Sequence record: NC_041877.1
Length of the DNA stretch: 64,000 bases
Strand: one strand, 5' to 3'
Source: Pseudomonas phage SM1
Both the position numbers and the translations under genes were made by a program. Below are positions 1-64,000 of this stretch, in pieces. The notes under the pieces are model-generated. The model worked only from the letters and a program-made list of their open reading frames with translations, was not told the DNA's origin and ran no database searches. Positions within the stretch are counted from its first letter, which is position 1; every line of letters starts with the position of its first letter.

Positions 1-828
1 AGTCGTGTACTGCGCGCCGCGCGCCAGGACGGTTCGGCCAACGACGACGGCTCCAACGACCGTTACGTTCGTAAGGCCGACCGCGCGGCGCCGAACTTCG
101 GCAAGATCACCCTGACCTCGAAAGAGGTGATCGCGGAAGTGCGCATCCCCTACGAAGTTCTGGAAGACAACATCGAGGGCGCCTCTTTCGAGGAGCACCT
201 GATGCGCTCGCTGGCCGAGCGTGTGGCCGTGGACCTCGAAGAGCTGGCACTCTGGGGTGACACCACCCTGGGCGCTACCGACCCCTACCTCGCGCTGTTC
301 GACGGCTGGATGAAGCTGGCCAACGTTCACGTTCTGGACAACGCCTCCGCCGGCATCACTCCGGACGTGTTCGCCCTGGCCCAGAAGACCCTGCCGCAGA
401 AGTATGCGCGTCTGCTGCCGCAGCTCAAGGCGTTCGTGTCGGTCTACAACCAGATCAACTACCGTCAGGCTGTCGCCCGTCGTCAGACCGGCTACGGCGA
501 CTCCGCCCTCCAGAACGCCATCGACGTGCGCGCCTACGGCCTGCCCATCGAGCCGGCGCCGATGATCGGCATCAAGGAAAACGGCGAGAGCGGTCTGGTG
601 ACCGTACCCCAGAACCTGATCCTCGGCATTCGCCGCGACATCACCCTGGAAACCGCGAAGGACATCCGCAGCCGCGAGATCATCATCGTGGTAACCGCCC
701 GGGTCGGCACCCAGATCGACGACCGCGACGCGGTTGTTCGCCTGAAGAACCTCGGTGGCCTGTCGCCCATCGCGGCCACTCACGTTATCGTGGACAACGC
801 CGCCGACTTCCCCGGCGGTACCCCGTAA
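1..828 (+). CDS. major capsid protein, 3' portion (5' end outside window)
   Basis: Frame is open from nt 1 with no stop upstream of the track ORF 127..828. It is the first gene of a head-to-tail module (followed by connector, tail and tape-measure genes) and is followed by a hairpin terminator. Confidence 0.5.
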   Translation, partial: SRVLRAARQDGSANDDGSNDRYVRKADRAAPNFGKITLTSKEVIAEVRIPYEVLEDNIEGASFEEHLMRSLAERVAVDLEELALWGDTTLGATDPYLALFDGWMKLANVHVLDNASAGITPDVFALAQKTLPQKYARLLPQLKAFVSVYNQINYRQAVARRQTGYGDSALQNAIDVRAYGLPIEPAPMIGIKENGESGLVTVPQNLILGIRRDITLETAKDIRSREIIIVVTARVGTQIDDRDAVVRLKNLGGLSPIAATHVIVDNAADFPGGTP

Positions 829-839
829 TCCATCGGCCA

Positions 840-860
840 GGGGCCTTCGGGCCCCTTCTT
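840..860 (+). terminator. hairpin GGGGCC-ttcg-GGCCCC plus weak T tract
   Basis: Inverted repeat directly after the capsid stop codon. Confidence 0.4.
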
Positions 861-895
861 ATCCCTCCTAGGATCGGTTAAACGGAGTAATAGTT

Positions 896-1312
896 ATGAG
901 TCAAGTCAAATACCTGCGCCTTACCAGCGGCCCGAAAACCCTGACCCTCACCACCGTTGTCGGTGAGCCGTTGTACCAGGGCGGCGTCATTCGTCTCACC
1001 AACGACGCTCACATCGAGTATCTGATCGGCGAAGGCACCCAGTTCGTCACCGAGTTCATGGACGGCTCGAAGAAGAAATGGTTCACAGACGTGACCGGTG
1101 AATTCGTCCAGCGCGAGAAAGCCAAGGTACAGCTCGCCGAACGTGTAGAGCCCGGCCTGGGCGATCAGGACGACGATCACAGCGATGACCAGGGCGACGG
1201 CGAAGGCAACGACCAGGGCGACGAAGGCAACGGCGAGGACGATGCCGATGCCGACCACACCAAGCGTACAACCACCAAGACCCGCCAGCGCGCCAGCAAG
1301 CCGGCCAAGTAA
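896..1312 (+). CDS. hypothetical structural protein with strongly acidic D/E/G-rich C-terminal tail
   Basis: ORF with RBS (ggagtaatagtt-ATG). C-terminal low-complexity tract DQDDDHSDDQGDGEGNDQGDEGNGEDD. Confidence 0.45.
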   Translation: MSQVKYLRLTSGPKTLTLTTVVGEPLYQGGVIRLTNDAHIEYLIGEGTQFVTEFMDGSKKKWFTDVTGEFVQREKAKVQLAERVEPGLGDQDDDHSDDQGDGEGNDQGDEGNGEDDADADHTKRTTTKTRQRASKPAK

Positions 1313-1332
1313 GTAACTGCGAGGAGAGAGTC

Positions 1333-1995
1333 ATGTACCTGCTTTCTAACGGGGAAATCGAAGCGCTCATCAAGGGAGTAACTACCCAGTCTGGACAGTG
1401 CTGTACCGAACCTTCCCCGTCAGTATTTGACTCTCTCCATCGCAACATCCGCACCCGTATCGAGGATTGCTTGGGGGTCCAGCACCTCTACCGCTACACC
1501 TGGGCGGATACTTTCGAGATCGGGTCGTGCGAGTCCAACAATCGGGTTCTCCTGCGTTTGTCCAACGCTTTCATCAATGAAGTGGACAGCGTTAAGGTTT
1601 TCAATTCCGATGGCAGTGCAAACGCTTGCACTACCGAAGTAGACCAGCGCATGGGCCTTGTTGAGCTTACCCTGCCGAAAGGCCGGTATCGCATCCAGTA
1701 CATTGCTGGGTTCGAGGCTGACGAAATTACCAAAGTGCTGAAGGGCACTCCCGATTGGATGCGGGCCGCCGCGCAGGCCGCGCTCCGCCTCTGGCTGCTA
1801 GCAAGCAGTAACTCCTCCATCCCGAAAGAAGTAGCGCTTGGGGAACTAACAGCCGCAGCGCGCCGGGAGCTGGCTATTCGCATTTACCAGCGCTACGACC
1901 GCCCGCGCGGTAACGTGGTTTGGCCCATTCGCGATTGCGTGGCCGTAGCACCTGCGGCGGCGCCTACGGAGAACGGGAGCCCTGTAGCATGGTAA
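1333..1995 (+). CDS. hypothetical head-tail connector/adaptor-region protein
   Basis: Good RBS gaggagagagtc-ATG. Sits between capsid and tail genes. Contains in-frame motif copy at 1616-1631 (S-A-N-A-C-T). Confidence 0.45.
   Translation: MYLLSNGEIEALIKGVTTQSGQCCTEPSPSVFDSLHRNIRTRIEDCLGVQHLYRYTWADTFEIGSCESNNRVLLRLSNAFINEVDSVKVFNSDGSANACTTEVDQRMGLVELTLPKGRYRIQYIAGFEADEITKVLKGTPDWMRAAAQAALRLWLLASSNSSIPKEVALGELTAAARRELAIRIYQRYDRPRGNVVWPIRDCVAVAPAAAPTENGSPVAW
1616..1631. repeat. motif copy GTGCAAACGCTTGCAC (inside CDS, frame S-A-N-A-C-T)
   Basis: 16-bp near-palindrome family TGCAA-RCGY-TTGCA. Confidence 0.8.
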
Positions 1996-2480
1996 TGAAC
2001 GAACGGTACGTAGGCGGAGCCAAGAAACTCCAACAACGTATCGCTACAATCCGAAGAAATCTTGCGCTCCCCGCCCTCACTTCCGAGATCGGGGATTTGC
2101 TTTATCGGCGGACCATGGATCGGTTTCGCCGTATGGTTGATCCCGACGAGAACCCCTGGAAAGACCTTGCCCCTGCTACCCTACGACGTAAGCAGGCGGA
2201 AGGCTACGGGGATGCCCAAAAGCTGGTTCGTAAAGGTTTCCTTCGCGACTCCATACAGAAGATCACGGGCGGTATCTCAGGAGCACTTTTCATCAATACC
2301 GGGGCCGGAGTACGGATAGGCATTACCGACCCCGGTGTAGCGGAGTACGCCGCAGTCCAAAATAGGGGAAGTCGTGACGGCAGGATACCGGCTCGCCGCT
2401 TCCTCGGCATAGGACGCTTGGACGTTAAGTCGGTGGATTCTTTCCTGCGCCGAAAGGCGAATAACCTGGGACTGGACTAA
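1989..2480 (+). CDS. putative virion morphogenesis / head-tail joining protein
   Basis: Start ATG overlaps the upstream stop (ATGGTAA). Resembles the phage virion-morphogenesis family (RRFLGIGRLD-type motif). Position fits the structural module. Confidence 0.45.
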   Translation: MVMNERYVGGAKKLQQRIATIRRNLALPALTSEIGDLLYRRTMDRFRRMVDPDENPWKDLAPATLRRKQAEGYGDAQKLVRKGFLRDSIQKITGGISGALFINTGAGVRIGITDPGVAEYAAVQNRGSRDGRIPARRFLGIGRLDVKSVDSFLRRKANNLGLD

Positions 2481-2998
2481 TGGCAGACACAATCATTACG
2501 GACTACGACGAGGTTTTAGACCTCCTCGAAAATGATCTGAAAACCAAGATCATTCGCGCGATGCAGCGGGCCAACATCCAGGCTTCGGTAGTCGGAGTCT
2601 TCAGCCTGGATGAGCTGGAGCAACGTACGGAAAGTGATATGGCGATGGGCAGCGTAGTTTTTGGCGTAGCCTACCAAGGCTGTAAGCCCGGCCCTGATAT
2701 GCCTGAGCGCACTAACCCAGCCCACACCAACGGGGCGGGGTTTGCGGATTTCCTGTTCAGCATCATCATTGGCGGCAAGGTAGATACTTGGTGTAGCCAA
2801 CGAGGCTTCGTAGCCCGTATCCTTACCCTGCTGCGAAAAGAGATTTACCAGAGCGACGTACAGACCGGAAAACGGCCCGAGGCCGTACGGGTCTGGAACT
2901 TCGTACAAGAAAGGCCGGAGATTGCAGACTCGTCTAGTGACATGCTGTACTATTCGCAGGTCTGGAAGCTCAACCTACCACTGAAGTCGTTGAAGTAA
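2480..2998 (+). CDS. hypothetical tail-completion-region protein
   Basis: Start overlaps the upstream stop (TAATG coupling). Lies in the head-tail joining module. Confidence 0.45.
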   Translation: MADTIITDYDEVLDLLENDLKTKIIRAMQRANIQASVVGVFSLDELEQRTESDMAMGSVVFGVAYQGCKPGPDMPERTNPAHTNGAGFADFLFSIIIGGKVDTWCSQRGFVARILTLLRKEIYQSDVQTGKRPEAVRVWNFVQERPEIADSSSDMLYYSQVWKLNLPLKSLK

Positions 2999-3013
2999 AC
3001 AAGGAGACCATTC

Positions 3014-3781
3014 ATGGCTACCAACCGTCCCGTGCCGAAGTCGGCATACTACTCTGGCCAGGGCCGCCTCATCATCGGTGAGCGCGATCCGGTTACCGGT
3101 AAACCCCTCAACCTCTACGAGGTGGGCAACTGCACCGCTCTGGAGATCACCATCGCCACCACCGAGACCGACCACAAGGAATCGATGACTGGCGAGCGGG
3201 CTATCGACTTCACCATCGTGAGCGAGAAGAACGCCACCTTCACCATCACCTGCGAGTCGCTGTCGCTGAAAAACCTGGCTCTCGGCTTCTGGGGTTCCAC
3301 CGCCACCAAGGCCGCCGGTACCGTAGCTGCCGAGCCGATCAAGATCGCCCCGGGTGCGTACGTCGCCCTGGCTAACCAGAACGTCTCGGCTGTCGTCATC
3401 ACCACCACTGGCGGCACTCCGGCGCCGGTACCGACTACTGCCTATTCGGTCGATCCGGAATTCGGGGTCATTCGTTTCAACGACACCGCTACTGCGGGCG
3501 ACGGCACTGTCGAGTACGAGTTCGGCGAAGTAAGCCGTCTCGAAGCTCTGACCCAGGTCGCGGCGCCGGAACGTTACCTGCGTTTCGAGGGTATCAATAC
3601 CCTGAACGAAGAACTGGTGCTGGTCGAGATTCCGCGCGCCCAGTTCTCGCCGCTGCAAAACCTCCCGCTGATCAACGAAGAAGTGGCATCCTTCGAGATC
3701 GCTGGTAAAATCTTGCAAGACCCGCTGGCTGGCGAAGGTGATGCGAAATACTATCGCCAGACTCTGATCACCGCCGCCTAA
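3014..3781 (+). CDS. putative major tail protein
   Basis: 255-aa ORF with RBS aaggagacc. It is the gene immediately upstream of the chaperone pair and tape measure. A strong terminator follows, as expected for a highly expressed structural gene. Confidence 0.5.
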   Translation: MATNRPVPKSAYYSGQGRLIIGERDPVTGKPLNLYEVGNCTALEITIATTETDHKESMTGERAIDFTIVSEKNATFTITCESLSLKNLALGFWGSTATKAAGTVAAEPIKIAPGAYVALANQNVSAVVITTTGGTPAPVPTTAYSVDPEFGVIRFNDTATAGDGTVEYEFGEVSRLEALTQVAAPERYLRFEGINTLNEELVLVEIPRAQFSPLQNLPLINEEVASFEIAGKILQDPLAGEGDAKYYRQTLITAA

Positions 3782-3799
3782 TCGGTAGCGGTTTTATCG

Positions 3800-3826
3800 A
3801 AGGGGCCTACTGGCCCCTTTTCTTTT
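3800..3826 (+). terminator. rho-independent terminator (AAGGGGCC-tact-GGCCCCTTTTCTTTT)
   Basis: GC hairpin followed by T-rich tract. Confidence 0.65.
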
Positions 3827-3838
3827 GAGGAGAAGAAA

Positions 3839-3854
3839 ATGCAAACGCTTGCAC
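3839..3854. repeat. motif copy ATGCAAACGCTTGCAC (includes start codon of 3839 gene; 12 nt after terminator)
   Basis: Same family. Confidence 0.8.
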
Positions 3855-4117
3855 CGAACACCGCCCTTCGCAAAGACGATGTATTCGTAAAGCTCCTTGT
3901 GGACATGGAATACAATCGGGTAATCTGCGGTCCGGGCCGCACCTATACCCATCTTTGGGTTAGTCGCGATTTCGCCCGCCGTAAGTTGCTCAAAGGTGAA
4001 GTCGAGATGGCCACTCCCGATCAACCGGAAGAACAGAAGGTTACCGTGAAGGAACGGCAGGACGACGCCCAGGAAGACGGCAACCAAGAGCAAAAACCAA
4101 CCACCAAACGCAAGTAA
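3839..4117 (+). CDS. hypothetical protein (tail-assembly region)
   Basis: RBS gaggag. The start codon is the first triplet of a motif copy (ATGCAAACGCTTGCAC). Confidence 0.4.
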   Translation: MQTLAPNTALRKDDVFVKLLVDMEYNRVICGPGRTYTHLWVSRDFARRKLLKGEVEMATPDQPEEQKVTVKERQDDAQEDGNQEQKPTTKRK

Positions 4118-4128
4118 GGATCGGAATA

Positions 4129-4725
4129 ATGACTGAGATGACCCAGGCGCAATCGCGCAATCGCGAAGTTTTTCTTTCTACTCTCTCGGCTGTGCAGGAG
4201 TTGTTCGACCAGGGCAGCGCATCCATTCAGGTAACCATCGTCAAGGAAGACGAGAACGGCAACGACGCGGAGCCGTATACCAAGGATGTAACGTTCCGGG
4301 CGTGCAAACTGAAGCATCTGGGCCCTCTCACGCACCTGATCCAGGGCATGGTAAGTGGCCTCGGGGAACCGGAAGTAGTGAAGCTTCTGGAGTACGTCTC
4401 CGAGGCCCAGACCCGTCAGATAGAACAAGGCATCGATCCTTACAAGCTGGATACTGAAGGTTTGGTACGTGAGGCCGGCATCGTCGGAAATCTGGTCCGT
4501 CAGCTTTTTACCGGCGCCGCCGATCTTTTGCCGCAATATGTTGATCTGTTTACTAACCTCACCAAGGAAGAAGTAGAGGAGTTGGAGTTCACCGACGTGT
4601 GCTTAGTGTGTTACGGCATTTTCGCGAGGAACTTCAGTTTTTTTACCCAGAATGGACCCCTGCTCTTTCAAGCCTTCGTTGCGGCGGTTGGTCCCCGGAT
4701 GAACAAAGCGAAAGCGAAGAAGTAA
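4129..4725 (+). CDS. tail assembly chaperone (lambda G-like)
   Basis: Immediately precedes the tape measure. Contains slippery run TTTTTTT at 4638-4644, with an overlapping -1 frame ORF continuing to 5084. Confidence 0.55.
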   Translation: MTEMTQAQSRNREVFLSTLSAVQELFDQGSASIQVTIVKEDENGNDAEPYTKDVTFRACKLKHLGPLTHLIQGMVSGLGEPEVVKLLEYVSEAQTRQIEQGIDPYKLDTEGLVREAGIVGNLVRQLFTGAADLLPQYVDLFTNLTKEEVEELEFTDVCLVCYGIFARNFSFFTQNGPLLFQAFVAAVGPRMNKAKAKK

Positions 4726-5084
4726 AAAAGCGGCGTAGGAAGAAAGGCGCCGGAGGAGACGGGAAGACCGCGAGCAAGGAAGTAGGCCCGCCGGGCTACT
4801 GGTTGGAGACTACAGTGGCTAAGCTGGTCAGCTACGGCCACTCGTTCAAGGACATCCCCGATTACACCCTACAGCAGGTAGTTATTTTTCTAAGCGCTGC
4901 GGGGAGGCTTGAGGCGTCCAGGCGAAAAGCAACCGTCACGGACCTGACTGCCAGCATTGGCGCGATGGTTGGAGGTAGCAAAGAGCTTGCGCGCCACATG
5001 GCTCTCCTAGGCGATGCCGAAACTGGAGAGCCAAAAGATGGCAAACGAAAGCGAACTGACGGTACGCATAAACGGGCAGGATAA
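4129..5084 (+). CDS. tail assembly chaperone -1 frameshift fusion product (GT-like; shift at 4638-4644)
   Basis: ORF 4599..5084 is in the -1 frame relative to 4129..4725. The overlap contains a T7 heptamer (X XXY YYZ = T TTT TTT). This is the canonical siphovirus G/GT arrangement upstream of the TMP. Confidence 0.45.
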
Positions 5085-8000
5085 CCTAACTCCCCAACTC
5101 TCCCAGTTGGAAAGCCGGCTTATCCGATTTGTGGGGGCCGTCTCTTCGGCCCTCTCTGCCCTGAAGATTGCATCCTTCCCCATCCAGGCTATTCGTGGTT
5201 TCGAGCGCGAGATGGCCGGGGTGCAAAAAACCACAAACTTCACGGATGCGCAGATCAAACAGCTTGGCGACTCGCTGGTTGATCTGTCGCGCCGTATCAA
5301 CGTGTCTGCCGAAGACTTGGCCAAGATCGCGGCTGCGGCGGGCCAGCAAGGCTTAGGCCGAGAGGGTGTGGAGGGTATCCGCCAATTCTCCGAGTCGGTA
5401 TCCCGGATGGCTGCCGTACTCGACCTCACTGCTGAAGATGCCGGTACCAACATTGGTAAGATCGCTTCGATCTTCAAGATCAGCCTGCGCGATATCGAGT
5501 CTGTAGTTTCGGCGTTCAACCAAGCGTCCAACAATTCCACGGCGAGTGGCGAGCAGCTACTCGATGTGGTCAAACGTATCGGTGACGCTGCCGGGTCGCT
5601 TAAACTTGAACAGTCGGTAGGTCTTGCCGCGTCCGCTATCGATTTTGGCGTATCGCCTGAAGTTGCCGGTACCTCGCTCTCCAAAATCTTCGCCGAGTTT
5701 TACGGTCGCGCAGACAAGTTCTCCAAGCTTCTCGGGGTAAGCGTCAACGACTGGATGCAACAGCTCCAGAAAGACGGCATCGGTGCCCTGAAAATGTATC
5801 TCGACGGGCTGCGAAAACTCTCTGCTGATCAGCAGCAGAAGGTAATCAAGGAGCTGTCCGGGGGCGGTCGTATCGGAGTGCTTCTGACCAAGTTCGTTCA
5901 GGATGCCAATAACTCCGTTCTGGATAACAACCTGAACAACGCAGTCCAGGGGTACCGTTCCGGCACTAGCGCCATCCAAGAGCAGCGCACCGTCTTGAAG
6001 ACTCTGGACGCTGAGCTGGCCAAAGCCGGAAACAGTTTCCAAGCACTGGGTATCAAAGCTGGGGAGGTGTTCGGTCCGCGTCTTGCAGCGTATATCGCCC
6101 AACTCAACAAAGCCTTGGCAGACCCGGCGGTTATCCACTTCGCGGAGTCGGTAGGTAACGCGTTTCTCGATATGTTCGATAGCATCGCTACGGGCATCAA
6201 GTTCATAGCGGACCTGAACGTTAACTGGGAGAACTTTGTACAGATCGCTAAAACCCTAATAGCTATCCGCTTGGGTCAGTGGTTCCTTAGCGCGCTGTCC
6301 AGCGTCCCCGTCCTCGGCGCGGCCATGACTCGCCTCGGGTTGGACTTTGCGCGATCTAGCGAGCAGCAACGCAACGCCAGCCAAGTAGCCAATACCGCGT
6401 TCCAGACCCAGATTACCCGTATCCGGGAACTCATGGCCCAGCGGCGCGCGTACATTCAGGCGGTTGAGGCGGAGACCCAAGCGGAGATTGCAGCCTCTAG
6501 GGCCCGTGAAGCGCAGACCGCAGCCGAAACCCGTAACCTACAGGCGCAAATGGCTTTGCGTCAGCGTAACGATGCGGTCAACGCGGCGAGCGGGCAGGTA
6601 ACAGCGGCCCGTGGCGGTATTGCTACGGCCCAGGCGGCTGTAGCTCAGCGTGCCGCGCAAGTACAACAACAGCTCAACGAACGACTTCAACGGGCGGAGC
6701 AGCAGCATCAAGCACGTCTTACCGCTATCGTCACCCAGGGCGACGCAGCGCGAGCGGAGGCGCGGGCTCAGGGTAGCCGGGCCGGGGTGCGCCAAGCCAA
6801 TCTTGCTCAGGCAGAGGCCATTGCCCAAGAGGAAGCCTACCAGCGTCGCTCGCTGGCCGGCATCAACGCCTACTACGCTCGTCGCATCCAGGCTGTTCAA
6901 CAAGCTGGCGTGCAAGAGGTAGCGGCTGCACGTCTGGCCTTCATGCAGTCTCTGAGTCAGTTCGACCGAGTAGCGTCGGGTCCAGGGATGATGGTGCTGA
7001 CCAACCAAGCACGTCTTGCGGCTTCGGCTCTCAACCAAGCCGACCAAGCTGCCAATCGCGCGAATGCCAGCCTTACCGCTGCGCAAGCTGCTACCACCCG
7101 GGCCGCTGCCGGCTTCTCGATGTTGGGGTCGGCACTGCGTATTGTAAGTGCCGGGTTCCAAGCGTTGATCGCTATTGCCGGTCGCGTCTTCTTCTGGTTG
7201 TCGATCATCTACCTCGCCTTGGACGCCTTCGGGGTTCTGGAGAACATCGGCGCTGGCTTCCAGAAACTAACCGATGCCATGGGTCTTACCTCGGAGGCGT
7301 CCAGGCGTGAGGCCCAAAATCAGCGAGACCTCATTGCTGCCTACAATGCGGCAAACAAAGCTCGTCTCGACGCCATCGACGGGCTAAAAGCCTACGCGGA
7401 TGCAAGTGGCCGGGTGCGGGATGACGTAGTTACTCGTATTCGCTCGAACTTGACCGATTCGGACAACGACGTTCGCAGTGAGGCCATGAAGCAACTGTTC
7501 GAGTTGCAGCGTGGCGTCCTGGCTTCCCAAGAGCAAGCAACTACCGATATTCAGGGTTTGCCGGAATGGCGACAGAAAGCCGAAGCGGATATTGCTGCGG
7601 TAAAAGCCGAGCTGGAGAAGGCCAAGAAAGACTTGGAACAATCTCTGGCAATAGCCGACATGCCTGTTCTTTTCGACGACACCGGCATGGGCGCGATTGC
7701 CAATCAGCAAGCGGTAAAGATTGCGCAAGACCGCGTAGCGGCTCTCACTCAGTCCTTGGAGGATGCGCAGAAACGTCTTGGTATGTTCACCGACGAAAGC
7801 GAGCGGGGCTTGAACCAGTTCGGCCAAAACGCAGCCGACAATGCCGAGAAGGTTAAAAAGGTACTCTCCGAGCTGTTTACGCAGGACTCGGCCAAAGCCT
7901 TCGAAACCTTGGCTGATCCATTCATCGCTGCGTCCAAAGCGCGGGATGATTTCGCCAAGAAGATGTCCGACCTGAATGAGCAGATCGTACAGGCCACTGG

Positions 8001-10290
8001 GGATCAATCTACCTCGGCTCAACAGGAGAACTTGAAAAACCTGCAAACGGCATACGACGAAGCCCAGTCCGGTTACGCTGCGGCTAACGGCCAACTGCAA
8101 GACCTGCGCACCCGGCTGGATGGCTTTATTGCTGATGCTCGTAAAAACAATCTCGGAGATGCGGTTCTTGGTTCACTGCAATACTTGCAAGTCGTACTGC
8201 AACAACCGGTAGCTTATATCCAAGACACGCTTAATCTGCTGCGGCAGGTAAGTGCCGAGGGTGCCAAGCTGACCGGTGCCGCTGCTGTTCCTACCAAGCC
8301 AACTTCAGGTACTGGTTCCTTTACGCCGACCTCCGATAGCGATGCGCGCCGTCTTAGTCGAGCCCGGGTAGAGCTGGCGAAAGCCGAACTGCAAGCGCTT
8401 GCAAACTTGGAGAAACAAGCCAACAAGGAGCGAGAAGAAGCGCTTGAGTTTTCGTATAGCCGGTCCTTGGTCTCGATTAAGGAATACTATGCACAGCGCA
8501 TGGCTATCACCCGCAGCAATCTCGATATCGAACTGAAACTGCGCCGCCAGGAGCTGGCTGCTATTCAGGACGAGATGAAGAATCTTGCGGCGGACTCCAG
8601 CACTGGCAAGAACCAAGCCGAACAGGTACGCATGCAGGCTCAGGTCGCGCAAGCGCAAGGGCAGATAGATGTTTTGCTGAAACAACGTGACGCGCTGGCG
8701 GCCACTACGGACCGGGAGCTTAGCAATGCCATGCGGGAGTTCACGGACTCTATCGTCGAGCAGCGCAACAGTCTCGTGGAGTTCTTCGGCGCGGCTACAG
8801 ATGGGGAAGGGTTCCAAGTTGCCCTTGAAGCGGCTCAGGTCAAATATCGCGACTTCATCGACAAGATGAAGGCGAACGCTGCCGACTTCCCGGAGCTGGT
8901 TCCGCTGATCGGATTCACCGAAATGATGGGTCGCTTTGAAGCCCTAGAATCCGCTCTGGGGCAAGTGCAACGCGAAGCCGACCTTACTGGTAAAGGATTC
9001 GACAATCTGCGAGATCGTATCGATCTGGCGGTGGGTGCCGGGGCTCTTACCCGCCTTGAGGGGGTGGCTGCGCTGGACGAGCTTCGTAAGAAGGAGATCG
9101 CCTATCAAAAATCTATCGTAGATCGGAGCCGCGCAGAGATCGCAGCAGCCGAGGCATCTGGGAAAGGACTCGACCGCAATAGTCTGCGCTACAAAGAGCT
9201 TCAGCAAACTATCGACGATGCACAATTGAAACTGGAGAAACTCCAGTTCCAGGGCAACGAGGTAGCTAAAGAGATCAACGAAGGTATTCGTGGAGCTTTT
9301 GAAGACCTCTTTAACTCCATCGCTTCCGCAGATACCGAGAACCTGCTAAGCGACTTCCTGCGGTCGGTCACCATGTCTATATCGGAGAAAGCATCCGAAG
9401 GTCTGTCCGATATGATCATGAATGCCCTGAGCTCCAGCGGAGATGGTGGAATCGGCGGGTTCTTCGCAAGTCTCTTCGGCGCTACGTCCGAGGCAGGACC
9501 AGACGGCTCCGCATTGAATCCACTCTATGTCCGTCTTACCGATGGTATCCCCGGGCTGGATGGCGCTGTAGCGGACCCTAACGCAACGCCTAGCAGTTGG
9601 CTCGACCGGATCATGGGTAGGGGCGCAGGGGACGAGGAAGCCCCAACGCCGAAGACAGACAAGGACCAGCAAGGGGTGTTCGGTACGCTAGAGTCTGCCT
9701 TTACCCCAGGCGGTTTGTTGGACTCTGGTCTTAGCTCGGTGGTCTCCGGGGTGCAGGGCGTAGCCCAGGCAGTTAGCGGAGGGTTCGGTAGTTTGCTTGG
9801 CGGGCTCGGGAGTTTGATCGGCCAGATCATCTCCGCTATCTACGCCTCTTCAGCTTCTTCCTCGGCGTCGAGCGGTTTGGGGGCAGCGGGCGGAGCCTTC
9901 GGTATGGCGCACACTGGAGGGATTATCGGACGTACTACCATGCGTCGTTCCTATGCTCCCGTTTCTGTATTTGCCAATGCGGTTCGGCACCACACTGGGG
10001 GTATTATCGGATCGCAACCTGGGCTACAGGCCAATGAGGTTCCGATCATAGGAGAGCGTGGTGAGGAGGTTTTGACCAAACAAGACCCGCGCCATCGTGA
10101 CAATCTTGGAAAAGGCGGAAGCGGAGCTGGCACTAGTGGTGATACCATGCAGCCGATTTTCAACGTGCAACCGGTGCTTAGCGAACAAACTGTGCTGGAG
10201 GCGCTGCAAGGGTCGCAAGGTCAGAAATTACTTCTGGTCCATATCGGCAAACAGCCCCAGAAGTTCCGTCAAGCCCTCGGCATTAACTAA
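5038..10290 (+). CDS. tail tape measure protein (about 1751 aa)
   Basis: Very long alpha-helical, A/Q/R/E-rich ORF with a Gly-rich C-terminal region, located after the chaperone pair. RBS ggagagccaaaag-ATG. Contains in-frame motif copy at 8389-8404. Confidence 0.85.
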   Translation: MANESELTVRINGQDNLTPQLSQLESRLIRFVGAVSSALSALKIASFPIQAIRGFEREMAGVQKTTNFTDAQIKQLGDSLVDLSRRINVSAEDLAKIAAAAGQQGLGREGVEGIRQFSESVSRMAAVLDLTAEDAGTNIGKIASIFKISLRDIESVVSAFNQASNNSTASGEQLLDVVKRIGDAAGSLKLEQSVGLAASAIDFGVSPEVAGTSLSKIFAEFYGRADKFSKLLGVSVNDWMQQLQKDGIGALKMYLDGLRKLSADQQQKVIKELSGGGRIGVLLTKFVQDANNSVLDNNLNNAVQGYRSGTSAIQEQRTVLKTLDAELAKAGNSFQALGIKAGEVFGPRLAAYIAQLNKALADPAVIHFAESVGNAFLDMFDSIATGIKFIADLNVNWENFVQIAKTLIAIRLGQWFLSALSSVPVLGAAMTRLGLDFARSSEQQRNASQVANTAFQTQITRIRELMAQRRAYIQAVEAETQAEIAASRAREAQTAAETRNLQAQMALRQRNDAVNAASGQVTAARGGIATAQAAVAQRAAQVQQQLNERLQRAEQQHQARLTAIVTQGDAARAEARAQGSRAGVRQANLAQAEAIAQEEAYQRRSLAGINAYYARRIQAVQQAGVQEVAAARLAFMQSLSQFDRVASGPGMMVLTNQARLAASALNQADQAANRANASLTAAQAATTRAAAGFSMLGSALRIVSAGFQALIAIAGRVFFWLSIIYLALDAFGVLENIGAGFQKLTDAMGLTSEASRREAQNQRDLIAAYNAANKARLDAIDGLKAYADASGRVRDDVVTRIRSNLTDSDNDVRSEAMKQLFELQRGVLASQEQATTDIQGLPEWRQKAEADIAAVKAELEKAKKDLEQSLAIADMPVLFDDTGMGAIANQQAVKIAQDRVAALTQSLEDAQKRLGMFTDESERGLNQFGQNAADNAEKVKKVLSELFTQDSAKAFETLADPFIAASKARDDFAKKMSDLNEQIVQATGDQSTSAQQENLKNLQTAYDEAQSGYAAANGQLQDLRTRLDGFIADARKNNLGDAVLGSLQYLQVVLQQPVAYIQDTLNLLRQVSAEGAKLTGAAAVPTKPTSGTGSFTPTSDSDARRLSRARVELAKAELQALANLEKQANKEREEALEFSYSRSLVSIKEYYAQRMAITRSNLDIELKLRRQELAAIQDEMKNLAADSSTGKNQAEQVRMQAQVAQAQGQIDVLLKQRDALAATTDRELSNAMREFTDSIVEQRNSLVEFFGAATDGEGFQVALEAAQVKYRDFIDKMKANAADFPELVPLIGFTEMMGRFEALESALGQVQREADLTGKGFDNLRDRIDLAVGAGALTRLEGVAALDELRKKEIAYQKSIVDRSRAEIAAAEASGKGLDRNSLRYKELQQTIDDAQLKLEKLQFQGNEVAKEINEGIRGAFEDLFNSIASADTENLLSDFLRSVTMSISEKASEGLSDMIMNALSSSGDGGIGGFFASLFGATSEAGPDGSALNPLYVRLTDGIPGLDGAVADPNATPSSWLDRIMGRGAGDEEAPTPKTDKDQQGVFGTLESAFTPGGLLDSGLSSVVSGVQGVAQAVSGGFGSLLGGLGSLIGQIISAIYASSASSSASSGLGAAGGAFGMAHTGGIIGRTTMRRSYAPVSVFANAVRHHTGGIIGSQPGLQANEVPIIGERGEEVLTKQDPRHRDNLGKGGSGAGTSGDTMQPIFNVQPVLSEQTVLEALQGSQGQKLLLVHIGKQPQKFRQALGIN
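8389..8404. repeat. motif copy CTGCAAGCGCTTGCAA (perfect 14-mer palindrome core; inside TMP, frame L-Q-A-L-A-N)
   Basis: Same family. Confidence 0.75.
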
Positions 10291-10300
10291 GGAGAGAGCA

Positions 10301-11257
10301 ATGGCATTCAGTCAAGGCCAAGCGGCCAACTTCAACGACCTTCTGGATAAGCTGGTCGCGTTCCTCACTACCAATCCGGACTTGGTTGCAGCCGGGCAGG
10401 CGTATGAGGTGCTATACGATCAAACCTTGCCGTATACCGGCCAGGAAGTATCGGGACTTAACCGCCGGCACGTAGCGTTCAGGTCCAAGGGGCTGTCTGG
10501 TCTGGATCAGATTTATACCGCTATCTCCACGGCGGCGAACACGGCTACCGACTACTACAACTGGCGGATCATGGGCGGTACGGGGCTTAACCTGTCCGCC
10601 CTTACCCCGGGGTTCCGGGACCTTACGCAGGGCCTGATTAACCCATGCCCGTTTACCCAGGGTGGATGCTTCTGGAACCAAGCCATGCCGTACTGGTTCG
10701 TAGCCAACGGTCGTCGTTGGTGGGTGACTGCCAAGGTATCGTCGGTCTTCACCACTGTAGGGGCGGGATTCATCCTGCCCCCCTGCCCGCCGGACGAGTT
10801 CCCTTACCCTCTAGCGGTTTGGGGCTCCCACACTGCGTACGAGGGCGTTCGCTGGTCGGATTCCTCTTCGAATCACTCCAGCCCCACGATGGGTCGGGCA
10901 GCCCTGCGTACTCCGTCCGGGCAATGGTGGGACTTCTATGGCGGTATGGGCGGACCGTACGCGGGGCTTCGTTGCGTAATGCCTACCGGACGCTATGCCC
11001 CGGACCAAGCCGCGCGAAACCGGCTATTGCTCGTACGTGATGCCCTGGATGGTAGTTTCCCTCTACTGCCCGTAGCGTTGCTGGTACGCGACTCGCAGGG
11101 GAGTATCCCTTTCGGCGAGGCTGACGGGTTGTTCTGGGTGCCTGTTCTCAACAACGGCTCAGAAGACACGATTGTCGCCAACGGCGCCACTCATGTGGTG
11201 TTTCAGTCTGCGTTCCGTACCGATTCTCCTAACCTACTCGCACTGAGGGCTAACTAA
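10301..11257 (+). CDS. tail protein (distal tail/baseplate region)
   Basis: Start at RBS ggagagagca-ATG just after the TMP stop. The track ORF 10097 start lies inside the TMP and was rejected. Confidence 0.5.
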   Translation: MAFSQGQAANFNDLLDKLVAFLTTNPDLVAAGQAYEVLYDQTLPYTGQEVSGLNRRHVAFRSKGLSGLDQIYTAISTAANTATDYYNWRIMGGTGLNLSALTPGFRDLTQGLINPCPFTQGGCFWNQAMPYWFVANGRRWWVTAKVSSVFTTVGAGFILPPCPPDEFPYPLAVWGSHTAYEGVRWSDSSSNHSSPTMGRAALRTPSGQWWDFYGGMGGPYAGLRCVMPTGRYAPDQAARNRLLLVRDALDGSFPLLPVALLVRDSQGSIPFGEADGLFWVPVLNNGSEDTIVANGATHVVFQSAFRTDSPNLLALRAN

Positions 11258-12243
11258 TGGCTTACCAGACTGGACCAGTAAGTACGATTTCCGAGCTGAT
11301 CGATACTATGGTCAATTTCGCGGCAGCTAATGGCTGGACCAAAGACACTATCTCTGGCGGCGGTAACGGCTGGGCTTTGCATTCGGCAAGCGGCGGGTAC
11401 TGGTCGTTTCGCTACGGGCAGGGCCCTACCGTGGACGCTGAGAACGGTAACCCATTCGGGCAAGCGATTGCACAGAACCAAGGGTTCTATGTCTACAACA
11501 ATACGGGCTTTAATGCTGCGCTACCTGCACACAGGCAGCCGGGCTGGTCTGCATCCAACTACCCTGCCGCTGGAGGCTGGTTCGACCTCAAGCAGGCCGG
11601 GCCATACACCACTTACTGGCTGTTCGTAACTGAGCAGTACGTGCATCTGGTAGTAGAGGTGCAGTCCAAGGTCTACGCCCACTTCGGTATTGGTACCTTG
11701 GACAAGCGCGGCTCTAGCTATGGCGGAGGTTTCTATACGCAGCATCATAAACTGTCGTATAACCCCTCCTCCAGCGAAGGTAACGGCCTCTCTGATGCTG
11801 CGACGCAATATGTATGGGACTCGTTCCGCAGCGTGAATAACTCGCGTTGCCAAGTCGATATTCGGGATGGAGAGATCGCCGGTCGGGAGCTACTTGGTGT
11901 GTATACCAACAACGCGGGCGCTGGCGACCGGGGGTGGTCGGCCCTGGGCCACGGGTCGGATACCTATCATCCGGACGACAGCTATCTCGACGCCAGTGCC
12001 AATCAGATGACGGGCGAGACGGTTCTGATCCCGAACCGGGTTTACATGATCGGTAACCAGTCACGCTTACGCCCGTTGGGGGAGGTGGCAGACTTCGCTT
12101 TTTGCGATATGTCGTTCTGCTCACCAGCCCAGGTCCAGATTTACGGTTCGGAGGAATGGATCGTATTCCCGGCTTTCCGCGTAGGCATTAGTGCCCTAAC
12201 CAGCTCGTTGCAACGCGGCAACGCCTATCGCATCCGGAGGTGA
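11257..12243 (+). CDS. tail protein
   Basis: TAATG start-stop overlap with the upstream gene. Lies in the tail module. Confidence 0.5.
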   Translation: MAYQTGPVSTISELIDTMVNFAAANGWTKDTISGGGNGWALHSASGGYWSFRYGQGPTVDAENGNPFGQAIAQNQGFYVYNNTGFNAALPAHRQPGWSASNYPAAGGWFDLKQAGPYTTYWLFVTEQYVHLVVEVQSKVYAHFGIGTLDKRGSSYGGGFYTQHHKLSYNPSSSEGNGLSDAATQYVWDSFRSVNNSRCQVDIRDGEIAGRELLGVYTNNAGAGDRGWSALGHGSDTYHPDDSYLDASANQMTGETVLIPNRVYMIGNQSRLRPLGEVADFAFCDMSFCSPAQVQIYGSEEWIVFPAFRVGISALTSSLQRGNAYRIRR

Positions 12244-12246
12244 TGT

Positions 12247-13962
12247 GTGGCTAACTTTTCTGGAATTACCTTCAAGTCCCCCTGGCAAACCGCCGGGGGT
12301 CGCCGCAGTACGAACTTGCGAAAGATGAAAGTCAACCAAGAGACTGGGCTTGCTTGGCGGTTCAATTTGGCGGCACCTAGCTCCTACCAGCAGAACGCCC
12401 CGATAGACCTCATCCACAAGGAACGGGTAGGTGCGGACTACCCTCTACTCCTGCGGCTGATCTACAACAAGATCAACCTCAATAGCATCAACTTCGAACT
12501 CGGGAACGTGGTCGGTTCGCAACAGTTGGACCTGAAAATCTGGAATGCGTATTTCGTGCCTGTCACGCTTTTGAGCATTGAGTACGATGGCGATAGTGGG
12601 GTAACGATCAGCGGGCAACCGAACCCACCTTTGGTACTGAAAGCCCTGGAGCAGCGTATTTGGAAAATAGGCATTGATGCCAACGGTCCGCCTGTAATTG
12701 AGGGGAAGATCACTATCAAGTTCTCCGATGGCACCACCGTCGTCATCCAGATCAGCGGAAGTCGTATCACCATCTGGTCTTTCTCGGCGGATTGGTCGTC
12801 GAGCGTGGTAGAGCGTCTGGAGTGGCTGACCAGCATCACCAACAGCCCTCTTGGCGACGAACAGCGCCGCTCTCTACGCCTCTCCCCTCGCCGCTCTTTT
12901 GAGGTGCAAGCGCTTGCACGAGACCGCGAACGACAACTAATGGACATGGCGGTTTTCGACTGGGGTGGCCGGAATTGGGCACTACCTATCTACCCAGATG
13001 TTCAGGAGCTGGCAGTCGGCATTGGGGCCGCATCCCTAGAAATACCCTGTATTACCGCGAATCGGGATTTCCGGTCCGGCGGTTTGGTTATCCTTCGCGG
13101 AGCTACGGCCTTCGACTATGAGGTGGCAGTGATCGCTACAGTGGAACCCAACCGGGTAACTTTGCAGCGCCCTCTTCAAAGTGCATGGGCTCGTAAGAGC
13201 AAGGTGTTTCCTGCGAGGTCAGCGAGGTTCTCCGAACAACCTACCTTCACCCGGATAACGGACCGTGCATACTCGGTGAAAGCTAAGTTCCAACTGAGTG
13301 AAAACTCAGACTGGCCGGCGGTATCGCCATCGTTGATCTATCGCGGTAAGCCTGTATTTGAATTGCCGCCGGAGGAGTCGGAGGAACTCACAAGTACCTA
13401 CGTTCGTCTACTTCGCATGATTGACAATAGCACGGACCTGCCCGCGTACCGGGACACTGCCAATTTGGGATTCACGGCTACTGCCCACCGTTGGCTGATG
13501 CATGGGGCGGAAGAGCACTCGGCGATGCGCAGCTTCTACTACAGCCTTCGTGGCCGGTGGAAATCAGTATGGCTTCCTACCCACGCGGATGATGTAACGA
13601 TGTACCGTCAAGCGTTGACCCAGGACACTACCTTGGATGTGCTGCCCGGCGGTTACGCCCGTTTCGGTATCTCGCGCCCTGGGCGTCGCGATCTCTATAT
13701 TTTGCTTACGGACAACTCGGTAATTCTTCGCAGGGTGGAGTCGGCCACGGAGCTTACTGAAAATGGAGAAACGTTCGAGCGCCTGACTCTGGATGGGCAG
13801 ATTGGTCAAGATTTGCCGGTAACCAAAGTCAAGCGGATCAGCTTCATGGCCCTATGTCGGCTCGATCAAGATTTCATTGAAATCAACCACGAAACCGATA
13901 TCGAGGGTTTGGGTTCGTGCAAAACCACTTGGCGCAGTCTGCGGGATGATATGGAGGTGTAA
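12247..13962 (+). CDS. tail/baseplate protein (571 aa)
   Basis: GTG start 7 nt after RBS ggaggtga. Contains in-frame perfect-palindrome motif copy at 12904-12919 (V-Q-A-L-A-R). Confidence 0.5.
   Translation: MANFSGITFKSPWQTAGGRRSTNLRKMKVNQETGLAWRFNLAAPSSYQQNAPIDLIHKERVGADYPLLLRLIYNKINLNSINFELGNVVGSQQLDLKIWNAYFVPVTLLSIEYDGDSGVTISGQPNPPLVLKALEQRIWKIGIDANGPPVIEGKITIKFSDGTTVVIQISGSRITIWSFSADWSSSVVERLEWLTSITNSPLGDEQRRSLRLSPRRSFEVQALARDRERQLMDMAVFDWGGRNWALPIYPDVQELAVGIGAASLEIPCITANRDFRSGGLVILRGATAFDYEVAVIATVEPNRVTLQRPLQSAWARKSKVFPARSARFSEQPTFTRITDRAYSVKAKFQLSENSDWPAVSPSLIYRGKPVFELPPEESEELTSTYVRLLRMIDNSTDLPAYRDTANLGFTATAHRWLMHGAEEHSAMRSFYYSLRGRWKSVWLPTHADDVTMYRQALTQDTTLDVLPGGYARFGISRPGRRDLYILLTDNSVILRRVESATELTENGETFERLTLDGQIGQDLPVTKVKRISFMALCRLDQDFIEINHETDIEGLGSCKTTWRSLRDDMEV
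12904..12919. repeat. motif copy GTGCAAGCGCTTGCAC (perfect 16-bp palindrome; inside tail gene, frame V-Q-A-L-A-R)
   Basis: Same family. Confidence 0.8.
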
Positions 13963-13963
13963 T

Positions 13964-14785
13964 ATGGCGTTCGACGATATTGAGAAATCCGAGGAGCTGG
14001 GTCAGCCTGTCCGTTGCTATCGGTTTACTCGAAGTTCAGTGGTCTTTGCGTACACTTCGGCGAACCGCAACATCACACTCAACAACATAGAGTTCAAGAG
14101 TGGGTCCCAGATAGCGGACCCTGGTTTCGAGAACACGGGCGGCATGGATGCCAGTACCGTGGAGATAACGATCCACATAGACTCCGAAATCTCTCGCGCC
14201 TTCCAGGCTTTCCCGCCGTCTAATGGCGTAAATCTGGTGATCTGGGATGGGCACTACGGGTCGGATGATTTCGTCGTAACGTGGATGGGTTTGGTGGAGA
14301 CGGCCAGTTGGCCGGATAGCATTACGTGCAAGCTATCGTGTCAGTCGTTGGCATCTTCCATGACGCAGCCGGGTCTTCGTCGTTGCTGGCAGCGGGGATG
14401 CTCGAATACACTTTACGACGAAGACTGCCGCGTGAATCCGGAGGCTTATCGCGTGGACGATCAGGTAGCGAGTATGGATGGCTTGAGTGTAGATGTAGCT
14501 TTGCTGGTCGGATTTCCTGACGATTACTTCAGTGGAGGGTATATCACTTTCACTACGCAAGATGGTTTCGCGGAGCTTCGCGGGGTACGTAGGCAGACTG
14601 GCAGGCATTTCGTTCTTCTAGGAGGCACGGCAGGGCTTTATACGGGGGCTGCTGTAGCATTGTACCCAGGGTGCAATCGCGTCATTGCTACCTGTCACGA
14701 TAAGTTCAATAACAGCGTCAACTACGGCGGCCAGCCGCATCTCCCGGGGCGGTCTCCCTTCGACGGCAACCCCATTTTCAATTAA
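13964..14785 (+). CDS. tail protein
   Basis: RBS ggaggtg plus ATG directly after the upstream stop. The track ORF 13877 start was rejected as lying inside the upstream gene. Confidence 0.5.
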   Translation: MAFDDIEKSEELGQPVRCYRFTRSSVVFAYTSANRNITLNNIEFKSGSQIADPGFENTGGMDASTVEITIHIDSEISRAFQAFPPSNGVNLVIWDGHYGSDDFVVTWMGLVETASWPDSITCKLSCQSLASSMTQPGLRRCWQRGCSNTLYDEDCRVNPEAYRVDDQVASMDGLSVDVALLVGFPDDYFSGGYITFTTQDGFAELRGVRRQTGRHFVLLGGTAGLYTGAAVALYPGCNRVIATCHDKFNNSVNYGGQPHLPGRSPFDGNPIFN

Positions 14786-14795
14786 GGAGAGCAGT

Positions 14796-15029
14796 ATGCA
14801 AGCTCTATACTATCTGGCCTGGATCGCCATCAGCTACTACATCAATAAGGCCATCGCCCCTAAACCGGATAAACCGAAACCTGCTGCTCTTTCCGACTGG
14901 AACTTCCCTCAGTTCGAGGAAGGTACGCCGCAGGCTGTCGTGTTCGGTGACGTATGGACCGAAGACTGGATGGTGTTGGGCTTGGGCAATTACCGCACCT
15001 CGAAAATCAAAACGAAGTCCGGTAAATAA
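14796..15029 (+). CDS. small hydrophobic protein (possible tail-associated membrane/assembly protein)
   Basis: RBS aaggagagcagt-ATG. Hydrophobic N-terminus YYLAWIAISYYI. Confidence 0.4.
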   Translation: MQALYYLAWIAISYYINKAIAPKPDKPKPAALSDWNFPQFEEGTPQAVVFGDVWTEDWMVLGLGNYRTSKIKTKSGK

Positions 15030-15045
15030 GTGCAAGCGTTTGCAC
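15030..15045. promoter_or_regulatory. motif copy GTGCAAGCGTTTGCAC, intergenic, immediately 5' of SD ggagggg of gene 15056
   Basis: Same family. Preceded by TAAATAAGT. Confidence 0.8.
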
Positions 15046-15055
15046 GGAGGGGAAA

Positions 15056-15280
15056 ATGGACGATTTCTTGATCACAACCGAGCATGTTAAGTACATGCGC
15101 GCGGAGCCCGGGGAGCCTGACTTTTGCGTACCCGGGATGAAGCATTGGGCCTCTATACTTGGCATCGACTTCAAGGATTTCGTAAGGAACGGTGTTATGG
15201 CTAGCAAACTGGAAGCTACTGGCGATGCTCACGTCATCGCAATGGTAGACAAGATCAGAAAGGGGGTGGCCCGTGGGTAG
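15056..15280 (+). CDS. hypothetical protein
   Basis: RBS ggagggg 10 nt downstream of motif copy 15030-15045. Confidence 0.4.
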   Translation: MDDFLITTEHVKYMRAEPGEPDFCVPGMKHWASILGIDFKDFVRNGVMASKLEATGDAHVIAMVDKIRKGVARG

Positions 15281-17510
15281 TAAAAAGAGCGTCACGATTG
15301 GCTACAAATACTACATGGGCATCCACATGGGGGTATGTCGCGGCCCTATAGATGAGCTAGTAGAGATTCAGGTCGGTGACCGCTCCGCCTGGAAAGGCTC
15401 TATTACGGAGAACGGCACCTTCACGATCAACAACCCGAATCTCTTCGGCGGGGATAAAAGCGAGGGCGGCATCGTAGGTTCCGTTGAGGTGCTGATGGGG
15501 GACTGGGAGCAGCCAGTATCTGGCCGCCTTGCGGCTATGTTGGGCGGTATCGTACCTGCTTTCCGCCGAGTCTGTACCTTGTTTTTCGACGGACAGGTCA
15601 GCGCTATGAACCCTTACCCGAAGGTTTGGAAAATGCGGGTGCGCCGAGCCTTGAAAGGATGGCAAGGGGAGCCGTGGTACCCGTCGAAAGCCGTCATAAA
15701 TCTGGAGGGACCAAACGGAGAGCCGATCCGGGCTATGAACCCGGCGCACATACTCTACGAATGCGCTACCAACTCCGAGTGGGGTAAAGGCCTTGACCGT
15801 GGTCTAATCGACGAAGCCAGCTTCTCCCAGGCCGCCGATACCCTATTCGATGAAGGATTTGGTCTTTGCCTGAAGTGGACGCGTACCGATAGTGTCAGTA
15901 ATTTCATGCAGACTGTCATTGACCACATCGGCGCCGTAGTCTACTTCCATCCAAGGACTGCCCTGTTCACCATCAAGCTACTGCGCGCCGATTACGACCC
16001 CGCGAACCTACCGCACTACACCTATGGAAAAGGCATCATTAGTGCCAGCGATGTCACCCAGGGCACCCCCTACACTGCTACGAACACGGTAACAGTCACC
16101 TACGTCAACCCTATTAACGGCGAGAAACTGTCATCCGCGCCGGTCCAAAACCTAGCGGCGGTAAGGCTGAATGGCTCGATAGCTCAGAACAATGAGTATT
16201 TGGGGTTGCCAACACCATCTCTGGCGGGTCGAGTAGCCCTACGTGATCTCGAAGCTAGTATGGGGTATCTGCGTCGCCTAGAACTGGGTTTTGATCGTAC
16301 GGGCTGGGATATATTGCCCGGGGACGTAATTAGCATCACCATCCCAGAGCATGGCATACAGGCCATGCCGGTGCGGATCGGCAGTGTAAATTCCTCATCC
16401 CATCTAGAGGGGAGGATAACCTTTACCGCAGTGCAGGATGTGTATGGCCTGCCGCAACGGTCTATTGTGGAACCTCAACCTTCCGAGTGGGTTCCGCCGG
16501 ACCAAACGGCGCGGCCTGTACCTATCCGCCGAGTTCGGGAGATGGGGTATCGCGATTTGTTTCGGATTACCTCCCCGTCTGACCTCGACCGGCTGGACGC
16601 CTCCACCACCTATCTGTATGGGATGGGCTCTAAACCGTTCGGTATGGCCTACGGTTACGAGCTGTACGTCGATTATGCTTCTTCCGGCTTCGCTGACCAC
16701 GGGGAAGGCGATTGGGTACCTAACGCCCAGATTGGCATATCGATACCGATGGCTGCTGACGACATTGAAGTGCCGCTCGGTGGTACGGAGAATCTGGACT
16801 TTGCGCAGGTTGGCTCGCCGGCTGTGATCGACGAAGAGGAGTTCATTGTCAAGTCGATAAACACGTCCACCAACGTTGTTGTGCTTGGGCGCGGAACTTT
16901 GGATACAGTGCCCGCCTACCACGCTGCTGGCTCTCGTATTTGGTTGTATGACGACTATACGGCGGATTCGGACGCCACCTACCTGCCTAACACCACAGCT
17001 AACGTCAAAATGCTTACCCGGACCGGTCGCGAGCTATTGGCGCTATCTGACGCGCCGGTCGATGTGCTGAACATGCGTGGGCGTCATGCGAGGCCGTACC
17101 CCCCAGGTAATTTCAAAACTAACGGACTGGCCTTGGGCGCGCTGGAGCCGGTAGCTCGTCCCGTCACGTTTACCTGGGCCCACCGAAATCGCGAAGCTCA
17201 GGCTGACCAACTATTTGGCCACACCTACGGGAGCCTGACGCTGCCCGCAGGGGTTACGTACACCTTGCGAATCCTGAAGATGTCAGGTCAGGTCTTGCGC
17301 TCGGTTACTGGATTGACCGGTACGTCCTGGGAGTATACTGCCGCGATGATCGGTGAGGACGGTATCGACGCTGAACAAGGACAATTCCGAGTGCAGCTTT
17401 GGTCCGAAGTGGACGGGTTGCAGTCTTGGCAGATTTACGACATACCACAAATTCTAATTCGTCCTGGCCTCGGGTTGAGTCTGGGTTACGCTCTCGGAGA
17501 AGGAGACTGA
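15273..17510 (+). CDS. tail tip / host-specificity (J-like) protein
   Basis: 745-aa ORF in the tail module after the small tail genes. GTG start overlaps the upstream stop. Confidence 0.5.
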   Translation: MGSKKSVTIGYKYYMGIHMGVCRGPIDELVEIQVGDRSAWKGSITENGTFTINNPNLFGGDKSEGGIVGSVEVLMGDWEQPVSGRLAAMLGGIVPAFRRVCTLFFDGQVSAMNPYPKVWKMRVRRALKGWQGEPWYPSKAVINLEGPNGEPIRAMNPAHILYECATNSEWGKGLDRGLIDEASFSQAADTLFDEGFGLCLKWTRTDSVSNFMQTVIDHIGAVVYFHPRTALFTIKLLRADYDPANLPHYTYGKGIISASDVTQGTPYTATNTVTVTYVNPINGEKLSSAPVQNLAAVRLNGSIAQNNEYLGLPTPSLAGRVALRDLEASMGYLRRLELGFDRTGWDILPGDVISITIPEHGIQAMPVRIGSVNSSSHLEGRITFTAVQDVYGLPQRSIVEPQPSEWVPPDQTARPVPIRRVREMGYRDLFRITSPSDLDRLDASTTYLYGMGSKPFGMAYGYELYVDYASSGFADHGEGDWVPNAQIGISIPMAADDIEVPLGGTENLDFAQVGSPAVIDEEEFIVKSINTSTNVVVLGRGTLDTVPAYHAAGSRIWLYDDYTADSDATYLPNTTANVKMLTRTGRELLALSDAPVDVLNMRGRHARPYPPGNFKTNGLALGALEPVARPVTFTWAHRNREAQADQLFGHTYGSLTLPAGVTYTLRILKMSGQVLRSVTGLTGTSWEYTAAMIGEDGIDAEQGQFRVQLWSEVDGLQSWQIYDIPQILIRPGLGLSLGYALGEGD

Positions 17511-17511
17511 T

Positions 17512-20484
17512 ATGACTATTGTTTATGGCGGTAACCTGGGGCTGATGTCCGGCGGTGCCAAGGGTGAAGAACACTACGATCCTCTAATGAACTTCATGCG
17601 AGGCCTAGATGCTTTGGTTCAGCCTCGGGTACGCAGTATTGTCTCTTCCCTGCCGACTTCCGGTATGGCGGATGGTGACGTATACGTTTACACCGGGGCC
17701 GACGCCAACCAGAACAAGCTAGCGCGCTACAGCGTTGTTCTCGCTGGGTGGGAGTATTTCACCCCTAAAAATGGCTGGGAGGTTCGAGTTCTGGACCAAC
17801 TGGATGGTAACGGGCAATACAAAATCTTCGGGTTCAAAGGAGGAGCCTGGACCGAACAGTTGTCCACGGGGGGACTCACTATCGCAGAGGGCGATGCGCG
17901 CTACGAAAAGTTACTGAAGCATAACCTCACGGCCACCACGGACCCGACCTCGGCGGACGATGCCTCGCAGGGCTATTCGATTCTTAGCAAATGGCTGAAC
18001 ACCACCACCAAGGAACTGTACTTCTGCGTAGACACTACGGCTGGTGCGGCCAAGTGGGAACAGGCCACTCTCACTATCGACGATCTGGGGACTGCGGCGA
18101 TGTCCAATGTTGGCAGCTCCGCGAATAACCTGCCCACCGTCAGCACCGTGCAAAGTCTGATAAGCGGTCAGCCAGTTTTCGTTCCCTCCGACGCTAGTGG
18201 ACCTGGGGTGAAAGGCCTAGTACCCGCGCCGCCGGCTACTGAAGTGAAGCGATTTCTCGCTAATGACGGGACCTGGGCACTGATCACGCAAGAGGATATT
18301 GACCCTGCTAGCGGCGAGAACTTGGGCAACGGTGCCGCCGTTTACCTACAAACCGTTGGTAACGTCCTTCAGTTCAAAACCCTGGTCTCTACCGATGGTA
18401 GCGTTAGCATTACGGTGAGTGAGGGCACCCTTGACTTTTCCGCTACTGGTTCGGTGGCATTCAAGACGCTCCAGCAGGCGGGCAGCGGCGGGGTAGCCTT
18501 ACTCTCGGCGCCGAACACCACTACTCTGTCTGCGAAACAACTGAAGGCAGGCAACAACGTTACGCTTCAGGACCAGTCCGGGGTGATCACTATCAACGCG
18601 ACTGGAGGCAGCAGCGGGGGCGGAAACGTCGAACCTGTAGTTACCGAGTACGAGCTGTTCTACGGCGTTAGCGGTAACTCCGTACCTAACAACAATGCCA
18701 TTCTTTCCGTCACTGAGGCTCAAGCCCTAGGCGTGTCCGCCACCTTCACCGATCTTGGTAATGGCCGCTTCGAATTCAAGGACCCGGTAAATACTCCGGA
18801 TGCGTTGATCTGGGGCGTTTACCTAAAGATCAAACTTCCAGACTATCCAGTGCAGTACCTGATGGACGTTGAATCTTTTGCGCTGTCGGGCTCTTCGCAA
18901 ACTAACGTAGCACTCAACGTAGCTAGCTCTCTGGACAAAGACCCGAGCAAGTACGGCTGGGTAGCCATCAACAACAATAAGCCTTTCCCGTGGAAAGCTG
19001 GCGACCTTATGAACGACCGAGATACCAAGTTCTACGATATGGTCGGACCCGGCGGGGACTACTTGGGCGGCACCCCGATGCAATCGGTAGTGTTCGGCCT
19101 GTACCACATACCCACTGGCAATCCAGAGCCTATCCCTTTGGTGCCTTACACCCTGCCGGGTTTGGATACTACGGCAACGCGCGGGAATATTGGCAGTCTG
19201 CGTATCCGGGCTAGGTTCGAAATCCCTGGGCCGCCGGTAAACGATGGGTTCATCCCCACCGGTCAGCTTCTGTCATCTTCGCAGTATCCGGCTTTGGCCC
19301 TGCGCAGTAACCAAACGTTTGGCGATCTCTTCAATTTTGCGCTGTTGGAGGAAGTACCAGACGTGGGAGCTAACGCCGGCACTCAAGCACAAATGATCGC
19401 CTACGCCTCCTCGTTTTCCTACATCTCCAACGGGACCACTACGTATTATGATTGTGTGGTCGGGTATGGTGATCCGGGCGGCGATGCATTCGCTGATCAA
19501 CGGCAAATGGCCTGGGTACGCGTGCAGGGTGATACCGGGCCGTGGGTCGCGAAAAACTTGGACCCGGCGGGTGATCGTTTGAACTCCGCGATTGTGCAGA
19601 TCGAAGAGTTTCAACAACGTCTGGTACTGGTGCGCGACAGTCAGGGCCGCTTGTACAGCTCCGCCAATGCTCTGGATTCCATCACCCCGATAGACCTTCC
19701 GGATGTGCAATCCGGCACCGAGTTCATGGTGGGCTCCCTCCCTTCTGGGAACTACGCTCCGCATTCTCTTGCGGGGTTCGCAGATGGGACTTCTAAACTC
19801 GTGTGGCGGGACATGGACGAAAACGGAAATGTGTTGGGTTGGCAGGCTAGCAACGCCACGCCACCGGAGGCCGGTCAGTTTATCGGTTGCGCGTTCGGTA
19901 GTGGCCGCCACTTGGCAATAAATAACGATGGCAAGATTTGGGTAACCACGGATTTCGGGCAAACCTGGGCCGAGTACGCCTACCAACTGCCACTCAATAA
20001 CGGTAACCCGTACTTCCTTCGCGCGATCCAAGGAAGCGATAACGGCTTTGTCATTTGGGCAGACAACGACATTCATTTTGTAATGAACTACGATGAGTCT
20101 GCTGGATGGAAAGGTCCGTTCCGCATCCGTACTACTGTCGAGGTGAACCCTGTGGCTTTCAGGCTCACCGGTTCGTCCCTGATAGTAGCTGCGCAGGTAT
20201 TCCCCGAGTCTCCCCCGACTTACTCTGCTCTTTTCATTCGTCAGAACATTTTCTCGGGTACAGAGTCTGGCCCTGCCTCGTGGAAACAGAGCTACATGAC
20301 CTTCGTGAATAACGAGCGTCTGTATCTTGCTGAATACGGAGGTCAGCCAGTAGTGATTACCGACAACGAAATGGCGCCGTACGAGCCTACGCTTTGGCGT
20401 AGCACGAGTAACACCGATGGATGGTTGTACCTCCCGCCGTACGAGGCTCAGGAAGGGTACGAAGCGGTAGTTCGTGCATACTGA
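17512..20484 (+). CDS. tail fibre / tail spike protein (990 aa)
   Basis: Large ORF at the end of the tail module, rich in G/S/T/N, followed by a motif copy and a terminator. Confidence 0.55.
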   Translation: MTIVYGGNLGLMSGGAKGEEHYDPLMNFMRGLDALVQPRVRSIVSSLPTSGMADGDVYVYTGADANQNKLARYSVVLAGWEYFTPKNGWEVRVLDQLDGNGQYKIFGFKGGAWTEQLSTGGLTIAEGDARYEKLLKHNLTATTDPTSADDASQGYSILSKWLNTTTKELYFCVDTTAGAAKWEQATLTIDDLGTAAMSNVGSSANNLPTVSTVQSLISGQPVFVPSDASGPGVKGLVPAPPATEVKRFLANDGTWALITQEDIDPASGENLGNGAAVYLQTVGNVLQFKTLVSTDGSVSITVSEGTLDFSATGSVAFKTLQQAGSGGVALLSAPNTTTLSAKQLKAGNNVTLQDQSGVITINATGGSSGGGNVEPVVTEYELFYGVSGNSVPNNNAILSVTEAQALGVSATFTDLGNGRFEFKDPVNTPDALIWGVYLKIKLPDYPVQYLMDVESFALSGSSQTNVALNVASSLDKDPSKYGWVAINNNKPFPWKAGDLMNDRDTKFYDMVGPGGDYLGGTPMQSVVFGLYHIPTGNPEPIPLVPYTLPGLDTTATRGNIGSLRIRARFEIPGPPVNDGFIPTGQLLSSSQYPALALRSNQTFGDLFNFALLEEVPDVGANAGTQAQMIAYASSFSYISNGTTTYYDCVVGYGDPGGDAFADQRQMAWVRVQGDTGPWVAKNLDPAGDRLNSAIVQIEEFQQRLVLVRDSQGRLYSSANALDSITPIDLPDVQSGTEFMVGSLPSGNYAPHSLAGFADGTSKLVWRDMDENGNVLGWQASNATPPEAGQFIGCAFGSGRHLAINNDGKIWVTTDFGQTWAEYAYQLPLNNGNPYFLRAIQGSDNGFVIWADNDIHFVMNYDESAGWKGPFRIRTTVEVNPVAFRLTGSSLIVAAQVFPESPPTYSALFIRQNIFSGTESGPASWKQSYMTFVNNERLYLAEYGGQPVVITDNEMAPYEPTLWRSTSNTDGWLYLPPYEAQEGYEAVVRAY

Positions 20485-20500
20485 GTGCAAGCGTTTGCAC
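20485..20500. promoter_or_regulatory. motif copy GTGCAAGCGTTTGCAC, starting 1 nt after the tail-fibre stop codon
   Basis: Same family. Followed by an 8-bp inverted repeat and a terminator. Confidence 0.8.
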
Positions 20501-20557
20501 CAGGGTAGTCAATTTGTGTTGATAGCCATTGGCTACCCTGGTACTTTGCGCACATAC

Positions 20558-20577
20558 GGGGCTTCGGCCCCGTTTTT
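20558..20577 (+). terminator. rho-independent terminator GGGGC-ttcg-GCCCCGTTTTT
   Basis: GC hairpin plus T5 after the tail fibre gene. Confidence 0.65.
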
Positions 20578-20607
20578 GTAACTGAACCCACCAACTAGGA
20601 GAACGGC

Positions 20608-21240
20608 ATGGGCGCTACATACTCCGAGAAAACTTATCGCAGGCTCCAGTCTGTTTGCCTGGGGCTAACGATATTGAGTCTGTTTGTCCTGTTCTACGTA
20701 CACCAGTACGTTATTGACGGGGACGCGCGCAACATTACCCAGACCCTGGGCAGAGTGGCTTCCTCGTATGTGGAGCCGGAGAGTAACCCTCAAGCGATTA
20801 TCCGTGCGGAGGATCATTGTCGGTTCTGGGACAGTAGTTATTGCAAAGCGGCAGAGATTCGTCGTACGACTTTTACGTCGTACTTCAACATGCCTTTGCG
20901 GGTGCCGGCGTATATCCAGCAGGACCCGCAGTACATGGACTTTCAAAAAGCTAAACAGCAGCTTTTGAAATCGACATCAACCTTTGTTCTCTTTCTGAAC
21001 ACGAAACCTAGCAATGAGGAGTACAAAGCGAAAGCACAGAGTTTCGAGAAGGAGGCCGACGAGCTGGTAGGCAACATCATCAACAGCTTGTACGGGCTAC
21101 AGCAAACGGCTACGTCGCGGTCCGACCGTGCCAATATCCCTTTGTTGGTCGTATGCTACCTGATCGCGCTCGCGCAGTTCGCCATACTCAGTATCATGCG
21201 CTTTGACTGGGGGCTGCAATGGACGCGCAAACTGGGGTAA
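20608..21240 (+). CDS. membrane protein (lysis-region, function unknown)
   Basis: N-terminal TM segment LGLTILSLFVLFYV and a C-terminal hydrophobic segment. RBS ggagaacggc-ATG. Confidence 0.45.
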   Translation: MGATYSEKTYRRLQSVCLGLTILSLFVLFYVHQYVIDGDARNITQTLGRVASSYVEPESNPQAIIRAEDHCRFWDSSYCKAAEIRRTTFTSYFNMPLRVPAYIQQDPQYMDFQKAKQQLLKSTSTFVLFLNTKPSNEEYKAKAQSFEKEADELVGNIINSLYGLQQTATSRSDRANIPLLVVCYLIALAQFAILSIMRFDWGLQWTRKLG

Positions 21241-21548
21241 TGAGTATTCCCCTCACGACGCTGGTATGGGTCCTGGGGATTGCGGCTATGGGTGGTCTGG
21301 TCAGCTACCTAAACAAGCCGGAACCAAAGACCATCGGCGGGGTCCTGATTGTACTCCTTACCAGTGGCTTCACAGGATTCATGGCTTACTGCCTCTGCAT
21401 CGAAAATGAGGTAAGTGTAGGTATGACTACTGTGATAGTAGGTATTGTGGGTATGATGGGTAAACGGGCCGGGGATGACTTCCAGAACATGGTTAGGACA
21501 CGTCTGGGGATTCCTACCGCCGATCAAAAATCCAGAGAGGCTGAGTGA
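21240..21548 (+). CDS. putative holin (multi-TMD small membrane protein)
   Basis: About 100 aa with 2-3 predicted TM helices and a charged C-terminus, immediately upstream of the endolysin. TAATG coupling. The alternative start 21219 is possible. Confidence 0.45.
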   Translation: MSIPLTTLVWVLGIAAMGGLVSYLNKPEPKTIGGVLIVLLTSGFTGFMAYCLCIENEVSVGMTTVIVGIVGMMGKRAGDDFQNMVRTRLGIPTADQKSREAE

Positions 21549-22036
21549 TGAACAAAACTATCGAGGTAGGCAAATCCCTTTGGGAGGTAGTGTGCAGCTC
21601 GGTAAGCGCACTGGTAGCAGCGGGCTTGCTGATGATGTTCGTCTACTGGATGATCCTTCAGCCAGCCCCTCTCTCTATCAACTCGGAGGGGCTGGAGCTG
21701 AACTACAAAGCGGCAAGAGGAACTCTGATGTATGTAGAGAATCCGATTAGCCCTCCCAATACATCCATTCAGGTTGAGCTGAACGCCGAATTGATCGGGG
21801 TAGATAACAGTAGTCGTTATCTGATGTCCTCGCGCGACTCCCGTGACATGATCGTTATCGACGATGCGGATTTGCGACCCGCTAATGTCCGGATCGGCTA
21901 CCCGCTCTATGGGGTATACATACCGCCTTACGTCAAGCCGGGGACCTACCACTACGAGGTAGAGGCGAGATACAGGCTGAACTTTTTCCGAGAAGAAAAA
22001 TTGAAACTACCGACGATTACAATAACGGTAGAGTGA
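21548..22036 (+). CDS. membrane-anchored protein (unknown; lysis region)
   Basis: TGATG coupling. N-terminal TM helix VCSSVSALVAAGLLMMFVYWMIL. Confidence 0.4.
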   Translation: MNKTIEVGKSLWEVVCSSVSALVAAGLLMMFVYWMILQPAPLSINSEGLELNYKAARGTLMYVENPISPPNTSIQVELNAELIGVDNSSRYLMSSRDSRDMIVIDDADLRPANVRIGYPLYGVYIPPYVKPGTYHYEVEARYRLNFFREEKLKLPTITITVE

Positions 22037-22052
22037 GTGCAAACGCTTGCAA
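22037..22052. promoter_or_regulatory. motif copy GTGCAAACGCTTGCAA, between stop of 21548 gene and SD of endolysin
   Basis: Same family. Confidence 0.8.
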
Positions 22053-22064
22053 AGGAGAACCACA

Positions 22065-22739
22065 ATGGCACAAGTAACCGCAGAGCAGCTTCGTATCCTG
22101 GCGCCGGGCGTAAAGTCGGTAAAGCGCATAGATAATCTGGTACAAGCGCTCAACTTAGCAGCTATGACGTGCGGCATCGCCAACACTCCACGTCGGCTGC
22201 GCTATTTCCTGGCCCAGTGCGCCCACGAGTCTCGTGACTTTACCCGGGTGGAGGAGAGTCTGTACTACACCGACCCTAAGCGGGTAGTAAGCATCTTCAA
22301 GTCTGGCTTCGACCTTAACCGCAATGGAGTTGCTGACGCGGACGAGATTGAGTTCGCAAAAGGCTATCTGCGCAATCCTGAAAAGCTGGCTAACCGCGCC
22401 TATGCCAATCGTTTCGGGAATGGCGACGAGGCCTCTGGGGATGGTTGGAGGTATCGAGGGTCAGGCTTCATTATGCTGACGTTTAAGGACAACTTTCGCG
22501 CTATCTCCAGGCGGATTTACAAGGATGACCGTCTGGTAGATCAGCCGGAGCTACTGCGCAATACTGACAGCTTTTACGGGCCGGCGATGTCGGCTGGGTA
22601 TTTTTGGATGGATAAGGGGTTGAATGCGCTGGCTGATGCGGATCAGTTCACACGGGTCAGCCAGATCATCCAGGGCGATACCAGCACGGTAAAAGAACGC
22701 CTGGATTATTTGCGACGAGCTAACGCTTTGGTGTTCTAA
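22065..22739 (+). CDS. endolysin, glycoside hydrolase family 19 (chitinase-like lysozyme)
   Basis: Motifs FLAQCAHESRDF and MSAGYFWMDKG match GH19 signatures. RBS aaggagaac. Position in the lysis cassette. Confidence 0.8.
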   Translation: MAQVTAEQLRILAPGVKSVKRIDNLVQALNLAAMTCGIANTPRRLRYFLAQCAHESRDFTRVEESLYYTDPKRVVSIFKSGFDLNRNGVADADEIEFAKGYLRNPEKLANRAYANRFGNGDEASGDGWRYRGSGFIMLTFKDNFRAISRRIYKDDRLVDQPELLRNTDSFYGPAMSAGYFWMDKGLNALADADQFTRVSQIIQGDTSTVKERLDYLRRANALVF

Positions 22740-22742
22740 GAT

Positions 22743-22952
22743 ATGGAGCACTATAAAGACCCATATTTCTGGGTATGCGTAAGAGCAGCCCTGTCCAACT
22801 CCTCTTTTGTCGAGAACTGGGCTAGACTGCACGAGCTTGAACTTCCGCGAAACGGAATAGAGGCGGCAATCGACGAGGCTACTGGGAGGAATAGCCAAAT
22901 CGTTGAGTTGTTTCTCGGCGATGTTAAAAATCTGATATACGACAGGGCATGA
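22743..22952 (+). CDS. hypothetical protein
   Basis: Short ORF between endolysin and spanins. Confidence 0.35.
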   Translation: MEHYKDPYFWVCVRAALSNSSFVENWARLHELELPRNGIEAAIDEATGRNSQIVELFLGDVKNLIYDRA

Positions 22953-22955
22953 ACT

Positions 22956-23321
22956 ATGGGCTCGATAAAGATGTACGTGATAGGGGGCCTAGCGTTGGTA
23001 GCTGTAGGTCTTCTCGGCGTTTTGGGTACCTGGGGTGCTTGGGAGTACCGTGGCCGGATAGCGGATCGCGAACTGAAGGCAGAGCAGGACAGGATGGCCG
23101 GTCTCCTGAAGAAGCAGACGGAACTAACCGACCAATACCGCAATCAAGCTGACAAGGTGTATAGCGAGCTGCTGGATCGGATTGACAACATCAAGGTAGT
23201 AAACACCACTATCAACAAAACCATCCAGGCGGAGAAAATTGCCAATCCGAGCTTCTACGCTCAACCACTGCCGCCTGGGGGGAGGGAAGCATGGCTAAAG
23301 GCACGTATGCAGTTGCAGTAG
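22956..23321 (+). CDS. i-spanin (Rz-like)
   Basis: N-terminal TM helix, then coiled-coil rich in Q/E/K/R. Lies downstream of the endolysin. Confidence 0.6.
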   Translation: MGSIKMYVIGGLALVAVGLLGVLGTWGAWEYRGRIADRELKAEQDRMAGLLKKQTELTDQYRNQADKVYSELLDRIDNIKVVNTTINKTIQAEKIANPSFYAQPLPPGGREAWLKARMQLQ

Positions 23322-23584
23322 TGTTTGGGATGGCGTTATTCGCCGCCGGATGCAGCAACAAACAGCCCCAGGAACCCAACGAATACCAGATTGCCTTGAA
23401 GAGCATACCGGATGACCTGCTGCGCCAGGGGCCGGTATTGGGGCCGCCTCCGGGGAACTCGGTTGGAGACCTCCTAGATGACTACAACGATGCGGTATCA
23501 GTTGGTAGTCAATGCACCGCGAGGCATGCAGCTCTCATCCGCCTACTAGCTCCTCTAGTCCAAAAAGCAAAAGCCCCTCAATAG
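23291..23584 (+). CDS. o-spanin (Rz1-like outer-membrane lipoprotein)
   Basis: Lipobox LFAAGC and Pro-rich mature part. Start overlaps the 3' end of the i-spanin gene in another frame. Confidence 0.6.
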   Translation: MAKGTYAVAVVFGMALFAAGCSNKQPQEPNEYQIALKSIPDDLLRQGPVLGPPPGNSVGDLLDDYNDAVSVGSQCTARHAALIRLLAPLVQKAKAPQ

Positions 23585-23601
23585 CCCGCTACGGCGGGCT
23601 T
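23584..23601 (+). terminator. weak hairpin AGCCCGC-tacg-GCGGGCT (no strong T tract)
   Basis: Inverted repeat at the end of the lysis cassette. Confidence 0.3.
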
Positions 23602-23614
23602 ACCCTCTGTTCCT

Positions 23615-23643
23615 TTGCCTAGTCTTGTCCTTTTCCGTATAAT
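23615..23643 (+). promoter_or_regulatory. sigma70-like promoter TTGCCT-17-TATAAT, 7 nt upstream of motif copy
   Basis: -35 at 23615-23620, 17-nt spacer, -10 TATAAT at 23638-23643. Motif GTGCAAGCGTTTGCAC starts at 23651, which is about +1. Confidence 0.45.
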
Positions 23644-23650
23644 CGTCATC

Positions 23651-23666
23651 GTGCAAGCGTTTGCAC
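23651..23666. promoter_or_regulatory. motif copy GTGCAAGCGTTTGCAC at predicted +1 of promoter 23615-23643; followed by conserved extension TTGCACTAGGTCT
   Basis: Same family. The extension is shared with copy 59454. Confidence 0.8.
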
Positions 23667-23720
23667 TAGGTCTCGAATGACTGCGGCTTACCCGCCGCCA
23701 CTACACGACAGGAATAGGAC

Positions 23721-25445
23721 ATGAGCCAGAATATCTCCGCCTCGGCGGTATCCGAAACCCCCGAGTCTGAGCGTATGCTTTGCGACGAGCTGGTACGGTT
23801 GGTAGACGCCGGCATCTCCATCATCCAGATCAAGACCCGGGAGCCGGGGCGCACCCTCGAAATCCTGCGCAAGCACATTACCGCCGACCAGGCAAACGCC
23901 TACCGCGAGTTCGACATCGTTTCCGGGACTCGCAACAACTTCAGCCCGGCGAACTACAGCGAACATGCCCTGGCCGGTACGAACAACGACGCCATGAAAT
24001 ACGTCGAGGCTATCGGGTTCATTCACCGTGACCTGAACAGCTCTGACGGTATTCTCCGGCAGCCAGACCCCAAGCTACTCCATTGCGTCTATAACGTCCC
24101 GATTGAAATGACCAACAACAATCACTTGGTCTTGGAGACGTTGAAGCTCTACTACACAGTTTTGCCCTCTACCAAGGCATGCATGATCTTCATCACCGGC
24201 GAAGACTCGCTCAAGCTTCCGACTGGAATGGTGCATGTCATCAACGCTCCCACTCCCACCCTGTCCGAGCTGGAGAACTACCTGCGGGCTACTTTGGAGC
24301 GGGTAGCAGACGATTACGAAGGTGGTCTGGAAATCGACGATGGGCAGTATACCGCTCTCGCTCGGCTGGGCCTGGGGATGACCAAAGACGAATTCGACAA
24401 TTGCGTTTGTCTGGTCATTGTAGACAACCCGGATAGCGAGGTAGATACCCTCACTGCCGAGCCGTTCTTCGAAGGTATCGCACGCGGCAAAACCGAGATC
24501 GTCAAGTCTTCCGATATTCTGGAACTCTACCATCCGGAGAGCATCGAGAATGTGGCAGGCATGGCGGGCCTCAAGGACTGGGTAGGGGCCCGGGTAAACT
24601 GCTTCTCTGACGAAGCCAGGGAGTTCGGTATTCAGCCACCTAAAGCTGTAGCCTTGGTTGGCGTTCCGGGTACCGGTAAAAGCCTCGCTGCAAAGGCCAT
24701 CTCTTCGGTTCTCGGCGTGCCACTCTTGCGTTTGGACTTCGGTAAAGTCTTCTCGAAATGGGTAGGCGACTCGGAGTCGCGCATGAGGTCGGCACTCAAT
24801 ATGGTCTCCTCCATGGGGCAACTCGTACTCATGGTTGATGAGATCGACAAGGGTCTGGGTGGAATCGGCCAGGGCGGCGCCGACTCGGGCACTAGCTCTC
24901 GGGTTCTCGGGGCTTTCCTGACTTGGATGCAGGATAACGATAGCGGGTGCCTCGTAGTGGTTACCGCTAACCGGATCGACGGACTGCCGCCGGAGCTGTT
25001 CCGTAAGGGTCGTATGGATCAAGTATTTTCGGTTGGCATGCCTAACGCCGAGGAGCGCCGAGCTGTACTGGAAGTTCATTTGCGCCGCCGTGGCCGCAGC
25101 CTGGAGGATTTCAGCGAAAGCGAGCTGTCCGAATTCGAGTTGGTCTCGGACGGTTATGTCCCCGCTGAGATAGAGCAAGCTGTTAAGGATGCTCTCATTC
25201 TCGCGTTCAACGAGGACCCCGGCAATCCGACACTTGAGATGCGGCATATTCTCTCGGCCATGGACTCCAGCGTCCCCATGTCGCAATCGCATGCGGACCA
25301 GATCGCCCGTATAACCGAATGGGCCGAGAAAAATGCGGTACCAGTCAACCAGCCTATTCGAGTGCGCAGCGAAACCAGCCCTGCCGTGGTTCGTCGTGAT
25401 CGGGCGCCGCGTAGCCGCTCCAATCGTATCCTCGGAGGGAAATGA
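23721..25445 (+). CDS. AAA+ ATPase (classic AAA family)
   Basis: Walker A GVPGTGKSLAAKA, Walker B LVLMVDEIDK, and a second-region-of-homology-like VVTANRIDGLPPELFRKGRMD. Confidence 0.8.
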   Translation: MSQNISASAVSETPESERMLCDELVRLVDAGISIIQIKTREPGRTLEILRKHITADQANAYREFDIVSGTRNNFSPANYSEHALAGTNNDAMKYVEAIGFIHRDLNSSDGILRQPDPKLLHCVYNVPIEMTNNNHLVLETLKLYYTVLPSTKACMIFITGEDSLKLPTGMVHVINAPTPTLSELENYLRATLERVADDYEGGLEIDDGQYTALARLGLGMTKDEFDNCVCLVIVDNPDSEVDTLTAEPFFEGIARGKTEIVKSSDILELYHPESIENVAGMAGLKDWVGARVNCFSDEAREFGIQPPKAVALVGVPGTGKSLAAKAISSVLGVPLLRLDFGKVFSKWVGDSESRMRSALNMVSSMGQLVLMVDEIDKGLGGIGQGGADSGTSSRVLGAFLTWMQDNDSGCLVVVTANRIDGLPPELFRKGRMDQVFSVGMPNAEERRAVLEVHLRRRGRSLEDFSESELSEFELVSDGYVPAEIEQAVKDALILAFNEDPGNPTLEMRHILSAMDSSVPMSQSHADQIARITEWAEKNAVPVNQPIRVRSETSPAVVRRDRAPRSRSNRILGGK

Positions 25446-26047
25446 TCATGCTTTTTGCCCAGTACGCAGTGGGTTCGATTAACCTCGACAAACATCAAGT
25501 AACGCTCTCGGCGATGCGCGTAGAGGCTCCTTGGGTTCGCAAGTCGGCTATCGATACGGGCCGCCGGTCGTTGAATGACCGAGTTTGGCTAGCGGCATCG
25601 CGCACGGCTACTGAGAAAGGATTCTTCCTTCAGGCGGTCGGGCACCCGGAAGGAACGGTAGTGCTCCTGCAAGCTAACGAAACTAGGCGGGGCTTGCCCT
25701 ATGCGCAGGCGGGTCTTTTCTTGCGCCTTCGGGAGTCCGGTCCGTTGCTCACCATTTCTATGCGGTTACCGGTAAACCGCATCACCTTGCTCGGCGATAG
25801 CTTGGAAGTCTTCCGTGGAAAAGCGGATGTAATGACCGCCGCCGAGCTACGTGTACTCGGGATAGACATCCCTAACGGGTATAGCCGTACTTTTTGCAAT
25901 AAGACGGAAGTTGACGAACTCTTCACGGTGCGGGAGGTAGTGCCTTCTCAACTGCCTAAGCCTTCTTTCGCCGCCGTGGTAACTGCCAAAGGGGTGGAGG
26001 TAGTAGCTATAGCCCAACCTAAAGTCCGCACTCCGCGAAGGAGGTAG
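25442..26047 (+). CDS. hypothetical protein
   Basis: Translationally coupled to the AAA ATPase (ATGA overlap). Confidence 0.45.
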   Translation: MIMLFAQYAVGSINLDKHQVTLSAMRVEAPWVRKSAIDTGRRSLNDRVWLAASRTATEKGFFLQAVGHPEGTVVLLQANETRRGLPYAQAGLFLRLRESGPLLTISMRLPVNRITLLGDSLEVFRGKADVMTAAELRVLGIDIPNGYSRTFCNKTEVDELFTVREVVPSQLPKPSFAAVVTAKGVEVVAIAQPKVRTPRRR

Positions 26048-26050
26048 AGA

Positions 26051-27010
26051 ATGGCTCTCTTCGATACCGTAAACACGATAGACCTTCCGGGCGTGAGGGG
26101 CTATAGCCTGACCTTGCGCCCGGAGCAGTTAGCTGACGATATAGCAAGGCGGGACTATAGCCAGCTACGTGCCGTAGGGCTTCCCTGGTTTGTTGAGTAT
26201 CTGTATAGAGTATCGGACGACCACCTACAGGCATTAGCTATTTGCTCTACCTATCTTGGGTTTTATGAGTTTTTGCACAGCCTGACGGGCCGTGAACGGT
26301 TAGAGCTAAACATCGTGCGCAATCCATGCGAGAACTCCGTTCGTATAGTCCTGCTAGCATACGTTGAGCCGGCTCGGGTAGTCGCAGAGATGCCGTCGGC
26401 TCTGCAATGTACAGACCGCCGCTTGTCTGCCGAATCGTTCGGTATATGGGTTAGCGACCGGGAGTATCACGCTACGCCCCCTCTAAAACTAACGAGAAAG
26501 AGAGCTGAGGAGTTGCTGTCGTCGGGAGGGTCGTTGTACGGCGTCAGCCTACCACAGGCCATGACCTACTCTTTCTGTAGGCGCAGCCCCGAGACCGAGA
26601 GCGGTCGGAAGTTGTTCTTGCGACTACTGGAAATTTCTCGGAGAAAAGGCGACCGGAGTATGAGCGAGCTGGCAAGGGGCCTAAAATCTCTAGAACGATT
26701 CAAGCACTTCTGGTTACAGGTTAACCGTAGACCCGAGTCCGATGGTGTAGAGATTCGGGTGTTCGGGGCAAGCAAAAGCCTTTACGTTGAAGTTCTTGGC
26801 TCCCGGGACGTATTCTGCTTAACCGCTCCGGAACAAAGGAACAAAACCACTGTAGCTAGCGAAATCGGAGAGAATCCGTCAAACTCCGAACGTCGCTTGA
26901 TCCGCACTAACCGAAAAGGGAAATACCATGTCTCACACCAGCAGCATCAAAAGCATCAAGATTCAATCGATCTCCGCCTTGACCGCCGCCGTGGCCGAAC
27001 TCCGCGCTAG
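26051..27010 (+). CDS. hypothetical protein
   Basis: 319-aa ORF with RBS ggaggtagaga-ATG. Confidence 0.45.
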   Translation: MALFDTVNTIDLPGVRGYSLTLRPEQLADDIARRDYSQLRAVGLPWFVEYLYRVSDDHLQALAICSTYLGFYEFLHSLTGRERLELNIVRNPCENSVRIVLLAYVEPARVVAEMPSALQCTDRRLSAESFGIWVSDREYHATPPLKLTRKRAEELLSSGGSLYGVSLPQAMTYSFCRRSPETESGRKLFLRLLEISRRKGDRSMSELARGLKSLERFKHFWLQVNRRPESDGVEIRVFGASKSLYVEVLGSRDVFCLTAPEQRNKTTVASEIGENPSNSERRLIRTNRKGKYHVSHQQHQKHQDSIDLRLDRRRGRTPR

Positions 27011-27371
27011 CGGCATGAACATCGACATCGCCACCGACGCGGTGCCGCGCGCCTACTTCCAGAATCAGCAAGGCATGGGCAAGGCCCCCTACGTGATCCG
27101 GCTGCACGATGCCAAGTACGACGTTGGTGTCTACGCCCTCCCGGACGGTTCCGGTTACGAACTGCGTACCGACTTCTGGGGCGGTAGCGTCGAGCGTGTA
27201 GTCGGGGCGAAAGCCTCCAGCTCGGAAACCACCGAGCAGGCAAAGCTGGGCCGTATCTTCCAGGCGTATGCTTTGAACGCAGCGGAACAGCACGCCCACC
27301 AGCAGGGCATGACTACCACTCGTTCGGTCGGCCAAGACGGCGCCATTGAACTTCTCGTCCAGGGCTACTAA
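26928..27371 (+). CDS. hypothetical protein (possibly DUF1257-like; from memory, unverified)
   Basis: RBS aaaagggaaatacc-ATG. The ORF overlaps the 3' end of the upstream gene. Confidence 0.4.
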   Translation: MSHTSSIKSIKIQSISALTAAVAELRASGMNIDIATDAVPRAYFQNQQGMGKAPYVIRLHDAKYDVGVYALPDGSGYELRTDFWGGSVERVVGAKASSSETTEQAKLGRIFQAYALNAAEQHAHQQGMTTTRSVGQDGAIELLVQGY

Positions 27372-27382
27372 GGAGAGCCAAC

Positions 27383-27580
27383 ATGAGTAAGCAAATTCGA
27401 ATCACTGTGCAGCCGGACGGCACTACCAAGGTGGACGCCGAGAACTTCCAGGGGCAGGGTTGCGCCGCTGCGACGGAAGCCATCGCCTTGGCTATCACCG
27501 GGTCTGATCGTGACCGTAGCGACGACGATACCAAACCCGAGTTCTACGCCGAGACCGGCGAGTCCAACTTCCTGAACTGA
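27383..27580 (+). CDS. small hypothetical protein (possibly DUF2997-like; unverified)
   Basis: RBS ggagagccaac-ATG. 65 aa with an acidic C-terminus. Confidence 0.4.
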   Translation: MSKQIRITVQPDGTTKVDAENFQGQGCAAATEAIALAITGSDRDRSDDDTKPEFYAETGESNFLN

Positions 27581-27605
27581 CGGTACGGCCCCAAGAGACT
27601 ACATC

Positions 27606-27956
27606 ATGCATATCGAAAACCCTCATAAATCTCTCGTGCTCTCCTTCTCTCCGAACGGTGAAGTATCCGGTCTGCACATCGATAAATTCGATTTGGGTTT
27701 CTTGGGGAGGAAGGAAATCCGCCGAGCTACGGAAATTCTGTTCCGCGAGAAGGAGCAGGATTGGGAGATTGTAGTTCTGGACGAGTTTGGTACTCGCGTC
27801 AGTGGCTGGGCTCTCCAGAAAGGTTTCACCAGTTACGAGCGGGCTCGCGACGTGGAGGTGGCGTGGCTCAACCTATGCCGGCTTAACCACGTTGAATGGT
27901 CCAGTCAAGCCGGCGGTAATTACCTTCACCAAGCGATCAAGCAAGTCTGCGGTTGA
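27606..27956 (+). CDS. hypothetical protein
   Basis: ORF followed by a strong terminator. Confidence 0.45.
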   Translation: MHIENPHKSLVLSFSPNGEVSGLHIDKFDLGFLGRKEIRRATEILFREKEQDWEIVVLDEFGTRVSGWALQKGFTSYERARDVEVAWLNLCRLNHVEWSSQAGGNYLHQAIKQVCG

Positions 27957-27974
27957 TACCGCCCATTCCTACAA

Positions 27975-27997
27975 AGCCCGCCTAGCGCGGGCTTTTT
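27975..27997 (+). terminator. rho-independent terminator AGCCCGC-ctagc-GCGGGCTTTTT
   Basis: 7-bp GC stem plus T5. Confidence 0.65.
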
Positions 27998-28018
27998 ATT
28001 GCCTTCAATTTGTGGTAC

Positions 28019-28047
28019 TTGACTTCATATGTTCAAAATAGTATCAT
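28019..28047 (+). promoter_or_regulatory. sigma70-like promoter TTGACT-17-TATCAT (probable early promoter)
   Basis: AT-rich intergenic region after a terminator. -35 at 28019-28024 and -10 at 28042-28047, upstream of RBS ggagaaatacc-ATG. Confidence 0.5.
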
Positions 28048-28079
28048 AATAGGGCAGTCTCATACTCTGGAGAAATACC

Positions 28080-28457
28080 ATGGCCACGTTCAACGACGTT
28101 GCTGCGGGGGCCGCGCTTAGCCGGCTCTCTCGTAGACGTGCAACTGAATCGGAGGTAGCCATGCCAGCAGACGTATGCCTGTTCGCGTGGTTGACCGCCG
28201 AGGCTGCACGGCAAAACTCCAACCCTTTCACTATCAGTGCTCGGCAGATTCAGTTCGGGTTCTCCGACGAGCGAGGTCGTGTGGATAAGGTTGGTCTATC
28301 GGTAAACACGATTGCCTTGGGCCTGGAGAGGCTAAAGGAGAATGGTTTTATTCAGGTTGAGCAGGTCAGCCGGCTACGCGGCGGGGGCAGGCTCATGTCG
28401 ATAACCATTGTGGGGAGTTGGCATGGCGCGGTCGAAAGACGCAAGAAGAGTGCCTAA
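28080..28457 (+). CDS. putative winged-helix/HTH DNA-binding protein
   Basis: First gene after the early promoter. Small basic protein with a predicted HTH-like segment. Confidence 0.4.
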   Translation: MATFNDVAAGAALSRLSRRRATESEVAMPADVCLFAWLTAEAARQNSNPFTISARQIQFGFSDERGRVDKVGLSVNTIALGLERLKENGFIQVEQVSRLRGGGRLMSITIVGSWHGAVERRKKSA

Positions 28458-28962
28458 GAGCGCTTTCAACGATCTGTACCGTCGTCTGCGGGTGTTCTGG
28501 GTTACCGGGGCCCTAGAGGACTCGGCGTATGTTTTGGGGGTCCACGTCCTGGCCAAAATGGCGAGGTATGACACTCTCGAAATTACCGCAAGCTGGTCTG
28601 AGTTCGCCTGCTCGGTCGTATCAGCCGGGTCCGAGGTAGTAGTAGGGCCGGTAACGCCCAACAGGTTTTTCCTACTCGGTGCGGTTCAGCAGTTGCATAG
28701 CACTGTAGGGCTACTCAGTCACTTACATCAAGACGGTATAGAGCAGAGCATCGCAGAGGCTCGGAGCAATGGAGGTATTGCAGAGCACTTTTCTAAGCTT
28801 CCTGGCCCAGCTTCGAACATCGTAGGGATGCATACTTTGCTGATCTTCCGATTCGAGCAGCGCTGCGGGTATGACGAAGAGAAGGTTCTAGAAATGTTTC
28901 GAGAGCAAACATCGGTGGCGCGTATGCCATCTTGGGTAAGGGCCGTTCCCTCGGGGAGCTAA
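28423..28962 (+). CDS. hypothetical protein
   Basis: RBS ggggag plus ATG at 28423 (the track start 28408 is less likely). Confidence 0.4.
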   Translation: MARSKDARRVPKSAFNDLYRRLRVFWVTGALEDSAYVLGVHVLAKMARYDTLEITASWSEFACSVVSAGSEVVVGPVTPNRFFLLGAVQQLHSTVGLLSHLHQDGIEQSIAEARSNGGIAEHFSKLPGPASNIVGMHTLLIFRFEQRCGYDEEKVLEMFREQTSVARMPSWVRAVPSGS

Positions 28963-28965
28963 CTG

Positions 28966-30305
28966 TGAAAGTCACGGCGCACGAAGCCCGCAGATATGCG
29001 GAGGTAGTGGCCGATCTCACTAGGCGGGATGATCTTTACTTTAGCGAATACGTAGAAGTCACTTCTGTACTGGCGAGATTCTGGCCTGAGTTCCTAACGA
29101 TGGCCGAGCTGGCAACCCTCACTTTCATTCTTGGGCGAACGCTCATGTTTCGAAAGAAAGCGGAGTCCATCAGCAAGGCTCATTTTCTGAATGGAGTGAT
29201 TGCGGCAGACGGTACACGGGTTTGTAGCGGCGTAGGAGTGTCACATAACACACTCCGTACAGCTCTCGAAGGGCTGGTAGATAAGGGAATAGTTGATATT
29301 CACGCGTTTTTGGACGGTAAAACCGAGACGATATCGCGTGTTTACGAGGTAAAAACAGCCAAAATAGTGGCTGATAGAGATACCGAAGGGGTTCGAAGTA
29401 TGCTCATCAGGTCCCGGAAAACCATGGAAAAACAGCCAGATAGAGACGGTTTTGAGGAGTCTGGGAGGGGGTCCAAAATTTGGCACACCCCCCTCCAAAA
29501 TTTGGCACACAATAAAGAGATACTACGTATCTCTAAAACATCTTCTAAAGAAGATGTATCCGGATCGGGGGAAAAAGTTGTAGAGCGGGCTTTCAAGCTA
29601 CCTATGGCCAAGAGGGTTAGGCGTGCAAGCGTTTGCACAGAGCCCACTACTATGTCTGCCCGTGAACGGGCAGAGCAGATACTTGGTGCCGCCAAGGCGA
29701 AGCGCAATGATCGGGCGGTGAACACCAAGGTACCTACGAAGAAATGGGAGACCCGAACCCTACAGGCCCTATTGGATAAAGCGCGGGAGTCTGTAGGCAC
29801 CTCGTGCCCTCGCATCACGGTAGTCTCTAAGGGTATCGGGGTACTCCATCGGCGTATGTTGGAAAGCGAGGTAGAAGACGTAGTTGATTTCTTCTCTTGG
29901 GCTCTAACGAACTGGACGTTGGTTGCCAGTGCAAACCGAAAAGCCAAAGCGACCCAGTTGCGTAATAAGGCTACCAAGGCTGCGCAATCGGAAATGCACA
30001 TGGCACCTAACTTCAGTGATCTGGCGTATCGGTTCCCCTACTTCTTCCGGTTCTACCAAGACCGCTGCTATACCGAGAAGCAACTAGCTAGCGAACTGAA
30101 AGCGAAGCAAGAAAAAATACAAACAGCCAAGCGCAAGGAATCCGAAGCCAGCATAGCCCGTCGTAATGAGGTGCGCCGCAGGGACGAGGAAGCGGAACGT
30201 CAGCGTCGCAGGGAAGAAGAGGCATTCCGTAAGCGCAGGGCAGTAATGGCGCAGGATTCTGATGATGATCTGCCAGAGTACGAAGCTCCGGCATGGGGAG
30301 GTTAA
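28966..30305 (+). CDS. putative replication initiator (lambda O-like) with origin embedded in the linker region
   Basis: GTG start after RBS ggggag. N-terminal winged-helix-like domain and a charged C-terminal domain. The coding sequence contains two 17-bp iterons plus AT-rich inverted repeats (29466-29556) and a motif copy (29623-29638). A split into two genes cannot be excluded (internal ATG at 29651). Confidence 0.45.
29466..29556. repeat. putative origin of replication: 2x iteron TCCAAAATTTGGCACAC flanked by G5/C5, then AT-rich segment with two palindromes (AGAGATAC/GTATCTCT, CATCTTC-taaa-GAAGATG)
   Basis: Direct repeats at 29472-29488 and 29494-29510. Inverted repeats at 29516-29534 and 29539-29556. 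They lie inside the initiator gene, as in lambda ori. Confidence 0.55.
29623..29638. repeat. motif copy GTGCAAGCGTTTGCAC inside initiator ORF, about 70 nt downstream of the origin repeats and 13 nt upstream of an internal ATG
   Basis: Same family. Confidence 0.8.
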
Positions 30306-30306
30306 A

Positions 30307-30873
30307 ATGAAGAAAGTGAATATCCCTTCTCAACTGCGCAAGGCTGGGGTTCCTCGCTCTTGCTGGGCTATTAACTGCGACGACACGGGCCGTGGGTATA
30401 TCAACACTTGGGCTGAAGATGTGTATAAGCGTTTCGATAGTCGTGAGAGCCGGCTTGGCGTCTACGTTCGGCCAGCGAGCCGGGAGTCCTCCATGCTCGC
30501 TATCGAGGCCGTGGAGTTGCATGCCCGTCAGGCTGTAGTGCATGGCGTGCCCGGGAAGTACCTAACTTTCTCTCGCCTCGTCCAATTGTTACGTCTCTCT
30601 GAAACACGAGAGGCTAGCGACGAGGACATCCACTCGTTGGTAGGTCGTGGCTTTTTCGCGATACCGGTCCTGCCTACTGTCGTCAGTTGGCCGGGCGGCC
30701 AGCAACACGCTTACAACGAAGCCATGGGTTTCCTGCATTCCCACATTTGCGAAGGAGGGATTCTTCTGACCTCGGCGGCGCACAAGCTACTCACTGAGTA
30801 CAAAGGAGGTGTGGGTTTCCCCCTGGAGCTGGAAAAATTGATCTTTGACACATCGGTAATCGTGGAGGTGTGA
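30307..30873 (+). CDS. hypothetical protein (possible helicase loader / replisome organiser)
   Basis: RBS ggaggttaaa-ATG. Sits between the initiator and the DnaB helicase. Confidence 0.35.
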   Translation: MKKVNIPSQLRKAGVPRSCWAINCDDTGRGYINTWAEDVYKRFDSRESRLGVYVRPASRESSMLAIEAVELHARQAVVHGVPGKYLTFSRLVQLLRLSETREASDEDIHSLVGRGFFAIPVLPTVVSWPGGQQHAYNEAMGFLHSHICEGGILLTSAAHKLLTEYKGGVGFPLELEKLIFDTSVIVEV

Positions 30874-30874
30874 T

Positions 30875-32152
30875 GTGACAGTAGGTCTTAATTTCCTTGC
30901 TACCGTTGTGGCCTCCGAGACAGGATCATCCCTAGCTAGGCTGGAGGAGGATTTGTTTGTAGGTGAGCAGGAGCAGGCTGCTTTCGAGTTCGTGCGCCGC
31001 TACTACCGGCAGTACCGGTCCGTCCCTGACGCCAGGACTGTGCAGGAGCATACCGGGGTACGGCTGCCTACTCCTCGGGGGGATGTCGAATTCCACCGAA
31101 ACAATCTGTATGACCGTCGCACGTTTGACGTGATCCGCGATACGTACTCAACCCTACGCGATGCGATAGGTACGCGGCAGCCCGCCCCGGCTATTCAGGC
31201 CCTTGAATCCGGGCTGCGGCGCGTACGTAGCACACAGCGTAATGCTGGACTGGTAGACCTTGCCCAGGGCATGGCGGAGGTCCGCCAGCGCCTTGTACGG
31301 GTGCAAGCCATGGGAGGTATGTCGGGGGTTCCAACACCATGGCCCACTCTGAACGCAGAGACCGCAGGTTACCAAGACTCGGACCTCATCACGTTTGTGG
31401 GTCGTATGGGTACTGGTAAAACTATGACCCTTCTCTGGCAGGCCAACCACGTCTACGAGGAAGGCTACTCCGCATTGGTAGTTACAACCGAGATGGGGTC
31501 GGAGCAGATAGCTCGCCGATGGATGGCGATGCATTACGGCCTGGATGCCAAGATGCTGAAGTCCGGCATGGTCTCTACTCGACTTCTACGTCAGATAGAA
31601 CAGTACGAAGCTGAGTTGCTGGGGCGAGAGCGTTTCCGGATTCTGTCGCTCGGCACCGGGGCGCAGATATCACAGATTGAGGCGGCAGTGGAGGAGTTAA
31701 GTCCTGATATCGTATTCATCGACGGTGCTTATTTGCTCAAACCGAGTAAGCAGAGCCGACCGCTCAACCGTAATGAAACAGCCGCTTATGTGTTTGATGA
31801 GATAAAGCAGCTAACCATCGACACTAACCGCCCTTGGGTAGTCAATACCCAGTTCAACCGCGCAGCGGGCAAGGGCGGTAAGGATGGCACCCTGGAGTCC
31901 ATCGCTATGTCCGATGTGATTGGTTATCACAGCTCGATTGTAGTAGCAGTAAAGCACGGACCCACGGAGAACCCGTATGAGTCTCGTGAGCTTGATATTC
32001 TCAAAGGACGGGAAGGGGAATTCGGGTCATTCTTTACGCACTACCGTTTCAAGCCTGCAAACCTCAACGAGATGACGGCGGAGGAGGTTGAGGCCGTGTC
32101 GGCTGGTCCGGCGGCTGCCGAAGAAGACGATCAAGGATACGCTTGGAGGTAA
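30875..32152 (+). CDS. replicative DNA helicase, DnaB family
   Basis: Walker A GRMGTGKT and Walker B IVFIDGAYLL. DnaB N-terminal-like domain. RBS ggaggtg plus GTG. Confidence 0.8.
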   Translation: MTVGLNFLATVVASETGSSLARLEEDLFVGEQEQAAFEFVRRYYRQYRSVPDARTVQEHTGVRLPTPRGDVEFHRNNLYDRRTFDVIRDTYSTLRDAIGTRQPAPAIQALESGLRRVRSTQRNAGLVDLAQGMAEVRQRLVRVQAMGGMSGVPTPWPTLNAETAGYQDSDLITFVGRMGTGKTMTLLWQANHVYEEGYSALVVTTEMGSEQIARRWMAMHYGLDAKMLKSGMVSTRLLRQIEQYEAELLGRERFRILSLGTGAQISQIEAAVEELSPDIVFIDGAYLLKPSKQSRPLNRNETAAYVFDEIKQLTIDTNRPWVVNTQFNRAAGKGGKDGTLESIAMSDVIGYHSSIVVAVKHGPTENPYESRELDILKGREGEFGSFFTHYRFKPANLNEMTAEEVEAVSAGPAAAEEDDQGYAWR

Positions 32153-32154
32153 TT

Positions 32155-35061
32155 ATGGCATTTGATGAAACACTATGTGATGGCTGCCCGATCCAGGGCG
32201 AGTTCACACCGTACCGTGGCGTAGACGGGAACGAGGATGCCCCCTACCTGATAGTTACAGATTTGCCTAGCCAAGCTGGCGCGAGAAAAGGCCGCATGCT
32301 TCCCGCCAATCAGGGCAAATTGCTCGCTAAGTGCCTGAAGGATGAAGAGTTCGATACAGCGGATTTCCGCCTAGTTCCTATGTGCCGTTGCCCGTACAAC
32401 AAGGATTCCTACAAGACTGCTTTCAAGAAGCAGATTAACCGCCACTGCCGGCGGCACCTAGAAGATTATATCGACGAGACCAAGCCGGCTGCGATTATCA
32501 CGCTGGGGGCAGATGCCACCGGTCAGGTGATGAACAAGAACGTCAAGATCACCAAGGTACGCGGCCTAGCGCATCACTCTGAGGAGTTTGGGGTACCGGT
32601 ATTCCCGATGCAGTCTATCGCCGTAGCGGTTAACTATCCTCAGAACGAGCCGTTGCTAGCCGCAGACTGCGCGAGTTTTGGCCGTCTTGTAGATGCCGAT
32701 CTAGATATCGATACCGCTGACGCCTTCACCACCGGGGAATACACGCTGGTAAAAGACCTGCAATTCCTCATCGATATGGACCCTGAGATTCTGTCGTTCG
32801 ATACTGAGACTACTGGATTGCGTTGGTACCAACGTGGCGTCGATGTACGGAGCTACCGTAAGCACCTTCATGAGGGCAAAGCTTGGTTTCAGCCGCGTTT
32901 CCAGATACTCACTATGCAGTTTACCGTCGAAGCTGGCAAATCCTACGTACTGGCCTGGGACCACCCGGAAGACCCAATACCGGAGGAGGATAAACCTCGC
33001 CTGCGTAATCAGCTCCGCCAGTTGTTATGTGCGCCTAATCGGATAGTGGTAGGCCAGCGTCTCAAGTTCGATAACGTAGCTTTGTGGATGACCGAGGGCA
33101 TTCGCTTCCGCATCGGCGGCGATACTTCGATGATGGCTGCTATCGTGGACGAAAACCTACCCGAGAAAAACTTGGACGTATTGACCAAGCTGTTCGTGAA
33201 GGATATGGCCGGGTACGCGGATCGGTTCAATCAAATCGTGCAGAAAGATCGGATGTGGGAGACCACCTTGGATAGTCTTGTCCCCTACGGCGGTGGGGAT
33301 ACCGATGCGGTTTTTCGTCTATACCATATTTTGGAGGACAAGATCGCGAGCGACGAGGGGCTCTGGACTCACTACACCCAGGTCTCCATCCCTGGCCTGA
33401 ATGCCATGGCTCGCATCGAAACCCATGGTATGTATGTGGACATGGAGGAGGCGATGCCGCAGTTCCAGGCCTACATGGAGGAGGAAGTTGAGAGGCAGCG
33501 GCTTAGCTTGCTTTCGCAGCTTGACCGTGGCTTGAAGCGGGATGTGGTAAGGGACTTTTTGAGCAAATCCCAGAATAAAAATAAGTCCGCGGAGGAGGCG
33601 CTGTCTTTCGGGCGAACTGATTTCCTGAAGGAGATTCTGTTCTATCACCCGAAAGGGTTCCGGCTCAAACCGGTAGTCTTTACAAAGACTACTGACAAGC
33701 TGGAGGACCCGAACCTAAAAGAACCAAGCACCAGTTCGAAAGACCATCTTCCGTTCTTCTTCGACACATGCCCGTTCACGCTGGAGTTGGCCCAGTATGT
33801 GAAGGATAAACGGATGTTGGAGACGAACATCCTGGGTTTCCAAGAAAAGTTCGTCGTAGACGGTATGGTGCGCCCTACCTACTATCTGGATGTCACGGTG
33901 ACCCGACGTACGGCATCTCGCGACCCCAACGGGCAGAACTTCCCGAAGCGCGGCAAGAAAGCCAAGATGTACCAGAAATCCTTTGTGGCGCCGAGGGGGT
34001 GGGTCATCATCTCTTGCGACTTGTCGCAGGCTGAGCTGCGTATTGCGGGGGACATGGCTCGTGACCCAGAGATCATCCGTATCTACAACGAGAATGGGGA
34101 CATTCACATAACCACGGCATGTATCGTGGCCCGCATTAGCGAGGAGGAATTCCATAGACTGCCCGAGGAGCAGAAGAAGGACCTACGTACTAAAGCGAAA
34201 GCGGTGAACTTCGGTTTCCTCTATGGCATGTCTTGGCGGAAGTTCATCATTTACGCCAAAACCCAGTACGGCGCGGTATTCACTGAGCAGCAGGCGAAGC
34301 GTATTCGTACGGATTATTTCCGCCGCTACAAGAATCTGGAGGTATGGCACAAGAGAGTACGGCAGATTGTACAAGAGCGGGGATGGATTCGGTCTTACTC
34401 AGGTCTTATCCGCCATCTCCCTACCGTGTGGAGCCATGAGGAGTACATCCAGGCAGAAGCTATTCGCCAGGGCATTAACAGCCCTGTGCAGGAGTTTGGC
34501 TCGACCCTCGGGGTTATGGCCCTGGGTCGCATGGACGAGGAGTTGGACCCAGAGTACATCAAGCTCATTGGTTTTGTGCATGACGCGATTTATGCCTATG
34601 TCAGGGAGGAGCATGTTGACTGGGGCTTGAAGACCTTGAAGCGCTACATGGAGACCAACCCGCTGGAGGAAACTTTCAATTTGCGCATGCGTATCCCGAT
34701 TGTTGCGGATGCTTCCTTCGGCTGGAATCAGGGCGAAATGTTCGAGTTGAGTAATTTCCGTCTCGACGAGCCTTATGACTTCTCGACAATCCAAGACAAG
34801 GAAGGTAGGCAGCTGTTCGAACTTCCAGAGCAGGTCGCTCCCGCTAATGATGGTTACTTGGTCGGTTCACCGTACACGGAGCCTGATGAGTTTGAGGATG
34901 AGAATGTGGTCTCCATCGCTCGCGTCCGCCGGATACGCGGAGCCAGTGTGAGTAGCACAAAGAAACAGGGCCACCGGAAAGGTCAAGCGCCGGTCAAAGT
35001 GCGTTTCGCGGAAGATAGCGAGACAGCACCAGCAACCTCGCGCATCCGTAGGAGCAGGTAA
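32155..35061 (+). CDS. DNA polymerase I (family A) with 3'-5' exonuclease and N-terminal UDG-like (family-4-like) domain
   Basis: Exo I FDTETTGL. Pol motif A ISCDLSQAELRIAG, motif B RTKAKAVNFGFLYGMS and motif C VHDAIYAY. The N-terminus CDGCPIQ...LIVTDLPSQ..KGRMLP..QGKLL resembles the UDG family 4 core. Confidence 0.9.
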   Translation: MAFDETLCDGCPIQGEFTPYRGVDGNEDAPYLIVTDLPSQAGARKGRMLPANQGKLLAKCLKDEEFDTADFRLVPMCRCPYNKDSYKTAFKKQINRHCRRHLEDYIDETKPAAIITLGADATGQVMNKNVKITKVRGLAHHSEEFGVPVFPMQSIAVAVNYPQNEPLLAADCASFGRLVDADLDIDTADAFTTGEYTLVKDLQFLIDMDPEILSFDTETTGLRWYQRGVDVRSYRKHLHEGKAWFQPRFQILTMQFTVEAGKSYVLAWDHPEDPIPEEDKPRLRNQLRQLLCAPNRIVVGQRLKFDNVALWMTEGIRFRIGGDTSMMAAIVDENLPEKNLDVLTKLFVKDMAGYADRFNQIVQKDRMWETTLDSLVPYGGGDTDAVFRLYHILEDKIASDEGLWTHYTQVSIPGLNAMARIETHGMYVDMEEAMPQFQAYMEEEVERQRLSLLSQLDRGLKRDVVRDFLSKSQNKNKSAEEALSFGRTDFLKEILFYHPKGFRLKPVVFTKTTDKLEDPNLKEPSTSSKDHLPFFFDTCPFTLELAQYVKDKRMLETNILGFQEKFVVDGMVRPTYYLDVTVTRRTASRDPNGQNFPKRGKKAKMYQKSFVAPRGWVIISCDLSQAELRIAGDMARDPEIIRIYNENGDIHITTACIVARISEEEFHRLPEEQKKDLRTKAKAVNFGFLYGMSWRKFIIYAKTQYGAVFTEQQAKRIRTDYFRRYKNLEVWHKRVRQIVQERGWIRSYSGLIRHLPTVWSHEEYIQAEAIRQGINSPVQEFGSTLGVMALGRMDEELDPEYIKLIGFVHDAIYAYVREEHVDWGLKTLKRYMETNPLEETFNLRMRIPIVADASFGWNQGEMFELSNFRLDEPYDFSTIQDKEGRQLFELPEQVAPANDGYLVGSPYTEPDEFEDENVVSIARVRRIRGASVSSTKKQGHRKGQAPVKVRFAEDSETAPATSRIRRSR

Positions 35062-35123
35062 TCGGTGTAGGTCAGCATTACCGGCTAAACAGGTATAATC
35101 CTAACAAATGGAGAACACTACCC

Positions 35124-35588
35124 ATGGCAATCATGCGCAATCCGCAAGTCCGCCGGCTGCGCCGTCCCGCAGCCACGGTCGAGCGGGAAGACAAGGCGAA
35201 AGCTGAGAAAGAACTCAACACCAAGCTCCAGCTCATTGCGGTTGAGCTAGCTAAGGTCGAGGCGGCGACCGATGCTATGGAAGCTTTGCGCAATCGCGTT
35301 GGTGAGCTTTTGAAAACGCTGGGTAAATCTGACCACGAGTTTGCCGGTATATCGGCAGCCTGGAAAGACGAAATGACCAGGGCCAGCCGTGAAGTCGATC
35401 CGCACAAGCTCTACAACAAGCTCGCAGAGAAGGATTTCTTCGCTGTAGTAAAAGTGAGTTTGGGGGAGCTTGGTAAGGTTCTGACCGAAGACGAAATTGA
35501 TGCTATAGCTAAAACGATACCGGCCACTAAAAAGGGACAAAAGCTGGTCGTGGAGCGTAAGAAGGCGGCAGCCGGGAGGAGGAAATGA
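35124..35588 (+). CDS. hypothetical protein
   Basis: 154-aa charged helical ORF. Confidence 0.45.
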   Translation: MAIMRNPQVRRLRRPAATVEREDKAKAEKELNTKLQLIAVELAKVEAATDAMEALRNRVGELLKTLGKSDHEFAGISAAWKDEMTRASREVDPHKLYNKLAEKDFFAVVKVSLGELGKVLTEDEIDAIAKTIPATKKGQKLVVERKKAAAGRRK

Positions 35589-35776
35589 ATAATTTGCGTG
35601 AGCGTATTCGTAACGTGGTCAATCGTTACCGGGACGCCAGTAGCCGGCCCGACGTTATCGTCTTGCTCGCGGAGGCCGCAGTCGAGATCGACAGCCTAAC
35701 CGACATCATCGCTGCCTACGCTGAGAAAGAAGTGCAAGCGCTTGCACGGGCTAAGGACAAAGAGGAGTCGAAGTAG
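35585..35776 (+). CDS. small hypothetical protein
   Basis: ATGA-coupled. Contains the perfect palindrome GTGCAAGCGCTTGCAC in frame (V-Q-A-L-A-R). Confidence 0.35.
   Translation: MNNLRERIRNVVNRYRDASSRPDVIVLLAEAAVEIDSLTDIIAAYAEKEVQALARAKDKEESK
35732..35747. repeat. motif copy GTGCAAGCGCTTGCAC (perfect palindrome), 30 nt upstream of primase start
   Basis: Same family. In frame V-Q-A-L-A-R within the small ORF. Confidence 0.8.
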
Positions 35777-35779
35777 GGT

Positions 35780-36811
35780 ATGGATCGCGGAACGATAAAA
35801 GAGGTCGTCCGCGATGTGTTCGGGCGTTCAACGGAAATGATCGACACTGGCGATTGGGTCAGTATGCGATGCCCGTTAGCGCCCTGGACACATGATAGCG
35901 GGTCGGACACGCACGCTTCTGCCGGGGTATCCGTGGTAGAGGACGGCACCAGTATTTTCAACTGCTTCACTTGCAAAAATACGGCACCGTTCCATGTGAT
36001 GCTAACCCGGTACGCTGAGTTTACCGGGGAGGACCTGGACGACCTTATCGAGGAGCTGGAGGAGGGCGAGTTTCTGGGCCCACGAACCATATCCAGCATG
36101 GATGCGTGGCTAACGGACAACCTCCAAGAAGTGCTAATGCCCATCAATGAGGGCATTTACATGGACCTATATGATTCTGCCGTTGGGCACCCATACCTGC
36201 GGCAGCGGGGTATATCTAACTCCACCGCCCGTAAACTGGAGCTATTGTTCGACCCCTCCGATAGCGAAGGCGAGCCTAGAATACTTTTCCCGGTACGGGG
36301 GCCGGGGGGAGAACTGTACGGGTTCAGCGGACGTGCTACGAGGGATACCGCCCGCCTCAAGGTGCGGGACTACCACGGTCTGGCCAAATCGCATTGCGTG
36401 CTCGGGGCCCATCTCGTAGGCCCTTCTGATGACGTGGTAGTCGTAGAGGGTTTAGTGGACTACGCGGTAGTTCACGACATGGGGGCTTGCGGCTGCGCGG
36501 TAATGCACTCGACCATGACCAAGTTCCAAGCCGCAATTGTGGCAGGGTTCGGCGCGCCAACCTATTTGTTTTACGACAACGACAGCGCGGGCCAAAAAGC
36601 GATCCCGATAGCAGCGAATCAGCTATGCCAGCATGTGAGCGTATTCCGACCGACCTACCCCAAAGTTTGGATACCTAACAGCGCAGAAAAAGAAGGCGGC
36701 CATTTCTTGAAAGACCCGGGAGAAATGACCGATGAAGAGTTTTGGGAGATGAAGAGAACCGCTAGGCTATGGGATAAACCAAACTGGCTTAAAAGCAGAC
36801 GCAACTATTGA
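35780..36811 (+). CDS. DNA primase (zinc-binding N-terminus plus TOPRIM domain)
   Basis: Cys/His cluster CPLAPWTHDSGSDTH...CFTC. TOPRIM motifs VVVVEGLVD and YDNDSAGQKA. Confidence 0.7.
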   Translation: MDRGTIKEVVRDVFGRSTEMIDTGDWVSMRCPLAPWTHDSGSDTHASAGVSVVEDGTSIFNCFTCKNTAPFHVMLTRYAEFTGEDLDDLIEELEEGEFLGPRTISSMDAWLTDNLQEVLMPINEGIYMDLYDSAVGHPYLRQRGISNSTARKLELLFDPSDSEGEPRILFPVRGPGGELYGFSGRATRDTARLKVRDYHGLAKSHCVLGAHLVGPSDDVVVVEGLVDYAVVHDMGACGCAVMHSTMTKFQAAIVAGFGAPTYLFYDNDSAGQKAIPIAANQLCQHVSVFRPTYPKVWIPNSAEKEGGHFLKDPGEMTDEEFWEMKRTARLWDKPNWLKSRRNY

Positions 36812-36845
36812 CATACGCAGGGCTATAGCCTAGTATGGTGAGCAG

Positions 36846-37181
36846 ATGACTACTGGTCATGTAGATGAACCGAACTACCTACTCCAGACCCTTTTGCCGT
36901 TACGCAACGGCCAGACTGCGAAGTTGGTACAGGTTACTAAATCCCGCCACGGTAAGTTGGCGGTAGAGCGGACGACTAATACTGGAATTCTTTTTGCCCC
37001 TGGTCAGCTTTATGGATTGGACCCGAGGGCCGTTGTGATTTCCCTCCTGGGGAGGGGTAGCTGTGTGATCTTCCCTGGATCACGTAAAGGAGCGGGCGAC
37101 TTGGTTCGAGCTGGGGTAGCCCCATCGCTGGCCAAAGCCTTACTTGAAACATTGACTGAAGTGTACGGAGTGAATCGATGA
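36846..37181 (+). CDS. hypothetical protein
   Basis: 111-aa ORF. Confidence 0.4.
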   Translation: MTTGHVDEPNYLLQTLLPLRNGQTAKLVQVTKSRHGKLAVERTTNTGILFAPGQLYGLDPRAVVISLLGRGSCVIFPGSRKGAGDLVRAGVAPSLAKALLETLTEVYGVNR

Positions 37182-38392
37182 GTCGTACTCAACGCCCTAG
37201 CCGGACCTCTGCGTCCCGTAAGCCGGCAACTACTACCAAACCCCTTCGCTCCACCTACGGCGCCGAAGATGGCCGCCGCCAGATGCAGGAGGAAGCTCGC
37301 CGGCAGGAGGCTCGCCGAGAAGCGCAGAAGCAGCGCTCGTCTGAGCCTCGTCGCTTCTGGATGAAACCGGGAGAGACCCGGGAGCTGATCATCGTCGATG
37401 AAGAGCTGTCTTTCTTCCGCTATGAGCACGCTCTTCGCAACACAGCAACTGGCCGTTTCGACCTTTTCGTACCGTGCGTCAACGAGAATGCCAATTGCCC
37501 GGTGTGCGCTAACAGCGAAAACAAGCCGTCGTATTTCGCCGCGTACCTCACCGTGATCGATACCACTCCGTACGAGAACTCCAACGGCGAAGTCATCGAA
37601 TGGTCCAAGCGCCTGATGGTAATCAAGCCTGCGCAGCAGAAGAAATATCTTCGTTTGCAGGAGCGTGAGAAGAGCCTGCGAGGGCTCGTGATCGAAGTCA
37701 CTCGCGACCGCGAGACCGATGCTGCCATCGGCAACGATGTGGAGTGCGTTGGCGATATCAGCGAAGATGACCTGCTCGCGTACGAGACGGTTTATGTGGA
37801 CAAGGATGGTAAAGAGCATGACGTTATCGGGCATGAGCCGTTCGACTACGAAGAGGCTTTCCCGGAGTGGACCGAGAAGCAACTCGTAGCGGTAGCCGGT
37901 GGTCGCTCTCGTTCGACCATGGGTAATCGAGACGATATCGACCGCGATCTTGGTCGTCGCTCTCGTCGCTCCAGCGAAGAGCAGGAGGAGGACGAGGATA
38001 GCGGCACCCGTGGCCGGCGGTCGGCCAGCCGGGACTCTAGCCGATCTGGAAGTCGTCGCGCTGCCCGCGAAGAGCCGGAAGAGCAGTACGAGGAAGAAGA
38101 GGAAGCTGAAGAGGCTGAAGAGCGCACTCCGAGGCGTTCGGCTGGCCGTACCTCGGCCCGCGCCGCTTCACGTTCCGCCCCTCGCCGGCAGCCGAGAGAA
38201 GAGGCGGAGGAGCCGGAATACGAGGAAGAAGAAGCCGAAGAGCAGCAAACCCCGCGACGCTCCAGTCGCGCGTCTTCTGCTCGTTCGAGGGACGAATATT
38301 CGGTAGAAGATACCCTGCCTGATGAGCGCCCACAACGGCCCGCTCGCTCCGGTGGCGCTGCCAACCGCCGCGAAGCTCTACGGCGTCGCTAA
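37178..38392 (+). CDS. putative ssDNA-binding protein (T4 gp32-like Zn site, acidic repeat tail)
   Basis: The H-x17-C-x7-C-x2-C arrangement (YEH...VPC...NCPVC) resembles the gp32 Zn ligands. The C-terminus carries tandem EEEEAEE / RSxxR repeats. Located in the replication module. Confidence 0.45.
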   Translation: MSRTQRPSRTSASRKPATTTKPLRSTYGAEDGRRQMQEEARRQEARREAQKQRSSEPRRFWMKPGETRELIIVDEELSFFRYEHALRNTATGRFDLFVPCVNENANCPVCANSENKPSYFAAYLTVIDTTPYENSNGEVIEWSKRLMVIKPAQQKKYLRLQEREKSLRGLVIEVTRDRETDAAIGNDVECVGDISEDDLLAYETVYVDKDGKEHDVIGHEPFDYEEAFPEWTEKQLVAVAGGRSRSTMGNRDDIDRDLGRRSRRSSEEQEEDEDSGTRGRRSASRDSSRSGSRRAAREEPEEQYEEEEEAEEAEERTPRRSAGRTSARAASRSAPRRQPREEAEEPEYEEEEAEEQQTPRRSSRASSARSRDEYSVEDTLPDERPQRPARSGGAANRREALRRR

Positions 38393-38395
38393 ACC

Positions 38396-40132
38396 ATGCG
38401 CCCGGCTATCCTAGCGGGCGCCATGAAAATCCCCGTCGCTCGGATTAACGCAAAACTTGTCGAAAAGCATACTACCTACCTCTATAGACCAATGGGGGCG
38501 GAGGATGATATCGAAGTTAAAGCGTTTTTCTACGACGGGGATTTTATATGTGTGCCCAGGCAGTATGGTCTTGCGCTATGCAATAAACTAGGCATTGAGT
38601 GGGAGGACCACACCTCATCCGGGGTACCTGTTTCTTTCCCTAAAGTACCGGTACCTCGCGAATACCAAATCCAGACCTTGGACGATATAGTTCAAGCCTG
38701 TGACAACTACTACGATTTTCTTTTCCGAGCGCACACGGGATGGGGCAAGACCATCGGCGCGCTTATCGTGGCCGCCCGTTTGGGTGTATCTACCCTCATT
38801 ATTGTCGATCAAGATAACTTGGCGGACCAATGGGTAGAGCGGCTCACTGACCCTAGCCTCTTCGGTCTTAACCCAGAGGATATAGGGCGAATTCAGGGAA
38901 AAAAGTGTGACTACGAAGGCAAGCCCGTAACTATTGCGATGGTGCAAACGCTTGCACAAAAAAAATTCGATGAGGAGGTCTACCGCTACCACGGTTTGGT
39001 AATATCGGATGAGGTCCATACTATTGGAGCCCCGACCTTTAGTCAGGTTCTGACTCAGTTCGCGGCTACATGGAGGATTGGGATATCCGCTACTCCGAAA
39101 CGCCGGGACGGTTTGCAGAAGGCTCTAGATCATAACCTGGGCAAGGTAAGGGTGGCCGCTGACAAAGAACACAAAGAGTCTGCGGTATACATGATCTACC
39201 ATGACACCGTTTATTCGTGGTATGGGAATGTGTCGCCGAAGGTTGGACGGATATTGACGGAAATCGCAGACGATGGTTTTCGAAATCTCAAGTTGGCTGA
39301 CGCCGTAGTATGGTTGTACGAGACCGGTAGGGATGTGCTTGTCCTGGGCGACCGAATAGAGCAACTCAAGGAACTCGGTTGTTTGCTGAAATACATGGGC
39401 GTGGAAGAAGATCGCATAGGACTTTATACTGGGGAAGACCCGGTATTCCGTCTTACCAAGGACCCACGTCCTGCGCGCCGCCCGAAAGGTTATGTGCGAG
39501 ATACGGAGTACACTCCTCTGAAATACGAGCGAGTCCGTAAGAAAGTGCCAAAGGCCCGCCTGAAGCAAGTCTTGCGGGAGTCTAAAATTATCCTGGCTAC
39601 GTATGGGATGTTTCAAAAAGGTGTGGATGAACCGAGGTTGGCTGGGGGCGCTGACGCCACGCCGCGAGGAACCTCTGAGCAGCAAATGGGTCGTATCCAG
39701 CGGGAGGTCGCCGGGAAGCATATGCCCATTTGGGTAACTATCGTGGACAGGCAGAACTACCGACTTCTGAACTCGTTCCTAGGGAGGGCTCAGGAGTATG
39801 TCAAAAACAACTCTCGCCTCTTCGAATGGGGCGAAGACGGGGGACTTACTGAATGCGAACCAAAGCGCCTATTCGCCGAGATACGAAACCGAATAAACGA
39901 ACTGAAAGCAATGAGGATCGAAACGAACTCAGACGGTATAAATATGCTAACGACAGCACCCTGCGCGAAGACCAAAGGGCAAAAGCACGAGACCGATATA
40001 CGCGAGTGGGCCAAGCGCCTCTCCCGTCAGCGGTCCGAGGGCGAGGCACGCGAAGGGAAATCACCTTCGAAGGTGCGCCGAGGCCCACCACCATCGAAAC
40101 CTTCAGCATCGCCGAGGCTGCGCAGGCGTTAG
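38396..40132 (+). CDS. SF2 DEAD/DEAH-box DNA helicase (UvsW/RecG-like)
   Basis: Motif I AHTGWGKT, motif II VISDEVH and motif VI QQMGRIQR. In-frame motif copy at 38942-38957 (V-Q-T-L-A-Q). The C-terminal about 90 aa are low complexity and overlapped by a better-looking ORF. Confidence 0.75.
   Translation: MRPAILAGAMKIPVARINAKLVEKHTTYLYRPMGAEDDIEVKAFFYDGDFICVPRQYGLALCNKLGIEWEDHTSSGVPVSFPKVPVPREYQIQTLDDIVQACDNYYDFLFRAHTGWGKTIGALIVAARLGVSTLIIVDQDNLADQWVERLTDPSLFGLNPEDIGRIQGKKCDYEGKPVTIAMVQTLAQKKFDEEVYRYHGLVISDEVHTIGAPTFSQVLTQFAATWRIGISATPKRRDGLQKALDHNLGKVRVAADKEHKESAVYMIYHDTVYSWYGNVSPKVGRILTEIADDGFRNLKLADAVVWLYETGRDVLVLGDRIEQLKELGCLLKYMGVEEDRIGLYTGEDPVFRLTKDPRPARRPKGYVRDTEYTPLKYERVRKKVPKARLKQVLRESKIILATYGMFQKGVDEPRLAGGADATPRGTSEQQMGRIQREVAGKHMPIWVTIVDRQNYRLLNSFLGRAQEYVKNNSRLFEWGEDGGLTECEPKRLFAEIRNRINELKAMRIETNSDGINMLTTAPCAKTKGQKHETDIREWAKRLSRQRSEGEAREGKSPSKVRRGPPPSKPSASPRLRRR
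38942..38957. repeat. motif copy GTGCAAACGCTTGCAC inside helicase CDS (V-Q-T-L-A-Q)
   Basis: Same family. Confidence 0.8.
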
Positions 40133-40362
40133 GCAAGTCGCTGAGTACCTTCCGACGGTGGCTCCGAGAGGACATGCTCCCTGAGCCGTATTTGGAGGAG
40201 ACCAGTTCCGGCTACCACGTCTATAGCCGTGGGGAGCTTGAGGTGATTGCTGCGGTTCTGTCCGAGCATGCGCAAACCTTCGCGAATGCATGCCGGACCC
40301 ATACGCATGTATGGCACCAGATACAGCAGCGCATTAGCGCATATCGCGCCGAACGACTATGA
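40011..40362 (+). CDS. putative MerR-family HTH protein (start uncertain)
   Basis: Alternative frame over the helicase 3' end encodes FSIAEAAQALGKSLSTFRRWLRE...GYHVYSRGELEVIAAVL, which is MerR N-terminal-domain-like. No clear RBS. Confidence 0.3.
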
Positions 40363-40370
40363 GGTGAGTT

Positions 40371-40724
40371 ATGGCACTACCACGCCGGATCAATACCAAG
40401 AGACCGAAACCTTCTACAACCCACAAGGGCTCCGTGGTAAGTAACTCGGCTTTACGACATCGAAAAGCCCTACTGGACGAGCAAGAACTTCGCGAAGACC
40501 TCGACGAGGTAACGTTCCCCGCCGGGGAGGAACCCGCGTTTATACGGGTAGGCGTAGGCCAAACGTACAACATGGGCGACTTTAACTCTCTGCGGCTAGA
40601 AGTCTCCGTAACTCTCCCTTGCCGGGTTGATCGGCTGGAAGATACTTATCGGGAAGCTTCCGATTTCTGTAATGAAAAGCTGGCAGAAGAAGAAGCGCTT
40701 TGGTTTCCTAAAAGGGGTAAGTAG
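40371..40724 (+). CDS. hypothetical protein
   Basis: RBS gaggtgag plus ATG. Confidence 0.4.
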   Translation: MALPRRINTKRPKPSTTHKGSVVSNSALRHRKALLDEQELREDLDEVTFPAGEEPAFIRVGVGQTYNMGDFNSLRLEVSVTLPCRVDRLEDTYREASDFCNEKLAEEEALWFPKRGK

Positions 40725-40726
40725 AA

Positions 40727-41929
40727 ATGGCTGTACAGCGGAGAGCGCCGAAGACCTCGCGTAAGATGACCAATGCGACCAGAGACAACCCCAGGACCGG
40801 AGCCGAGCTTACTGCGGCCCTGAAAGCCATCGAGAAGAAACTCGGAGAGCACGTAGTAACTCGGGCCTCTGACTTACGGACGGCCAAGCGATTCCCGTCA
40901 GGGGTGTTCACCTTCGATGTGGCCACTTGCGGCGGCATACCGATTCAAGGTATGACAGAGATTCACGGTATACGCTCTAGCGGCAAAACGACTTTTGCTT
41001 ATCTGGTAATTGCCCAGGCCCAGATGCACTACCCGGATAAGGTATGTGTACTTGTCGATCAGGAGCGTAGTTTCGACTCGGTGTGGGCCGAGAAGTGTGG
41101 CGTCGATTTGGCCCGTCTGGAAGTTATCACCGCAGATACTGGCGAAGATGCGGTAGACCTCATGGAGGGTATGGTGCGGGTGGCTGAGGTGTGTTTGGTA
41201 GTTTTGGACTCCATCGGTACGCTTACTCCCCACAAGGAAATCGAAGGGGCTTCGGAGGACCAGCACGTTGGTATCCACGCCAAACTCTGTACCCGTTTGG
41301 TGCGGAAACTTACCACGGCTTTGGGGGTTGAGAAATCGCGAGGACATGAGGTTTCAGTGCTCTGCATCAACCAGCAGCGAGCCGGCGTTGGCAAATGGGC
41401 CCCACCGGGCCAGGAAGCCGTTAGCCTGCCGGGCGGTAAAGCCCTGGAGCATGCTTTCCTCATAATCGCGAGGTTTAAAAATAAGGAAAATATGCGCAAG
41501 GACAGTGACGGATTCGACCTCCTTGATTACAACGAGCACGCCTTCACGCTTGAGAAGAATAAAATCTGTGCAGGTATGCGGCAGGGTGAATACCAGCTAA
41601 TGCGTCGTGACCATGACGAGATCGAGGACCTCCGCGAGGGCATGGTAGACAATGTGCCGACTATGATCGCGTACGCTAAGAAGATGGGGGTATATGCGGG
41701 GGCTGGCCGTAGCTGGACGTTGTATCTGCCGGACGAGGAGATCACGCTGGGTAGTGCCGACGAACATATCGCAAACATCTATGGCGATCCTCTGTTGTAC
41801 TGGCGGTTCCGTAACCACCTAATAGCTCTGCATGCTGCAAAATTGCGGATGCCAGATTACTTCATCGAAAGTTTCTACGGTGACGACGCGCCGGGGATTG
41901 CCTTCTATGAATCGCTTGAGACGGAGTAG
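40727..41929 (+). CDS. RecA-family recombinase (UvsX/RecA-like)
   Basis: Walker A GIRSSGKTT and Walker B LVVLDSIG. About 400 aa, like UvsX. Confidence 0.8.
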   Translation: MAVQRRAPKTSRKMTNATRDNPRTGAELTAALKAIEKKLGEHVVTRASDLRTAKRFPSGVFTFDVATCGGIPIQGMTEIHGIRSSGKTTFAYLVIAQAQMHYPDKVCVLVDQERSFDSVWAEKCGVDLARLEVITADTGEDAVDLMEGMVRVAEVCLVVLDSIGTLTPHKEIEGASEDQHVGIHAKLCTRLVRKLTTALGVEKSRGHEVSVLCINQQRAGVGKWAPPGQEAVSLPGGKALEHAFLIIARFKNKENMRKDSDGFDLLDYNEHAFTLEKNKICAGMRQGEYQLMRRDHDEIEDLREGMVDNVPTMIAYAKKMGVYAGAGRSWTLYLPDEEITLGSADEHIANIYGDPLLYWRFRNHLIALHAAKLRMPDYFIESFYGDDAPGIAFYESLETE

Positions 41930-42129
41930 GCCAGCCGTAGTGACGGAAACCAAACACGAGCGCCTTAAACAGGCGCTCCGCTGGTATCCAAAGATGCATG
42001 AACAGGGGGCCTCCTTCTCCTCTTTGTTATATACCGCTTCTGTATGGCACGGCAGCCGCGCTAACGTACGGGGCGAGACGTGGAGTGATGAGGAGATATC
42101 TAAAGCCTTAACAGAGCTAGGGATTGAGT

Positions 42130-42495
42130 ATGAGCAACCCAGTATTCGACCGGTTCGAAAAGAAATCGAATCTCACCAAGAGCCATCGCAGGAGCAAGAC
42201 CCAAGAGCGGGAAGTGGCGAAGCGAGTAGGCGGTCGTTTAACTCCCGCGTCAGGCGCCCGAGAAGTGAAAGGGGATGTGCGGGTAAAGAGAGTGGTTCGG
42301 ATAGAATGCAAAACGACGAAGAACAAATCGTTCTCTGTCACGCGCGAGATGATAGAAAAACTGGAAATGGCGGCCACCTTGTCAGGGGAGATGCCAGTGC
42401 TAGTCGTAGAGTTCAACGACGGCGCTGGGCGCAAGCAAGGTGAGTTGGTCATTTGCCCTAGCTATGTTTTGGACGATCTAGTAGAGGTAAACTGA
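42130..42495 (+). CDS. putative PD-(D/E)xK-type nuclease (Holliday-junction-resolvase-like)
   Basis: D...E-C-K motif (GDVRVKRVVRIECK). Fully overlapped by an alternative ORF 41941..42443. Confidence 0.4.
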   Translation: MSNPVFDRFEKKSNLTKSHRRSKTQEREVAKRVGGRLTPASGAREVKGDVRVKRVVRIECKTTKNKSFSVTREMIEKLEMAATLSGEMPVLVVEFNDGAGRKQGELVICPSYVLDDLVEVN

Positions 42496-43502
42496 TGCCA
42501 ACTATTCGCCGCCCTACTTCCGGAAAGCCACCAGCCACCAGAACGGAAGAGGTACTAAAGCGCCGCCGGTCGAGCCCGGAGGAAAAGCCCTCCACCCGTT
42601 TGCGCATACGAGCTGCTCGCAATTTAGTGCAGCCTGCGTCTAGCGGTTTGGGTGAGGTAGTCCGGGCACCCAACACCGATTACGTATACGGAGATGCGAT
42701 CCGCCCGGCAGCACGCCAGAGCAAGCCAATGCGAACGGGCGAGTACCTTCACGTTTCGGACTTGATTCATCGGTGCGTTCGAGCCCGCGCATTGCATGAG
42801 TTGCACCAGTTGTCGCTACCGCAGCAGCGACTTACTGTGTCGGACCTGACCACGTTCGCTCAGGGCGATGCGATACATGACGTTGGCAAATCCCTGGCGC
42901 GCGATGGGGCGCCATACCTCACTTGGGGTAAGTGGTCGTGCAAATGTGAATACCTCAAACACGAAGACCCCTGCCTGTACGAAGAAATCGATCAGGAAGA
43001 GGTTTGCCCGCATTGCCACACGCATGTGGATCAGTACCACGAAGTGAGTTTCTTCGACGAGGAGTATGGCGTAGTCGGCAACCCGGACCTTCTCTTCTAC
43101 ATTCCGCGATCCTCTGCCTACCACGTCGTCGAACTTAAATCGATTTCGCATGAACAGTGGAAGGAGCTGTCCCGCCCTAAGCCGGAGCATGTCTTGCAAG
43201 TAGTGTGGTATTGGCTACTCATGCGCCGGGCCGGAAAGCGGATGACGGATCGATGCAGCATAGTTTACTACACAAAGGGATGGCTGTTCGGTGACCAGAT
43301 CAACAATAAAGAGTTTCTGGTAGAACCTGAAAAGGAAGTGAAACGTCTGGACGATATGATCGAGGACGCCAAACGCTATCGGGCACACCGTAAAGCCCTA
43401 ATTGCGAAAACGTCGGCACCGCTTCCGACCCGCACTTGCGCCAGGGAGGATGTCAAGGCAGCTAAAGCCTGCCCTGTATGCGAACTCTGCTTCAGGAGCT
43501 GA
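42495..43502 (+). CDS. Cas4/RecB-like exonuclease with Fe-S cysteine cluster
   Basis: PD-(D/E)xK core (DLLFY...ELKSIS). One N-terminal Cys plus a C-terminal CxxC..C cluster (CAREDVKAAKACPVCELC). Confidence 0.65.
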   Translation: MPTIRRPTSGKPPATRTEEVLKRRRSSPEEKPSTRLRIRAARNLVQPASSGLGEVVRAPNTDYVYGDAIRPAARQSKPMRTGEYLHVSDLIHRCVRARALHELHQLSLPQQRLTVSDLTTFAQGDAIHDVGKSLARDGAPYLTWGKWSCKCEYLKHEDPCLYEEIDQEEVCPHCHTHVDQYHEVSFFDEEYGVVGNPDLLFYIPRSSAYHVVELKSISHEQWKELSRPKPEHVLQVVWYWLLMRRAGKRMTDRCSIVYYTKGWLFGDQINNKEFLVEPEKEVKRLDDMIEDAKRYRAHRKALIAKTSAPLPTRTCAREDVKAAKACPVCELCFRS

Positions 43503-43504
43503 TT

Positions 43505-44119
43505 ATGCGGATACGACGTACTAAGTCTGATGGTCAGTTGTTCGTTCTGGGCGTAGACCCGTCATTGGGGTCTACCGGCTACTGTTATGAGCTTGACGGT
43601 CGCCCGGTAGTGGGTAGGCTCTGTACTAAGTTTCGTGGAATGCAGAGGCTGGAACACCAGTTAAACCAGTTTCGTGGGCTGTTGGATACGGTGATGGAGG
43701 AGGCGACCGATTACCGGATAGTTTGCGTATACGAAGGGTATGCAATCGGCGCCAAGGGGGTTGGTCGTTGGGAATCCGCAGAGTTGGGCGGGCAATTCAA
43801 GCTGGAACTTTACAAACGCGGGATTCCGGTTATCCTAGTGCCTCCTACTACCCTAAAGCTGGTATTCACTGGCAAGGGGAACAGCAAGAAGCCTGCGATG
43901 AAAGCTGCCGCTATTGAGCACTTCGGTGTAGATAGCAGTTTGAATAACGATGAAGTAGACGCGTATGCTTTGTATCGATTGGGCCATGCGTTACTTCACG
44001 GGATCGGACCGGCGGAGTTTTTGCAACGTGCGTTACGGGCGAAAAGTAAGGTAACATTGCACCCAGGCAAGGGAGCCTTCGAGATGCAAGCGCTTGCACA
44101 TTTGGCTTCTGTAGGTTGA
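43505..44119 (+). CDS. RuvC-like Holliday junction resolvase
   Basis: LGVDPSLGSTGY (Asp1), YEGYAIG, and a DEVDAYAL C-terminal acidic motif. In-frame motif copy at the 3' end (M-Q-A-L-A-H). Confidence 0.7.
   Translation: MRIRRTKSDGQLFVLGVDPSLGSTGYCYELDGRPVVGRLCTKFRGMQRLEHQLNQFRGLLDTVMEEATDYRIVCVYEGYAIGAKGVGRWESAELGGQFKLELYKRGIPVILVPPTTLKLVFTGKGNSKKPAMKAAAIEHFGVDSSLNNDEVDAYALYRLGHALLHGIGPAEFLQRALRAKSKVTLHPGKGAFEMQALAHLASVG
44084..44099. repeat. motif copy ATGCAAGCGCTTGCAC at 3' end of RuvC gene (M-Q-A-L-A-H)
   Basis: Same family, perfect 14-mer core. Confidence 0.8.
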
Positions 44120-44201
44120 TTGCGATATACTTTTGACCTACGATCTGCATCGTAAATTCGATAACCAACGACCGGCTTGCCGGTAAAACCAACGAAACAG
44201 G

Positions 44202-45551
44202 ATGGAAGACACCATGGCACAGACCAAGCCCAAGACCGCCCCGGTCGTGGAACAGGCGGAACAAGAAATCGTAATCGGCAGCCGAGTCAAGTTCCTCGGC
44301 TACGACGAGCAGACCAAGGAAGAGGATCGTATCCTCGAAGACGGCGGCATCTACCTCGTGGTCGGCTTCGAGCCGGAGCAGGAAGGTGACGACGATGAAA
44401 CCCTGCCGGTCCTTCAGGCGCCGAACCCGGGCTTCAATCCGAAGAAGAAGAAGCACCCGGAAACCAACCCGGAATTCCTCGAAGTCGTCTGCTTCCCCGA
44501 GGAAGTAGAGCTTTCTGACGAGGCCGACGAGGCCGAGGAAGAAGCCGAGGAAGAAGAAGTCGAAGAGCAGCCGGAAAAACCGGCGCGCGGCGCCAAGGGT
44601 AAGGCCGCCGACAAGGGCAAAGCTGCCGACAAGGGCAAGGCGCCGGCCAAGGGCAAGGCTGCCGAAAAAGCGCCGGCCAAGGGCAAAGCAGTGGCCAAGC
44701 AGGTCGAAGAAGAGCCGGAAGACGCGGGCGACCCGGTACTGGCCGACGTTCCCGATCTGGAGCAGGAAGACCCGTCCGTTCTCGATCTGGTAAACGACAA
44801 CGACGATCTGATCGCTGCCGTCCAGACCATGGAAAACGAGATCGCCACCACCGAGTTCCAGATCGGCGGCATGCTGTACCACATCAAGCGCGAAGTGCCC
44901 TGGCGTGACATGGACCCTGCCTACGCAGAGCAGGGCGGTTGGGGCAAGTTCGTCGAGGCCTACTTCAACCTCGGCGCGCGTAAAGCCACCCAACTGATCG
45001 CGATCTACGTTCAGTTCAACCAGGCCGGCATCGCCAACCCGTCGGAAGTCGTATCGACCCTCGGCTGGTCCAAGGCGGCCAAGCTGTGTGGCTACCTCAA
45101 CGAGGAAGGCGTCGATGCCGGCGAACTGATCGAACTCGCAGGCGAGACCGCCACCAACGACCTGTCCACGGTCCTCAAGGAGACCTACCGCGAAGGCGGC
45201 ACCGGCGGCACCCCGGGCGAGAAGAAGGTGCGGGTTAAGGTGAACCTGTCCTTCGAGCAGGAGAAGGGCGAGCTGGTTCAGGACATCATCTCGGAAGCCG
45301 TCTCCACCTTCGGCGCGGCCACCGAAGAAGAAGCTCTGTTCCAAGTTCTCGTCGAGTGGCGCGCCAGTAACACCGCCGGCGGCGCGGCTGTCGATGCCAA
45401 AGAGAGCGGCAAAGAGGTGGCAGAAAAAGCGGTAGCGGACGCCAAGGCCAAGCGCGCCGGCGCCAAGCCCGCTTCGAAGCCCGCCGCCAAACCGGCAGCC
45501 AAGCCAGCGACCAAACCGGCGACCAAGCCGGCCAGCCGTGGCCGTAAATAA
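44202..45551 (+). CDS. hypothetical protein with acidic segment and histone-H1-like (K-A-A-D/K-G-K-A) repeats
   Basis: Repeats GKAADKGKAADKGKAPAKGKAAEKAPAKGKAVAK and a C-terminal AKPA repeat. Followed by a terminator. Confidence 0.5.
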   Translation: MEDTMAQTKPKTAPVVEQAEQEIVIGSRVKFLGYDEQTKEEDRILEDGGIYLVVGFEPEQEGDDDETLPVLQAPNPGFNPKKKKHPETNPEFLEVVCFPEEVELSDEADEAEEEAEEEEVEEQPEKPARGAKGKAADKGKAADKGKAPAKGKAAEKAPAKGKAVAKQVEEEPEDAGDPVLADVPDLEQEDPSVLDLVNDNDDLIAAVQTMENEIATTEFQIGGMLYHIKREVPWRDMDPAYAEQGGWGKFVEAYFNLGARKATQLIAIYVQFNQAGIANPSEVVSTLGWSKAAKLCGYLNEEGVDAGELIELAGETATNDLSTVLKETYREGGTGGTPGEKKVRVKVNLSFEQEKGELVQDIISEAVSTFGAATEEEALFQVLVEWRASNTAGGAAVDAKESGKEVAEKAVADAKAKRAGAKPASKPAAKPAAKPATKPATKPASRGRK

Positions 45552-45577
45552 CGCCCGGCGCATCCTGTAACCCCGAA

Positions 45578-45607
45578 GGGGCTCTCCATAGCGGGGAGCC
45601 CCTTTTT
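45578..45607 (+). terminator. rho-independent terminator GGGGCTC-(11)-GAGCCCCTTTTTCTTT
   Basis: GC stem plus T tract. The junction sequence is nearly identical to terminator 3800-3826 plus its downstream RBS. Confidence 0.6.
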
Positions 45608-45624
45608 CTTTGAGGAGAGAAAAC

Positions 45625-46335
45625 ATGGCTCTACAACGTAGCCGGCGCTCGGCGTCTTCGTCCAAAACCAACGCGAAGCCCCGACGTGCGGCTGAGCCCG
45701 TACGGATCAAAATCGACTATATCCCTATCGAGGAGATTGTCCCCTACGAGTTCAACGCCCGTAACAATGAGCAGGCCATCGAAGCGGTCAAAAAGTCTAT
45801 TCAGCAATTTGGCTTTCTGAACCCGATTGTCCTCGACGAGAACAACGTGCTGGTCGCGGGCCATACGCGAACGGAAGCGGCCAAGCAACTAGGCTATATC
45901 GAGCTTCCGTTCGTAAGCGCAGCCCACCTTACTCCGGAGCAAGTACAGGCCTTCCGCCTCGTAGACAACAAAGTAGCTGAGATTGCTACATGGGATGACG
46001 CACTCTTGGCGCAGGAAATGTATGCGATCAAGGAGATGTTTGATTTCACTGATTTCGGTTGGGACGCGGCAGAGATCGATTGCCTGGGCCAGCTTGTTTC
46101 TGACGATTGCCTACTCACTGCTGGTCTAGCTACGCCGGAGGAGGATGAAGAAGGTAGCGCCCGCCTTCCTGTGCGGCGTTCCCCGGCAACTGCGCGTATT
46201 GTGATCGGAGAGTTCGTCTTTTTCCGTCCGGCATCCTCAGTTCGCAATTTCCTCGACGGTCTGCGGCGTGCCCACAACGCCGACAGTGCGGCGATGGAAG
46301 AGGATATCGCTAACCGGCTTGGGCTACTGGATTAA
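45625..46335 (+). CDS. ParB-like nuclease-domain protein (ParB/Srx fold)
   Basis: IEEIVPYEFNARNN...IVLDENNVLVAGHTRTEAAKQLG is a ParB N-terminal domain signature. RBS gaggaga. Confidence 0.65.
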   Translation: MALQRSRRSASSSKTNAKPRRAAEPVRIKIDYIPIEEIVPYEFNARNNEQAIEAVKKSIQQFGFLNPIVLDENNVLVAGHTRTEAAKQLGYIELPFVSAAHLTPEQVQAFRLVDNKVAEIATWDDALLAQEMYAIKEMFDFTDFGWDAAEIDCLGQLVSDDCLLTAGLATPEEDEEGSARLPVRRSPATARIVIGEFVFFRPASSVRNFLDGLRRAHNADSAAMEEDIANRLGLLD

Positions 46336-46345
46336 GGAGCACCAA

Positions 46346-47902
46346 ATGGCACTTCGTCAGCGCCGCACCAGGGTGAGTGCAGCCGATAAACTTACCTCGA
46401 TTACTGTCGTCAATGTACCTACGGAGAACCACTCGCCCGACATCAAGAACCCGCGAAAGGCGGACCCTGCGCGTCTGGGCCTGCTTCGGTTGTCTATCGT
46501 CAAATTAGGGTTCCTGATGCCGATATTCGCGCGAGAACAGGACGGAACTTTGTTGTCTGGGCACCAGCGACAAAGGGTATGCCTGGAGGCGGGAATCCCC
46601 ACCATGCCGACCGTGTACGTATCGCTCACGGAGCAGGAGATGATGGGTATCAACATACTCTTCAACCGCGTCACCAACGACTTCAGTGCTTTCGACACAG
46701 GCAGCACCGGAGTGGCCCGGATCAACATGAAACAAACACTGGAAGCGCTGGAGTCTTTGCCCGACTGTGACTTCAGTAACTTCTATGCAAACGCTTGCAA
46801 AAACGAACCGATCAAAGTATTCGCGGCGGGTTGCGTAGACCAGTACGATAAAAAGGCCATTGTCACCGCCGGGGCGTTCGTTCGAATGGGGGTCAAAATC
46901 CCACTCGTAGTCAGTGAGTCTGGGGAGGTAGTAAATGGGGTCCACCGCCTATTCGCCGCTATTGAGAAGGGTTTGGATCAGTGGCCTGTAGTCCGTATCC
47001 CGGATCGCATCGCCGAGGTCGCTAAGATTGTTCTCAACTACCTGAGCATGGACTTCCACATCGACGAGGACTTCAAGGACCTTCTCCGTGGTGGTGCCTT
47101 CCGGCGAGTTTCAAATAACCGAGGTTTGGTGCCGAAGAGTTTTCGTTTCTGGGCCAATGGCGAACGATCTCTACTTGACAGGGATAGCTACAGCACGGAG
47201 TTTTGGCTACGTTTCCGTGAGATACATGGTAACTCCATTCTCGATTTCGGAGCTGGGCTTTGCCGTGTAGCCCCCTACCTGCGGACCAAGGGATTCGAGG
47301 CAATGGATTTCGAGCCCTATCGCGTCGATCCCGTACTTAACGAAGCAGAGCCTAGCCCCGACTATAGCCGGTCCATGGCGAAGCAATTCCTGTCCGCTAT
47401 CGCTGATCCTAGGCACAAATTCGATTCTATTTTTATGTCGGCAGTGATGAATTCGATTCCTTTCCCGGAGGATCGATTGAAGGTATTGGTTATTGTGCAT
47501 GCACTCTGTCGGCTGGATACTTCGGTTTACGGAACGTGCCGAGATATTTCCGATTTCTCCTACGAGTATGGCGGGGTAAGGAACGGTAACTACTTCGTGA
47601 TGGACGGAGAGCCGGGCATACGGTTGGGTGACATCAACTCTAGGCCTAAAATTCAGAAATTCATGACGCAGGACGAAGCTCGTAGCTACTTTGACCGCTT
47701 CTGGAACAAAGTCGAATTTTGGGAGGGTGGCAACGTTTTCTTCTTCCGTTTGTCTGCTCCCAAAGCACCGAATCTGAAAGCTCTGGGCCAGAGTTTGGAT
47801 TTCGAATTTGGCGATCTGCCTTTTCTTGACGGCTCGCGTATGGGTTTAGCTAAAGAGGCTCGTGCGGCTTTCGCAAAGCGATTGGGGCGGGCGATTCCCT
47901 AG
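46346..47902 (+). CDS. fusion: two ParB-like domains plus C-terminal class-I SAM-dependent transferase domain resembling CmoB (carboxymethyltransferase family)
   Basis: ParB motifs LLSGHQRQRV and VVNGVHRLFAA. MTase motif I ILDFGAGL..DFEPYRVDP and the post-II segment FDSIFMSAVMNSIPFPEDRLKVL are close to CmoB ([23 protein letters not shown]). Contains in-frame motif copy at 46785-46800. Confidence 0.6.
   Translation: MALRQRRTRVSAADKLTSITVVNVPTENHSPDIKNPRKADPARLGLLRLSIVKLGFLMPIFAREQDGTLLSGHQRQRVCLEAGIPTMPTVYVSLTEQEMMGINILFNRVTNDFSAFDTGSTGVARINMKQTLEALESLPDCDFSNFYANACKNEPIKVFAAGCVDQYDKKAIVTAGAFVRMGVKIPLVVSESGEVVNGVHRLFAAIEKGLDQWPVVRIPDRIAEVAKIVLNYLSMDFHIDEDFKDLLRGGAFRRVSNNRGLVPKSFRFWANGERSLLDRDSYSTEFWLRFREIHGNSILDFGAGLCRVAPYLRTKGFEAMDFEPYRVDPVLNEAEPSPDYSRSMAKQFLSAIADPRHKFDSIFMSAVMNSIPFPEDRLKVLVIVHALCRLDTSVYGTCRDISDFSYEYGGVRNGNYFVMDGEPGIRLGDINSRPKIQKFMTQDEARSYFDRFWNKVEFWEGGNVFFFRLSAPKAPNLKALGQSLDFEFGDLPFLDGSRMGLAKEARAAFAKRLGRAIP
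46785..46800. repeat. motif copy ATGCAAACGCTTGCAA inside ParB-MTase CDS (Y-A-N-A-C-K)
   Basis: Same family. Confidence 0.8.
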
Positions 47903-47936
47903 CCACTGTAGCTAAGGCGTAGAGACAAGCTGTATA

Positions 47937-47952
47937 GTGCAAGCGTTTGCAT
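47937..47952. promoter_or_regulatory. motif copy GTGCAAGCGTTTGCAT fused to -10-like TATAGT (47933-47938), 16 nt upstream of the cmoA-like start
   Basis: Same family. Confidence 0.8.
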
Positions 47953-47968
47953 TCAAGGAGCGGCGATC

Positions 47969-48706
47969 ATGCTGACAAGAAAAGATGACAGGCCGGTGCA
48001 TATGCCGGCCAACCCAGCTAAGTTTGAATTCGATGCCGAGGTGGCTGCTATTTTTCCGGACATGGCGTGCCGGTCCATACCGGATTTCCTGCGGGCTCAC
48101 GACCTCCATGCGGAGTTATGCAGAGAGTTGTTCGAAGTTGGCCGTAACTCCGTAGCTGACCTGGGCGCCAGTCGCGGCCACTTCCTCGGGGCATTAAGTA
48201 GACGCTACGGTAAAGAGTTCCATGCTTACGCCTGCGACTATTCACTGCCAATGGTTGAGCATCTGCGCAAGGATTTTCCCTGGGCGGATGTGGAGCTGGT
48301 TGATCTGACCGCGCCCACTTTCTTCCATGATCGTCGTACGTATGACGTAGTTAATCTGTCGTACGTATTGCAATTCATCACTCCTGCAATGCAGCGCAGA
48401 GTGCTCGCCAAGGTGGTAGAAATGGTTAGGCCGGGTGGGTTGCTATTTATCGGGTCGAAATACGAGGTGCTTGGACAAGTAGGGGAAATGCTCCATCGTC
48501 AGTACATAGAGTGGAGAATGGAGCGTGGCTACTCTCGTGAGGAGATTGAAGCCAAGACCAAGGCACTAGCCGGAAGTATGTGGCCGCGCACGCGTAATGC
48601 ACTCCTCATCGACTTGAAGGATTTCGGTATGGAGAATATCTCTGATACTACCTACAACATGGTGTTCGGCAATATCGTGTGTCGTAAAGGCGGAGAACGA
48701 GAATGA
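47969..48706 (+). CDS. cmoA: CmoA homolog (carboxy-S-adenosylmethionine synthase family)
   Basis: Full-length similarity to E. coli CmoA. Matching blocks: FDAEVAAIFPDMACRSIP, ADLGASRG, VVNLSYVLQFITP, RPGGLLFIGSKYE and ERGYSREEIEAKTKAL. The first two correspond to FDERVAEVFPDMIQRSVP and YDLGCSLG in E. coli CmoA. A motif copy fused to a -10-like TATAGT lies immediately upstream. Confidence 0.75.
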   Translation: MLTRKDDRPVHMPANPAKFEFDAEVAAIFPDMACRSIPDFLRAHDLHAELCRELFEVGRNSVADLGASRGHFLGALSRRYGKEFHAYACDYSLPMVEHLRKDFPWADVELVDLTAPTFFHDRRTYDVVNLSYVLQFITPAMQRRVLAKVVEMVRPGGLLFIGSKYEVLGQVGEMLHRQYIEWRMERGYSREEIEAKTKALAGSMWPRTRNALLIDLKDFGMENISDTTYNMVFGNIVCRKGGERE

Positions 48707-49545
48707 CAGATCGGACCGAAGATGGGCGTCGCCCAGTTGCGCGCCGCAATTTGCGCCGGGTGCGGGGTGGGGCACGCTTCGCCTCCAACTCTGGCAGTAG
48801 TAACTTGCGAACTCCACGAGATTTCGATGAGCAGGAGCACGATGACGTAGATGACGCCATTGATCCCCTCGCCGTACATCGCGGTGTAGTATCCCGTGCT
48901 CGTGCAGATGATGCCGAGCCTGGGACGGATGTCTCTCCGGCTCAGCGGATGTTTGATGTGCAGCGAAATGCCCCAGCCAGTGTTTCACGGGAATACCGCC
49001 TGAATCTAGTTGGCCGGTTGTTGATGCGCAAGATTCCATTGGATCGGATCGCCCAACAACTGAACGTGTCTGTATCGACGGTAGAGAAAGATAGGGCGGC
49101 CTGGAAAAAGATGCTAGCTGAACGGGCCCGCCAATTCGATGTGAACGAGTACATCGGCATTCAGTCGGAGTTCTACGACGAGGTGAGCGGTCAGGCAATG
49201 CAGATCGCCTCTATGGCAGCGGGTGAGAATGCCGTACCTACGGCCATGCGTTTGGCTGCGATGCGGACTGCGCTGGCTGGCCAAGCCGACAAGACTCGTA
49301 CACTACAGTCTGCCGGCGTATTTGAGGCCGCGCGCTTCCGCCGAACTACGGACGGCTCTGCCATGAGCGATGTACAGATGCTTATGGCTCGGACTATGGA
49401 AGCTCTGGAAGACCTGATGCAGGCTGACGAGCCTCCACCTCCGCCGCCGCGCGGTGGGCCCCCGACAACCCGCCGACGTGACGGAAGCGGTTTCGACGAT
49501 CTGACGTTGGATGACCCGGAGGAAGGGGAGGTTATGGAGCTATGA
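48703..49545 (+). CDS. putative terminase small subunit (HTH DNA-binding)
   Basis: Directly upstream of, and ATGA-coupled to, the large terminase. HTH-like RIAQQLNVSVSTVEKDR. Confidence 0.5.
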   Translation: MTDRTEDGRRPVARRNLRRVRGGARFASNSGSSNLRTPRDFDEQEHDDVDDAIDPLAVHRGVVSRARADDAEPGTDVSPAQRMFDVQRNAPASVSREYRLNLVGRLLMRKIPLDRIAQQLNVSVSTVEKDRAAWKKMLAERARQFDVNEYIGIQSEFYDEVSGQAMQIASMAAGENAVPTAMRLAAMRTALAGQADKTRTLQSAGVFEAARFRRTTDGSAMSDVQMLMARTMEALEDLMQADEPPPPPPRGGPPTTRRRDGSGFDDLTLDDPEEGEVMEL

Positions 49546-51473
49546 ACGTGAGTCCCATGAAGAAAACACGCCGTGTTCAAGCTTTTCTGCGCACCATAGA
49601 AAGCGTGTCGAAGGATATCGATAATGCGTTTTTTGGCCTGCTCTACCGTACGGCCATGGAGCGCATGGTCGATGGGGAGGCTACGCTGTTCGAGTTCCTT
49701 GGGCAGCTAGAGCATATGCCTGTGAGCATTGAAACCTTCCTCGACAGCGCGGAGTTCTTGGGCGCTACTGACTTGGTGATGTGGCCCGAGGTTCGAAAGG
49801 CAATCGTCGAGGAAAATCAGAACTGGTGGCGAGGCCTCGATACCGCTCCTGGCGCTCTCGGTGGGGCCTTTGATACGGCCTGCCTGATGGGTTGTACGCG
49901 TTCTGGTAAGTCTACCCAGGCCATCGTGGGGTTCATGTACCAGCTTCACATTCTGTTGTGTATGAAGAACCCGCAAGGCTGGTACGGGCTGCCCTCCGCT
50001 ACCTCGATTGTCATGGCGATCATGGGCGCCAAACCTCATGTTACCAAGAAAGTGGTTTACGCGCCGATGAAGAAGTATATCGAGCGTATGCCATGGTTCC
50101 AGAAGTATGGAGTACCGGACAAGAATATCGACAGCGAAATGCTGTTCATCGAAAAGAACATTCGTGTTGTGCCGGTAGCGGGTAATGAAGACGCGGTTCT
50201 CGGTGAAGCCTTGATCGCGTGTTTGATTGACGAGATCAACTTCATGAACGTGGTGCAGAAGTCCAAAAAGGCAGAAGTATCCACGGGGCGCTCTGGCGTA
50301 TACGATCAGGCGCAAACGGTCTACGATACCGTGGTACGTCGTCGGCGTGGTACTTTCCCTAAACGGTACCCCCAGATCGGCATCATCTACGCCAGTTCGT
50401 CTACCCGGTACAAAGGTGATTTCACTGATAAGCTGAAGGCGGAGACCGAGAAGTTCAACCATAACAACGTCTACATTTTCAACAAGAAGCAGTACGAAGT
50501 TCAGCCCAAAGAAAACTTCTGCGGAGAGACGTTCCGTCTACTGATCGGCAATGATGTACAGCACGATACTCGTGTTCTAGGGCCGGACGAGGCGGTGCCG
50601 GAGGGGTCCTGGGTAGAGCTGGTGCCTATCGAATATTTGCCGGACTTCCAGCGTAAGCCCTATGACGCCATGCGAGACGTTCTTGGTATATCCTCGAACG
50701 CGATCAGCCCGTTCATCAAAATGCGCTACCGGGTCTACGAGTGCGTTGAACTCGGCCACGAGAAGCGGTTGGAGTCGTTCCTTGAGAAAGATCACGTCAT
50801 TCTTGGCGTTGACGGTATGCCAAAAGTTCGACATGGGCACGTATGCACCAACCCGAGCAAGCCTCGGTACGTCCATATCGACCTGTCACGTACTGGAGAC
50901 CGCTGCGGTGTAGCGATGGTTCGCTTCGACGGGATGAGTAACTTTGAGCGGGCCGGGGACCAGTCAGAGCGGTTGCCGTTGGCTACGGTGGAGATGGCAC
51001 TTTCCATCGAGCCAGATGCGAATAACGAGATTCAGATTGCAGAGGTGCGGTCCTGGGTTCGATCCCTTATTAAAGTGCATGGCTACCCGATTAAAGGCGT
51101 TTCGTACGACGGCTTTGATAGCCGCGAGTCCATCCAGCAATGGCGTAAGGACCGCATGCCGTCCAAGGAGGTTTCGGTGGATCGTACCAGCGCGCCGTAC
51201 AAGCAATTCCGCGATGCACTCTACGACAGGCGTGTAGCCCTTCTCGATGATCCCATCTTGCTGAATGAAATATTGGAGTTGGAGTACGACACGCATAAGG
51301 ACAAGATAGATCACCCGATGATGGGTAGTAAGGACGTATCCGATGCTGTATGCGGCGCGTATTGTAATATGCTGGAACGCCGAAGCACTTGGGCTGCCGT
51401 TCACGAGATCGATGGCGGTGATATGGCCGGCAGGTTCGAAGGCGAACGTTTTGACGATGATCGACGTTTTTAA
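49542..51473 (+). CDS. terminase large subunit
   Basis: Walker A-like GCTRSGKST. C-terminal RNaseH-like nuclease region with conserved acidic residues (HIDLSRTGDRCG...). 643 aa. Confidence 0.85.
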   Translation: MNVSPMKKTRRVQAFLRTIESVSKDIDNAFFGLLYRTAMERMVDGEATLFEFLGQLEHMPVSIETFLDSAEFLGATDLVMWPEVRKAIVEENQNWWRGLDTAPGALGGAFDTACLMGCTRSGKSTQAIVGFMYQLHILLCMKNPQGWYGLPSATSIVMAIMGAKPHVTKKVVYAPMKKYIERMPWFQKYGVPDKNIDSEMLFIEKNIRVVPVAGNEDAVLGEALIACLIDEINFMNVVQKSKKAEVSTGRSGVYDQAQTVYDTVVRRRRGTFPKRYPQIGIIYASSSTRYKGDFTDKLKAETEKFNHNNVYIFNKKQYEVQPKENFCGETFRLLIGNDVQHDTRVLGPDEAVPEGSWVELVPIEYLPDFQRKPYDAMRDVLGISSNAISPFIKMRYRVYECVELGHEKRLESFLEKDHVILGVDGMPKVRHGHVCTNPSKPRYVHIDLSRTGDRCGVAMVRFDGMSNFERAGDQSERLPLATVEMALSIEPDANNEIQIAEVRSWVRSLIKVHGYPIKGVSYDGFDSRESIQQWRKDRMPSKEVSVDRTSAPYKQFRDALYDRRVALLDDPILLNEILELEYDTHKDKIDHPMMGSKDVSDAVCGAYCNMLERRSTWAAVHEIDGGDMAGRFEGERFDDDRRF

Positions 51474-51488
51474 TGCAAGCGTTTGCAC
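51473..51488. promoter_or_regulatory. motif copy ATGCAAGCGTTTGCAC overlapping terminase stop TAA, immediately 5' of SD of dcd
   Basis: Same family. Preceded by TTTTAAT. Confidence 0.8.
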
Positions 51489-51497
51489 GGAGATACT

Positions 51498-52058
51498 ATG
51501 ACCATTCTTTCCTATACCCGTCTTTGCGAAGTAGTGGACCGGGGCTATCTTAGTGGCCTTGAGGATCGGAGCCAGATAAACGCTGCAAGCATAGACGTTC
51601 GTCTGGGTTGCACCTTTCTAGTAGAAGACGCACCTTTCGACGAGGACTATTTCACAGAACCTCCTTTGCTGAATGTAGATTTGGCGGCCAGGGAATCTGT
51701 GTGTTTCAGGGAACATAAGGGACGGATCAGGCTGGAGCCAATGGAATTTGTACTGGCCCATACTGTGGAGCAGTTTAACCTCCCGGACTGGTTATCCTGT
51801 GAATTCTCATTGAAGTCCTCCATCGCCAGGAATGGCTTGGAGCACCTCAACGCGTGTTGGGTGGATGCCGGGTTCAGTAGCTCGGTACTCACCCTTGAAC
51901 TGAAGAACATGACCCGTCATCATGCGCTGGTGCTAAGGCCCGGTATGCTGATCGGGCAGCTCAAGTTCTTCGAGCATGAACCGGTGCCGGAAGAGCAGAG
52001 CTATCGCAATCGCGGTCGCTACAACGGTGATGCTTCGGTGAGCACTATCAAACCGTGA
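51498..52058 (+). CDS. dcd: dCTP deaminase (dUTPase-fold)
   Basis: The N-terminus (ILSYTRLCEVVDRGYLSGLEDRSQINAASIDVRLG) and overall length match the Dcd/dUTPase family. RBS ggagatact. Confidence 0.7.
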   Translation: MTILSYTRLCEVVDRGYLSGLEDRSQINAASIDVRLGCTFLVEDAPFDEDYFTEPPLLNVDLAARESVCFREHKGRIRLEPMEFVLAHTVEQFNLPDWLSCEFSLKSSIARNGLEHLNACWVDAGFSSSVLTLELKNMTRHHALVLRPGMLIGQLKFFEHEPVPEEQSYRNRGRYNGDASVSTIKP

Positions 52059-52073
52059 GCAAAGGAGTAACAC

Positions 52074-52889
52074 ATGGCTAAAGGTGAACAGGGCAAAGCT
52101 CGAAACGGTAGCCGTAAAAATCGCCGCGATGACGATGTGATGCGGGATGACTTCGAGGCCAGAATGGAGGGGCCCGTAAAGAAGTCTTGGACATTGCATG
52201 ATCTGGTACCGCTGGAGCCGGGTTCGGATAACCAGCGTGCGGCTATCGAGGCCTACTGCCAAGGTGACCATCTCGCCATGCTCGGCTCTGCCGGGGCGGG
52301 CAAGACTACCTTAGCGTGCTATCTGGCAGCAGGGTCTTTAGTGAGGAATGAGGTTGAGAAAATCATCCTTGTTCGTTCTGCCGTAGAGCAGCGAGAGCAG
52401 GGCTTCGTACCCGGTACCCAAGAAGAGAAAGATGCCAAATTCGAAGAGCCGTATGTCTCGGCCTTCGGCCACATCTTTGGCCACCCCACCACTTACCAGT
52501 GGATGAAGCGGCGTGGATTGATCGAGTTCCGTACGACTGGCAATCTACGGAGTCTGAATTTCGATAATGCGGTAGTCGTGGGTGATGAAGTGCAGAATCT
52601 CAATTTCGAGGAGTTGCATACTTTCATAACCCGTCTAGGCCCTCGTTCTAGGTTGATCATGTGCGGAGACCAAGCGCAGTGCGACCTGAAGCGGTTCGAG
52701 ATCAAAGGGCTGCCGATTTTCGAGGAGCTGGCAGGCGACTTGCCAAACCTCACAGTTGTGAAGTTCAGCAGACATGACTGCCTTCGTCATGGATTTGTCC
52801 GCGCATGGCTCGGTGCCGTCGAGGACTGGCACAAGCGTCGGGAGGAAACACGACCCGTAGCCGATATAACCACGAAGGTAGCCGGCTAG
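52074..52889 (+). CDS. phoH: PhoH-like ATPase
   Basis: P-loop GSAGAGKTT, Walker B VVVGDEVQN and LIMCGDQAQCDL are typical of phage PhoH proteins. Confidence 0.8.
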   Translation: MAKGEQGKARNGSRKNRRDDDVMRDDFEARMEGPVKKSWTLHDLVPLEPGSDNQRAAIEAYCQGDHLAMLGSAGAGKTTLACYLAAGSLVRNEVEKIILVRSAVEQREQGFVPGTQEEKDAKFEEPYVSAFGHIFGHPTTYQWMKRRGLIEFRTTGNLRSLNFDNAVVVGDEVQNLNFEELHTFITRLGPRSRLIMCGDQAQCDLKRFEIKGLPIFEELAGDLPNLTVVKFSRHDCLRHGFVRAWLGAVEDWHKRREETRPVADITTKVAG

Positions 52890-52906
52890 TAGACACCAGC
52901 CACTAT

Positions 52907-52930
52907 AGCCGTCCTTCGGGGCGGCTTTTT
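52907..52930 (+). terminator. rho-independent terminator GCCGTCC-ttc-GGGGCGGCTTTTT
   Basis: GC hairpin plus T5. Confidence 0.6.
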
Positions 52931-52942
52931 ACGGGGAGCGGT

Positions 52943-53272
52943 ATGGGATACAAACTGTTCAGCACTTTCCAGGCAACGCCTAGTACGCTGGGAGAAGTAA
53001 AGCCTGTTTTCTATCTTGATTTAGCTGGCCCGTCGCATAAATGTTTATGGCGATTTGAGGGGCAAGTGGCATCCTCTGTTTCTCACGATAGTAATCTACA
53101 GTGTGTTGTCGAGGTTGAGTTCGAAGTAGCAAAACCGATCAGCTATTCGGCCCTTGCTCCGTTGGCTATCTCGGTGATGAGGGACGCGATACGTGAGGCG
53201 GAAGAGGAGCCGGGAGGGTGGGCTGCTATGAAGTGGAGCGTCTATGCCAAACCGCGACACAGCCATGTGTAG
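52943..53272 (+). CDS. hypothetical protein
   Basis: RBS ggggagcggt-ATG. The track ORF 52805 start lies inside phoH and was rejected. Confidence 0.4.
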   Translation: MGYKLFSTFQATPSTLGEVKPVFYLDLAGPSHKCLWRFEGQVASSVSHDSNLQCVVEVEFEVAKPISYSALAPLAISVMRDAIREAEEEPGGWAAMKWSVYAKPRHSHV

Positions 53273-53907
53273 TTGACACTACTTTTCAAAAGAGTATTAT
53301 TGAGGGCGTAGAGCGGGCTCGGCGTTATTTTCACTACTTCCGTCGAGCCCGTTTTCTCCCCATACGTGTGGGTCCTGGGTTCAACCTAGCTGGGCTGAAT
53401 CAACCGCCTAGGGCTCACACGTATGGCGAGACCCGGTAGCACCGGGGTGATAAACGCAACACGCTACGAAACGTGAGGCTCCCATCCAATGGTGACATTG
53501 GCTAATATGGGGAGTAGGTGGCAGGGCGGAAAGCACGTTAGCGCTGACGTTAGGCACTCCAATTTTGGAATGCGTAGCACGGCCCTGGGAAGTAGGCACA
53601 ATGCGCCCGCGCTCTAGTTGTAGCAACAGAGCGCCCACGCGACTAGGCACGTTTGCGTCAATCCCCTCCGAGCAGGTTAGTAGGAGGGTGAGGGCCTCTA
53701 CCTCAAAACTCTGCGGATGCGCGCTGGTCGTTGCGGGGGTCGTCTAGAGGCTCTAAACTGTAGCTAGTCGGGGTAGCGTCCGACCGCCATATTTGATCTG
53801 TTGTTACGGGGTGGCAGGTTGTTCAGGACCTGATGCTCTATGGCTACGTATCGTAGCCACGGCTGAAACACTGAACCGAGGGGCTGGAAGGGGCCCCTGC
53901 CAAACAA

Positions 53908-53923
53908 ATGCAAGCGTTTGCAC
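53908..53923. promoter_or_regulatory. motif copy ATGCAAGCGTTTGCAC, 35 nt upstream of tRNA-Arg
   Basis: Same family. Confidence 0.8.
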
Positions 53924-53958
53924 TCTACGTAGAACGGATCACGGGAGGCAAAACTTGG

Positions 53959-54030
53959 GGGGTGGTAGCTCAGGGGTAGAGCGAGCGTTTTCTAAACGCT
54001 TGGGCGTGGGTTCGAATCCCACTCACTCCA
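53959..54030 (+). tRNA. tRNA-Arg (anticodon UCU)
   Basis: Hand-folded cloverleaf. Acceptor GGGGTGG/TCACTCC (two G-U pairs), D-arm GCTC-AGGGGTA-GAGC, anticodon stem AGCGT/ACGCT with loop TTTCTAA, T-arm GTGGG-TTCGAAT-CCCAC, discriminator A. Confidence 0.75.
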
Positions 54031-54093
54031 TCTAGAAGTTTAGATGCCACGGAAGGCGTCTACCTAGAATTGCTGTAATCCCTTCAAAGGGGA

Positions 54094-54133
54094 AACGTGG
54101 CGGACGGGGGTTCGATTCCCCCCAGCTCCACCA
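54094..54133 (+). other. tRNA-like 3' fragment (T-arm GGGGG-TTCGATT-CCCCC, acceptor 3' strand CAGCTCC, A, CCA) without a matching 5' half
   Basis: Canonical T-loop and encoded CCA. No complementary 5' acceptor (GGAGCTG) within 200 nt upstream. Confidence 0.35.
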
Positions 54134-54457
54134 AAGACATTCTCGGCCAGCACGTTCGTTCCTAGGTGTGAGAAGGTGGCTGCGATACTGCCGGGTGGTT
54201 GCTAGGAACATCATTCGGAAAGTCCAGCTAGAGAGTGTCTCTGATGGGGCTGTTCAGGATTCGACGCCGCGCGTACTTAGCGAAGGCAGCAAGGAAAGGC
54301 GACGCACCTTGACGCGCGCAAATCGATAAACGCCAACGATACTTCGTTCGACGTTCGCCTCGCAGCCTAAACCCCTGCGGAGTGACGGGTAGCCTCCGGG
54401 CTTCCTCCCCCTGCTACGGCTAGTACCCGTAGTTGCCTTGGAACAGAAAGGGGAGGG

Positions 54458-54533
54458 CCTTCGCGTAGGCGCACTGACGGTCGGCACTCCACCGCACGCC
54501 TGTCAGGGGGCTGTCAGTGCGCCTACGCGAAGG
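54458..54533. repeat. perfect 21-bp inverted repeat CCTTCGCGTAGGCGCACTGAC / GTCAGTGCGCCTACGCGAAGG with 34-nt spacer
   Basis: Arms at 54458-54478 and 54513-54533. Lies in an ORF-free region. Confidence 0.7.
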
Positions 54534-54856
54534 TAGCGATAGTGACCTTCGATCACAAGTGGATATTTCTGCTACGCAACGGGCAGTGCCCGTCACTCTG
54601 TCTAACCTTCGGGCGAGACTGGCAAGGCCACCACCGGCATAGCCGGCGCTGGAAACAGAAGGTGGCCAATTTCAGGAATCAGTGAGCTAGAGCCTGCGGG
54701 CCATGACTAGGGGACACACTTCAGTGTGGACGGTAATGCTCGCCGGGCGCCGCGCTAGCCTCTCTCGTCAAGAGGTACACCCCAGGGGGGTAACGTTGAC
54801 CACCCCGCCGGCTCTAGCTCAGTGATCCCTACCCACACCAGACAGAGGATCGGAAA

Positions 54857-55684
54857 ATGTCTGATGTACTTGAGCCCTTCTATCGGACGGGCCGCACCAC
54901 CCGAGCGCTACACTACGTCGCCATGTGCGCGGTCGAAGGCCAGAAGATTGCCTTTCACTGCCCCAATAAAGAGTCTACTTCGCTTAGCGTCCAAGCTTTC
55001 ATGGGGCTTCTCTGCGCCTCATTTGTACGTTACGAGGCCAAACAGCTAGACAAGGGATACCTATTCGGTACCCACGAGATCACGGTGATAGACGACGTAG
55101 GCCGCTCTCGTGGCTCAGTCGCGTTCTTCACATACCGCAACGGCAGTCTAGGGCCTGACGGTAATCACCGGGAGCTTAGCGAATTCAAGAACGTCTTCGA
55201 TCCGTCCTGCTTCGAGCAGGACCCAAGACTGAGGAAGATTCTCTACGCATACCATGCCTTCGACGATCAGAACGAAACCACGACTCCACGCAACGTGCGC
55301 AACGCTATGTCGGCGCAGAAGGGTCTGCGGGGTAACTCCAGCATCCGCGACGACGGTGCGTATTGGGAGCGCCGTATCGTTCGCAAACTCGCTGAGGCTG
55401 GCGTCAAGGATGTTGTACCGGGCAAGAACAAGGTAGACGACATCGGCTATGGCCATCGTTTCTCCATTCCGTTCAATGCGGCCACATCGCTATCGATTCC
55501 GGACGAAGCAGCCAAAGGCGAGTACCTCCCCGACTGGCAGGCCTGCCTGGGCATCTCCAACGAGCCGCCGGTACACGAGGCCCTGTCCAACTTCTCCGAA
55601 GACCAAACCGAGAATAACGCTGTGTGCGTGATTCGGGCTATTGTTACTTCCATCCGGGCCCGAATCTTCAAGGCGTTTCCCTGA
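54857..55684 (+). CDS. hypothetical protein
   Basis: 275-aa ORF with RBS gaggatcggaaa-ATG, after a 700-bp noncoding region. Confidence 0.45.
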   Translation: MSDVLEPFYRTGRTTRALHYVAMCAVEGQKIAFHCPNKESTSLSVQAFMGLLCASFVRYEAKQLDKGYLFGTHEITVIDDVGRSRGSVAFFTYRNGSLGPDGNHRELSEFKNVFDPSCFEQDPRLRKILYAYHAFDDQNETTTPRNVRNAMSAQKGLRGNSSIRDDGAYWERRIVRKLAEAGVKDVVPGKNKVDDIGYGHRFSIPFNAATSLSIPDEAAKGEYLPDWQACLGISNEPPVHEALSNFSEDQTENNAVCVIRAIVTSIRARIFKAFP

Positions 55685-55733
55685 GCGATGGAATGGAAGT
55701 ACGTACTCTGATTGAGAATGCCAACGACGAGAC

Positions 55734-56045
55734 ATGCCTATGACCGACCACGCAGAGTTGCGGAGGCTTGCTGAACAGGCTAGCTATTTCGATATAACTA
55801 CGGATTGGATGTTCAAGCCAGTTATAGCCTTTCAAAAAGCATCCGACCCCAAGATCGTCCTCGCCCTTCTGGACGAGATCGACAGGCTCAAGTCAGAAAA
55901 CGATGCGCTGCGCAAGGATGCTGCGCGATACCGCGCATTGCGGCAGGAGGGTCGTGGAGTTGTAGTTGTACGAGACCGAGTATCTCATTTGTTCGAAAAC
56001 AAGCTCGACGCTGCAATTGATGCAATCATAGAAGGAGATAAGTAG
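55734..56045 (+). CDS. hypothetical protein
   Basis: 103-aa ORF. Confidence 0.4.
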   Translation: MPMTDHAELRRLAEQASYFDITTDWMFKPVIAFQKASDPKIVLALLDEIDRLKSENDALRKDAARYRALRQEGRGVVVVRDRVSHLFENKLDAAIDAIIEGDK

Positions 56046-58054
56046 TGGCTGATCAAGAGAATACTCAACCTACCCAAAGGGAAGGGTTGTGTGGGCCTAC
56101 GATAGTAGCCTATTTGCTCGTTAGACCGGATGGAAGCCTGTCGATGGATGCAGTCAGGCACAAGCCGAAACAACCCGCCGTTGCAGTTATGGCCGTAGAT
56201 GAGCACGCTGCTAGTGTTGCCAGATGGGCAGAAATGTTCAATCGTGCTATTGAAGGGCATGGGCATGTTTTTCCGCGTGCGGATGGAGTAAAGATGCGGT
56301 GCGGCGGCCCTGGGCTCTGCTCGAAATGCACTGCCGACGCTTCTCTCGTCCATCCGTGCCCGGCACATCCTGCGGTAGAGCAGGCAGGCGGAGATGCGCG
56401 CAAACTGTCAGACCTCGGTAACGAATTGCACAACCTTTCGTGCTCGATCATTCACGAAAACGAGGAATGGGCTGAACAGATCGGCGGCATTGCCCGCGAG
56501 CTTTGGAATTGGCCACAAGCCCGCGCTGCCCTGGCGCACGACGAACAAGAACAGGCAGCACATGAACTCAGGCTGCTGGCAAACGCACTTGGCGAGTGCA
56601 TTCAGGCGGCTGGCATTACTGCGCCCGGAGTGCCATTGACTGGGCCGCAGCTTCTCATGTTCGCCGAAGACCTGAAGCGCGATCTGCAACGCTCCTCCCT
56701 AGCGCAACCCTCCCCGAAGTGCGCGACCTGCAACGGCTCGAAAGTCGTTTCCACGACGGACACCGATCACAACGGCGACTACATCGAAGCGCCCTGTCCG
56801 AAGTGCTGCGGCACTGGCGAAGCAGATTCCGGTGGCGCCCACCCATGGGGAGAGCCGGTCTTGATCCCCTGTGACTGCGAGACAGAGCAGGCAGAGCCGG
56901 AACTGGAGCCGCATATACCTGCACAGAACATCGCTGAGGCCGCAATAGAGCAGTTGATTAAGTCTGGCGCCAAACACTATCAGGAATTCCATTTCGACCT
57001 CCACCTTGATGGTCAGGAAGGGGCACGCCCTGTTGTCGTGACAGTAGCGTTTTCTGATGGGCCGTCTGCGCACGAACTACGCATGAAAGCAGAGCAAGAG
57101 CGCGACGCCGCTCTGGCCGAAGTCGAGCGCCTGAGTGAGTCAAAAGGTGACCCTGTTGGCAGCCTCGAAAAGTGCATGAAAGTGATGTACGAGCGCGACG
57201 AAAACGCTAAGCGGCTGGAAGCCGCCCTGGCCAGGGTGGCGGAGTTGGAAGGGAAGTTGACGGACTGGGTGCACGAAGGGTTCCGGCTCAACGAGGCGCT
57301 AGCGGTCGCCAAGGCTCAGCACAGCGTGCCGGATGACGACATGATCTTGCAGATTTTTGCCGATAATGCTGAGCACTCGGAGCAAGGCGACGAGCATGGT
57401 TACTGTATCGTGCGCGAACAGCATGCTCAAGCAATTGCGCGAAAACTGCTCGCCGCCGCGCCCGGCAACTCGGCTCAGCACAGCGTACCGGAGGGCTGGA
57501 AGCTGGTTCCGATTGAGCCGCTTCTCAACATGATGAGCGACAAGGACCACGACACCCGAATTACGGCTGAGCGCCAACTGCTTTCGATACTCGCCGACGC
57601 GCCCGCCCAGGCTCAGCACAGCGCGCCGGAAGTGTCAGGGATCGGACGCGACACTGGTCATCCGCGCGCGGTCGTTCTGTACCTACGCAAGGAGCCGACC
57701 GACGATGATCTGCGAGCCATCCATGATGCTCTGCGCTCTCTCGCCGCCGCGCCCGGCAAGGAAGTGCCACAGGCATGGCTCGACGTGCAGGCAGAGCGCC
57801 GCCGGCAGATCACCGCCGAGGGATGGACGCCGGAGCACGACGACCTCTATTGCGCCGCCGAACTTCCGCGCGCCGCAGCGGCATACATCCTCAACGGAGC
57901 CAATGACGAGGCGCCGGCTATCTGGCCGTTCTCGGCGAAGTGGTGGAAACCCCGCGACGCGCGTGCCAACTACGTGCGGGCAGCCGCCCTGATCCTGGCC
58001 GAGATCGAGCGACTGGACCGCGCCGCGCCCGGTAAGGATGTAGGCCATGAGTAA
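56045..58054 (+). CDS. DnaJ-type CxxCxGxG zinc-finger protein with C-terminal tandem repeats (AAAPG..AQHSVPE)
   Basis: CATCNGSKVV...CPKCCGTGE is a DnaJ-CR-like motif. Three to four repeats of about 45 aa (AQHSVP / AAAPGK) are also visible at the DNA level. Confidence 0.5.
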   Translation: MADQENTQPTQREGLCGPTIVAYLLVRPDGSLSMDAVRHKPKQPAVAVMAVDEHAASVARWAEMFNRAIEGHGHVFPRADGVKMRCGGPGLCSKCTADASLVHPCPAHPAVEQAGGDARKLSDLGNELHNLSCSIIHENEEWAEQIGGIARELWNWPQARAALAHDEQEQAAHELRLLANALGECIQAAGITAPGVPLTGPQLLMFAEDLKRDLQRSSLAQPSPKCATCNGSKVVSTTDTDHNGDYIEAPCPKCCGTGEADSGGAHPWGEPVLIPCDCETEQAEPELEPHIPAQNIAEAAIEQLIKSGAKHYQEFHFDLHLDGQEGARPVVVTVAFSDGPSAHELRMKAEQERDAALAEVERLSESKGDPVGSLEKCMKVMYERDENAKRLEAALARVAELEGKLTDWVHEGFRLNEALAVAKAQHSVPDDDMILQIFADNAEHSEQGDEHGYCIVREQHAQAIARKLLAAAPGNSAQHSVPEGWKLVPIEPLLNMMSDKDHDTRITAERQLLSILADAPAQAQHSAPEVSGIGRDTGHPRAVVLYLRKEPTDDDLRAIHDALRSLAAAPGKEVPQAWLDVQAERRRQITAEGWTPEHDDLYCAAELPRAAAAYILNGANDEAPAIWPFSAKWWKPRDARANYVRAAALILAEIERLDRAAPGKDVGHE

Positions 58055-58370
58055 AGTGAAGCGATTCTACGCCCCTGGCCTGGATTGCCTTTACCGCAGC
58101 GATGCAGACGCACCCCGGCAACTGATTGCTCTGGTTCTGGGGTCGGATTACGACGCACTCGCCGCCAAGCTGGCCATGGCCGAGGACGCAGCAGCAAAGG
58201 GAGATGCTGCTCGCCAGCAATGCGGCGGAATGGGGATGGAGATCGAGGAACTTCGCGCTGAACTAGCGGAACTGCGCGCAAGGGTGGTGGTTTTGCCGGA
58301 GCCGTTGAACGAAGGCGATGCTCGACGAGAATGCGGGGGAGTACGGAGCGGCCATGCAGCGTGGATATAA
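58047..58370 (+). CDS. hypothetical protein
   Basis: ORF overlapping the upstream stop. Confidence 0.35.
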   Translation: MSKVKRFYAPGLDCLYRSDADAPRQLIALVLGSDYDALAAKLAMAEDAAAKGDAARQQCGGMGMEIEELRAELAELRARVVVLPEPLNEGDARRECGGVRSGHAAWI

Positions 58371-58545
58371 CGCATGCCTGCGCGAACTGGCGCGCATCAA
58401 CGGTATGACGGTCAGCGAAGGACTACTGCGACGTACTTTGGAGTTCGTCAAGGTTACCAATTGCAAGGGCTCTATCCCGCTCGGACTGATCGAAGAGTTG
58501 AGCGAGCTGCTCGGTGAGGTGAATGATGTCAGCCGTACTAAGTGA
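58318..58545 (+). CDS. hypothetical protein
   Basis: 75-aa ORF. Overlaps neighbours, so uncertain. Confidence 0.3.
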   Translation: MLDENAGEYGAAMQRGYNACLRELARINGMTVSEGLLRRTLEFVKVTNCKGSIPLGLIEELSELLGEVNDVSRTK

Positions 58546-59038
58546 ATGTGGTTTGTACCGCTACCGGCTAGAACGGAGTGTAAACCTTGGCCGCCCATTT
58601 GAGCCTAGGTCAGTCGCCTTCATAGGGGTCAATCCCTCTACTGCCGATGCTGTATCAGATGACCCTACTATCCGGAAGATGGTCGGCTTCGCCCGGCAAT
58701 GGGGCTATAGCCGTATCCTTGTCGGTAATCTGTTTGCTTACCGCGCGGCAGATGTGCGGGAGTTGCGTCGAGTCTATCTCGATCCGTTCGGGGCCGGAAC
58801 TCTGTTCGAAACCGAGTCTGTCTATCTGCTTGATATTTTGCAAGAAGCGGAGCTGTTGGTACCTTGCTGGGGTGATCGTAAAAAGCTTCCCAGGGTGTTG
58901 CGTGAGCGTGTTATTGACGTTCTCAGCATGCTGCGCCAGCAGCTTAAGCCTGTTTGCCATCTTGGCTTGACCGCTGGGGGAGACCCCAAACACCCGCTCT
59001 ATCTACCATACTCTACGGAGCTACAGCTATGGGAGTGA
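58523..59038 (+). CDS. DUF1643-like protein
   Basis: YRYRLERS...AFIGVNPSTADAVSDDPTIRKMVGFARQWGYSRILVGNLFAYRAADVRELR matches my recollection of the DUF1643 N-terminal signature (LNPSTAD..DDPT..). Not checked against a database. Confidence 0.5.
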   Translation: MMSAVLSECGLYRYRLERSVNLGRPFEPRSVAFIGVNPSTADAVSDDPTIRKMVGFARQWGYSRILVGNLFAYRAADVRELRRVYLDPFGAGTLFETESVYLLDILQEAELLVPCWGDRKKLPRVLRERVIDVLSMLRQQLKPVCHLGLTAGGDPKHPLYLPYSTELQLWE

Positions 59039-59454
59039 TAAAGAAAATAGTCGGTAAGGTTACAATCGCACGTAACTCCAATGGCCGTATGAGCATTCAA
59101 GTAGTCGATAGCGCGTCTAAGCTTCAAGTGATCGATATAGACATGGACTTGACTTTGTTCGCTATGGCCCTTACGGGCATTGCCCGCCAAGAGGCAGAAT
59201 GTGAAGTCAACATCGATCCGGACATTGGCCAGCTTCTGGTTCGGGAACCGCGCAGCGTGGTAGTGCCCGGTAGTGTACCTACTGAGCAGCGGGAAAAATA
59301 CTTGTTGGAGCATTGTAAAGAGGATGGCTGGCGTGTAGACCCGTATCTGCGTTCTCAGAACTCTGTACAGCACGTACCAGAGGGTGTGCGTTTGAACTAC
59401 CACGTATACAAGTATGTGGATTCCGTTGCTTCTCGGAAAAGAATCAGGCGGTAG
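59029..59454 (+). CDS. hypothetical protein
   Basis: RBS ggagctacagct-ATG. Its stop codon overlaps the first base of a motif copy. Confidence 0.4.
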   Translation: MGVIKKIVGKVTIARNSNGRMSIQVVDSASKLQVIDIDMDLTLFAMALTGIARQEAECEVNIDPDIGQLLVREPRSVVVPGSVPTEQREKYLLEHCKEDGWRVDPYLRSQNSVQHVPEGVRLNYHVYKYVDSVASRKRIRR

Positions 59455-59469
59455 TGCAAACGCTTGCAC
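59454..59469. promoter_or_regulatory. motif copy GTGCAAACGCTTGCAC overlapping stop of 59029 gene; followed by TTGCACTAGGTCT extension
   Basis: Same family. Confidence 0.8.
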
Positions 59470-59592
59470 TAGGTCTGTGTAGCTATACGTAGTTTGCAAT
59501 ACAGCATAGTCTAGACCGTATCTAGAATCCGTCGTTGGACCCCAGCCGGGCGGGGCAAGGCCCGGCAACTATTACGAACCGAGGAAATAGAC

Positions 59593-60033
59593 ATGACTGT
59601 AAGCAAAAAGAAAGGGGTAGGCGCGAGTCTGGTCCGGTCGAACCTGAGCGAGGAGGAAGCGAAGGATGCTGCGGCTGCCTTACAAAATGTGGTCTTCGTC
59701 CCGTCAGGCGGACCGTACCTGCGCCATGGCCACCCCTACGCTCTTCGTTGCGATGAAGATGGCGATGGTACCTTTATTTACATTCGTGACGAAAAAGACG
59801 ACAATGTAGACCTCCGGTGCGTGCCGGAATCCGGCGATATTCGGACCTACTGCGGTAAGTTCTATCTTCAAGAAGTCTGGGACGAGATAGAGCGAGAATC
59901 CGACCCGGATAAAAACGAACTGAGCCAGATGAGTTCCGACGAACTGATGGCTCTGTATAAGGACTGCGAGAAGCGTATGACCATTGCGAAAAACTTGCTT
60001 ACTCGCCGTCTTTCCGGTATTTTATCGAAGTAG
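59593..60033 (+). CDS. hypothetical protein
   Basis: RBS gaggaaataga-ATG. Followed by a strong terminator. Confidence 0.45.
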   Translation: MTVSKKKGVGASLVRSNLSEEEAKDAAAALQNVVFVPSGGPYLRHGHPYALRCDEDGDGTFIYIRDEKDDNVDLRCVPESGDIRTYCGKFYLQEVWDEIERESDPDKNELSQMSSDELMALYKDCEKRMTIAKNLLTRRLSGILSK

Positions 60034-60046
60034 TTTGTTTTGACAT

Positions 60047-60073
60047 AAAGCCCCGTTCGCTCGGGGCTTTTTT
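60047..60073 (+). terminator. rho-independent terminator AAAGCCCCG-ttcgct-CGGGGCTTTTTT
   Basis: GC hairpin plus T6. Confidence 0.7.
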
Positions 60074-60124
60074 ATGCCTGGGATTTGAGCTACTGTATGG
60101 ACCATTTACAGGAGGAGATACGTT

Positions 60125-60445
60125 ATGAATGGCCCAACGATGTGCCACACCCGTGGCGATAGCTTTGTTGTACAGGGCCGGGTGAGCCAGGATGGAATTC
60201 CAGTAGATATCACGGACTGGGTTATTCGTTCCCAAGTCCGCAATGGTAGTGAAGTGGTTGCGGAGCTGGTTATCTCGATGACGGATGCGACCAAAGGTCT
60301 GTATCGAGCGGAGGCTTTGGATACCACGAACTGGCCGTTGGTCACATTGGATATCGACATCCACTATGCCATGCCCGGAGGCTACAAGTACACCACGCCG
60401 ACCGGGAAGGTGGCTGTAAAGCCGGGGGGTTATTATGCCCCTTGA
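60125..60445 (+). CDS. hypothetical protein (tail-fibre locus)
   Basis: RBS ggaggagatacgtt-ATG. Confidence 0.4.
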   Translation: MNGPTMCHTRGDSFVVQGRVSQDGIPVDITDWVIRSQVRNGSEVVAELVISMTDATKGLYRAEALDTTNWPLVTLDIDIHYAMPGGYKYTTPTGKVAVKPGGYYAP

Positions 60446-60725
60446 GATGACGCTCATACCGGTGATGCGGTACGAAACAGCTTGGACACTGGGAGATGGG
60501 GCGGTGGTCCAATTTGGTCCGGCCCTAGAGCCGATGATCCTGCTGACTGAGGTATCTGTAGGCCCTCCTGGGCCGCCGGGCAAGGACGGAAATATAGACA
60601 ATTTGGAGGCGGCGATAAGCACAGACCCTGGGAACAATCTGGCGCTGGGCTCCGATAGTAAGTTGTACACTCCGGACGACATAGCGTCCGATCCACTCGC
60701 ATATTACATACTCGCAAAGGGGTAA
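60435..60725 (+). CDS. hypothetical protein with short collagen-like GPPGPPGKDG segment
   Basis: Overlaps the upstream gene. Collagen-like triplets are typical of tail-fibre-associated proteins. Confidence 0.4.
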   Translation: MPLEMTLIPVMRYETAWTLGDGAVVQFGPALEPMILLTEVSVGPPGPPGKDGNIDNLEAAISTDPGNNLALGSDSKLYTPDDIASDPLAYYILAKG

Positions 60726-60729
60726 TGCC

Positions 60730-61413
60730 ATGAGTCTCGAAACTAAACTCAATCAGCTCGCTACGGCAGTCGGTACCGATGTCAAAGGTATTTTAGTGTC
60801 TATTGGCAATCTGGCAGACCTGGGCATCACTCCCACTCCTGCTAGTTTGGTCGCCGCTCTACTCCTGTATAAAGCTGATATCGATGGCAACACGAACAGC
60901 ATAGGCGACCTCAGTGCCCTGACCACGACGGCTAAGAGCAACCTCGTAGCCGCGATCAACGAAGTAAAAAGTCTGATCGGGCAGTCTGGCGCGGTGATCG
61001 ACGATAACGCTGGCATCGGCGACACGGACGTAACTTGGTCTGCCGACAAGTCAGCTACGGAACTCGCTGGTAAATTGGCCATCACCAGCAAAGCCACTGG
61101 CGACGACGTGATTGCAGGTACCGATGACGTTAAGTACACCACATCCAAAGCTGTCGCTGCGGGTATCGCCAAGGCAGTAGGTGATCTGGTAAATGGCGCG
61201 CCCGAGGTACTGGATACTCTGAAAGAGCTGGCTGACGCCCTCGGCAACGATCCTAACTACGCGGCCACTATCGCAGAGGCGTTGGGCAAGCGTGTACGGG
61301 TAGACGCAGCGCAGACTTTCACCACCGCCGAGAAGCTTCAAGGTTGTCAGAATCTGGGTGTTGGCGACCCAGAGCAGGACCTCGTAGCCGTATATAATGC
61401 AGCTAAGGCGTAA
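60730..61413 (+). CDS. tail fibre protein (N-terminal anchor-type)
   Basis: The N-terminus (KLNQLATAV..., NLVAAINEVKSL) resembles conserved phage tail-fibre N-terminal domains. A/G/T-rich. Confidence 0.5.
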   Translation: MSLETKLNQLATAVGTDVKGILVSIGNLADLGITPTPASLVAALLLYKADIDGNTNSIGDLSALTTTAKSNLVAAINEVKSLIGQSGAVIDDNAGIGDTDVTWSADKSATELAGKLAITSKATGDDVIAGTDDVKYTTSKAVAAGIAKAVGDLVNGAPEVLDTLKELADALGNDPNYAATIAEALGKRVRVDAAQTFTTAEKLQGCQNLGVGDPEQDLVAVYNAAKA

Positions 61414-61418
61414 CAACT

Positions 61419-63149
61419 ATGAGCCTCGCACAACGTCTATCAGCACTAGCCCAGGCGATAGCTCAGGATGTAAAAAACATCATCCTTAACTATCGTTTGA
61501 AGACCGATCTGTACGAGGAGAAGACTACTGCGGTAACAGTGGCACCTTCTACTTTCGACCAAGTTAAGCAGGCTCGATGGCTAAAGGCGACCTGGGCGCC
61601 CTCTTCTGCCAGCAATGGAGGGGTAGTAGCTGCTGACTTCGTAGATATGATCTTCAACGGGGCTAACGGAAGCGTAACTGGGGGCGGCCACTACGTTGGC
61701 CGCTTTACCTATTTGCAAGCGATTGGCGGCGGCGCGCTCGATCAAGGCTTTCTCGAAGAGCATCGAGTAGGCGTCCGCAACAGCACTACGGTAAACACGG
61801 TCATAGGACGTAAGTGGGTTATCGATAAGAACTCGGAAGCTAGCGGTACTATAGGCAAGTTGGCGTTGGAGGTATTCGACGACATGCGCGCCGATGTCAG
61901 TTACGTGCAGCGATTCACTCGCGAGTTCTTAGACCCGCGTATGGTTACGTTACATGCTGGCGGGGTAATACAGACTGGAGTCATCATAGGGGACGAAACT
62001 ACAACAGTCTCCATTGCGGACTATTGGTCAGGTAAGTCTGTCTACCTCAATAGTGCCAGTAATCGAACTCTATCGGTACCTGCCTCGATCACTGAAGGCT
62101 TCTCTTTGAAGCTGATCCAGGGATCGTTAGGTGGTAAATGGTCGATCACCGCTCCGGGCCGTACGATTCTGTCTAACACTGGAGCAACAGCCACTGTTAA
62201 CGCCTACGATATAGTCACCTTGAAGGTCTACCCCGGAGGGATAGTGTGGCTAGAGTTCGAGGCTAATCCGGCCACCAGTTACGACACTTCCAAGGTCGTG
62301 CCGATTATTAATGGCGGTACTGGCGCTACGAGTGCCGCTGCCGCGCGGTCGAATCTATTCGATACCCGTTTGCAGAACTTCAGTTCGCTATCGGGTGGCG
62401 TTGACCAACTCCCATATCAGACTGGGGCCAATACCTGGGCGCAGACCCCTCTCACCTCGGTAGGGCGGGGCGTTTTAGGTGGAAGTACAGTTGCTAACGT
62501 CCTTTCTTACCTTGGCGGCGTACCCAAAAGTCTAGCGTCTAACCGGACGGTCTCCGATCCGAATACTGTGCCGGATGAGTGTGGTTTTTACAGCATAGGT
62601 TCGAGCCCGTGGTCTAACTTACCGGCGGGCGTAGACTCTCTGAACCCCATAGGTTCAATGCTGTATCACCATCCGTACGATGCAGCTACCGCAGTTCAAA
62701 TGTTGGTGGTTCGTACATCTAACTTGATGTACTTCCGACGGCGCGCGGCTGGGTCGTGGCAGGCGTGGAACCGTGTTTTGTCGGATACTCAGCTACTCGG
62801 TATTGTCGCCCAGACTGGAGGCGTTCCTGTAGGTTCCGTGATAGAGCGTGGTAGTAACTCTAACGGCCAGTATGTTCGTTTTGCTGATGGGACTCAGATT
62901 TGCATAATTAGCTTGCTAGGGGCGAATGACCGGACTGCTGGCGTAGGCTACACGCTCACGTTGCCTGTATCTTTCACTCCAGATTGGACCGTGGGGGTAT
63001 CGGTGTCCTGGGTGTCGCACGCAACGAACCCGTCAACATACAACGGCACGCGTGTTGCTTATGCTAACGGTAACGCCTTGACGTTTATACTCTCTGAGAA
63101 CCTGACAACTAACCGATTAATTTTTACCTGCATAGGAAGGTGGTTCTAA
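61419..63149 (+). CDS. tail fibre protein (576 aa)
   Basis: N-terminus MSLAQRLSALAQAIAQDVK is paralogous in style to the start of 60730. Large G/S/T/N-rich ORF. Confidence 0.5.
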   Translation: MSLAQRLSALAQAIAQDVKNIILNYRLKTDLYEEKTTAVTVAPSTFDQVKQARWLKATWAPSSASNGGVVAADFVDMIFNGANGSVTGGGHYVGRFTYLQAIGGGALDQGFLEEHRVGVRNSTTVNTVIGRKWVIDKNSEASGTIGKLALEVFDDMRADVSYVQRFTREFLDPRMVTLHAGGVIQTGVIIGDETTTVSIADYWSGKSVYLNSASNRTLSVPASITEGFSLKLIQGSLGGKWSITAPGRTILSNTGATATVNAYDIVTLKVYPGGIVWLEFEANPATSYDTSKVVPIINGGTGATSAAAARSNLFDTRLQNFSSLSGGVDQLPYQTGANTWAQTPLTSVGRGVLGGSTVANVLSYLGGVPKSLASNRTVSDPNTVPDECGFYSIGSSPWSNLPAGVDSLNPIGSMLYHHPYDAATAVQMLVVRTSNLMYFRRRAAGSWQAWNRVLSDTQLLGIVAQTGGVPVGSVIERGSNSNGQYVRFADGTQICIISLLGANDRTAGVGYTLTLPVSFTPDWTVGVSVSWVSHATNPSTYNGTRVAYANGNALTFILSENLTTNRLIFTCIGRWF

Positions 63150-63451
63150 TGTACATAAAACTATCCCCGTACGTAGTGATCCCTGGCGACAGCACGGATA
63201 TGGAGGTTTCCGTATCTGGCGATTTGATCGCCATCAACGGTACCGACTTCGACTTTTCGCCGTTGCCGGAGGGTGCAGAGCTGCCAGCCGTAGCTACAGG
63301 CTCGGACTACTTTGAGGGCTCTATTACCCGCGTTGATGGGGAAATCCGCTTGACCTTGAAGTTGCCTATCTCCTCGGACGCAAGCGAAGAGGCGCGATTC
63401 CCGGCGCCGATTCACGTAACGTGGAGCGGTCCAGTGGAGTTGCCGAAATGA
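63140..63451 (+). CDS. hypothetical protein (possible tail fibre assembly/chaperone)
   Basis: Small ORF overlapping the fibre gene's 3' end. Confidence 0.35.
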   Translation: MVLMYIKLSPYVVIPGDSTDMEVSVSGDLIAINGTDFDFSPLPEGAELPAVATGSDYFEGSITRVDGEIRLTLKLPISSDASEEARFPAPIHVTWSGPVELPK

Positions 63452-63663
63452 CTATCGATTGGGGTCATTTGAAAACTCCCGAGGAACTGTTGGAGGAGAA
63501 GCGACAGCTTGTCAGGCAGCAGCGGAGAGAAGCCTACGGCATAGAATCACTCCCGCTGTATATGGAGGCCCAGTACGAAGCGGCCAAGACGGGACAACCT
63601 GCTGACCTAACCGAATGGGTAGCTAAGGTTGACGAAATCGTAGCGCGCTATCCGATGCCGTAG
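63421..63663 (+). CDS. hypothetical protein
   Basis: 80-aa ORF overlapping the upstream gene. Confidence 0.35.
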   Translation: MERSSGVAEMTIDWGHLKTPEELLEEKRQLVRQQRREAYGIESLPLYMEAQYEAAKTGQPADLTEWVAKVDEIVARYPMP

Positions 63664-63984
63664 AGGTAGAAAGGAAATCCTGTGTGGGCATGGACGCTCC
63701 CCTACTAAATCCTGTGTGGGCATACGCCTTCCCCTACTGTCCAGATTCTGTGTGGGCATACGGGCTCCCCTACTACACCCCAGTGCAGTTTTGTGCTTAT
63801 TCGCCGGCGTCAGTGTTCGATTACTGGCAGCTCCCGCTGGCCGCTGGGTGGTCTCCTTCTGGTTACTGGTGTTGAGCTGGTGAACTCTTCTTGTGCTACC
63901 CCACTGACTGTCAGATTTAGCTTTCTGGTAGTAGGCCTCTGGTATTCGCTCGCTGTAGCAGCACACAATCCCATATCGCGTATA

Positions 63985-64000
63985 ATGCAAGCGTTTGCAC
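63985..64000. promoter_or_regulatory. motif copy ATGCAAGCGTTTGCAC fused to TATAAT (63981-63986) at window end
   Basis: Same family. Confidence 0.8.

Follow-up and report, generated by a model that had tools for sequence, protein, structure and literature searches.

Results

Inventory of the palindrome

The window analyzed here is a 64,000-nt stretch of the genome of Pseudomonas phage SM1 (Samunavirus), a siphovirus of the SM1/PaMx31/PA_L9 type. All genes of the phage lie on one strand and records of SM1-type phages are circular or circularly permuted. The original prediction had taken the window for the whole genome; however, the full genome is 94 kb in length, and the near-identical complete genome of PA_L9 (94,141 bp) contains 28 copies of the palindrome TGCAARCGYTTGCA. 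Within the window this 14-mer occurs in tape-measure, tail, helicase and RuvC-like genes as well as around methyltransferase, large terminase and tRNA-Arg genes (Table 1). The pattern scan returned exactly the 18 matches that had been predicted, compared with 0.01 expected and a maximum of 1 in shuffled sequences. Coordinates given here are those of the 14-mer, and the earlier ones referred to a 16-mer starting 1 nt upstream.

The arms TGCAA/TTGCA are unchanged in all 18 copies and the centres are GCGT in eight, ACGC in six, GCGC in four and ACGT in none, as had been claimed. No copy with one mismatch was found in the window, where the sole relative with two mismatches is at 11459, and conservation of the palindrome is all-or-none. 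TGCAA is also the only over-represented arm among 5-4-5 inverted repeats of the window, with 18 copies versus 2 for the next arms. The extension CTAGGTCT previously noticed on two copies is real and is restricted to 23666 and 59469, and the downstream similarity stops at its end.

Table 1. Copies of the palindrome and candidate reader genes in the SM1 window (genic or junction status assigned through the PA_L9 annotation)
Feature	Coordinates	Strand	Context or basis
TGCAAACGCTTGCA	1617..1630		Within gene 1333-1995
TGCAAACGCTTGCA	3840..3853		Junction; overlaps ATG of gene 3839-4117; terminator-like hairpin 20 nt before
TGCAAGCGCTTGCA	8390..8403		Within tape-measure gene; codons L-Q-A-L-A
TGCAAGCGCTTGCA	12905..12918		Within tail gene 12247-13962; codons V-Q-A-L-A
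TGCAAGCGTTTGCA	15031..15044		Junction, intergenic; stop codon 1 nt before, next start 11 nt on
TGCAAGCGTTTGCA	20486..20499		Junction, intergenic; stop of gene 17512-20484 1 nt before
TGCAAACGCTTGCA	22038..22051		Junction, intergenic; stop 1 nt before, SD of next gene immediately 3'
TGCAAGCGTTTGCA	23652..23665		Junction, intergenic; TTGCCT-17-TATAAT promoter-like site 9 nt before; followed by CTAGGTCT
TGCAAGCGTTTGCA	29624..29637		Within gene 28932-30305
TGCAAGCGCTTGCA	35733..35746		Within small gene 35585-35776
TGCAAACGCTTGCA	38943..38956		Within SF2 helicase gene 38396-40132
TGCAAGCGCTTGCA	44085..44098		Within RuvC-like gene 43478-44119, close to 3' end
TGCAAACGCTTGCA	46786..46799		Within ParB_N-methyltransferase gene 46268-47902
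TGCAAGCGTTTGCA	47938..47951		Junction, intergenic; 5' of methyltransferase gene 47969-48706
TGCAAGCGTTTGCA	51474..51487		Junction, intergenic; touches stop of large terminase gene 49542-51473
TGCAAGCGTTTGCA	53909..53922		Junction, intergenic; tRNA-Arg 37 nt downstream; centre ACGT in PA_L9
TGCAAACGCTTGCA	59455..59468		Junction, intergenic; touches stop codon; followed by CTAGGTCT
TGCAAGCGTTTGCA	63986..63999		Junction, intergenic; at edge of window
Candidate reader, 169-aa MerR-superfamily winged-helix protein	39853..40362	+	Inferred
Weaker candidate reader, ParB_N protein (phrog_620)	45610..46335	+	Profile and AF2 model

Placement and spacing

The original estimate of about 10 copies at gene junctions was confirmed (10/18). 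Copies within coding sequence account for 8/18 in the window, 13/28 in PA_L9 and 22/31 in the related phage DLP5 (about 46-71% in the latter two), and junctions are nonetheless enriched for sites (P = 1e-9 and 3e-5). The spacing, about one palindrome per 3.5 kb in the window, is far more regular than random (P <= 0.0004 for the window, PA_L9 and DLP5), with coefficients of variation of 0.45 in the window, 0.54 in PA_L9, 0.48 in DLP5 and 0.52 in SIO-2 versus ~0.97 for random placement. This regularity runs through all genome modules irrespective of operon structure, and the site density is alike in three distant genomes.

The phage promoter that had been proposed as one alternative is not supported by the surroundings of the sites. 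The flanks of 60 junction and 140 in-gene family copies held no conserved element (information ~0 bits), nor any conserved -35, -10 or SD partner, and only 2 of 9 sigma-70-like matches on the + strand adjoin a copy. No consistent relation of the sites to promoter-like or terminator-like sites was found. Position along the DNA, not nearness to promoters, appears to be selected.

Dyad symmetry and folding

The true dyad of the original proposal is supported, and the unit is recognized as a whole. A change in one arm is mirrored in the other across ~240 related loci (TGCAA/TTGCA, TGAAA/TTTCA, TGAAC/GTTCA, TGCAC/GTGCA, TGCAG/CTGCA and TGTTA/TAACA). Both orientations are used, about 2:1 and equally within genes and at junctions. 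No enrichment of isolated half-sites was found. A simple homodimer does not predict the slight asymmetry seen in many lineages: SM1-type sites prefer G/A half-sites (chi-square P = 0.007-0.008), those of DLP5 prefer a CA centre, and in SIO-2 TGCAAT is paired with TGAAAT or TGCACT. The palindrome can be folded into a stem of 5-6 bp (5 bp only in DLP5-type sites) with a 4-nt loop, with z-scores of -0.4 to -2.2 relative to shuffled controls, and the Rfam search gave no match at the sites.

Conservation in related phages

Sites of the form T-G-N-A-N-N-(Y-R)-N-N-T-N-C-A are found about once per 3-4 kb in each of the related siphoviruses of 80-110 kb, among them Stenotrophomonas DLP5 and DLP3, Vibrio SIO-2 and many contigs from IMG/VR. 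The element thus belongs to a large family, which seems not to have been described. The centres are lineage-specific, being CG in SM1 and CA, TG, CG or TA in the relatives. Conservation in related phages, on which the original prediction had been made to depend, was found: each of the 15 sites in the first 50 kb of DLP5 has its counterpart at the equivalent position of DLP3, and the arms are identical at 150/150 positions versus 745/900 (83%) in the flanks (Fisher 9e-12), with changes confined to the central Y-R step. The sites are under purifying selection at the DNA level.

In distant relatives, the sites of a lineage have changed in concert, and orthologous positions hold each lineage's own variant. 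Examples are the junction 5' of the methyltransferase gene (47938), which has TGCAATCAATTGCA in L285 and L286, the 3'-terminal part of the RuvC-like gene (44085), with lineage variants in L287, L313 and L319, and an in-gene position of the ParB_N-methyltransferase; the place of the 51474 copy is also occupied in L285. Such lineage-own variants at orthologous positions imply a co-evolving reader encoded by the phage. Contigs with GC contents of 38-71% contain several copies of the identical 16-mer, and the sites track phage lineage rather than host, because close relatives differ in the variant. DLP5 and DLP3 form lysogens or phagemids (PMC5834331, PMC7326821). The PaMx31 group is described as lytic, yet its site density is equal.

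Candidate reader proteins

Three proteins had been named as candidate binders. No DNA-binding family was detected in the one at 28080, and that at 48703 resembles a small terminase subunit. The MerR-like protein at 40011 is a genuine MerR-type winged helix and might be the reader, for which it is the best, though weak, candidate. It has a conserved basic N-terminal arm, belongs to Pfam MerR_1 and phrog_19880 ('transcriptional regulator'), and its family profile matches CarA-N, CarH, CadR, RacA (E 3e-5) and CueR in the PDB. The ORF overlaps the 3' end of the helicase gene by 280 nt and belongs to the replication/recombination module rather than to an immunity cassette. SM1, DLP5 and SIO-2 have it in common as a core gene, and its product is the sole conserved regulator-like protein. 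On the other hand, its recognition helix is highly variable among phages with identical arms, contig L091 has the identical motif without a MerR-like gene in the syntenic slot, and the AF2 model (pLDDT 50) is too poor for use.

The weaker candidate, the ParB_N protein, adjoins a paralogous ParB_N-methyltransferase fusion (46268-47902), and its AF2 model (pLDDT 84) has Noc, ParB and KorB as best folds. It has no basic HTH and is acidic in the region that follows ParB_N. No enrichment of sites was seen within or beside ParB genes (12 loci observed versus 10.9 expected), SIO-2 has sites and lacks the gp114-type ParB, and ParB presence is only weakly associated with site density. Site-rich and site-poor loci are not distinguished by which candidate genes they have or lack.

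Discussion

Perfectly conserved and evenly spaced palindromes, of which nearly half lie in coding sequence, together with the lineage-specific versions in a whole clade of large siphoviruses, point to a genome-wide docking code for a DNA-binding protein of the phage, not to ordinary promoter operators. The best explanation, which is put forward tentatively, is that they are (pseudo)dimeric dsDNA-binding sites with a genome-wide architectural or marking role. We infer such a role because position, not promoter proximity, appears to be selected. Each copy would be recognized in double-stranded form by a protein that the phage encodes and that binds as a dimer or pseudo-dimer. The site comprises two arms of 6-7 bp (g-TGCAA-R / Y-TTGCA-c) flanking a central pyrimidine-purine step, the likely point of a DNA kink. 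The phage maintains about one site per 3-4 kb over its entire one-directional genome, placing them in short gene junctions where possible and otherwise writing them into codons, usually as xTG CAA NNN NTT GCA (Q-x-L/I/F-A). A nucleoprotein scaffold of this kind would organise, compact, anchor or identify the replicating phage DNA, in the manner of RacA on ram, Noc on NBS, MatP on matS or KorB on OB, and transcriptional effects could be secondary. The site is probably read by a protein, rather than by an enzyme or a nucleic acid, and this protein is presumably encoded by the phage itself. The regular spacing would also suit other position-dependent roles, namely as roadblocks, as loading sites for an enzyme that acts processively, or as sites along the genome at which packaging is initiated.

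The original prediction favored the operator regulon of a dimeric regulator. A dimeric DNA-binding protein is still the simplest reader, but a regulon tied to gene starts does not agree with the many in-gene copies and with regular spacing over all modules. More generally, a phage repressor on all copies could keep transcription of the one-directional genome from initiating or elongating, either to silence a prophage or phagemid or as part of a temporal switch (compare L5 stoperators, phiC31 repeats and KorB on RK2). This is unlikely, although the single-strand gene layout, the junction enrichment, the many junction copies that separate a stop codon from the following SD, the copy 9 nt past a good sigma-70 promoter match, close to the transcription start, the lysogens or phagemids of DLP5 and DLP3 (PMC5834331, PMC7326821) and the MerR type of the only conserved regulator-like protein are all in its favor. 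However, in-gene copies make up about half or more of the total, both orientations occur, unlike in stoperators, promoter elements have no fixed relation to the sites, and spacing is even regardless of operon structure. Moreover, the PaMx31 group, described as lytic, has the same density, and the candidate gene is not part of an immunity cassette.

All-or-none conservation without graded copies is typical for enzyme sites, and even spacing agrees with a single loading or cutting site in each segment. The sites could be nicked or cleaved site-specifically (T5-like interruptions, or distributed packaging initiation by terminase), or could load a processive DNA modifier such as the ParB_N-methyltransferase fusion encoded beside the terminase genes. 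The two ParB_N proteins (one with a class I methyltransferase domain) and another methyltransferase gene upstream of TerS/TerL, the model similar to Noc, ParB and KorB clamps, and the circular or circularly permuted records would suit this reading, which is nevertheless rather improbable in view of the acidic middle region and missing basic HTH of the ParB_N protein, the lack of site enrichment at ParB genes, the sites of SIO-2 without gp114-type ParB, the weak association with density, and sequence data without evidence of nicks or modification. It is quite improbable that the sites mimic host operators of the LacI/GalR type and recruit or titrate a host regulator. The family consensus T-G-N-A-A/C-N-CG-N-T/G-T-N-C-A is indeed shaped like LacI-family operators, the L187 variant TGAAACCGGTTTCA matches the PtxS operator of Pseudomonas in every base (PMC3402500, PMC5902321), and the search of the phage ORFs for a LacI-type HTH signature was negative; but the same 16-mer is found in phages spanning 38-71% GC, the sites follow phage lineage rather than host, and a decoy requires copy number, not even spacing or costly in-gene placement. 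A hairpin in RNA or ssDNA, including the translational operator of the original prediction, is very improbable, since its stem is weak, with a stability near that of shuffled controls, and even shorter in DLP5-type sites. About half of the copies are in coding sequence, where a block to translation or RNA processing would do harm, the asymmetric variants are found both ways round and therefore show no strand-specific G-U pattern, the centres are limited to Y-R steps, a duplex property, and not to stable tetraloops, and Rfam has no match. What a hairpin could explain is the many junction copies shortly 5' of an SD (translational operator, RNA processing or stability element) and the identity of the palindrome on both strands, which would suit lagging-strand priming on either template.

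Comparison with known systems

Genome-wide docking sites as proposed here can be compared with several known systems. The stoperators of L5 and other cluster A phages and the conserved inverted repeats of phiC31 are essentially intergenic, serve prophage immunity and are bound by one phage protein, and stoperators are asymmetric with a single orientation relative to transcription. They share with the SM1 palindromes the dozens of near-identical short sites genome-wide and the enrichment in short intergenic gaps, whereas the latter are evenly spaced dyads in both orientations, about half of them coding, and are also present in phages described as lytic. LacI/GalR operators have the same TG-N-AA-N-CG-N-TT-N-CA architecture, including the CpG or kinkable step at the centre, to the point of identity in the PtxS case; however, no LacI-type HTH was found in the phage, its sites are not at promoters and the variants do not follow the host.

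KorB OB of RK2, ParB parS and Noc NBS are dispersed near-perfect palindromes of 13-16 bp, some of them intragenic, for replicon-encoded dimers acting at a distance. The phage sites are likewise dispersed and partly intragenic, and the ParB_N model resembles these proteins; the phage ParB_N protein differs in lacking a basic HTH domain, and the sites are not associated with ParB genes and occur in SIO-2 without the gp114-type ParB. MatP-matS and SlmA-SBS of E. coli, with palindromes of 12-13 bp in tens of copies, mostly in genes, mark a DNA domain for an organising protein. Short palindromes in tens of copies, many within genes, are found in the phage as well, but matS and SBS are confined to or excluded from one macrodomain, and these systems have different protein folds and are cellular, not viral.

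RacA, a winged-helix protein of the MerR superfamily, binds the dispersed 14-bp palindrome TGACGCCGGCGTCA (ram) in an architectural, non-transcriptional role (PMC4914108). Whereas ram is clustered around the origin region of B. subtilis, the phage sites are evenly spaced, and where the phage candidate has a conserved basic N-terminal arm, RacA is equipped with a coiled coil that binds DivIVA and with a long linker that is disordered. Nevertheless, both sites are perfect 14-bp TG...CA palindromes with a central CG and many dispersed copies per replicon, and the family profile of the MerR-type protein encoded by the phage matches RacA.

Sequence, placement and spacing of the sites

Eighteen copies of the palindrome TGCAARCGYTTGCA were counted in the window, where 0.01 would be expected, at the places at which the original prediction had put them; the invariant arms (TGCAA/TTGCA) and the central tetramers (GCGT in eight copies, ACGC in six and GCGC in four) were also as first described. 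The window consensus was gTGCAARCGYTTGCAc, with the dyad stretching to the outer g...c in most copies. It contains the 14-16 bp palindrome TGNAANCGNTTNCA with a central CG, a form that the family consensus also fits, and the 16-mer site of the window phage is GTGCAAGCGTTTGCAC. The window held no copies with one mismatch, a single relative with two mismatches, and no other enriched inverted repeats of the 5-4-5 type. Since isolated half-sites outside full palindromes occurred at or below expectation, the unit is the whole dyad. Asymmetric centres were found in both orientations at ~2:1, alike in genes and at junctions, which rules out a strand-specific element. The 8-mer CTAGGTCT occurred only twice in the window, each time immediately 3' of a site copy and ahead of a longer untranslated gap before a gene; the chance of both copies adjoining sites was estimated at ~0.002, and the likeness stops at the 8-mer.

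In the window, 10 of the 18 copies lay at gene junctions or on a start codon and 8 within genes. The typical junction copy lay 0-1 nt from the preceding stop codon and ended 10-30 nt before the next start, and in-gene copies mostly read xTG CAA RCG CTT GCA (Q-A/T-L-A). The complete PA_L9 genome, a near-identical relative, contained 28 copies, 15 of them in the non-coding 8.5% of the genome (P = 1e-9) and the remaining 13 in coding sequence, spread over all modules. Despite such junction enrichment, the coding share of sites was 46-71% across the genomes compared. The spacing had a coefficient of variation (CV) of 0.54 in PA_L9 (995 to 6458 bp) and 0.45 in the window (1152 to 6109 bp), both with P = 0.0004, against about 0.97 under random placement. 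This far more regular spacing argues for selection on position along the DNA.

Sites in related phages

Many IMG/VR viral contigs (38-71% GC) contained the exact 16-mer more than once; they lacked DNA similarity to the window and shared with it distantly related capsid, protease, portal and replication proteins. GenBank relatives by capsid were 80-110 kb siphoviruses of Vibrio, Rhizobium, Stenotrophomonas, Rhodobacter and Agrobacterium. In a survey of about 240 loci around capsid, recombinase and terminase homologues, most loci carried a site of the form T-G-N-A-N-N-(Y-R)-N-N-T-N-C-A, in which the arms varied symmetrically (TGCAA, TGAAA, TGAAC, TGCAC, TGCAG, TGTTA and others) and the centres were lineage-specific; loci that were apparently site-poor had imperfectly symmetric versions. 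The Stenotrophomonas phage DLP5 had 31 copies of TGCAA-TCAA/TTGA-TTGCA (variant TTGCAATCAATTGCAA), 22 of them in genes, with a spacing CV of 0.48. The Vibrio phage SIO-2 was dropped as a site-less negative control, as its sites are imperfectly symmetric: it held 20 copies of TGMAMN-YR-NKTKCA against 0.15 expected, with a spacing CV of 0.52. Taken with the window phage and DLP5, this count puts the density in three distant genomes at about one per 3-4 kb. In place of this site, some distant relatives carried other repeated palindromes, namely CATAGTAGTACTACTATG (TAGTA-N-TACTA, 8 copies), TGGTA-TAGT-TACCA (4-5 copies), CGACC-CCGG-GGTCG and CGCGG-ACCT-CCGCG (loci L342+L225, L333/L334, L244 and L264).

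The sites showed a bias to asymmetry. The half-site combinations were 7 G/G, 20 G/A and 1 A/A in PA_L9 (P = 0.008) and 4 G/G, 14 G/A and 0 A/A in the window (P = 0.007), and the centre in DLP5 was almost always CA/TG, not CG or TA. In SIO-2 and in the related locus L335 two different arms were paired, one TGCAAT arm with a TGAAAT, TGCACT or TGCAG arm, and nearly all SIO-2 copies combined a TGCAAT half with a TGAAAT or TGCACT half. This systematic preference for slightly asymmetric sites in many lineages is unlike what a plain homodimer predicts.

Conservation in relatives, whose absence the original prediction had named beforehand as counting against it, was clear at orthologous positions. DLP5 and the related Stenotrophomonas phage DLP3 were 82% identical in nucleotide sequence, and all 15 DLP5 sites of the first 50 kb were at matching places in DLP3, with 150 of 150 arm positions identical versus 745 of 900 in the 30-nt flanks (Fisher 9e-12). 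Changes were confined to the centre, where they interconverted CA, TG, CG and TA, and the centre is therefore constrained to a pyrimidine-purine step. A constraint of this kind reflects how duplex DNA deforms. Relatives at a greater distance (TerL 48-73% identical) carried the variant of their own lineage at these positions. The junction before the methyltransferase gene carried GCGT in the window and TCAA in loci L285 and L286; the 3' end of the RuvC-like gene carried GCGC in the window, TCAA in L287, ACAT in L313 and TGAAA-TCAA in L319; and at an in-gene position of the ParB_N-methyltransferase gene, in which the window has its site elsewhere, TTGA was found in L287, TCGA in L290 and ACGT in L313. 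The sites within one genome thus all change in concert, as a co-evolving, phage-encoded reader would predict. In five divergent phages (L321, L331, DLP5, L358 and L361), the DLP5-type ParB gene had a site copy at the same place, ~130-220 bp before the gene end; what is conserved there may be either the in-gene site or the encoded peptide.

Genomic context and candidate readers

The window was >99% identical to the P. aeruginosa siphoviruses PaMx31, PA_L9, UF_RH6, FBPa45 and the BHU isolates, members of the genus Samunavirus with genomes of ~94 kb, and one of its proteins matched a phage SM1 protein at 100% identity. Essentially all genes were on the + strand. The window starts roughly 26 kb into the PA_L9 record and stops some 3-4 kb short of its end. 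Sigma-70-like promoter matches were scarce among the tail genes (window 1-20000), with 2 versus 9.1 +/- 3.1 in shuffles, which is consistent with long read-through transcription units. The tRNA-Arg and the permuted tmRNA, whose tag peptide was given by ARAGORN as ANDTSFDVRLAA*, stood where genes are sparse, downstream of the window's strongest sigma-70-like match. Several product names in OQ383211.1 (L115, L116) and the BHU records looked shifted or wrong. The major capsid gene was mislabelled as 'HNH homing endonuclease' in UF_RH6, whose product labels are unreliable, and as 'methyltransferase type 11' in the Pa BHU records.

Features of the window discussed in the text
Feature	Position	Strand	Evidence or content
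8-mer CTAGGTCT, two copies	23666-23673, 59469-59476		
Helicase gene	38396-40132		
MerR-superfamily winged-helix protein, candidate reader	39853-40362	+	MerR_1 22.4 bits (cut-off 21.6)
Conserved block upstream of large terminase gene	45610-49545		ParB_N protein (45610-46335); ParB_N-class I methyltransferase fusion (46268-47902, phrog_5475); 'tRNA methyltransferase'-like protein (phrog_4752); TerS-like protein (48703-49545) with weak HTH_7 match
Strongest sigma-70-like match	53273-53300		11/12
tRNA-Arg(TCT)	53959-54030	+	
Permuted (two-piece type) tmRNA	54041-54461	+	Rfam RF04321 118.6 bits, beta_tmRNA 111 bits

The MerR-type protein is the sole conserved protein with a clear sequence-specific fold. 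Profile searches with its family matched CarA-N (2e-12) and RacA (3e-5), and it was also present in DLP5 and SIO-2, its gene lying between the helicase and recombinase genes. The ORF shares 280 nt with the 3' end of the helicase gene, read in a different frame; its long form is backed by two 169-aa database homologues (P0001, P0002), while the PA_L9 annotation covers the last 63 codons only. Indirect tests of this candidate as the palindrome's binder were unfavourable or neutral: the recognition helix was variable among phages with identical arms, and one related locus with the identical motif (L091) had no MerR-like gene in the syntenic slot. The structure model (pLDDT 50, two usable database homologues) was unusable for fold search, and peptide patterns retrieved two MerR-like loci.

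The ParB_N protein is a weaker candidate reader. An AF2 model of the shorter ParB_N protein (pLDDT 84) resembled Noc, ParB and KorB over ~140-160 columns. However, the region after ParB_N is acidic and without a basic HTH, sites were not enriched in or near ParB genes (12 loci versus 10.9 expected), and SIO-2 has 20 sites and no gp114-type ParB. Arm type showed no clean covariation with either the MerR-like recognition helix or the ParB_N protein. No gene separated site-rich from site-poor loci around recombinase and TerL genes, the site-poor class including loci with imperfectly symmetric sites. Among the exact-16-mer contigs, which are short fragments, the recurring genes were just capsid, protease and replication genes, and no reader emerged.

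Possible function of the sites

The site statistics, the arm covariation, the conservation and the concerted change were observed directly; protein binding, the identity of the reader and the function are inferred. A phage-encoded dimer or pseudo-dimer, for which the MerR-type protein is a candidate, would bind each duplex site and probably kink the central Y-R step, and the regular array would serve a genome-wide function. An organising or marking scaffold is the function favoured here, with a confidence that falls a little short of even.

The original prediction had preferred an operator regulon, or alternatively a phage-specific promoter. This was not borne out: when 60 junction and 140 in-gene copies of the family were aligned on the motif, every flanking position held ~0 bits, which also rules out a fixed -10 or -35 partner. 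A sigma-54 promoter was ruled out by inspection of the sequence (no GG at -24), and only 2 of the 9 + strand sigma-70-like matches in the window adjoined a copy. Junction copies stood variously before SD sequences, after terminators and before terminators; intrinsic terminators were rejected themselves, as the hairpins are weak and the + strand lacks a T-run. First among the alternatives, and considered unlikely, is a global transcription roadblock or silencer. L5-type stoperators lie in short intergenic gaps genome-wide; the phage sites are junction-enriched (P = 1e-9) and at the same time 46-71% coding. The stoperator is an asymmetric site of 13 bp that keeps a single orientation to transcription, whereas the phage site is a dyad in both orientations. 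Stoperators are bound by the immunity repressor, and no immunity cassette was identified in the phage.

Less probable again is a site on which an enzyme acts or loads, distributed packaging initiation included. One such target might be a localised nick site of the T5 type, where virion DNA has strand-specific interruptions at a consensus sequence. A Chi-like signal is short and asymmetric, has one orientation and works alone, whereas the phage unit is a full dyad, and back-to-back Chi-like half-sites were ruled out by the lack of half-site enrichment outside palindromes. Mimicry of a host factor appears improbable. The site resembles LacI/GalR operators in consensus, and one family variant is identical to the PtxS operator; the site variants follow phage lineage, not host. 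A LacI/GalR operator overlaps or adjoins its regulated promoter, whereas 8 of the 18 phage sites are in genes and have no conserved promoter partner. No LacI HTH signature was present in the + strand ORFs of PA_L9 and no PF00356 match among 20 scanned proteins. The nucleic-acid hairpin, proposed originally as a translational operator, is the least probable reading and very unlikely: the structure was weak (z-scores of -0.4 to -2.2), half of the copies are in coding sequence, and no Rfam matches were found at the sites.

Implications

Beyond the scaffold itself, a broader proposal is put forward tentatively and with more doubt than belief: a large clade of 80-110 kb siphoviruses may write a lineage-specific 'barcode', one cognate palindrome per 3-4 kb even in genes, which a co-evolving phage protein reads in order to organise, anchor or identify its own replicating DNA. 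If so, the barcode would be a viral counterpart of the RacA, Noc, MatP or KorB systems, and diverging pairs of site and reader could tell self from co-infecting relatives or host DNA. If the reading is right, these phages select the position of protein-docking sites along the whole chromosome, and do so strongly enough to limit codon choice in structural and replication genes. This would expose a layer of phage chromosome biology invisible to gene annotation, which could be organisation, anchoring, self-marking or the distributed loading of an activity.

A defined 16-mer, few candidate proteins and many natural specificity variants make the system easy to test. As a sequence signature common to the family, the sites could help to pick out this phage clade in metagenomes. 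Since recoding may destroy sites, caution is needed in engineering therapeutic phages of the PaMx31/PA_L9 group.

Comparison with known systems

There are precedents for this kind of element, i.e., cognate sites dispersed over a replicon. In the literature searched, neither the motif strings nor the phages of the group nor generic terms led to a description of the motif; the clade-wide conservation, regular spacing, heavy in-gene placement and co-evolving variants are, as far as can be told, new. REP and MITE repeats are extragenic, imperfect palindromes of 20-40 nt spread by transposition, whereas the phage sites are exact and 14-16 bp long; this class was rejected because many sites lie in frame within conserved genes at orthologous positions. 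The phage sites are like those of ParB-parS, KorB-OB and Noc-NBS in being a 13-16 bp palindrome with multiple near-identical copies on a replicon. Those systems use a ParB-family protein with an N-terminal CTPase-type domain and an HTH DNA-binding domain; in the phage, ParB_N is followed by an acidic region. In those systems the sites are also linked to the parB locus and ParB co-occurs with them, whereas the phage sites show no enrichment at ParB genes and, in SIO-2, occur without this ParB type. RacA, a member of the MerR superfamily, binds a dispersed 14-bp TG...CA palindrome and has an architectural role (PMC4914108). The phage site is likewise a 14-bp TG...CA palindrome in tens of dispersed copies, and the phage likewise encodes, on the same replicon, a MerR-superfamily winged helix, which by analogy with RacA-ram is a tentative candidate for the binder of the palindrome here.

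Follow-up and report, generated by a model that had tools for sequence, protein, structure and literature searches.

A tandem ParB-methyltransferase-fold fusion linked to a CmoA-family gene in Pseudomonas phage SM1, a candidate phage DNA carboxymethylation module

We describe here three co-oriented genes on the plus strand of Pseudomonas phage SM1 (NC_041877.1), flanked by a terminator-like hairpin and by terminase genes. The window analysed is the whole stretch of 64,000 nucleotides, and the three open reading frames that a preliminary description had claimed within it, at 45625-46335, 46346-47902 and 47969-48706, are all present on that strand. They correspond to annotated coding sequences of Pseudomonas phages PA_L9 (PP869205.1; Samunavirus) and vB_PaeS_FBPa45. 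GenBank labels for these genes are uninformative or wrong (e.g. 'tail fiber' and 'DNA replication protein'), and the ParB-only gene is mislabelled as a 'type II adenine-specific methyltransferase'. The features of the locus are as follows.

45575..45605, plus strand: terminator-like hairpin, 13 pairs of which 8 are G-C, followed by a T run (pattern scan)
45625..46335, plus strand: stand-alone ParB/Srx-fold protein, 236 aa, with a GHTR motif (phrog_620, E 1e-52)
46346..47902, plus strand: ParB-ParB-methyltransferase-fold fusion ('ParBMT'), 518 aa (phrog_5475, full-length match, E 2e-184)
46403..46684, plus strand: ParB/Srx domain 1 of the fusion, residues about 20-113 (Pfam ParB_N at residues 24-107)
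46793..47056, plus strand: ParB/Srx domain 2 of the fusion, residues about 150-237 (hhalign homology to domain 1)
47057..47215, plus strand: conserved basic linker, LNYLSMDF...RR...RFWANG (alignments of close and of diverse relatives)
47216..47899, plus strand: divergent class-I (Rossmann) methyltransferase fold (motif I ILDFGAGLC; motif II acidic E323)
47969..48706, plus strand: CmoA-family protein, 245 aa, putative carboxy-S-adenosylmethionine synthase (TIGR00740)
48703..49545, plus strand: 280-aa protein with weak HTH matches (HTH_7 and HTH_11, below cut-off)
49542..51473, plus strand: putative terminase large subunit (phrog_9 'terminase large subunit', E 5.6e-10)

The hairpin separates the ParB gene from a Lys/Ala-rich gene upstream and, going by its match to the terminator consensus only, is probably the 5' boundary of the transcription unit; the pattern scan finds no further terminator-like site on the plus strand before 49926. 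The start of the 280-aa gene overlaps the stop of the CmoA-family gene, and its counterpart in related loci is syntenic, lying between the CmoA-like and large terminase-like genes, so that its product is possibly the small terminase subunit. The gene that follows probably encodes the terminase large subunit, as judged by its profile match; the annotation of Gordonia phage Evaa likewise places a terminase next after the CmoA-like gene. The context genes named in the preliminary description (a dCTP deaminase-like protein, a UDG domain fused to PolA, and DUF1643) are all found.

The identification of the 245-aa protein as a CmoA homolog stands, CmoA being its best match by family model, PDB sequence and fold alike. 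It matches TIGR00740 with 91.7 bits and an E-value of 5.7e-26 over model positions 13-239 of 239 (next family, E 1e-5), and phmmer against PDB sequences returns YecO/CmoA at E 2e-16 to 6e-15 (next match, 4e-4). In a Foldseek search with its AlphaFold model (pLDDT 95.3), E. coli CmoA (4GEK) ranks first (E 1.7e-18, TM 0.81-0.87), as that description had expected, and the top six PDB matches all belong to E. coli CmoA or H. influenzae YecO (TM 0.78-0.87); the nearest non-CmoA neighbours are alpha-keto-acid methyltransferases (CysG and BelI), slightly weaker than CmoA. The CmoA-specific N- and C-terminal elements are kept over the full length of the protein, and the motifs FDAEVAAIFPDMACRSIP, DLGASRG, VVNLSYVLQFITP, PGGLLFIGSKYE and RGYSREEIEAK are all in the translation. 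The TIGR00740 score is below the cut-off of 193.3, but so is that of the biochemically validated phage enzyme SpCmoA (115.6 bits), to which it is comparable. The cofactor pocket, whose conservation had been proposed as a check, is kept in part: using E. coli numbering, the SAM and cofactor residues D62, G64, S66, D89, F137, K165 and K198 are retained, but R199, which forms a salt bridge with the Cx-SAM carboxylate in E. coli CmoA (PMC3663124), is replaced by Thr. In most linked homologs this position is Ser, Glu, Ala or Asn, with the adjacent K198 invariant. Because the active SpCmoA has Glu at the aligned position, R199 is not strictly required, and its loss is uninformative as a test of Cx-SAM synthase function.

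The architecture proposed for the 518-aa protein, two ParB/Srx-fold domains fused to a class-I transferase domain, is borne out by matches to both PF02195 and PF13489 and by the homology of domains 1 and 2 (hhalign probability 91.7%, E 7.7e-7, 66 columns), which have the same order of strands and helices in the AlphaFold model (pLDDT 82.9, pTM 0.70); the motifs GHQRQRV, GVHRLFA and FDSIFMSAVMNSIPFPEDRLKVL are likewise found in the translation. Domain 1 passes the PF02195 cut-off (27.6 bits vs 26.3), has ParB and Noc as its PDB matches, and carries the Box II GxxR arginine as GHQR. In an alignment of 20 diverse members, from which the family-wide invariant residues were taken, the invariant motifs of domain 1 are NPR, SGHQR (Box II-like) and FN(R)xTND (Box III-like), and those of domain 2, which carries GVHR, are P186, N197, G198 and R201 (NGVHR). 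An intein is inserted in one homolog within the last of the domain 1 motifs, between FNR and TND. Clustering at 50% identity divides the family into about 230 clusters, almost all of which have the ParB-ParB-methyltransferase-fold architecture. Canonical partition ParB proteins are built from ParB_N, an HTH DNA-binding domain and a C-terminal dimerisation domain. Assignment to the chromosome and plasmid partition family (TIGR00180) was rejected, with 24.8-25.7 bits against a cut-off of 58.45 and only the N-terminal domain matched. We note that ParB/Srx folds are also found in enzymes that do not act on DNA, such as sulfiredoxin and SerK (PMC12704722).

The further ParB-like gene reported ahead of the fusion gene is also confirmed by its phrog_620 match, with a PF02195 score slightly below the cut-off (26.0 bits) and an hhalign probability of 96.7% against domain 1 of the fusion. 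Most related loci have a homolog directly ahead of the fusion gene, and the stand-alone protein may act on the fusion enzyme as a partner or an activator.

Within the transferase domain, motif I and the ribose-binding acidic E323 are kept family-wide, and the domain therefore probably binds an adenosyl cofactor. N369-x-x-P372-F373 follows beta4, there is an insertion between beta5 and beta6, and the invariant residues at both places show active-site-like conservation. Fold searches place small-molecule and tRNA methyltransferases, rather than DNA methyltransferases, closest to the domain. The suggestion that this domain is CmoB-like does not hold. An hhalign comparison with E. coli CmoB aligned only 20 columns around motif I with a probability of 61%, CmoB is not among the top fold matches, the fusion-family profile finds ParB proteins only and no methyltransferase among PDB sequences, and neither the N-terminal extension of CmoB nor its K91/Y200/R315 carboxylate triad (PMC10491745) can be mapped onto the fusion. 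The block FDSIF...NSIPF is the ordinary post-beta4 motif of the Methyltransf_11/23 clade. Identity with CmoX, which has a C5 fold, an SPPC motif and R350, was also rejected (hhalign vs SpCmoX, 0.8%; the Pro-Cys motif is absent from the sequence), as was a canonical N6-A or N4-C DNA methyltransferase, with Pfam N6_N4_Mtase and N6_Mtase matches absent and different fold neighbours. The motif of the N6/N4 class, (D/N/S)PP(Y/F/W), lies directly after beta4, and the fusion has an invariant N369-S-[IV]-P372-F373; the resemblance of S-[IV]-P-F to that motif is a lead, not a match. Neither hhalign nor the diverse-family alignment reveals an identifiable carboxylate-recognising feature in the domain, and R399, R412 and R426 are conserved among close relatives, not invariant family-wide. 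Paralogy with the CmoA-like protein was rejected as generic Rossmann similarity only (probability 35%). A search for stand-alone relatives of the transferase domain, by phmmer against 1.84 billion representatives, yields only 230 relatives, essentially all of the fusion architecture or fragments. The domain has a generic fold of the small-molecule type and belongs neither with CmoB or CmoX nor with the canonical DNA methyltransferases.

The strongest new support for the idea that this transferase uses what CmoA makes is gene linkage, which is close to obligate across distantly related phages. A CmoA-family gene is found near the fusion gene at 90 of the 91 assessable loci in several phage and prophage lineages, a count that overstates the number of independent observations, since many of the loci are close relatives. 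The two genes lie no more than about 7 kb apart in all 62 assessable IMG/VR loci, as they do in Aeromonas phage HJ05 and Gordonia phage Evaa; the assessable prophage or MAG loci agree in 26 of 27 cases, and the single exception resembles a prophage remnant. The linked lineages have hosts in the Proteobacteria, Actinomycetota, Verrucomicrobiota and Chloroflexota, share only 29-38% identity in the fusion protein, and differ in their terminases, intervening genes and sometimes gene order. CmoA homologs of any kind occur in only 84 of 50,697 phage records. The linked CmoA-family proteins fall to 50.8 bits on TIGR00740 in one lineage, and at another locus (L069) the partner is of the canonical type (141.8 bits, R199 present) and 45-47% identical to the CmoX-associated CmoAs of phages PaBG and Y3; pairing with different CmoA subtypes suggests that the product matters, rather than the particular protein. 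Two loci (L068 and L072) have an Amidoligase_2 gene and a GGACT gene between the fusion and CmoA-family genes, an arrangement reminiscent of the amidation of the carboxyl handle by CmoY.

The preliminary description regarded a natural system of this kind as undescribed, which is now outdated. Yang et al. (Nat Commun 2025, PMC12783734) showed that 5-carboxymethylcytosine is made by phage CmoA and CmoX, which frequently have ParB-domain proteins encoded nearby, and that CmoA-CmoX-CmoY of Synechococcus phage S-B43 give 5-carboxymethylcytosine and its glycine amide. The SM1 locus is similar in placing a phage CmoA-family gene beside a class-I transferase and a ParB-domain protein, in the proposed logic of phage-made Cx-SAM feeding a DNA transferase, and in its gene order of ParB, transferase and CmoA: in PaBG the order is ParB, CmoX, CmoA, an intervening gene and CmoY, and the fusion gene occupies the CmoX slot. 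It differs in that the transferase is not a C5-cytosine methyltransferase and is without the SPPC motif, the enzyme carries its ParB domains as a tandem fusion, and the module is tied to terminase genes; tblastn finds neither CmoX nor CmoY in the PA_L9 genome or related loci. Non-C5 candidates linked to CmoA were not found by Yang et al. (PMC12783734).

There are partial parallels elsewhere. Bacterial CmoA/CmoB, which form tRNA cmo5U34, also combine a CmoA-family synthase with a class-I-fold transferase, here a putative Cx-SAM user, although specific CmoB similarity is absent from the fusion and its ParB domains point to DNA. TglE/TglF and MccS/MccB pair a CmoA homolog with a co-encoded dedicated carboxymethyltransferase for a non-tRNA substrate (PMC10491745), and the fusion would be a putative dedicated enzyme of this sort; however, those systems are bacterial and act on peptides or a peptidyl-nucleotide, and TglF keeps the CmoB residues, whereas the fusion does not resemble CmoB. 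A phage ParB activates a thymine dioxygenase on dsDNA in 5mYOX176/ParB176 (O'Toole et al., PNAS 2026, PMC13229309), where the ParB-fold protein, encoded beside the modifier as here, is required for post-replicative action on dsDNA, and this is a precedent for the proposed role of the ParB modules; that enzyme is an Fe/2OG dioxygenase with a separate ParB, whereas here two ParB domains are fused and a third stands alone. The same Pfam architecture, PF02195 plus PF13489, was reported as a phage-enriched ParB-CTPase fold and Methyltransf_23 fusion (Hocher, Le and co-workers, PNAS 2025, PMC12704722), in a survey that gives no function and mentions CmoA 0 times; the tandem ParB domains and CmoA linkage come from the present analysis. 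Our literature searches found nothing on DNA modification in Samunavirus, PaMx31 or SM1, and no work linking CmoA to a ParB-fused transferase.

We propose that the module is a late-operon nucleic-acid modification system that most likely carboxymethylates phage DNA. By homology, the 245-aa enzyme would convert SAM and host prephenate to carboxy-SAM (Cx-SAM), and, as the gene linkage suggests, the C-terminal class-I domain of the fusion would transfer the carboxymethyl group from it. Domain content and analogy suggest that the fused pair of ParB/Srx domains, together with the stand-alone ParB, may deliver the enzyme to double-stranded phage DNA or activate it there, and the position of the genes is consistent with co-expression with the terminase genes, such that DNA would be marked before packaging and shielded from host nucleases. 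Whether the ParB-fused enzyme is a variant that uses phage-made carboxy-SAM on DNA we consider evenly balanced. Weighing against this reading are the replaced R199, the absence of an identifiable carboxylate-recognising feature, the small-molecule and tRNA methyltransferases among the fold neighbours, the ParB/Srx folds of enzymes that do not act on DNA, and the lack of literature reports of modified DNA in Samunavirus phages. The more specific proposal that it is a second natural class of DNA carboxymethyltransferase, unrelated to CmoX, with ParB-dependent loading on dsDNA and a base other than 5cxmC as its product, is offered tentatively. CmoX chemistry is an unlikely route to the product, given that the enzyme does not belong to the C5-cytosine methyltransferases, and the carboxymethylated base may be a different one. 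One candidate, hinted at by the invariant N/S-x-P-F after beta4, is an N-carboxymethyl purine or pyrimidine, and in the amidoligase-bearing lineages further amidation could follow, perhaps towards a Mom-like carbamoylmethyl adduct.

Several other models need to be considered. The fusion could be an ordinary SAM-dependent, ParB-tethered DNA methyltransferase, with the CmoA-like protein serving separately as a SAM drain or to boost host tRNA cmo5U. Phages commonly carry ParB-methyltransferase fusions, which are usually taken to be DNA methyltransferases (PMC12704722), phrog_498 matches point the same way, a carboxylate-binding feature is not identifiable, and SAM depletion was raised by Yang et al. 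as a possible side role of phage CmoA. We nonetheless think this unlikely, as independent functions leave both the linkage across such varied loci and the pairing with two CmoA subtypes unexplained, and the domain is without N6/N4 or C5 DNA methyltransferase motifs or fold neighbours. Somewhat less likely still is modification of tRNA or rRNA, with the fusion replacing CmoB in an analogue of CmoA/CmoB. Specific CmoB similarity is absent, and the three ParB-fold domains, the terminase adjacency and the ParB-CmoX-CmoA parallel all favour DNA. Moreover, the sole phage tRNA is tRNA-Arg(TCT), an isoacceptor not known to carry cmo5U.

It is also improbable that the CmoA-like enzyme has diverged to make another SAM derivative or donor, with the fusion transferring that group. 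This would accommodate the replacement of R199 in most linked homologs, scores under the CmoA equivalog cut-off and the nearly equal fold similarity of CysG and BelI, but validated SpCmoA shares both the missing arginine and the low score, the linked L069 homolog is canonical, and the CmoA-specific terminal elements are kept. A role in packaging or genome handling, in which ParB-like proteins mark DNA for the terminase and the methyltransferase fold only senses SAM or Cx-SAM, is the least probable, given cofactor motifs and invariant residues conserved like an active site and the difficulty of justifying a dedicated synthase of a rare cofactor for a sensor.

Carboxymethylation of phage DNA was shown only in late 2025, and only at C5 of cytosine through a C5-methyltransferase homolog, and the ParBMT module is a concrete candidate for another transferase class linked to phage CmoA. 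Because it is carried by cultured phages, it is directly testable; these include Gordonia phage Evaa, Aeromonas phage HJ05 and the Samunavirus phages of P. aeruginosa that are employed in therapy work. If the proposal is correct, a new member would join the natural DNA base modifications, DNA labelling would gain a new enzyme scaffold that uses Cx-SAM, the ParB-Methyltransf_23 fusions enriched in phages would acquire a function, and a second case would be known in which proteins of the ParB fold serve enzymes that modify DNA.

The module considered here consists, on the plus strand, of a stand-alone ParB gene, a gene encoding a 518-residue protein in which two ParB-fold domains are fused to a class-I methyltransferase fold (the fusion), and a gene for a 245-residue CmoA-family protein (CmoA-like). 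The preliminary description had located the three open reading frames correctly, these match the deposited CDSs, and all of the motifs that it quoted are present in the translations. From 45600 to 48710 the sequence matches Pseudomonas phage PA_L9 (PP869205.1, a 94-kb member of the genus Samunavirus) at 100% identity, and PaMx31, UF_RH6, FBPa45 and the BHU phages at 99% or more. The deposited annotations of the module genes are wrong or uninformative (OQ383211, OL343755, OL473897, OL622073, ON857939 and PP869205): the genes are named tail fiber, tail assembly or tail tip protein in the UF_RH6 and BHU phage records and 'DNA replication protein' in PA_L9, and the ParB-only gene is a 'type II adenine-specific methyltransferase' in FBPa45. 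The module and the features around it are as follows.

32143-35061, plus strand: family-A DNA polymerase with an N-terminal UDG-superfamily domain (PF03167, E 4.7e-8)
44202-45551, plus strand: 449-aa protein, phrog_17202 (no function assigned), no Pfam match
45575-45605: strong terminator-like hairpin, just 5' of the first module gene
45625-46335, plus strand: stand-alone ParB gene
46346-47902, plus strand: fusion gene
47969-48706, plus strand: CmoA-like gene
Next gene after CmoA-like: 280-aa protein with weak HTH matches
After the 280-aa protein: probable large terminase (phrog_9, E 5.6e-10)
51483-52058: dCTP deaminase-like gene
54019-54410, plus strand: permuted (two-piece) tmRNA gene of this Pseudomonas siphophage, adjoining tRNA-Arg(TCT) at 53959-54030
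58523-59038, plus strand: DUF1643 protein, a separate gene

The fusion and CmoA-family genes are strongly linked. Open reading frames from loci encoding relatives of the fusion, 70 from IMG/VR and 31 from GTDB genomes, were searched with an iterated profile of CmoA-like, and a CmoA-family gene is present in all 62 of the IMG/VR loci that reach beyond the fusion gene; the other eight all end at the fusion gene or no more than about 350 nt from it. The pair is found in 26 of 27 assessable GTDB loci, and in the cultured Gordonia phage Evaa and Aeromonas phage HJ05. The sole assessable exception (L092 8585-11200, on a 154-kb contig of a Puniceicoccales MAG) has ParB, fusion and HAD-like genes without CmoA-like, is followed directly by toxin-antitoxin genes (by eye AbrB/MazE-like and PIN-like), and suggests a decayed prophage or prophage remnant. 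A single reverse check, starting from a distant CmoA-like protein, gave a contig with the order ParB, fusion, two small genes, CmoA-like. Many linked loci are closely related and their number does not equate to independent events, but the set spans at least six to eight lineages that differ in terminase type, with fusion identities between lineages of only 29–38%, and with hosts including Pseudomonas, Aeromonas, Gordonia, Roseibium, other Alphaproteobacteria, Verrucomicrobiota, Chloroflexota and Actinomycetota. Between the two genes there may be nothing, a HAD-like gene, a ThyX-like, DHFR-like or RNA ligase gene, or up to 7 kb of others, and in one locus (L099) the module order is inverted. 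By comparison, any CmoA homolog is present in only 84 of 50,697 phage records. This linkage argues against the fusion being an ordinary SAM-dependent, ParB-tethered DNA methyltransferase to which CmoA is unrelated, an explanation we regard as unlikely. In one locus (L069) the partner is a canonical-type CmoA (141.8 bits, with R199) that shares 45–47% identity with its counterparts in phages PaBG and Y3, and the pairing of two CmoA subtypes with one partner fits a fusion that needs the CmoA product, not a particular protein.

The genomic setting bears on the substrate. Gene spacing is tight, with gaps of 10 nt and then 66 nt within the module followed by two 4-nt overlaps with the genes after it, and no plus-strand terminator-like site follows the 45575-45605 hairpin before the interior of the terminase-like gene. 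The genes on the upstream side belong to replication and recombination (DnaB-like helicase, UDG-PolA, primase, helicase, RecA, exonuclease and RuvC-like resolvase), and the downstream side has PhoH besides the dCTP deaminase-like and DUF1643 genes; no link of the module with the UDG-PolA polymerase, the DUF1643 protein or the dCTP deaminase-like gene was found. We consider an RNA substrate quite unlikely: the phage has no tRNA other than tRNA-Arg(TCT), and the ParB domains and terminase neighbours favour DNA. The adjoining tmRNA gene scores 118.6 bits with the Rfam model tmRNA_permuted (gathering score 47) and 111.2 bits with beta_tmRNA (gathering score 84), and its tag peptide is predicted by ARAGORN to be ANDTSFDVRLAA. 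We also note that in all Samunavirus-like loci the gene for the 449-aa protein keeps its place directly 5' of ParB, and that it lies under an AT-skew spike; the N-terminal half of the protein is acidic, and there are KGKAADKGKA-type repeats and a C-terminal tail, KPAAKPAAKPATKP, with likeness to AlgP/histone H1-like repeats.

We conclude that the 47969-48706 product is a CmoA-family enzyme, as initially proposed, its best family, PDB sequence and fold matches all being to CmoA. Its top NCBIfam family is CmoA (TIGR00740; E 5.7e-26 over the full model length, the second family having E 1e-5), with a score of 91.7 bits that is under the NCBI cut-off of 193.3, as is the 115.6 bits given by the same model for SpCmoA of Synechococcus phage S-B43, used for calibration. 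SpCmoA has been shown biochemically to make Cx-SAM (PMC12783734). By sequence, the PDB entries closest to it are those of H. influenzae YecO and E. coli CmoA (E 2e-16 to 6e-15, against 4e-4 for the following hit), and E. coli CmoA 4GEK is the first Foldseek match to the AlphaFold model (pLDDT 95.3; E 1.7e-18, TM 0.81–0.87), with the alpha-keto-acid methyltransferases CysG and BelI not far behind. The SAM-contacting positions are retained, and K198 and K165 are invariant in all sequences compared. Arg199 of E. coli CmoA forms a salt bridge to the Cx-SAM carboxylate (PMC3663124); the equivalent is Thr in CmoA-like and Glu in SpCmoA, and because SpCmoA is active, Arg199 cannot serve as a strict criterion. 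The protein is probably a Cx-SAM synthase, and that it has diverged to make another cofactor seems very unlikely.

The fusion belongs over its full length to phrog_5475, a PHROGs family without assigned function. Residues ~20-113 form a ParB_N domain (Pfam 27.6 bits; PDB matches to ParB/Noc), residues ~150-237 are a second copy of that fold (the two copies align in hhalign with probability 91.7% and E 7.7e-7) followed by a conserved basic linker, and the AlphaFold model (pLDDT 82.9) gives residues ~291-518 a class-I methyltransferase fold. The family profile matched no methyltransferase among PDB sequences, hhalign against SpCmoX gave no match, and the hhalign alignment to E. coli CmoB covers motif I only, so that the CmoB-like reading in the preliminary description is not borne out and rests on motifs common to the Methyltransf_11/23 clade. 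Twenty family members with only 29–51% identity share NPR, SGHQR and FN-x-x-TND in the first ParB domain, of which SGHQR and FN-x-x-TND resemble Box II and Box III of canonical ParB, and NG-x-x-R in the second. Invariant in the transferase domain are the motif I glycines, the ribose-binding E323, N369-x-x-P372-F373 after beta4, D376-R377, E422, and P434/Q437/K438, from which the cofactor site looks intact; a non-catalytic packaging or sensor role is the least probable explanation that we considered. When the transferase domain by itself was the phmmer query against 1.84 billion representatives, just 230 relatives came back. Almost all are ~500 aa long and carry the domain in the same place, and it is therefore essentially confined to the fusion architecture. 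One 891-aa homolog (P0259) carries a ~370-aa intein-like insertion that splits the invariant motif of the first ParB domain between FNR and (S/T)ND (the insertion ends ...THN, then STNDMS), and the insertion point suggests that this motif is functionally critical.

The preliminary description regarded such a system as undescribed, which the published CmoA-CmoX system has made outdated; its observation of the module is confirmed, and its interpretation is partly right, in the core idea. In that system CmoX, which is homologous to C5-cytosine methyltransferases, uses Cx-SAM from phage CmoA to make 5-carboxymethylcytosine, which the ligase CmoY then amidates; ParB-domain proteins without assigned role often adjoin CmoX, and the authors report no candidate adenine-N6 or cytosine-N4 carboxymethyltransferase accompanying phage CmoA (Yang et al., Nat Commun 2025, PMC12783734). 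That report mentions neither a ParB-fused transferase nor Pseudomonas. Phage PaBG has the published arrangement (ParB, CmoX, CmoA, x, CmoY). In PA_L9 the fusion gene takes the CmoX position, and no CmoX or CmoY could be detected across the PA_L9 genome or in any of the related loci. There are three other relevant precedents: a phage ParB-fold protein has been shown to activate a DNA thymine dioxygenase, with an effect specific to dsDNA (O'Toole et al., PNAS 2026, PMC13229309), a ParB-fold survey reports phage-enriched ParB-Methyltransf_23 fusions with no function or CmoA link given (PNAS 2025, PMC12704722), and in natural-product pathways CmoA homologs are paired with dedicated Cx-SAM transferases, TglE/F and MccS/MccB (PMC10491745).

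Related loci carry additional genes, with examples as follows.

L054 2520-2942; L074 (Gordonia phage Evaa) 2633-3115, minus strand; L069 12183-12707, minus strand: HAD-like genes
L068 9645-11032, and the same arrangement in L072: Amidoligase_2 (PF12224) and GGACT/AIG2-like genes between fusion and CmoA-like
L029 2800-3579; L037 9929-10576 and 11964-12398; L007 6880-7431; L069 9666-10835: nucleotide-metabolism and RNA-repair-type genes inserted between fusion and CmoA-like

The small HAD-like protein (phrog_32036, no Pfam match) has an N-terminal DLNYT or DLHYT motif, is annotated 'phosphatase' in Evaa, and is absent from PA_L9; in most lineages outside Samunavirus its gene adjoins those for the fusion and CmoA-like (22 IMG/VR and 24 of 31 genome loci). 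By analogy with CmoY, the Amidoligase_2 and GGACT genes may provide a further modification step, a placement that would make sense if a carboxyl handle is amidated. The inserted genes are by eye ThyX-like (RHR...S...SxR motif), RNase H-like and DHFR-like, and include a Pfam-confirmed T4 RNA ligase 1 homolog.

We propose that CmoA-like would make Cx-SAM, from which the fusion transferase domain would move a carboxymethyl group onto phage DNA, with the three ParB-fold modules recruiting or activating the enzyme on dsDNA, and that co-expression with the terminase genes would allow the DNA to be marked before packaging. Taken as a whole, we give this reading about an even chance of being correct. 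It is readily testable, as cultured phages carry the genes, and the module is best filed beside the recently described phage Cx-SAM DNA-modification systems, from which it differs in having a transferase of a different, uncharacterised class.

Follow-up and report, generated by a model that had tools for sequence, protein, structure and literature searches.

Short palindromic sites of 13–16 bp, distributed across a replicon and recognised by ParB-family proteins, are known from KorB-OB of IncP plasmids, Noc-NBS and parS. Cluster A mycobacteriophage repressors of the L5 gp71 type occupy more than 20 sites at promoters and in short intergenic spaces (PMC9283540), and RacA of Bacillus subtilis, in which a flexible linker joins a MerR-like winged helix to a coiled coil, recognises in 25 chromosomal regions a palindrome of 14 bp, the terminal TG/CA steps of which are essential (PMC4914108). 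The 64-kb stretch of DNA analysed here, in the following called the window, derives from a Samunavirus, a Pseudomonas aeruginosa siphophage of 93 kb with every gene on the plus strand, and bears at 47937–47952 the sequence GTGCAAGCGTTTGCAT, one copy of a 16-bp near-palindrome. As with the Cluster A stoperators, many copies of one short site are found over the whole phage genome, short intergenic spaces included. Stoperators, however, lack symmetry, being 13-mers that a monomer binds and whose orientation follows transcription, whereas the present site is a palindrome found in both orientations; moreover, the present array is almost half intragenic and strikingly even, phages of both alpha- and gammaproteobacteria have retained its arms, and its binder is a predicted one. 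With RacA and its ram sites, the phage array has in common the 14-bp palindrome, the terminal TG/CA steps and the large number of sites, but ram reads TGACGCCGGCGTCA and is concentrated around the origin whereas the phage sites are evenly spread, and RacA is a host sporulation protein whereas the present candidate is phage-encoded.

In T4-like phages, the so-called PeSLs are recurrent intergenic stem-loops that occur, together with an early promoter, where genes adjoin, an arrangement resembling the promoter cassettes of one relative of the phage, L338C (PMC4122927). PeSL stem-loops vary, however, and occur only between genes of hyperplastic regions, whereas the arms of the present motif are invariant, copies lie in core genes and only one or two in the window are next to a promoter. 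ParB-type arrays also consist of scattered palindromes, and the phage encodes two ParB_N proteins, but no ParB-type helix-turn-helix (HTH) is recognised in the phage proteins, and the present site is presumably unrelated to parS, NBS or OB. Besides, the Samunavirus allele fits the LacI/GalR pattern TGnAAnCGnTTnCA, with experimentally supported MalR/CcpA sites differing by only 0–2 bases (PMC4451989, PMC8359418). In contrast to LacI/GalR operators, the central CG is invariant in Samunavirus only and not across the clade, and the phage showed no HTH of the LacI type: the PROSITE-type pattern is absent from six-frame translations of phage and relatives, and PF00356 gave no match among 50 Samunavirus proteins scanned. 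No published account of the array was found in the literature searched by motif strings and phage groups.

An evenly spaced, genome-wide array

The near-palindrome, R-TGCAA-GCGY-TTGCA-Y, includes a 14-bp core TGCAA-N4-TTGCA bounded by terminal TG/CA steps. A scan allowing up to three mismatches gave 37 strand-matches representing 19 sites in the window, compared with 0.43 expected by chance and a maximum of three in shuffles, and the full FBPa45 genome holds 31 sites at a density of about one per 3 kb of its 93 kb. The 16-bp palindrome is a true, strongly selected element. Gaps between the FBPa45 copies average 3012 nt (CV 0.52, minimum 735, maximum 6109), a regularity reached in none of 20,000 random placements (P < 5e-5). 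Similar regularity is seen in the relatives DLP5 (31 sites, CV 0.48) and L338C (55 sites, CV 0.54), the sites being evenly spread (CV 0.5) with no clustering around one chromosomal region. The slightly asymmetric centre points one way in 11 of the FBPa45 copies and the other way in 11, nine being symmetric, and this mixed orientation is found despite genes essentially all on one strand. Among the same 31 copies, 13 are inside annotated coding sequences (two at a start codon, two near a gene end) and in all three frames, while the non-coding 8.7% of the genome accounts for the 18 classed as intergenic. As many of the 31 copies in DLP5 are also within annotated genes, the sites are selected at the nucleotide level regardless of coding. 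Extension to a 20-bp palindrome (TA-16mer-TA) was discarded on account of asymmetric flank counts, the upstream T-A-R being a stop codon outside the palindrome. Searching the window with Rfam 15 gave no match at motif copies but solely tmRNA models at 54019–54410. One P. aeruginosa assembly contains the phage as a separate 93-kb contig. In the GenBank entry of UF_RH6, product names are shifted relative to gene content and not usable.

Nine of the 19 window copies are inside genes. Intragenic positions comprise 1616–1631 (GTGCAAACGCTTGCAC, gene 1333–1995), 8389–8404 (CTGCAAGCGCTTGCAA, tape-measure-size gene 5038–10290, the 14-bp core being perfect and the flanks atypical), 12904–12919 (the perfect palindrome GTGCAAGCGCTTGCAC, gene 12247–13962), 29623–29638 (GTGCAAGCGTTTGCAC, gene 28965–30305), 38942–38957 (GTGCAAACGCTTGCAC, helicase gene 38396–40132), 46785–46800 (ATGCAAACGCTTGCAA, ParB_N-methyltransferase gene 46346–47902) and the degenerate 11458–11473 (GGGCAAGCGATTGCAC), whose membership is doubtful with two core mismatches. 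Close to gene ends, the perfect palindrome GTGCAAGCGCTTGCAC recurs at 35732–35747 in the final 45 nt of 35585–35776, 32 nt ahead of the primase ATG at 35780, and ATGCAAGCGCTTGCAC at 44084–44099 lies in the final 36 nt of the RuvC-like gene 43505–44119, stopping 2 nt short of a promoter-like site TTGGCT-18-TATACT (44102–44131). The copy ATGCAAACGCTTGCAC at 3839–3854 contains the ATG start codon of gene 3839–4117.

The studied site at 47937–47952 is intergenic, 34 nt past the stop of 46346–47902; a SAM-methyltransferase gene starts 16 nt further on with the ATG at 47969. Other copies adjoin a stop codon: GTGCAAGCGTTTGCAC at 15030–15045 directly follows a TAA (15027–15029) and precedes GGAGG and the ATG at 15056, GTGCAAGCGTTTGCAC at 20485–20500 directly follows the TGA of 17512–20484, and GTGCAAACGCTTGCAA at 22037–22052 directly follows the stop of 21548–22036 and is succeeded by AGGAG and the ATG at 22065 of a lysis enzyme. 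At 51473–51488 (ATGCAAGCGTTTGCAC), the first base is the last one of the TAA of the TerL-like gene 49542–51473, with GGAG and the ATG of dcd (51498) within 9 nt downstream, and at 59454–59469 (GTGCAAACGCTTGCAC) it is the last one of the TAG of 59029–59454, the next gene being 123 nt away. Further copies of ATGCAAGCGTTTGCAC are found at 53908–53923 within an extended non-coding stretch, 36 nt ahead of tRNA-Arg(TCT) (53959–54030), and at the window end (63985–64000) in a 362-nt intergenic region opening the early-gene block. Even in long intergenic regions, 4 of 12 copies start 0 or −1 nt from the preceding stop codon, compared with about 0.25 expected, and four of the stop-adjoining copies precede an intrinsic terminator (window 20485, with the terminator at 20556–20581 ahead of the next gene at 20608; FBPa45 2431, 16646 and 92753). 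Stop-codon adjacency and terminator proximity are not predicted by a pure DNA-array model and count against it.

Promoter-like hexamers and stop codons

In the preliminary description, motif copies fused to sigma70 −10-like hexamers had been regarded as the classic operator-over-promoter layout. The underlying sequence observations are largely accurate, as TATAGT at 47933–47938 overlaps GTGCAAGCGTTTGCAT by 2 nt, TATAAT at 63981–63986 overlaps ATGCAAGCGTTTGCAC at 63985–64000 likewise by 2 nt, and the plus-strand promoter candidate TTGCCT-17-TATAAT at 23615–23643 (10 of 12 matches) is followed 7 nt past its −10 hexamer by GTGCAAGCGTTTGCAC at 23651–23666, i.e., at about +1 and 54 nt before the AAA-ATPase start codon (ATG at 23721). 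The hexamer TTTAAT ahead of dcd exists as well, albeit 1 nt away from its reported position, at 51469–51474; its TAA (51471–51473), however, is the stop codon of 49542–51473. As a general property of the motif, the proposed layout fails, because a two-hexamer sigma70-like promoter is found upstream of only 1 of the 19 copies. Promoter scans gave no acceptable −35 element for the hexamers at 47933 and 63981 and no two-hexamer promoter at 51469, and most window copies have no promoter nearby, only one or two adjoining one. The geometry between −10 hexamer and motif is not constant but ranges from a 2-nt overlap over a 7-nt gap to absence of the hexamer, and promoter spacing in homologous phages, lack of whose conservation had been named beforehand as speaking against the layout, proved not to be conserved. 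Neither are copies confined to the 5' ends of transcription units, 9 of 19 being intragenic and others lying between stop codon and terminator. Across 168 sites from six lineages, a −10-like hexamer is present just upstream in 10% (17 cases), compared with a background of 6.6% and with 1.8% (3 cases) on the mirror side, and most of the apparently fused hexamers read xxTAAT or xxTAGT, thus a TAA or TAG stop codon plus the T of the core. Also in the uncultured relatives, intergenic copies adjoin stop codons and Shine-Dalgarno (SD) sequences. Annotators should therefore be cautious with −10-like hexamers adjoining the motif, which are mostly stop codons.

Hence, co-regulation of several gene classes by one phage factor is still a reasonable idea, but the operator-over-promoter layout from which it had been derived does not explain the element. 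At a few copies, operator function may nevertheless apply. Candidates are the copy at 23651, which coincides with the approximate +1 position of a good sigma70-like promoter preceding the AAA-ATPase/replication block, and the one at 44084, which adjoins a −35 element; the hexamers at 47933 and 63981 might represent further cases. The element at 47937–47952 itself is one unit of the genome-wide array, which most likely binds a protein and is not a promoter-linked operator.

Conserved arms in distant relatives

Equally dense arrays with arms TGCAA…TTGCA and a lineage-specific centre are present in relatives at 20–39% protein identity, namely three uncultured lineages, Stenotrophomonas phage DLP5, Vibrio phage SIO-2 and Rhizobium phage L338C; between Samunavirus and the uncultured lineages, this range refers to portal, capsid, polymerase and replication proteins. 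The form TGCAAGCG[C/T]TTGCA occurs at 0.25–0.6 copies per kb in the three uncultured lineages, which have GC contents of 40, 44 and 60%. In DLP5 and contig L110, the form is TGCAAT-YR-ATTGCA, with TCAA/TTGA as the DLP5 centre, in SIO-2 it is TGCAAT-NN-ATT[G/T]CA with centre YR, and in L338C TGCAAC-N(1-2)-GTTGCA with a free centre, sites of 13 bp being accepted as well as those of 14 bp (3- or 4-nt centre). The latter phage possesses a cassette repeated at 14 early genes, consisting of the palindrome, 7–12 nt and TTGACAaaggat…TAGATT, so that 14 copies are positioned 7–12 nt upstream of the −35 element of early promoters and not over the −10. In all lineages, the motif is tied to ORF 3' ends, and in the 3300033066 lineage as well as in L338C some copies make up the apex of a longer terminator hairpin. 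A replication module of DnaB, primase, PolA, helicase, RecA and resolvase is conserved in FBPa45, DLP5, SIO-2, L338C and the uncultured 3300033066 lineage, whereas in lineage 3300032132, which has the densest array, no homologue of this module was detectable in the 95% of its sequence examined.

As a folded strand, the motif is predicted to form only a weak hairpin of −5.6 kcal/mol, and −3.5 kcal/mol in the AT-centred form. Tallied by inspection, only one of eight single-arm variants would give a G·U pair on the sense strand. In SIO-2, 11 sites combine an arm TGCAAT with an arm TGAAAT, which on folding would clash as C·U or A·G, while one site is perfect and double variants do not occur. Thus, the arm sequence is conserved rather than pairing, and variants are uncompensated. 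Judged from the sequences, invariant arms around a seemingly unread centre are the signature of a dimeric DNA-binding protein. The motif was also considered as an intrinsic terminator and dismissed, given the hairpin of −5.6 kcal/mol and the lack of a T-run in the gene-sense direction at the window copies; a terminator scan gave a single match at a copy, on the minus strand at 15045–15030, with real terminators located downstream of some copies. Likewise, a sigma54 promoter was discarded, as hand alignment to TGGCAC-N5-TTGC fails at the GG/−24 element.

Candidate binding proteins and competing explanations

Tentatively, we favour a reading in which a symmetric protein encoded by the phage binds the motif copies as duplex DNA across the whole genome, with the product of 39853–40362 as the candidate. 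Such a two-fold symmetric protein would read the arms TGCAA/TTGCA but not the central 3–4 bp. Best candidate is a conserved MerR/RacA-like winged-helix protein of 169 aa with a long C-terminal helix, the gene of which (39853–40362, plus strand) and the 3' end of the helicase ORF overlap in different frames. Its position is syntenic in DLP5, SIO-2, L338C and uncultured relatives, in the order helicase, MerR-like gene, small conserved ORF and RecA. Direct Pfam matches were not obtained for the ORF itself, but homologues match MerR_1 (3e-6, DLP5) and PF13411 (the 65%-identical P0005). The model of the gene product, of moderate confidence (pLDDT 65), shows a winged HTH followed by a 27-residue helix, and Foldseek gave the RacA DNA-binding domain in complex with DNA as top match (probability 1.0, but weak at E ~1e-2) and MerR-family regulators thereafter. 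In the examined sequence of the three uncultured lineages with the exact Samunavirus motif, the MerR-like gene was not detected, and a locus search with the MerR-like alignment yielded only DLP5 itself and one new contig. A weak MerR match in L081 was rejected as a homologue of the binder, being a serine recombinase with a MerR-like N-terminus. In all public annotations examined, gene 39853–40362 is mis-annotated and truncated.

An alternative candidate for a site-binding or spreading function is the ParB_N-domain protein of 45625–46335 (plus strand), whose best PDB sequence match is Noc. A ParB_N domain is also present in the product of 46346–47902, and no HTH was detected after the ParB_N domain of either protein. 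ParB_N is found in three of four lineages with the GC allele and is the sole non-structural, non-polymerase family common to three of them. As a recognisable HTH is missing and ParB_N is ubiquitous in phages, a ParB protein is not considered as main binder and kept only as the alternative.

Bound at regular intervals, the protein postulated in the favoured reading would mark the whole phage chromosome and could act as a dispersed operator or stoperator-like silencer or insulator, as a DNA-organising anchor, or both, while a copy coinciding with a promoter would work as an ordinary operator. While DLP5 and DLP3 are temperate phagemids (PMC7326821), Samunaviruses have been reported as lytic (PMC10281142), which weakens a silencing role of the lysogeny type. 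The acceptance of both 13- and 14-bp sites in L338C would not be allowed by rigid dimers but might be by RacA-like tethered domains.

Two other explanations rest on a folded strand. At the RNA level, a hairpin of 5–6 bp at cistron boundaries could be read by a phage or host RNA-binding protein or an RNase, marking or stabilising mRNA 3' ends, directing intercistronic processing or serving as a translational operator by the ribosome-binding site. The copies at 15030, 22037 and 51473, which start 0 or −1 nt after a stop codon and end 0–4 nt before an SD sequence, would suit this role, as would the AUG start codon within two copies (window 3839, FBPa45 8639), the four copies between stop codon and terminator, the terminator-hairpin tips in the 3300033066 lineage and L338C, and the tolerance of a 3- or 4-nt centre in the latter. 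Nevertheless, we regard it as unlikely, since ribosomes would melt a hairpin of −5.6 kcal/mol in the 13 of 31 copies within coding sequences, arm sequence and not pairing is kept, with a fixed mid-stem mismatch in SIO-2, and the loop, the usual feature for protein recognition, is the variable part. Moreover, an orientation bias is lacking though the genes are co-directional, even spacing is unexpected for gene-boundary signals and no Rfam family matches. With a single-stranded DNA hairpin employed in replication or recombination, either as lagging-strand priming or loading site or as a Chi-like signal for helicase, exonuclease or RecA, the regular spacing of about 3 kb, the independence from orientation and coding, the 13-/14-bp tolerance and the conservation of the replication module in FBPa45, DLP5, SIO-2, L338C and the 3300033066 lineage could be reconciled. 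We know of no precedent, however, for a 14-bp palindromic Chi or primase site, and the SIO-2 arm mismatch, the weak stem, the lack of a detectable replication-module homologue in the densest-array lineage (95% of sequence examined) and the stop-codon adjacency, which would be left unaccounted for, make this explanation very improbable.

The remaining explanations invoke double-stranded DNA or gene exchange. One repressor covering the −10/+1 region of sigma70 promoters of modification genes, dcd, the AAA cluster and tRNA would be compatible with the copy at 23651, with the hexamers overlapping 47937 and 63985 in longer intergenic regions heading gene blocks, and with the upstream excess of −10-like hexamers (17 versus 3 on the mirror side in six lineages). 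It is nonetheless very unlikely in view of a single two-hexamer promoter among 19 copies, missing −35 elements at 47933 and 63981, inconsistent spacing, nine intragenic copies and several preceding terminators; besides, the TTTAAT at 51469 and most fused hexamers of the relatives consist of stop codon plus core T, the upstream rate of 10% stands against a 6.6% background, and the geometry is not conserved, the L338C motif being upstream of the −35. A recombination linker or mobile-cassette boundary of PeSL or attC type, promoting gene shuffling between related phages, would be in line with the link to ORF 3' ends in all lineages, the PeSL-like palindrome-promoter cassette at 14 L338C genes (PMC4122927) and the fact that phages with the common motif have little else in common. 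Intragenic copies in core genes, even spacing and arms that, other than PeSL stem-loops, do not vary in sequence and are identical across genomes of 40–60% GC over very long divergence render it quite unlikely. Finally, the fit to TGnAAnCGnTTnCA and the near-identical MalR/CcpA sites could indicate a decoy or hijacked operator for a host LacI/GalR-type regulator (PurR/CytR/MalR-like). As DLP5, SIO-2 and L338C have lost the central CG, phages that differ widely in GC content and presumably in host have the same allele, and the perfect 16-mer in 185,579 bacterial genomes shows single chance-level occurrences among the matches listed, this possibility appears extremely remote.

Extending the favoured reading of a phage-encoded duplex-DNA binder, it is conceivable, albeit rather doubtful, that a clade of 80–110-kb siphoviruses of alpha- and gammaproteobacteria, comprising Samunavirus, Delepquintavirus, SIO-2-like phages, L338C and several uncultured lineages, carries a 'bar-code' TGCAA-N3/4-TTGCA read by a RacA/MerR-like protein and thus a phage kinetochore or condensation system, which would organise, anchor or insulate the replicating or episomal chromosome rather than serve as a gene-specific operator. 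The array predicts where to look in ChIP, transcript-end and Hi-C data, and the invariant arms with lineage-specific centres offer a natural experiment in the co-evolution of protein and site. If one protein indeed reads about 30 evenly placed sites, this would be a simple system for genome-wide control or organisation in a widespread, little-studied clade, which includes therapeutic phages of P. aeruginosa and S. maltophilia as well as temperate phages of the phagemid type.

Genome context and distribution of the palindrome

The window is 99.6% identical to Pseudomonas phages vB_PaeS_FBPa45 (FBPa45), UF_RH6, PaMx31 and PA_L9, all of them about 93 kb in genome size and assigned to the genus Samunavirus, and its gene map was transferred from the whole FBPa45 genome. 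All annotated window genes lie on the plus strand, only two minus-strand coding sequences are present in the whole of FBPa45, and coding density is 91%. By Pfam and PHROGs, the window encodes a tail/lysis block, an AAA ATPase (23721), DnaB, primase, SF2 helicase, RecA, Hjc-like and RuvC-like resolvases, an exonuclease, a family A DNA polymerase (PolA, 32155-35061) with a UDG-like N-terminal domain of the uracil-DNA-glycosylase superfamily, two ParB_N proteins (45625-46335 and 46346-47902), SAM-methyltransferases, a TerL-like protein (49542-51473), dcd and PhoH, while a phage RNA polymerase was not seen among these matches.

The region 48703-51473 includes the TerL-like gene, which is located within the replication/modification block, remote from the portal and capsid genes; ahead of it come the two ParB_N proteins and a 280-aa protein that weakly matches HTH_7 and could be a small terminase. 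At about 55700-58050, the window carries ORFs 55734-56045 and 56045-58054 (669 aa), where FBPa45 has a minus-strand gene and a shorter gene. GenBank product names of UF_RH6 (OQ383211) are shifted against the genes that carry them; the PhoH-like gene, for instance, is named 'tail length tape-measure protein', and dcd and the TerL-like gene 'minor tail protein'. Adjoining tRNA-Arg (53959-54030) is a tmRNA-like gene (54019-54410) scoring above the gathering score with both Rfam beta_tmRNA (111 bits) and tmRNA_permuted (118.6 bits); ARAGORN places a permuted tmRNA with the tag peptide ANDTSFDVRLAA at 54041-54461. At 63680-63776, some 200 nt before the last motif copy and at the head of the early-gene block, a sequence of about 33 bp (CTGTGTGGGCAT…CTCCCCTACTA) stands in three direct copies with periods 32 and 36, which look like iterons. 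Shortly after the window ends, early genes of FBPa45 are directly preceded by the 15-mer TCACCCAGAGGGGAT, at L004:13809-13823 and at five other FBPa45 places; it is perhaps a regulatory element or an extended ribosome-binding one.

The palindrome, with the consensus R-TGCAA-GCG[C/T]-TTGCA-Y, is found at 19 window sites with at most three mismatches to the 16-mer, against 0.43 expected. Its centre is GCGT, the complement ACGC or the symmetric GCGC, the asymmetric centre being used in both orientations. The full FBPa45 genome holds 31 copies at no more than one core mismatch, 18 of them classed as intergenic, though non-coding sequence makes up only 8.7% of the genome; the other 13 lie inside annotated coding sequences in all three frames, two at a start codon and two near a gene end. 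In the window, nine of the 19 copies are intragenic, and the other 10 fall between genes or share 1-3 nt with a stop or start codon. The start of an intergenic copy is typically 0 or -1 nt from the upstream stop codon, an adjacency kept in long intergenic regions too (4 of 12), and in short gaps the copy ends 0-4 nt before the Shine-Dalgarno (SD) sequence (15030, 22037, 51473). In four cases an intrinsic terminator lies 3' of the motif (e.g., copy 20485-20500, terminator 20556-20581). Spacing between the FBPa45 copies (mean 3012 nt, CV 0.52, minimum 735, maximum 6109) is far more even than random, and 20,000 random placements did not once match it. Rfam gave no match at the motif sites.

Relation to promoters

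The preliminary description had seen the motif as fused to sigma70 -10-like hexamers in an operator-over-promoter layout. The quoted sequences do exist and the motif is over-represented: TATAGT (47933-47938) shares two bases with the copy GTGCAAGCGTTTGCAT (47937-47952), TATAAT (63981-63986) overlaps the last copy, and TTGCCT-17-TATAAT (23615-23643) is followed by the motif 7 nt downstream. The TTTAAT ahead of dcd, however, was misplaced by 1 nt, its true position being 51469-51474, and its TAA terminates the upstream gene. A sigma70 scan calls the promoter at 23615-23643, but none at the copies at 47933, 51469 or 63981. A second scan of the whole FBPa45 plus strand with comparable criteria gave 23 promoter candidates, only one with the motif just downstream; another (window 44102-44131) begins 2 nt past a copy. 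Across 168 sites from six lineages, hexamers matching a -10 at five or more of six positions are present just upstream of 17 and on the mirror side of 3, compared to 6.6% of random positions, and the fused hexamers are mostly xxTAAT or xxTAGT, in which the core T follows a TAA or TAG stop codon. Hence, judging from the scans and the stop-codon origin of the hexamers, the layout is real at two or three copies but does not define the motif. Nor is the promoter-motif spacing kept in related phages, as in Rhizobium phage L338C 14 copies lie 7-12 nt upstream of the conserved early promoter TTGACAaaggatcggttc..gtTAGATT. Both the observation and its interpretation therefore hold in part: that one phage factor uses the palindrome as its site, with a few copies at promoters, is plausible, whereas the 'operator over -10' arrangement is incidental.

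Arrays in uncultured and cultured relatives

Exact-pattern scans of IMG/VR identified uncultured relatives with the identical core: 3300032132_000009 (GC 44%, 22 exact copies in 56 kb), 3300033066_000460 and _000147 (GC 40%) and 3300022665_000158 (GC 60%), the latter three with many copies, as well as several smaller core-rich contigs. These contigs show no nucleotide similarity to the window, and their portal, capsid, polymerase, ParB_N or replication proteins are only 20-39% identical to its counterparts. As in the window, half of their copies are intragenic; elsewhere an SD and ATG come after a TAG|TGCAAG or TAA|TGCAAG junction.

Cultured relatives, located via the portal protein, carry arrays with identical arms but different centres: TGCAAT-YR-ATTGCA in Stenotrophomonas phage DLP5 (31 copies, CV 0.48), a form also found in an uncultured 99.5-kb contig (7 copies in 20 kb); TGCAAT-NN-ATT[G/T]CA in Vibrio phage SIO-2 (14 copies in a relaxed-pattern scan); and TGCAAC-N(1-2)-GTTGCA with free centre in L338C (55 copies in 100 kb, CV 0.54). 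The clade-level element is therefore TGCAA-N3/4-TTGCA. Many promoter-linked L338C copies are also 0-7 nt past the upstream stop codon. The 14 L338C cassettes (e.g., L112:9697-9760, within an L338C stretch) continue from palindrome and promoter to the SD GGAGAACCAC and resemble PeSL terminator/promoter motifs (PMC4122927); the 13-bp palindrome form is mostly inside genes.

Nature of the element and candidate binding proteins

As RNA, the motif would form a weak hairpin (-5.6 kcal/mol; AT-centred allele -3.5). Single-arm variants are uncompensated: only one of eight would pair as G·U on the sense strand (tally by inspection). In SIO-2, 11 sites combine one TGCAAT arm with TGAAAT, which would be a mid-stem mismatch if folded, while one site is perfect and none is doubly variant; bases next to the Samunavirus centre follow a similar rule (9 perfect, 22 single, 0 double variants). 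Taken together, arms conserved without the centre, irrelevant orientation, intragenic copies, uncompensated variants and the weak hairpin point to a two-fold symmetric protein that would read the motif as duplex DNA. Against this stand the closeness of copies to stop codons and the fact that L338C tolerates both 13 and 14 bp. An array of duplex-DNA sites for a symmetric phage protein is the favoured but tentative reading, at slightly less than even odds, and its main rival, an RNA-level element marking cistron boundaries, seems unlikely.

No LacI-type HTH was found in the phage; the Samunavirus allele resembles LacI/GalR operators such as MalR and CcpA sites. A profile built from the DLP5 and SIO-2 'transcriptional regulators' matches a conserved, MerR/RacA-like 169-aa window ORF (39853-40362) that overlaps the 3' end of the helicase ORF (38396-40132) by 280 nt in a different frame, has an SD-like GGGGGA 9 nt upstream and is annotated in public Samunavirus GenBank records only for its last 62-73 residues. 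Full-length homologues are 62-65% identical, and the order helicase, homologue, small conserved ORF and RecA recurs in DLP5, SIO-2, L338C and uncultured relatives. In its AlphaFold model (pLDDT 65) a long helix comes after a winged helix, and the best Foldseek PDB match is the DNA-bound RacA DNA-binding domain, with MerR-family regulators next. Through flexibly tethered domains, RacA binds at 25 regions of the chromosome to a 14-bp palindrome whose terminal TG/CA steps are critical (PMC4914108). As no homologue was detected in three uncultured lineages with the exact Samunavirus motif, the ORF product is only tentatively assigned as binder; the two ParB_N proteins are alternative candidates.

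Samunaviruses are lytic by published description, and DLP5 and DLP3 are temperate and maintained as phagemids (PMC7326821). A 93,390-bp contig of P. aeruginosa assembly GCA_047288295.1 (DBEUXY010000017.1) is this phage as a separate contig, which could mean that the phage was in a carrier or episomal state or that the assembly was contaminated. In functional terms, the array comes nearest to the operators and stoperators of Cluster A mycobacteriophages, which number more than 20 and are found at promoters and in short spaces between genes (PMC9283540); the mycobacteriophage sites are asymmetric and depend on orientation, whereas the present motif is palindromic and occurs in both orientations. 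Within the library of papers searched, none mentions the motif. What underlies the first observation is an evenly spaced array of palindromes found throughout the clade, which appears undescribed and is of greater interest than the promoter layout originally claimed.
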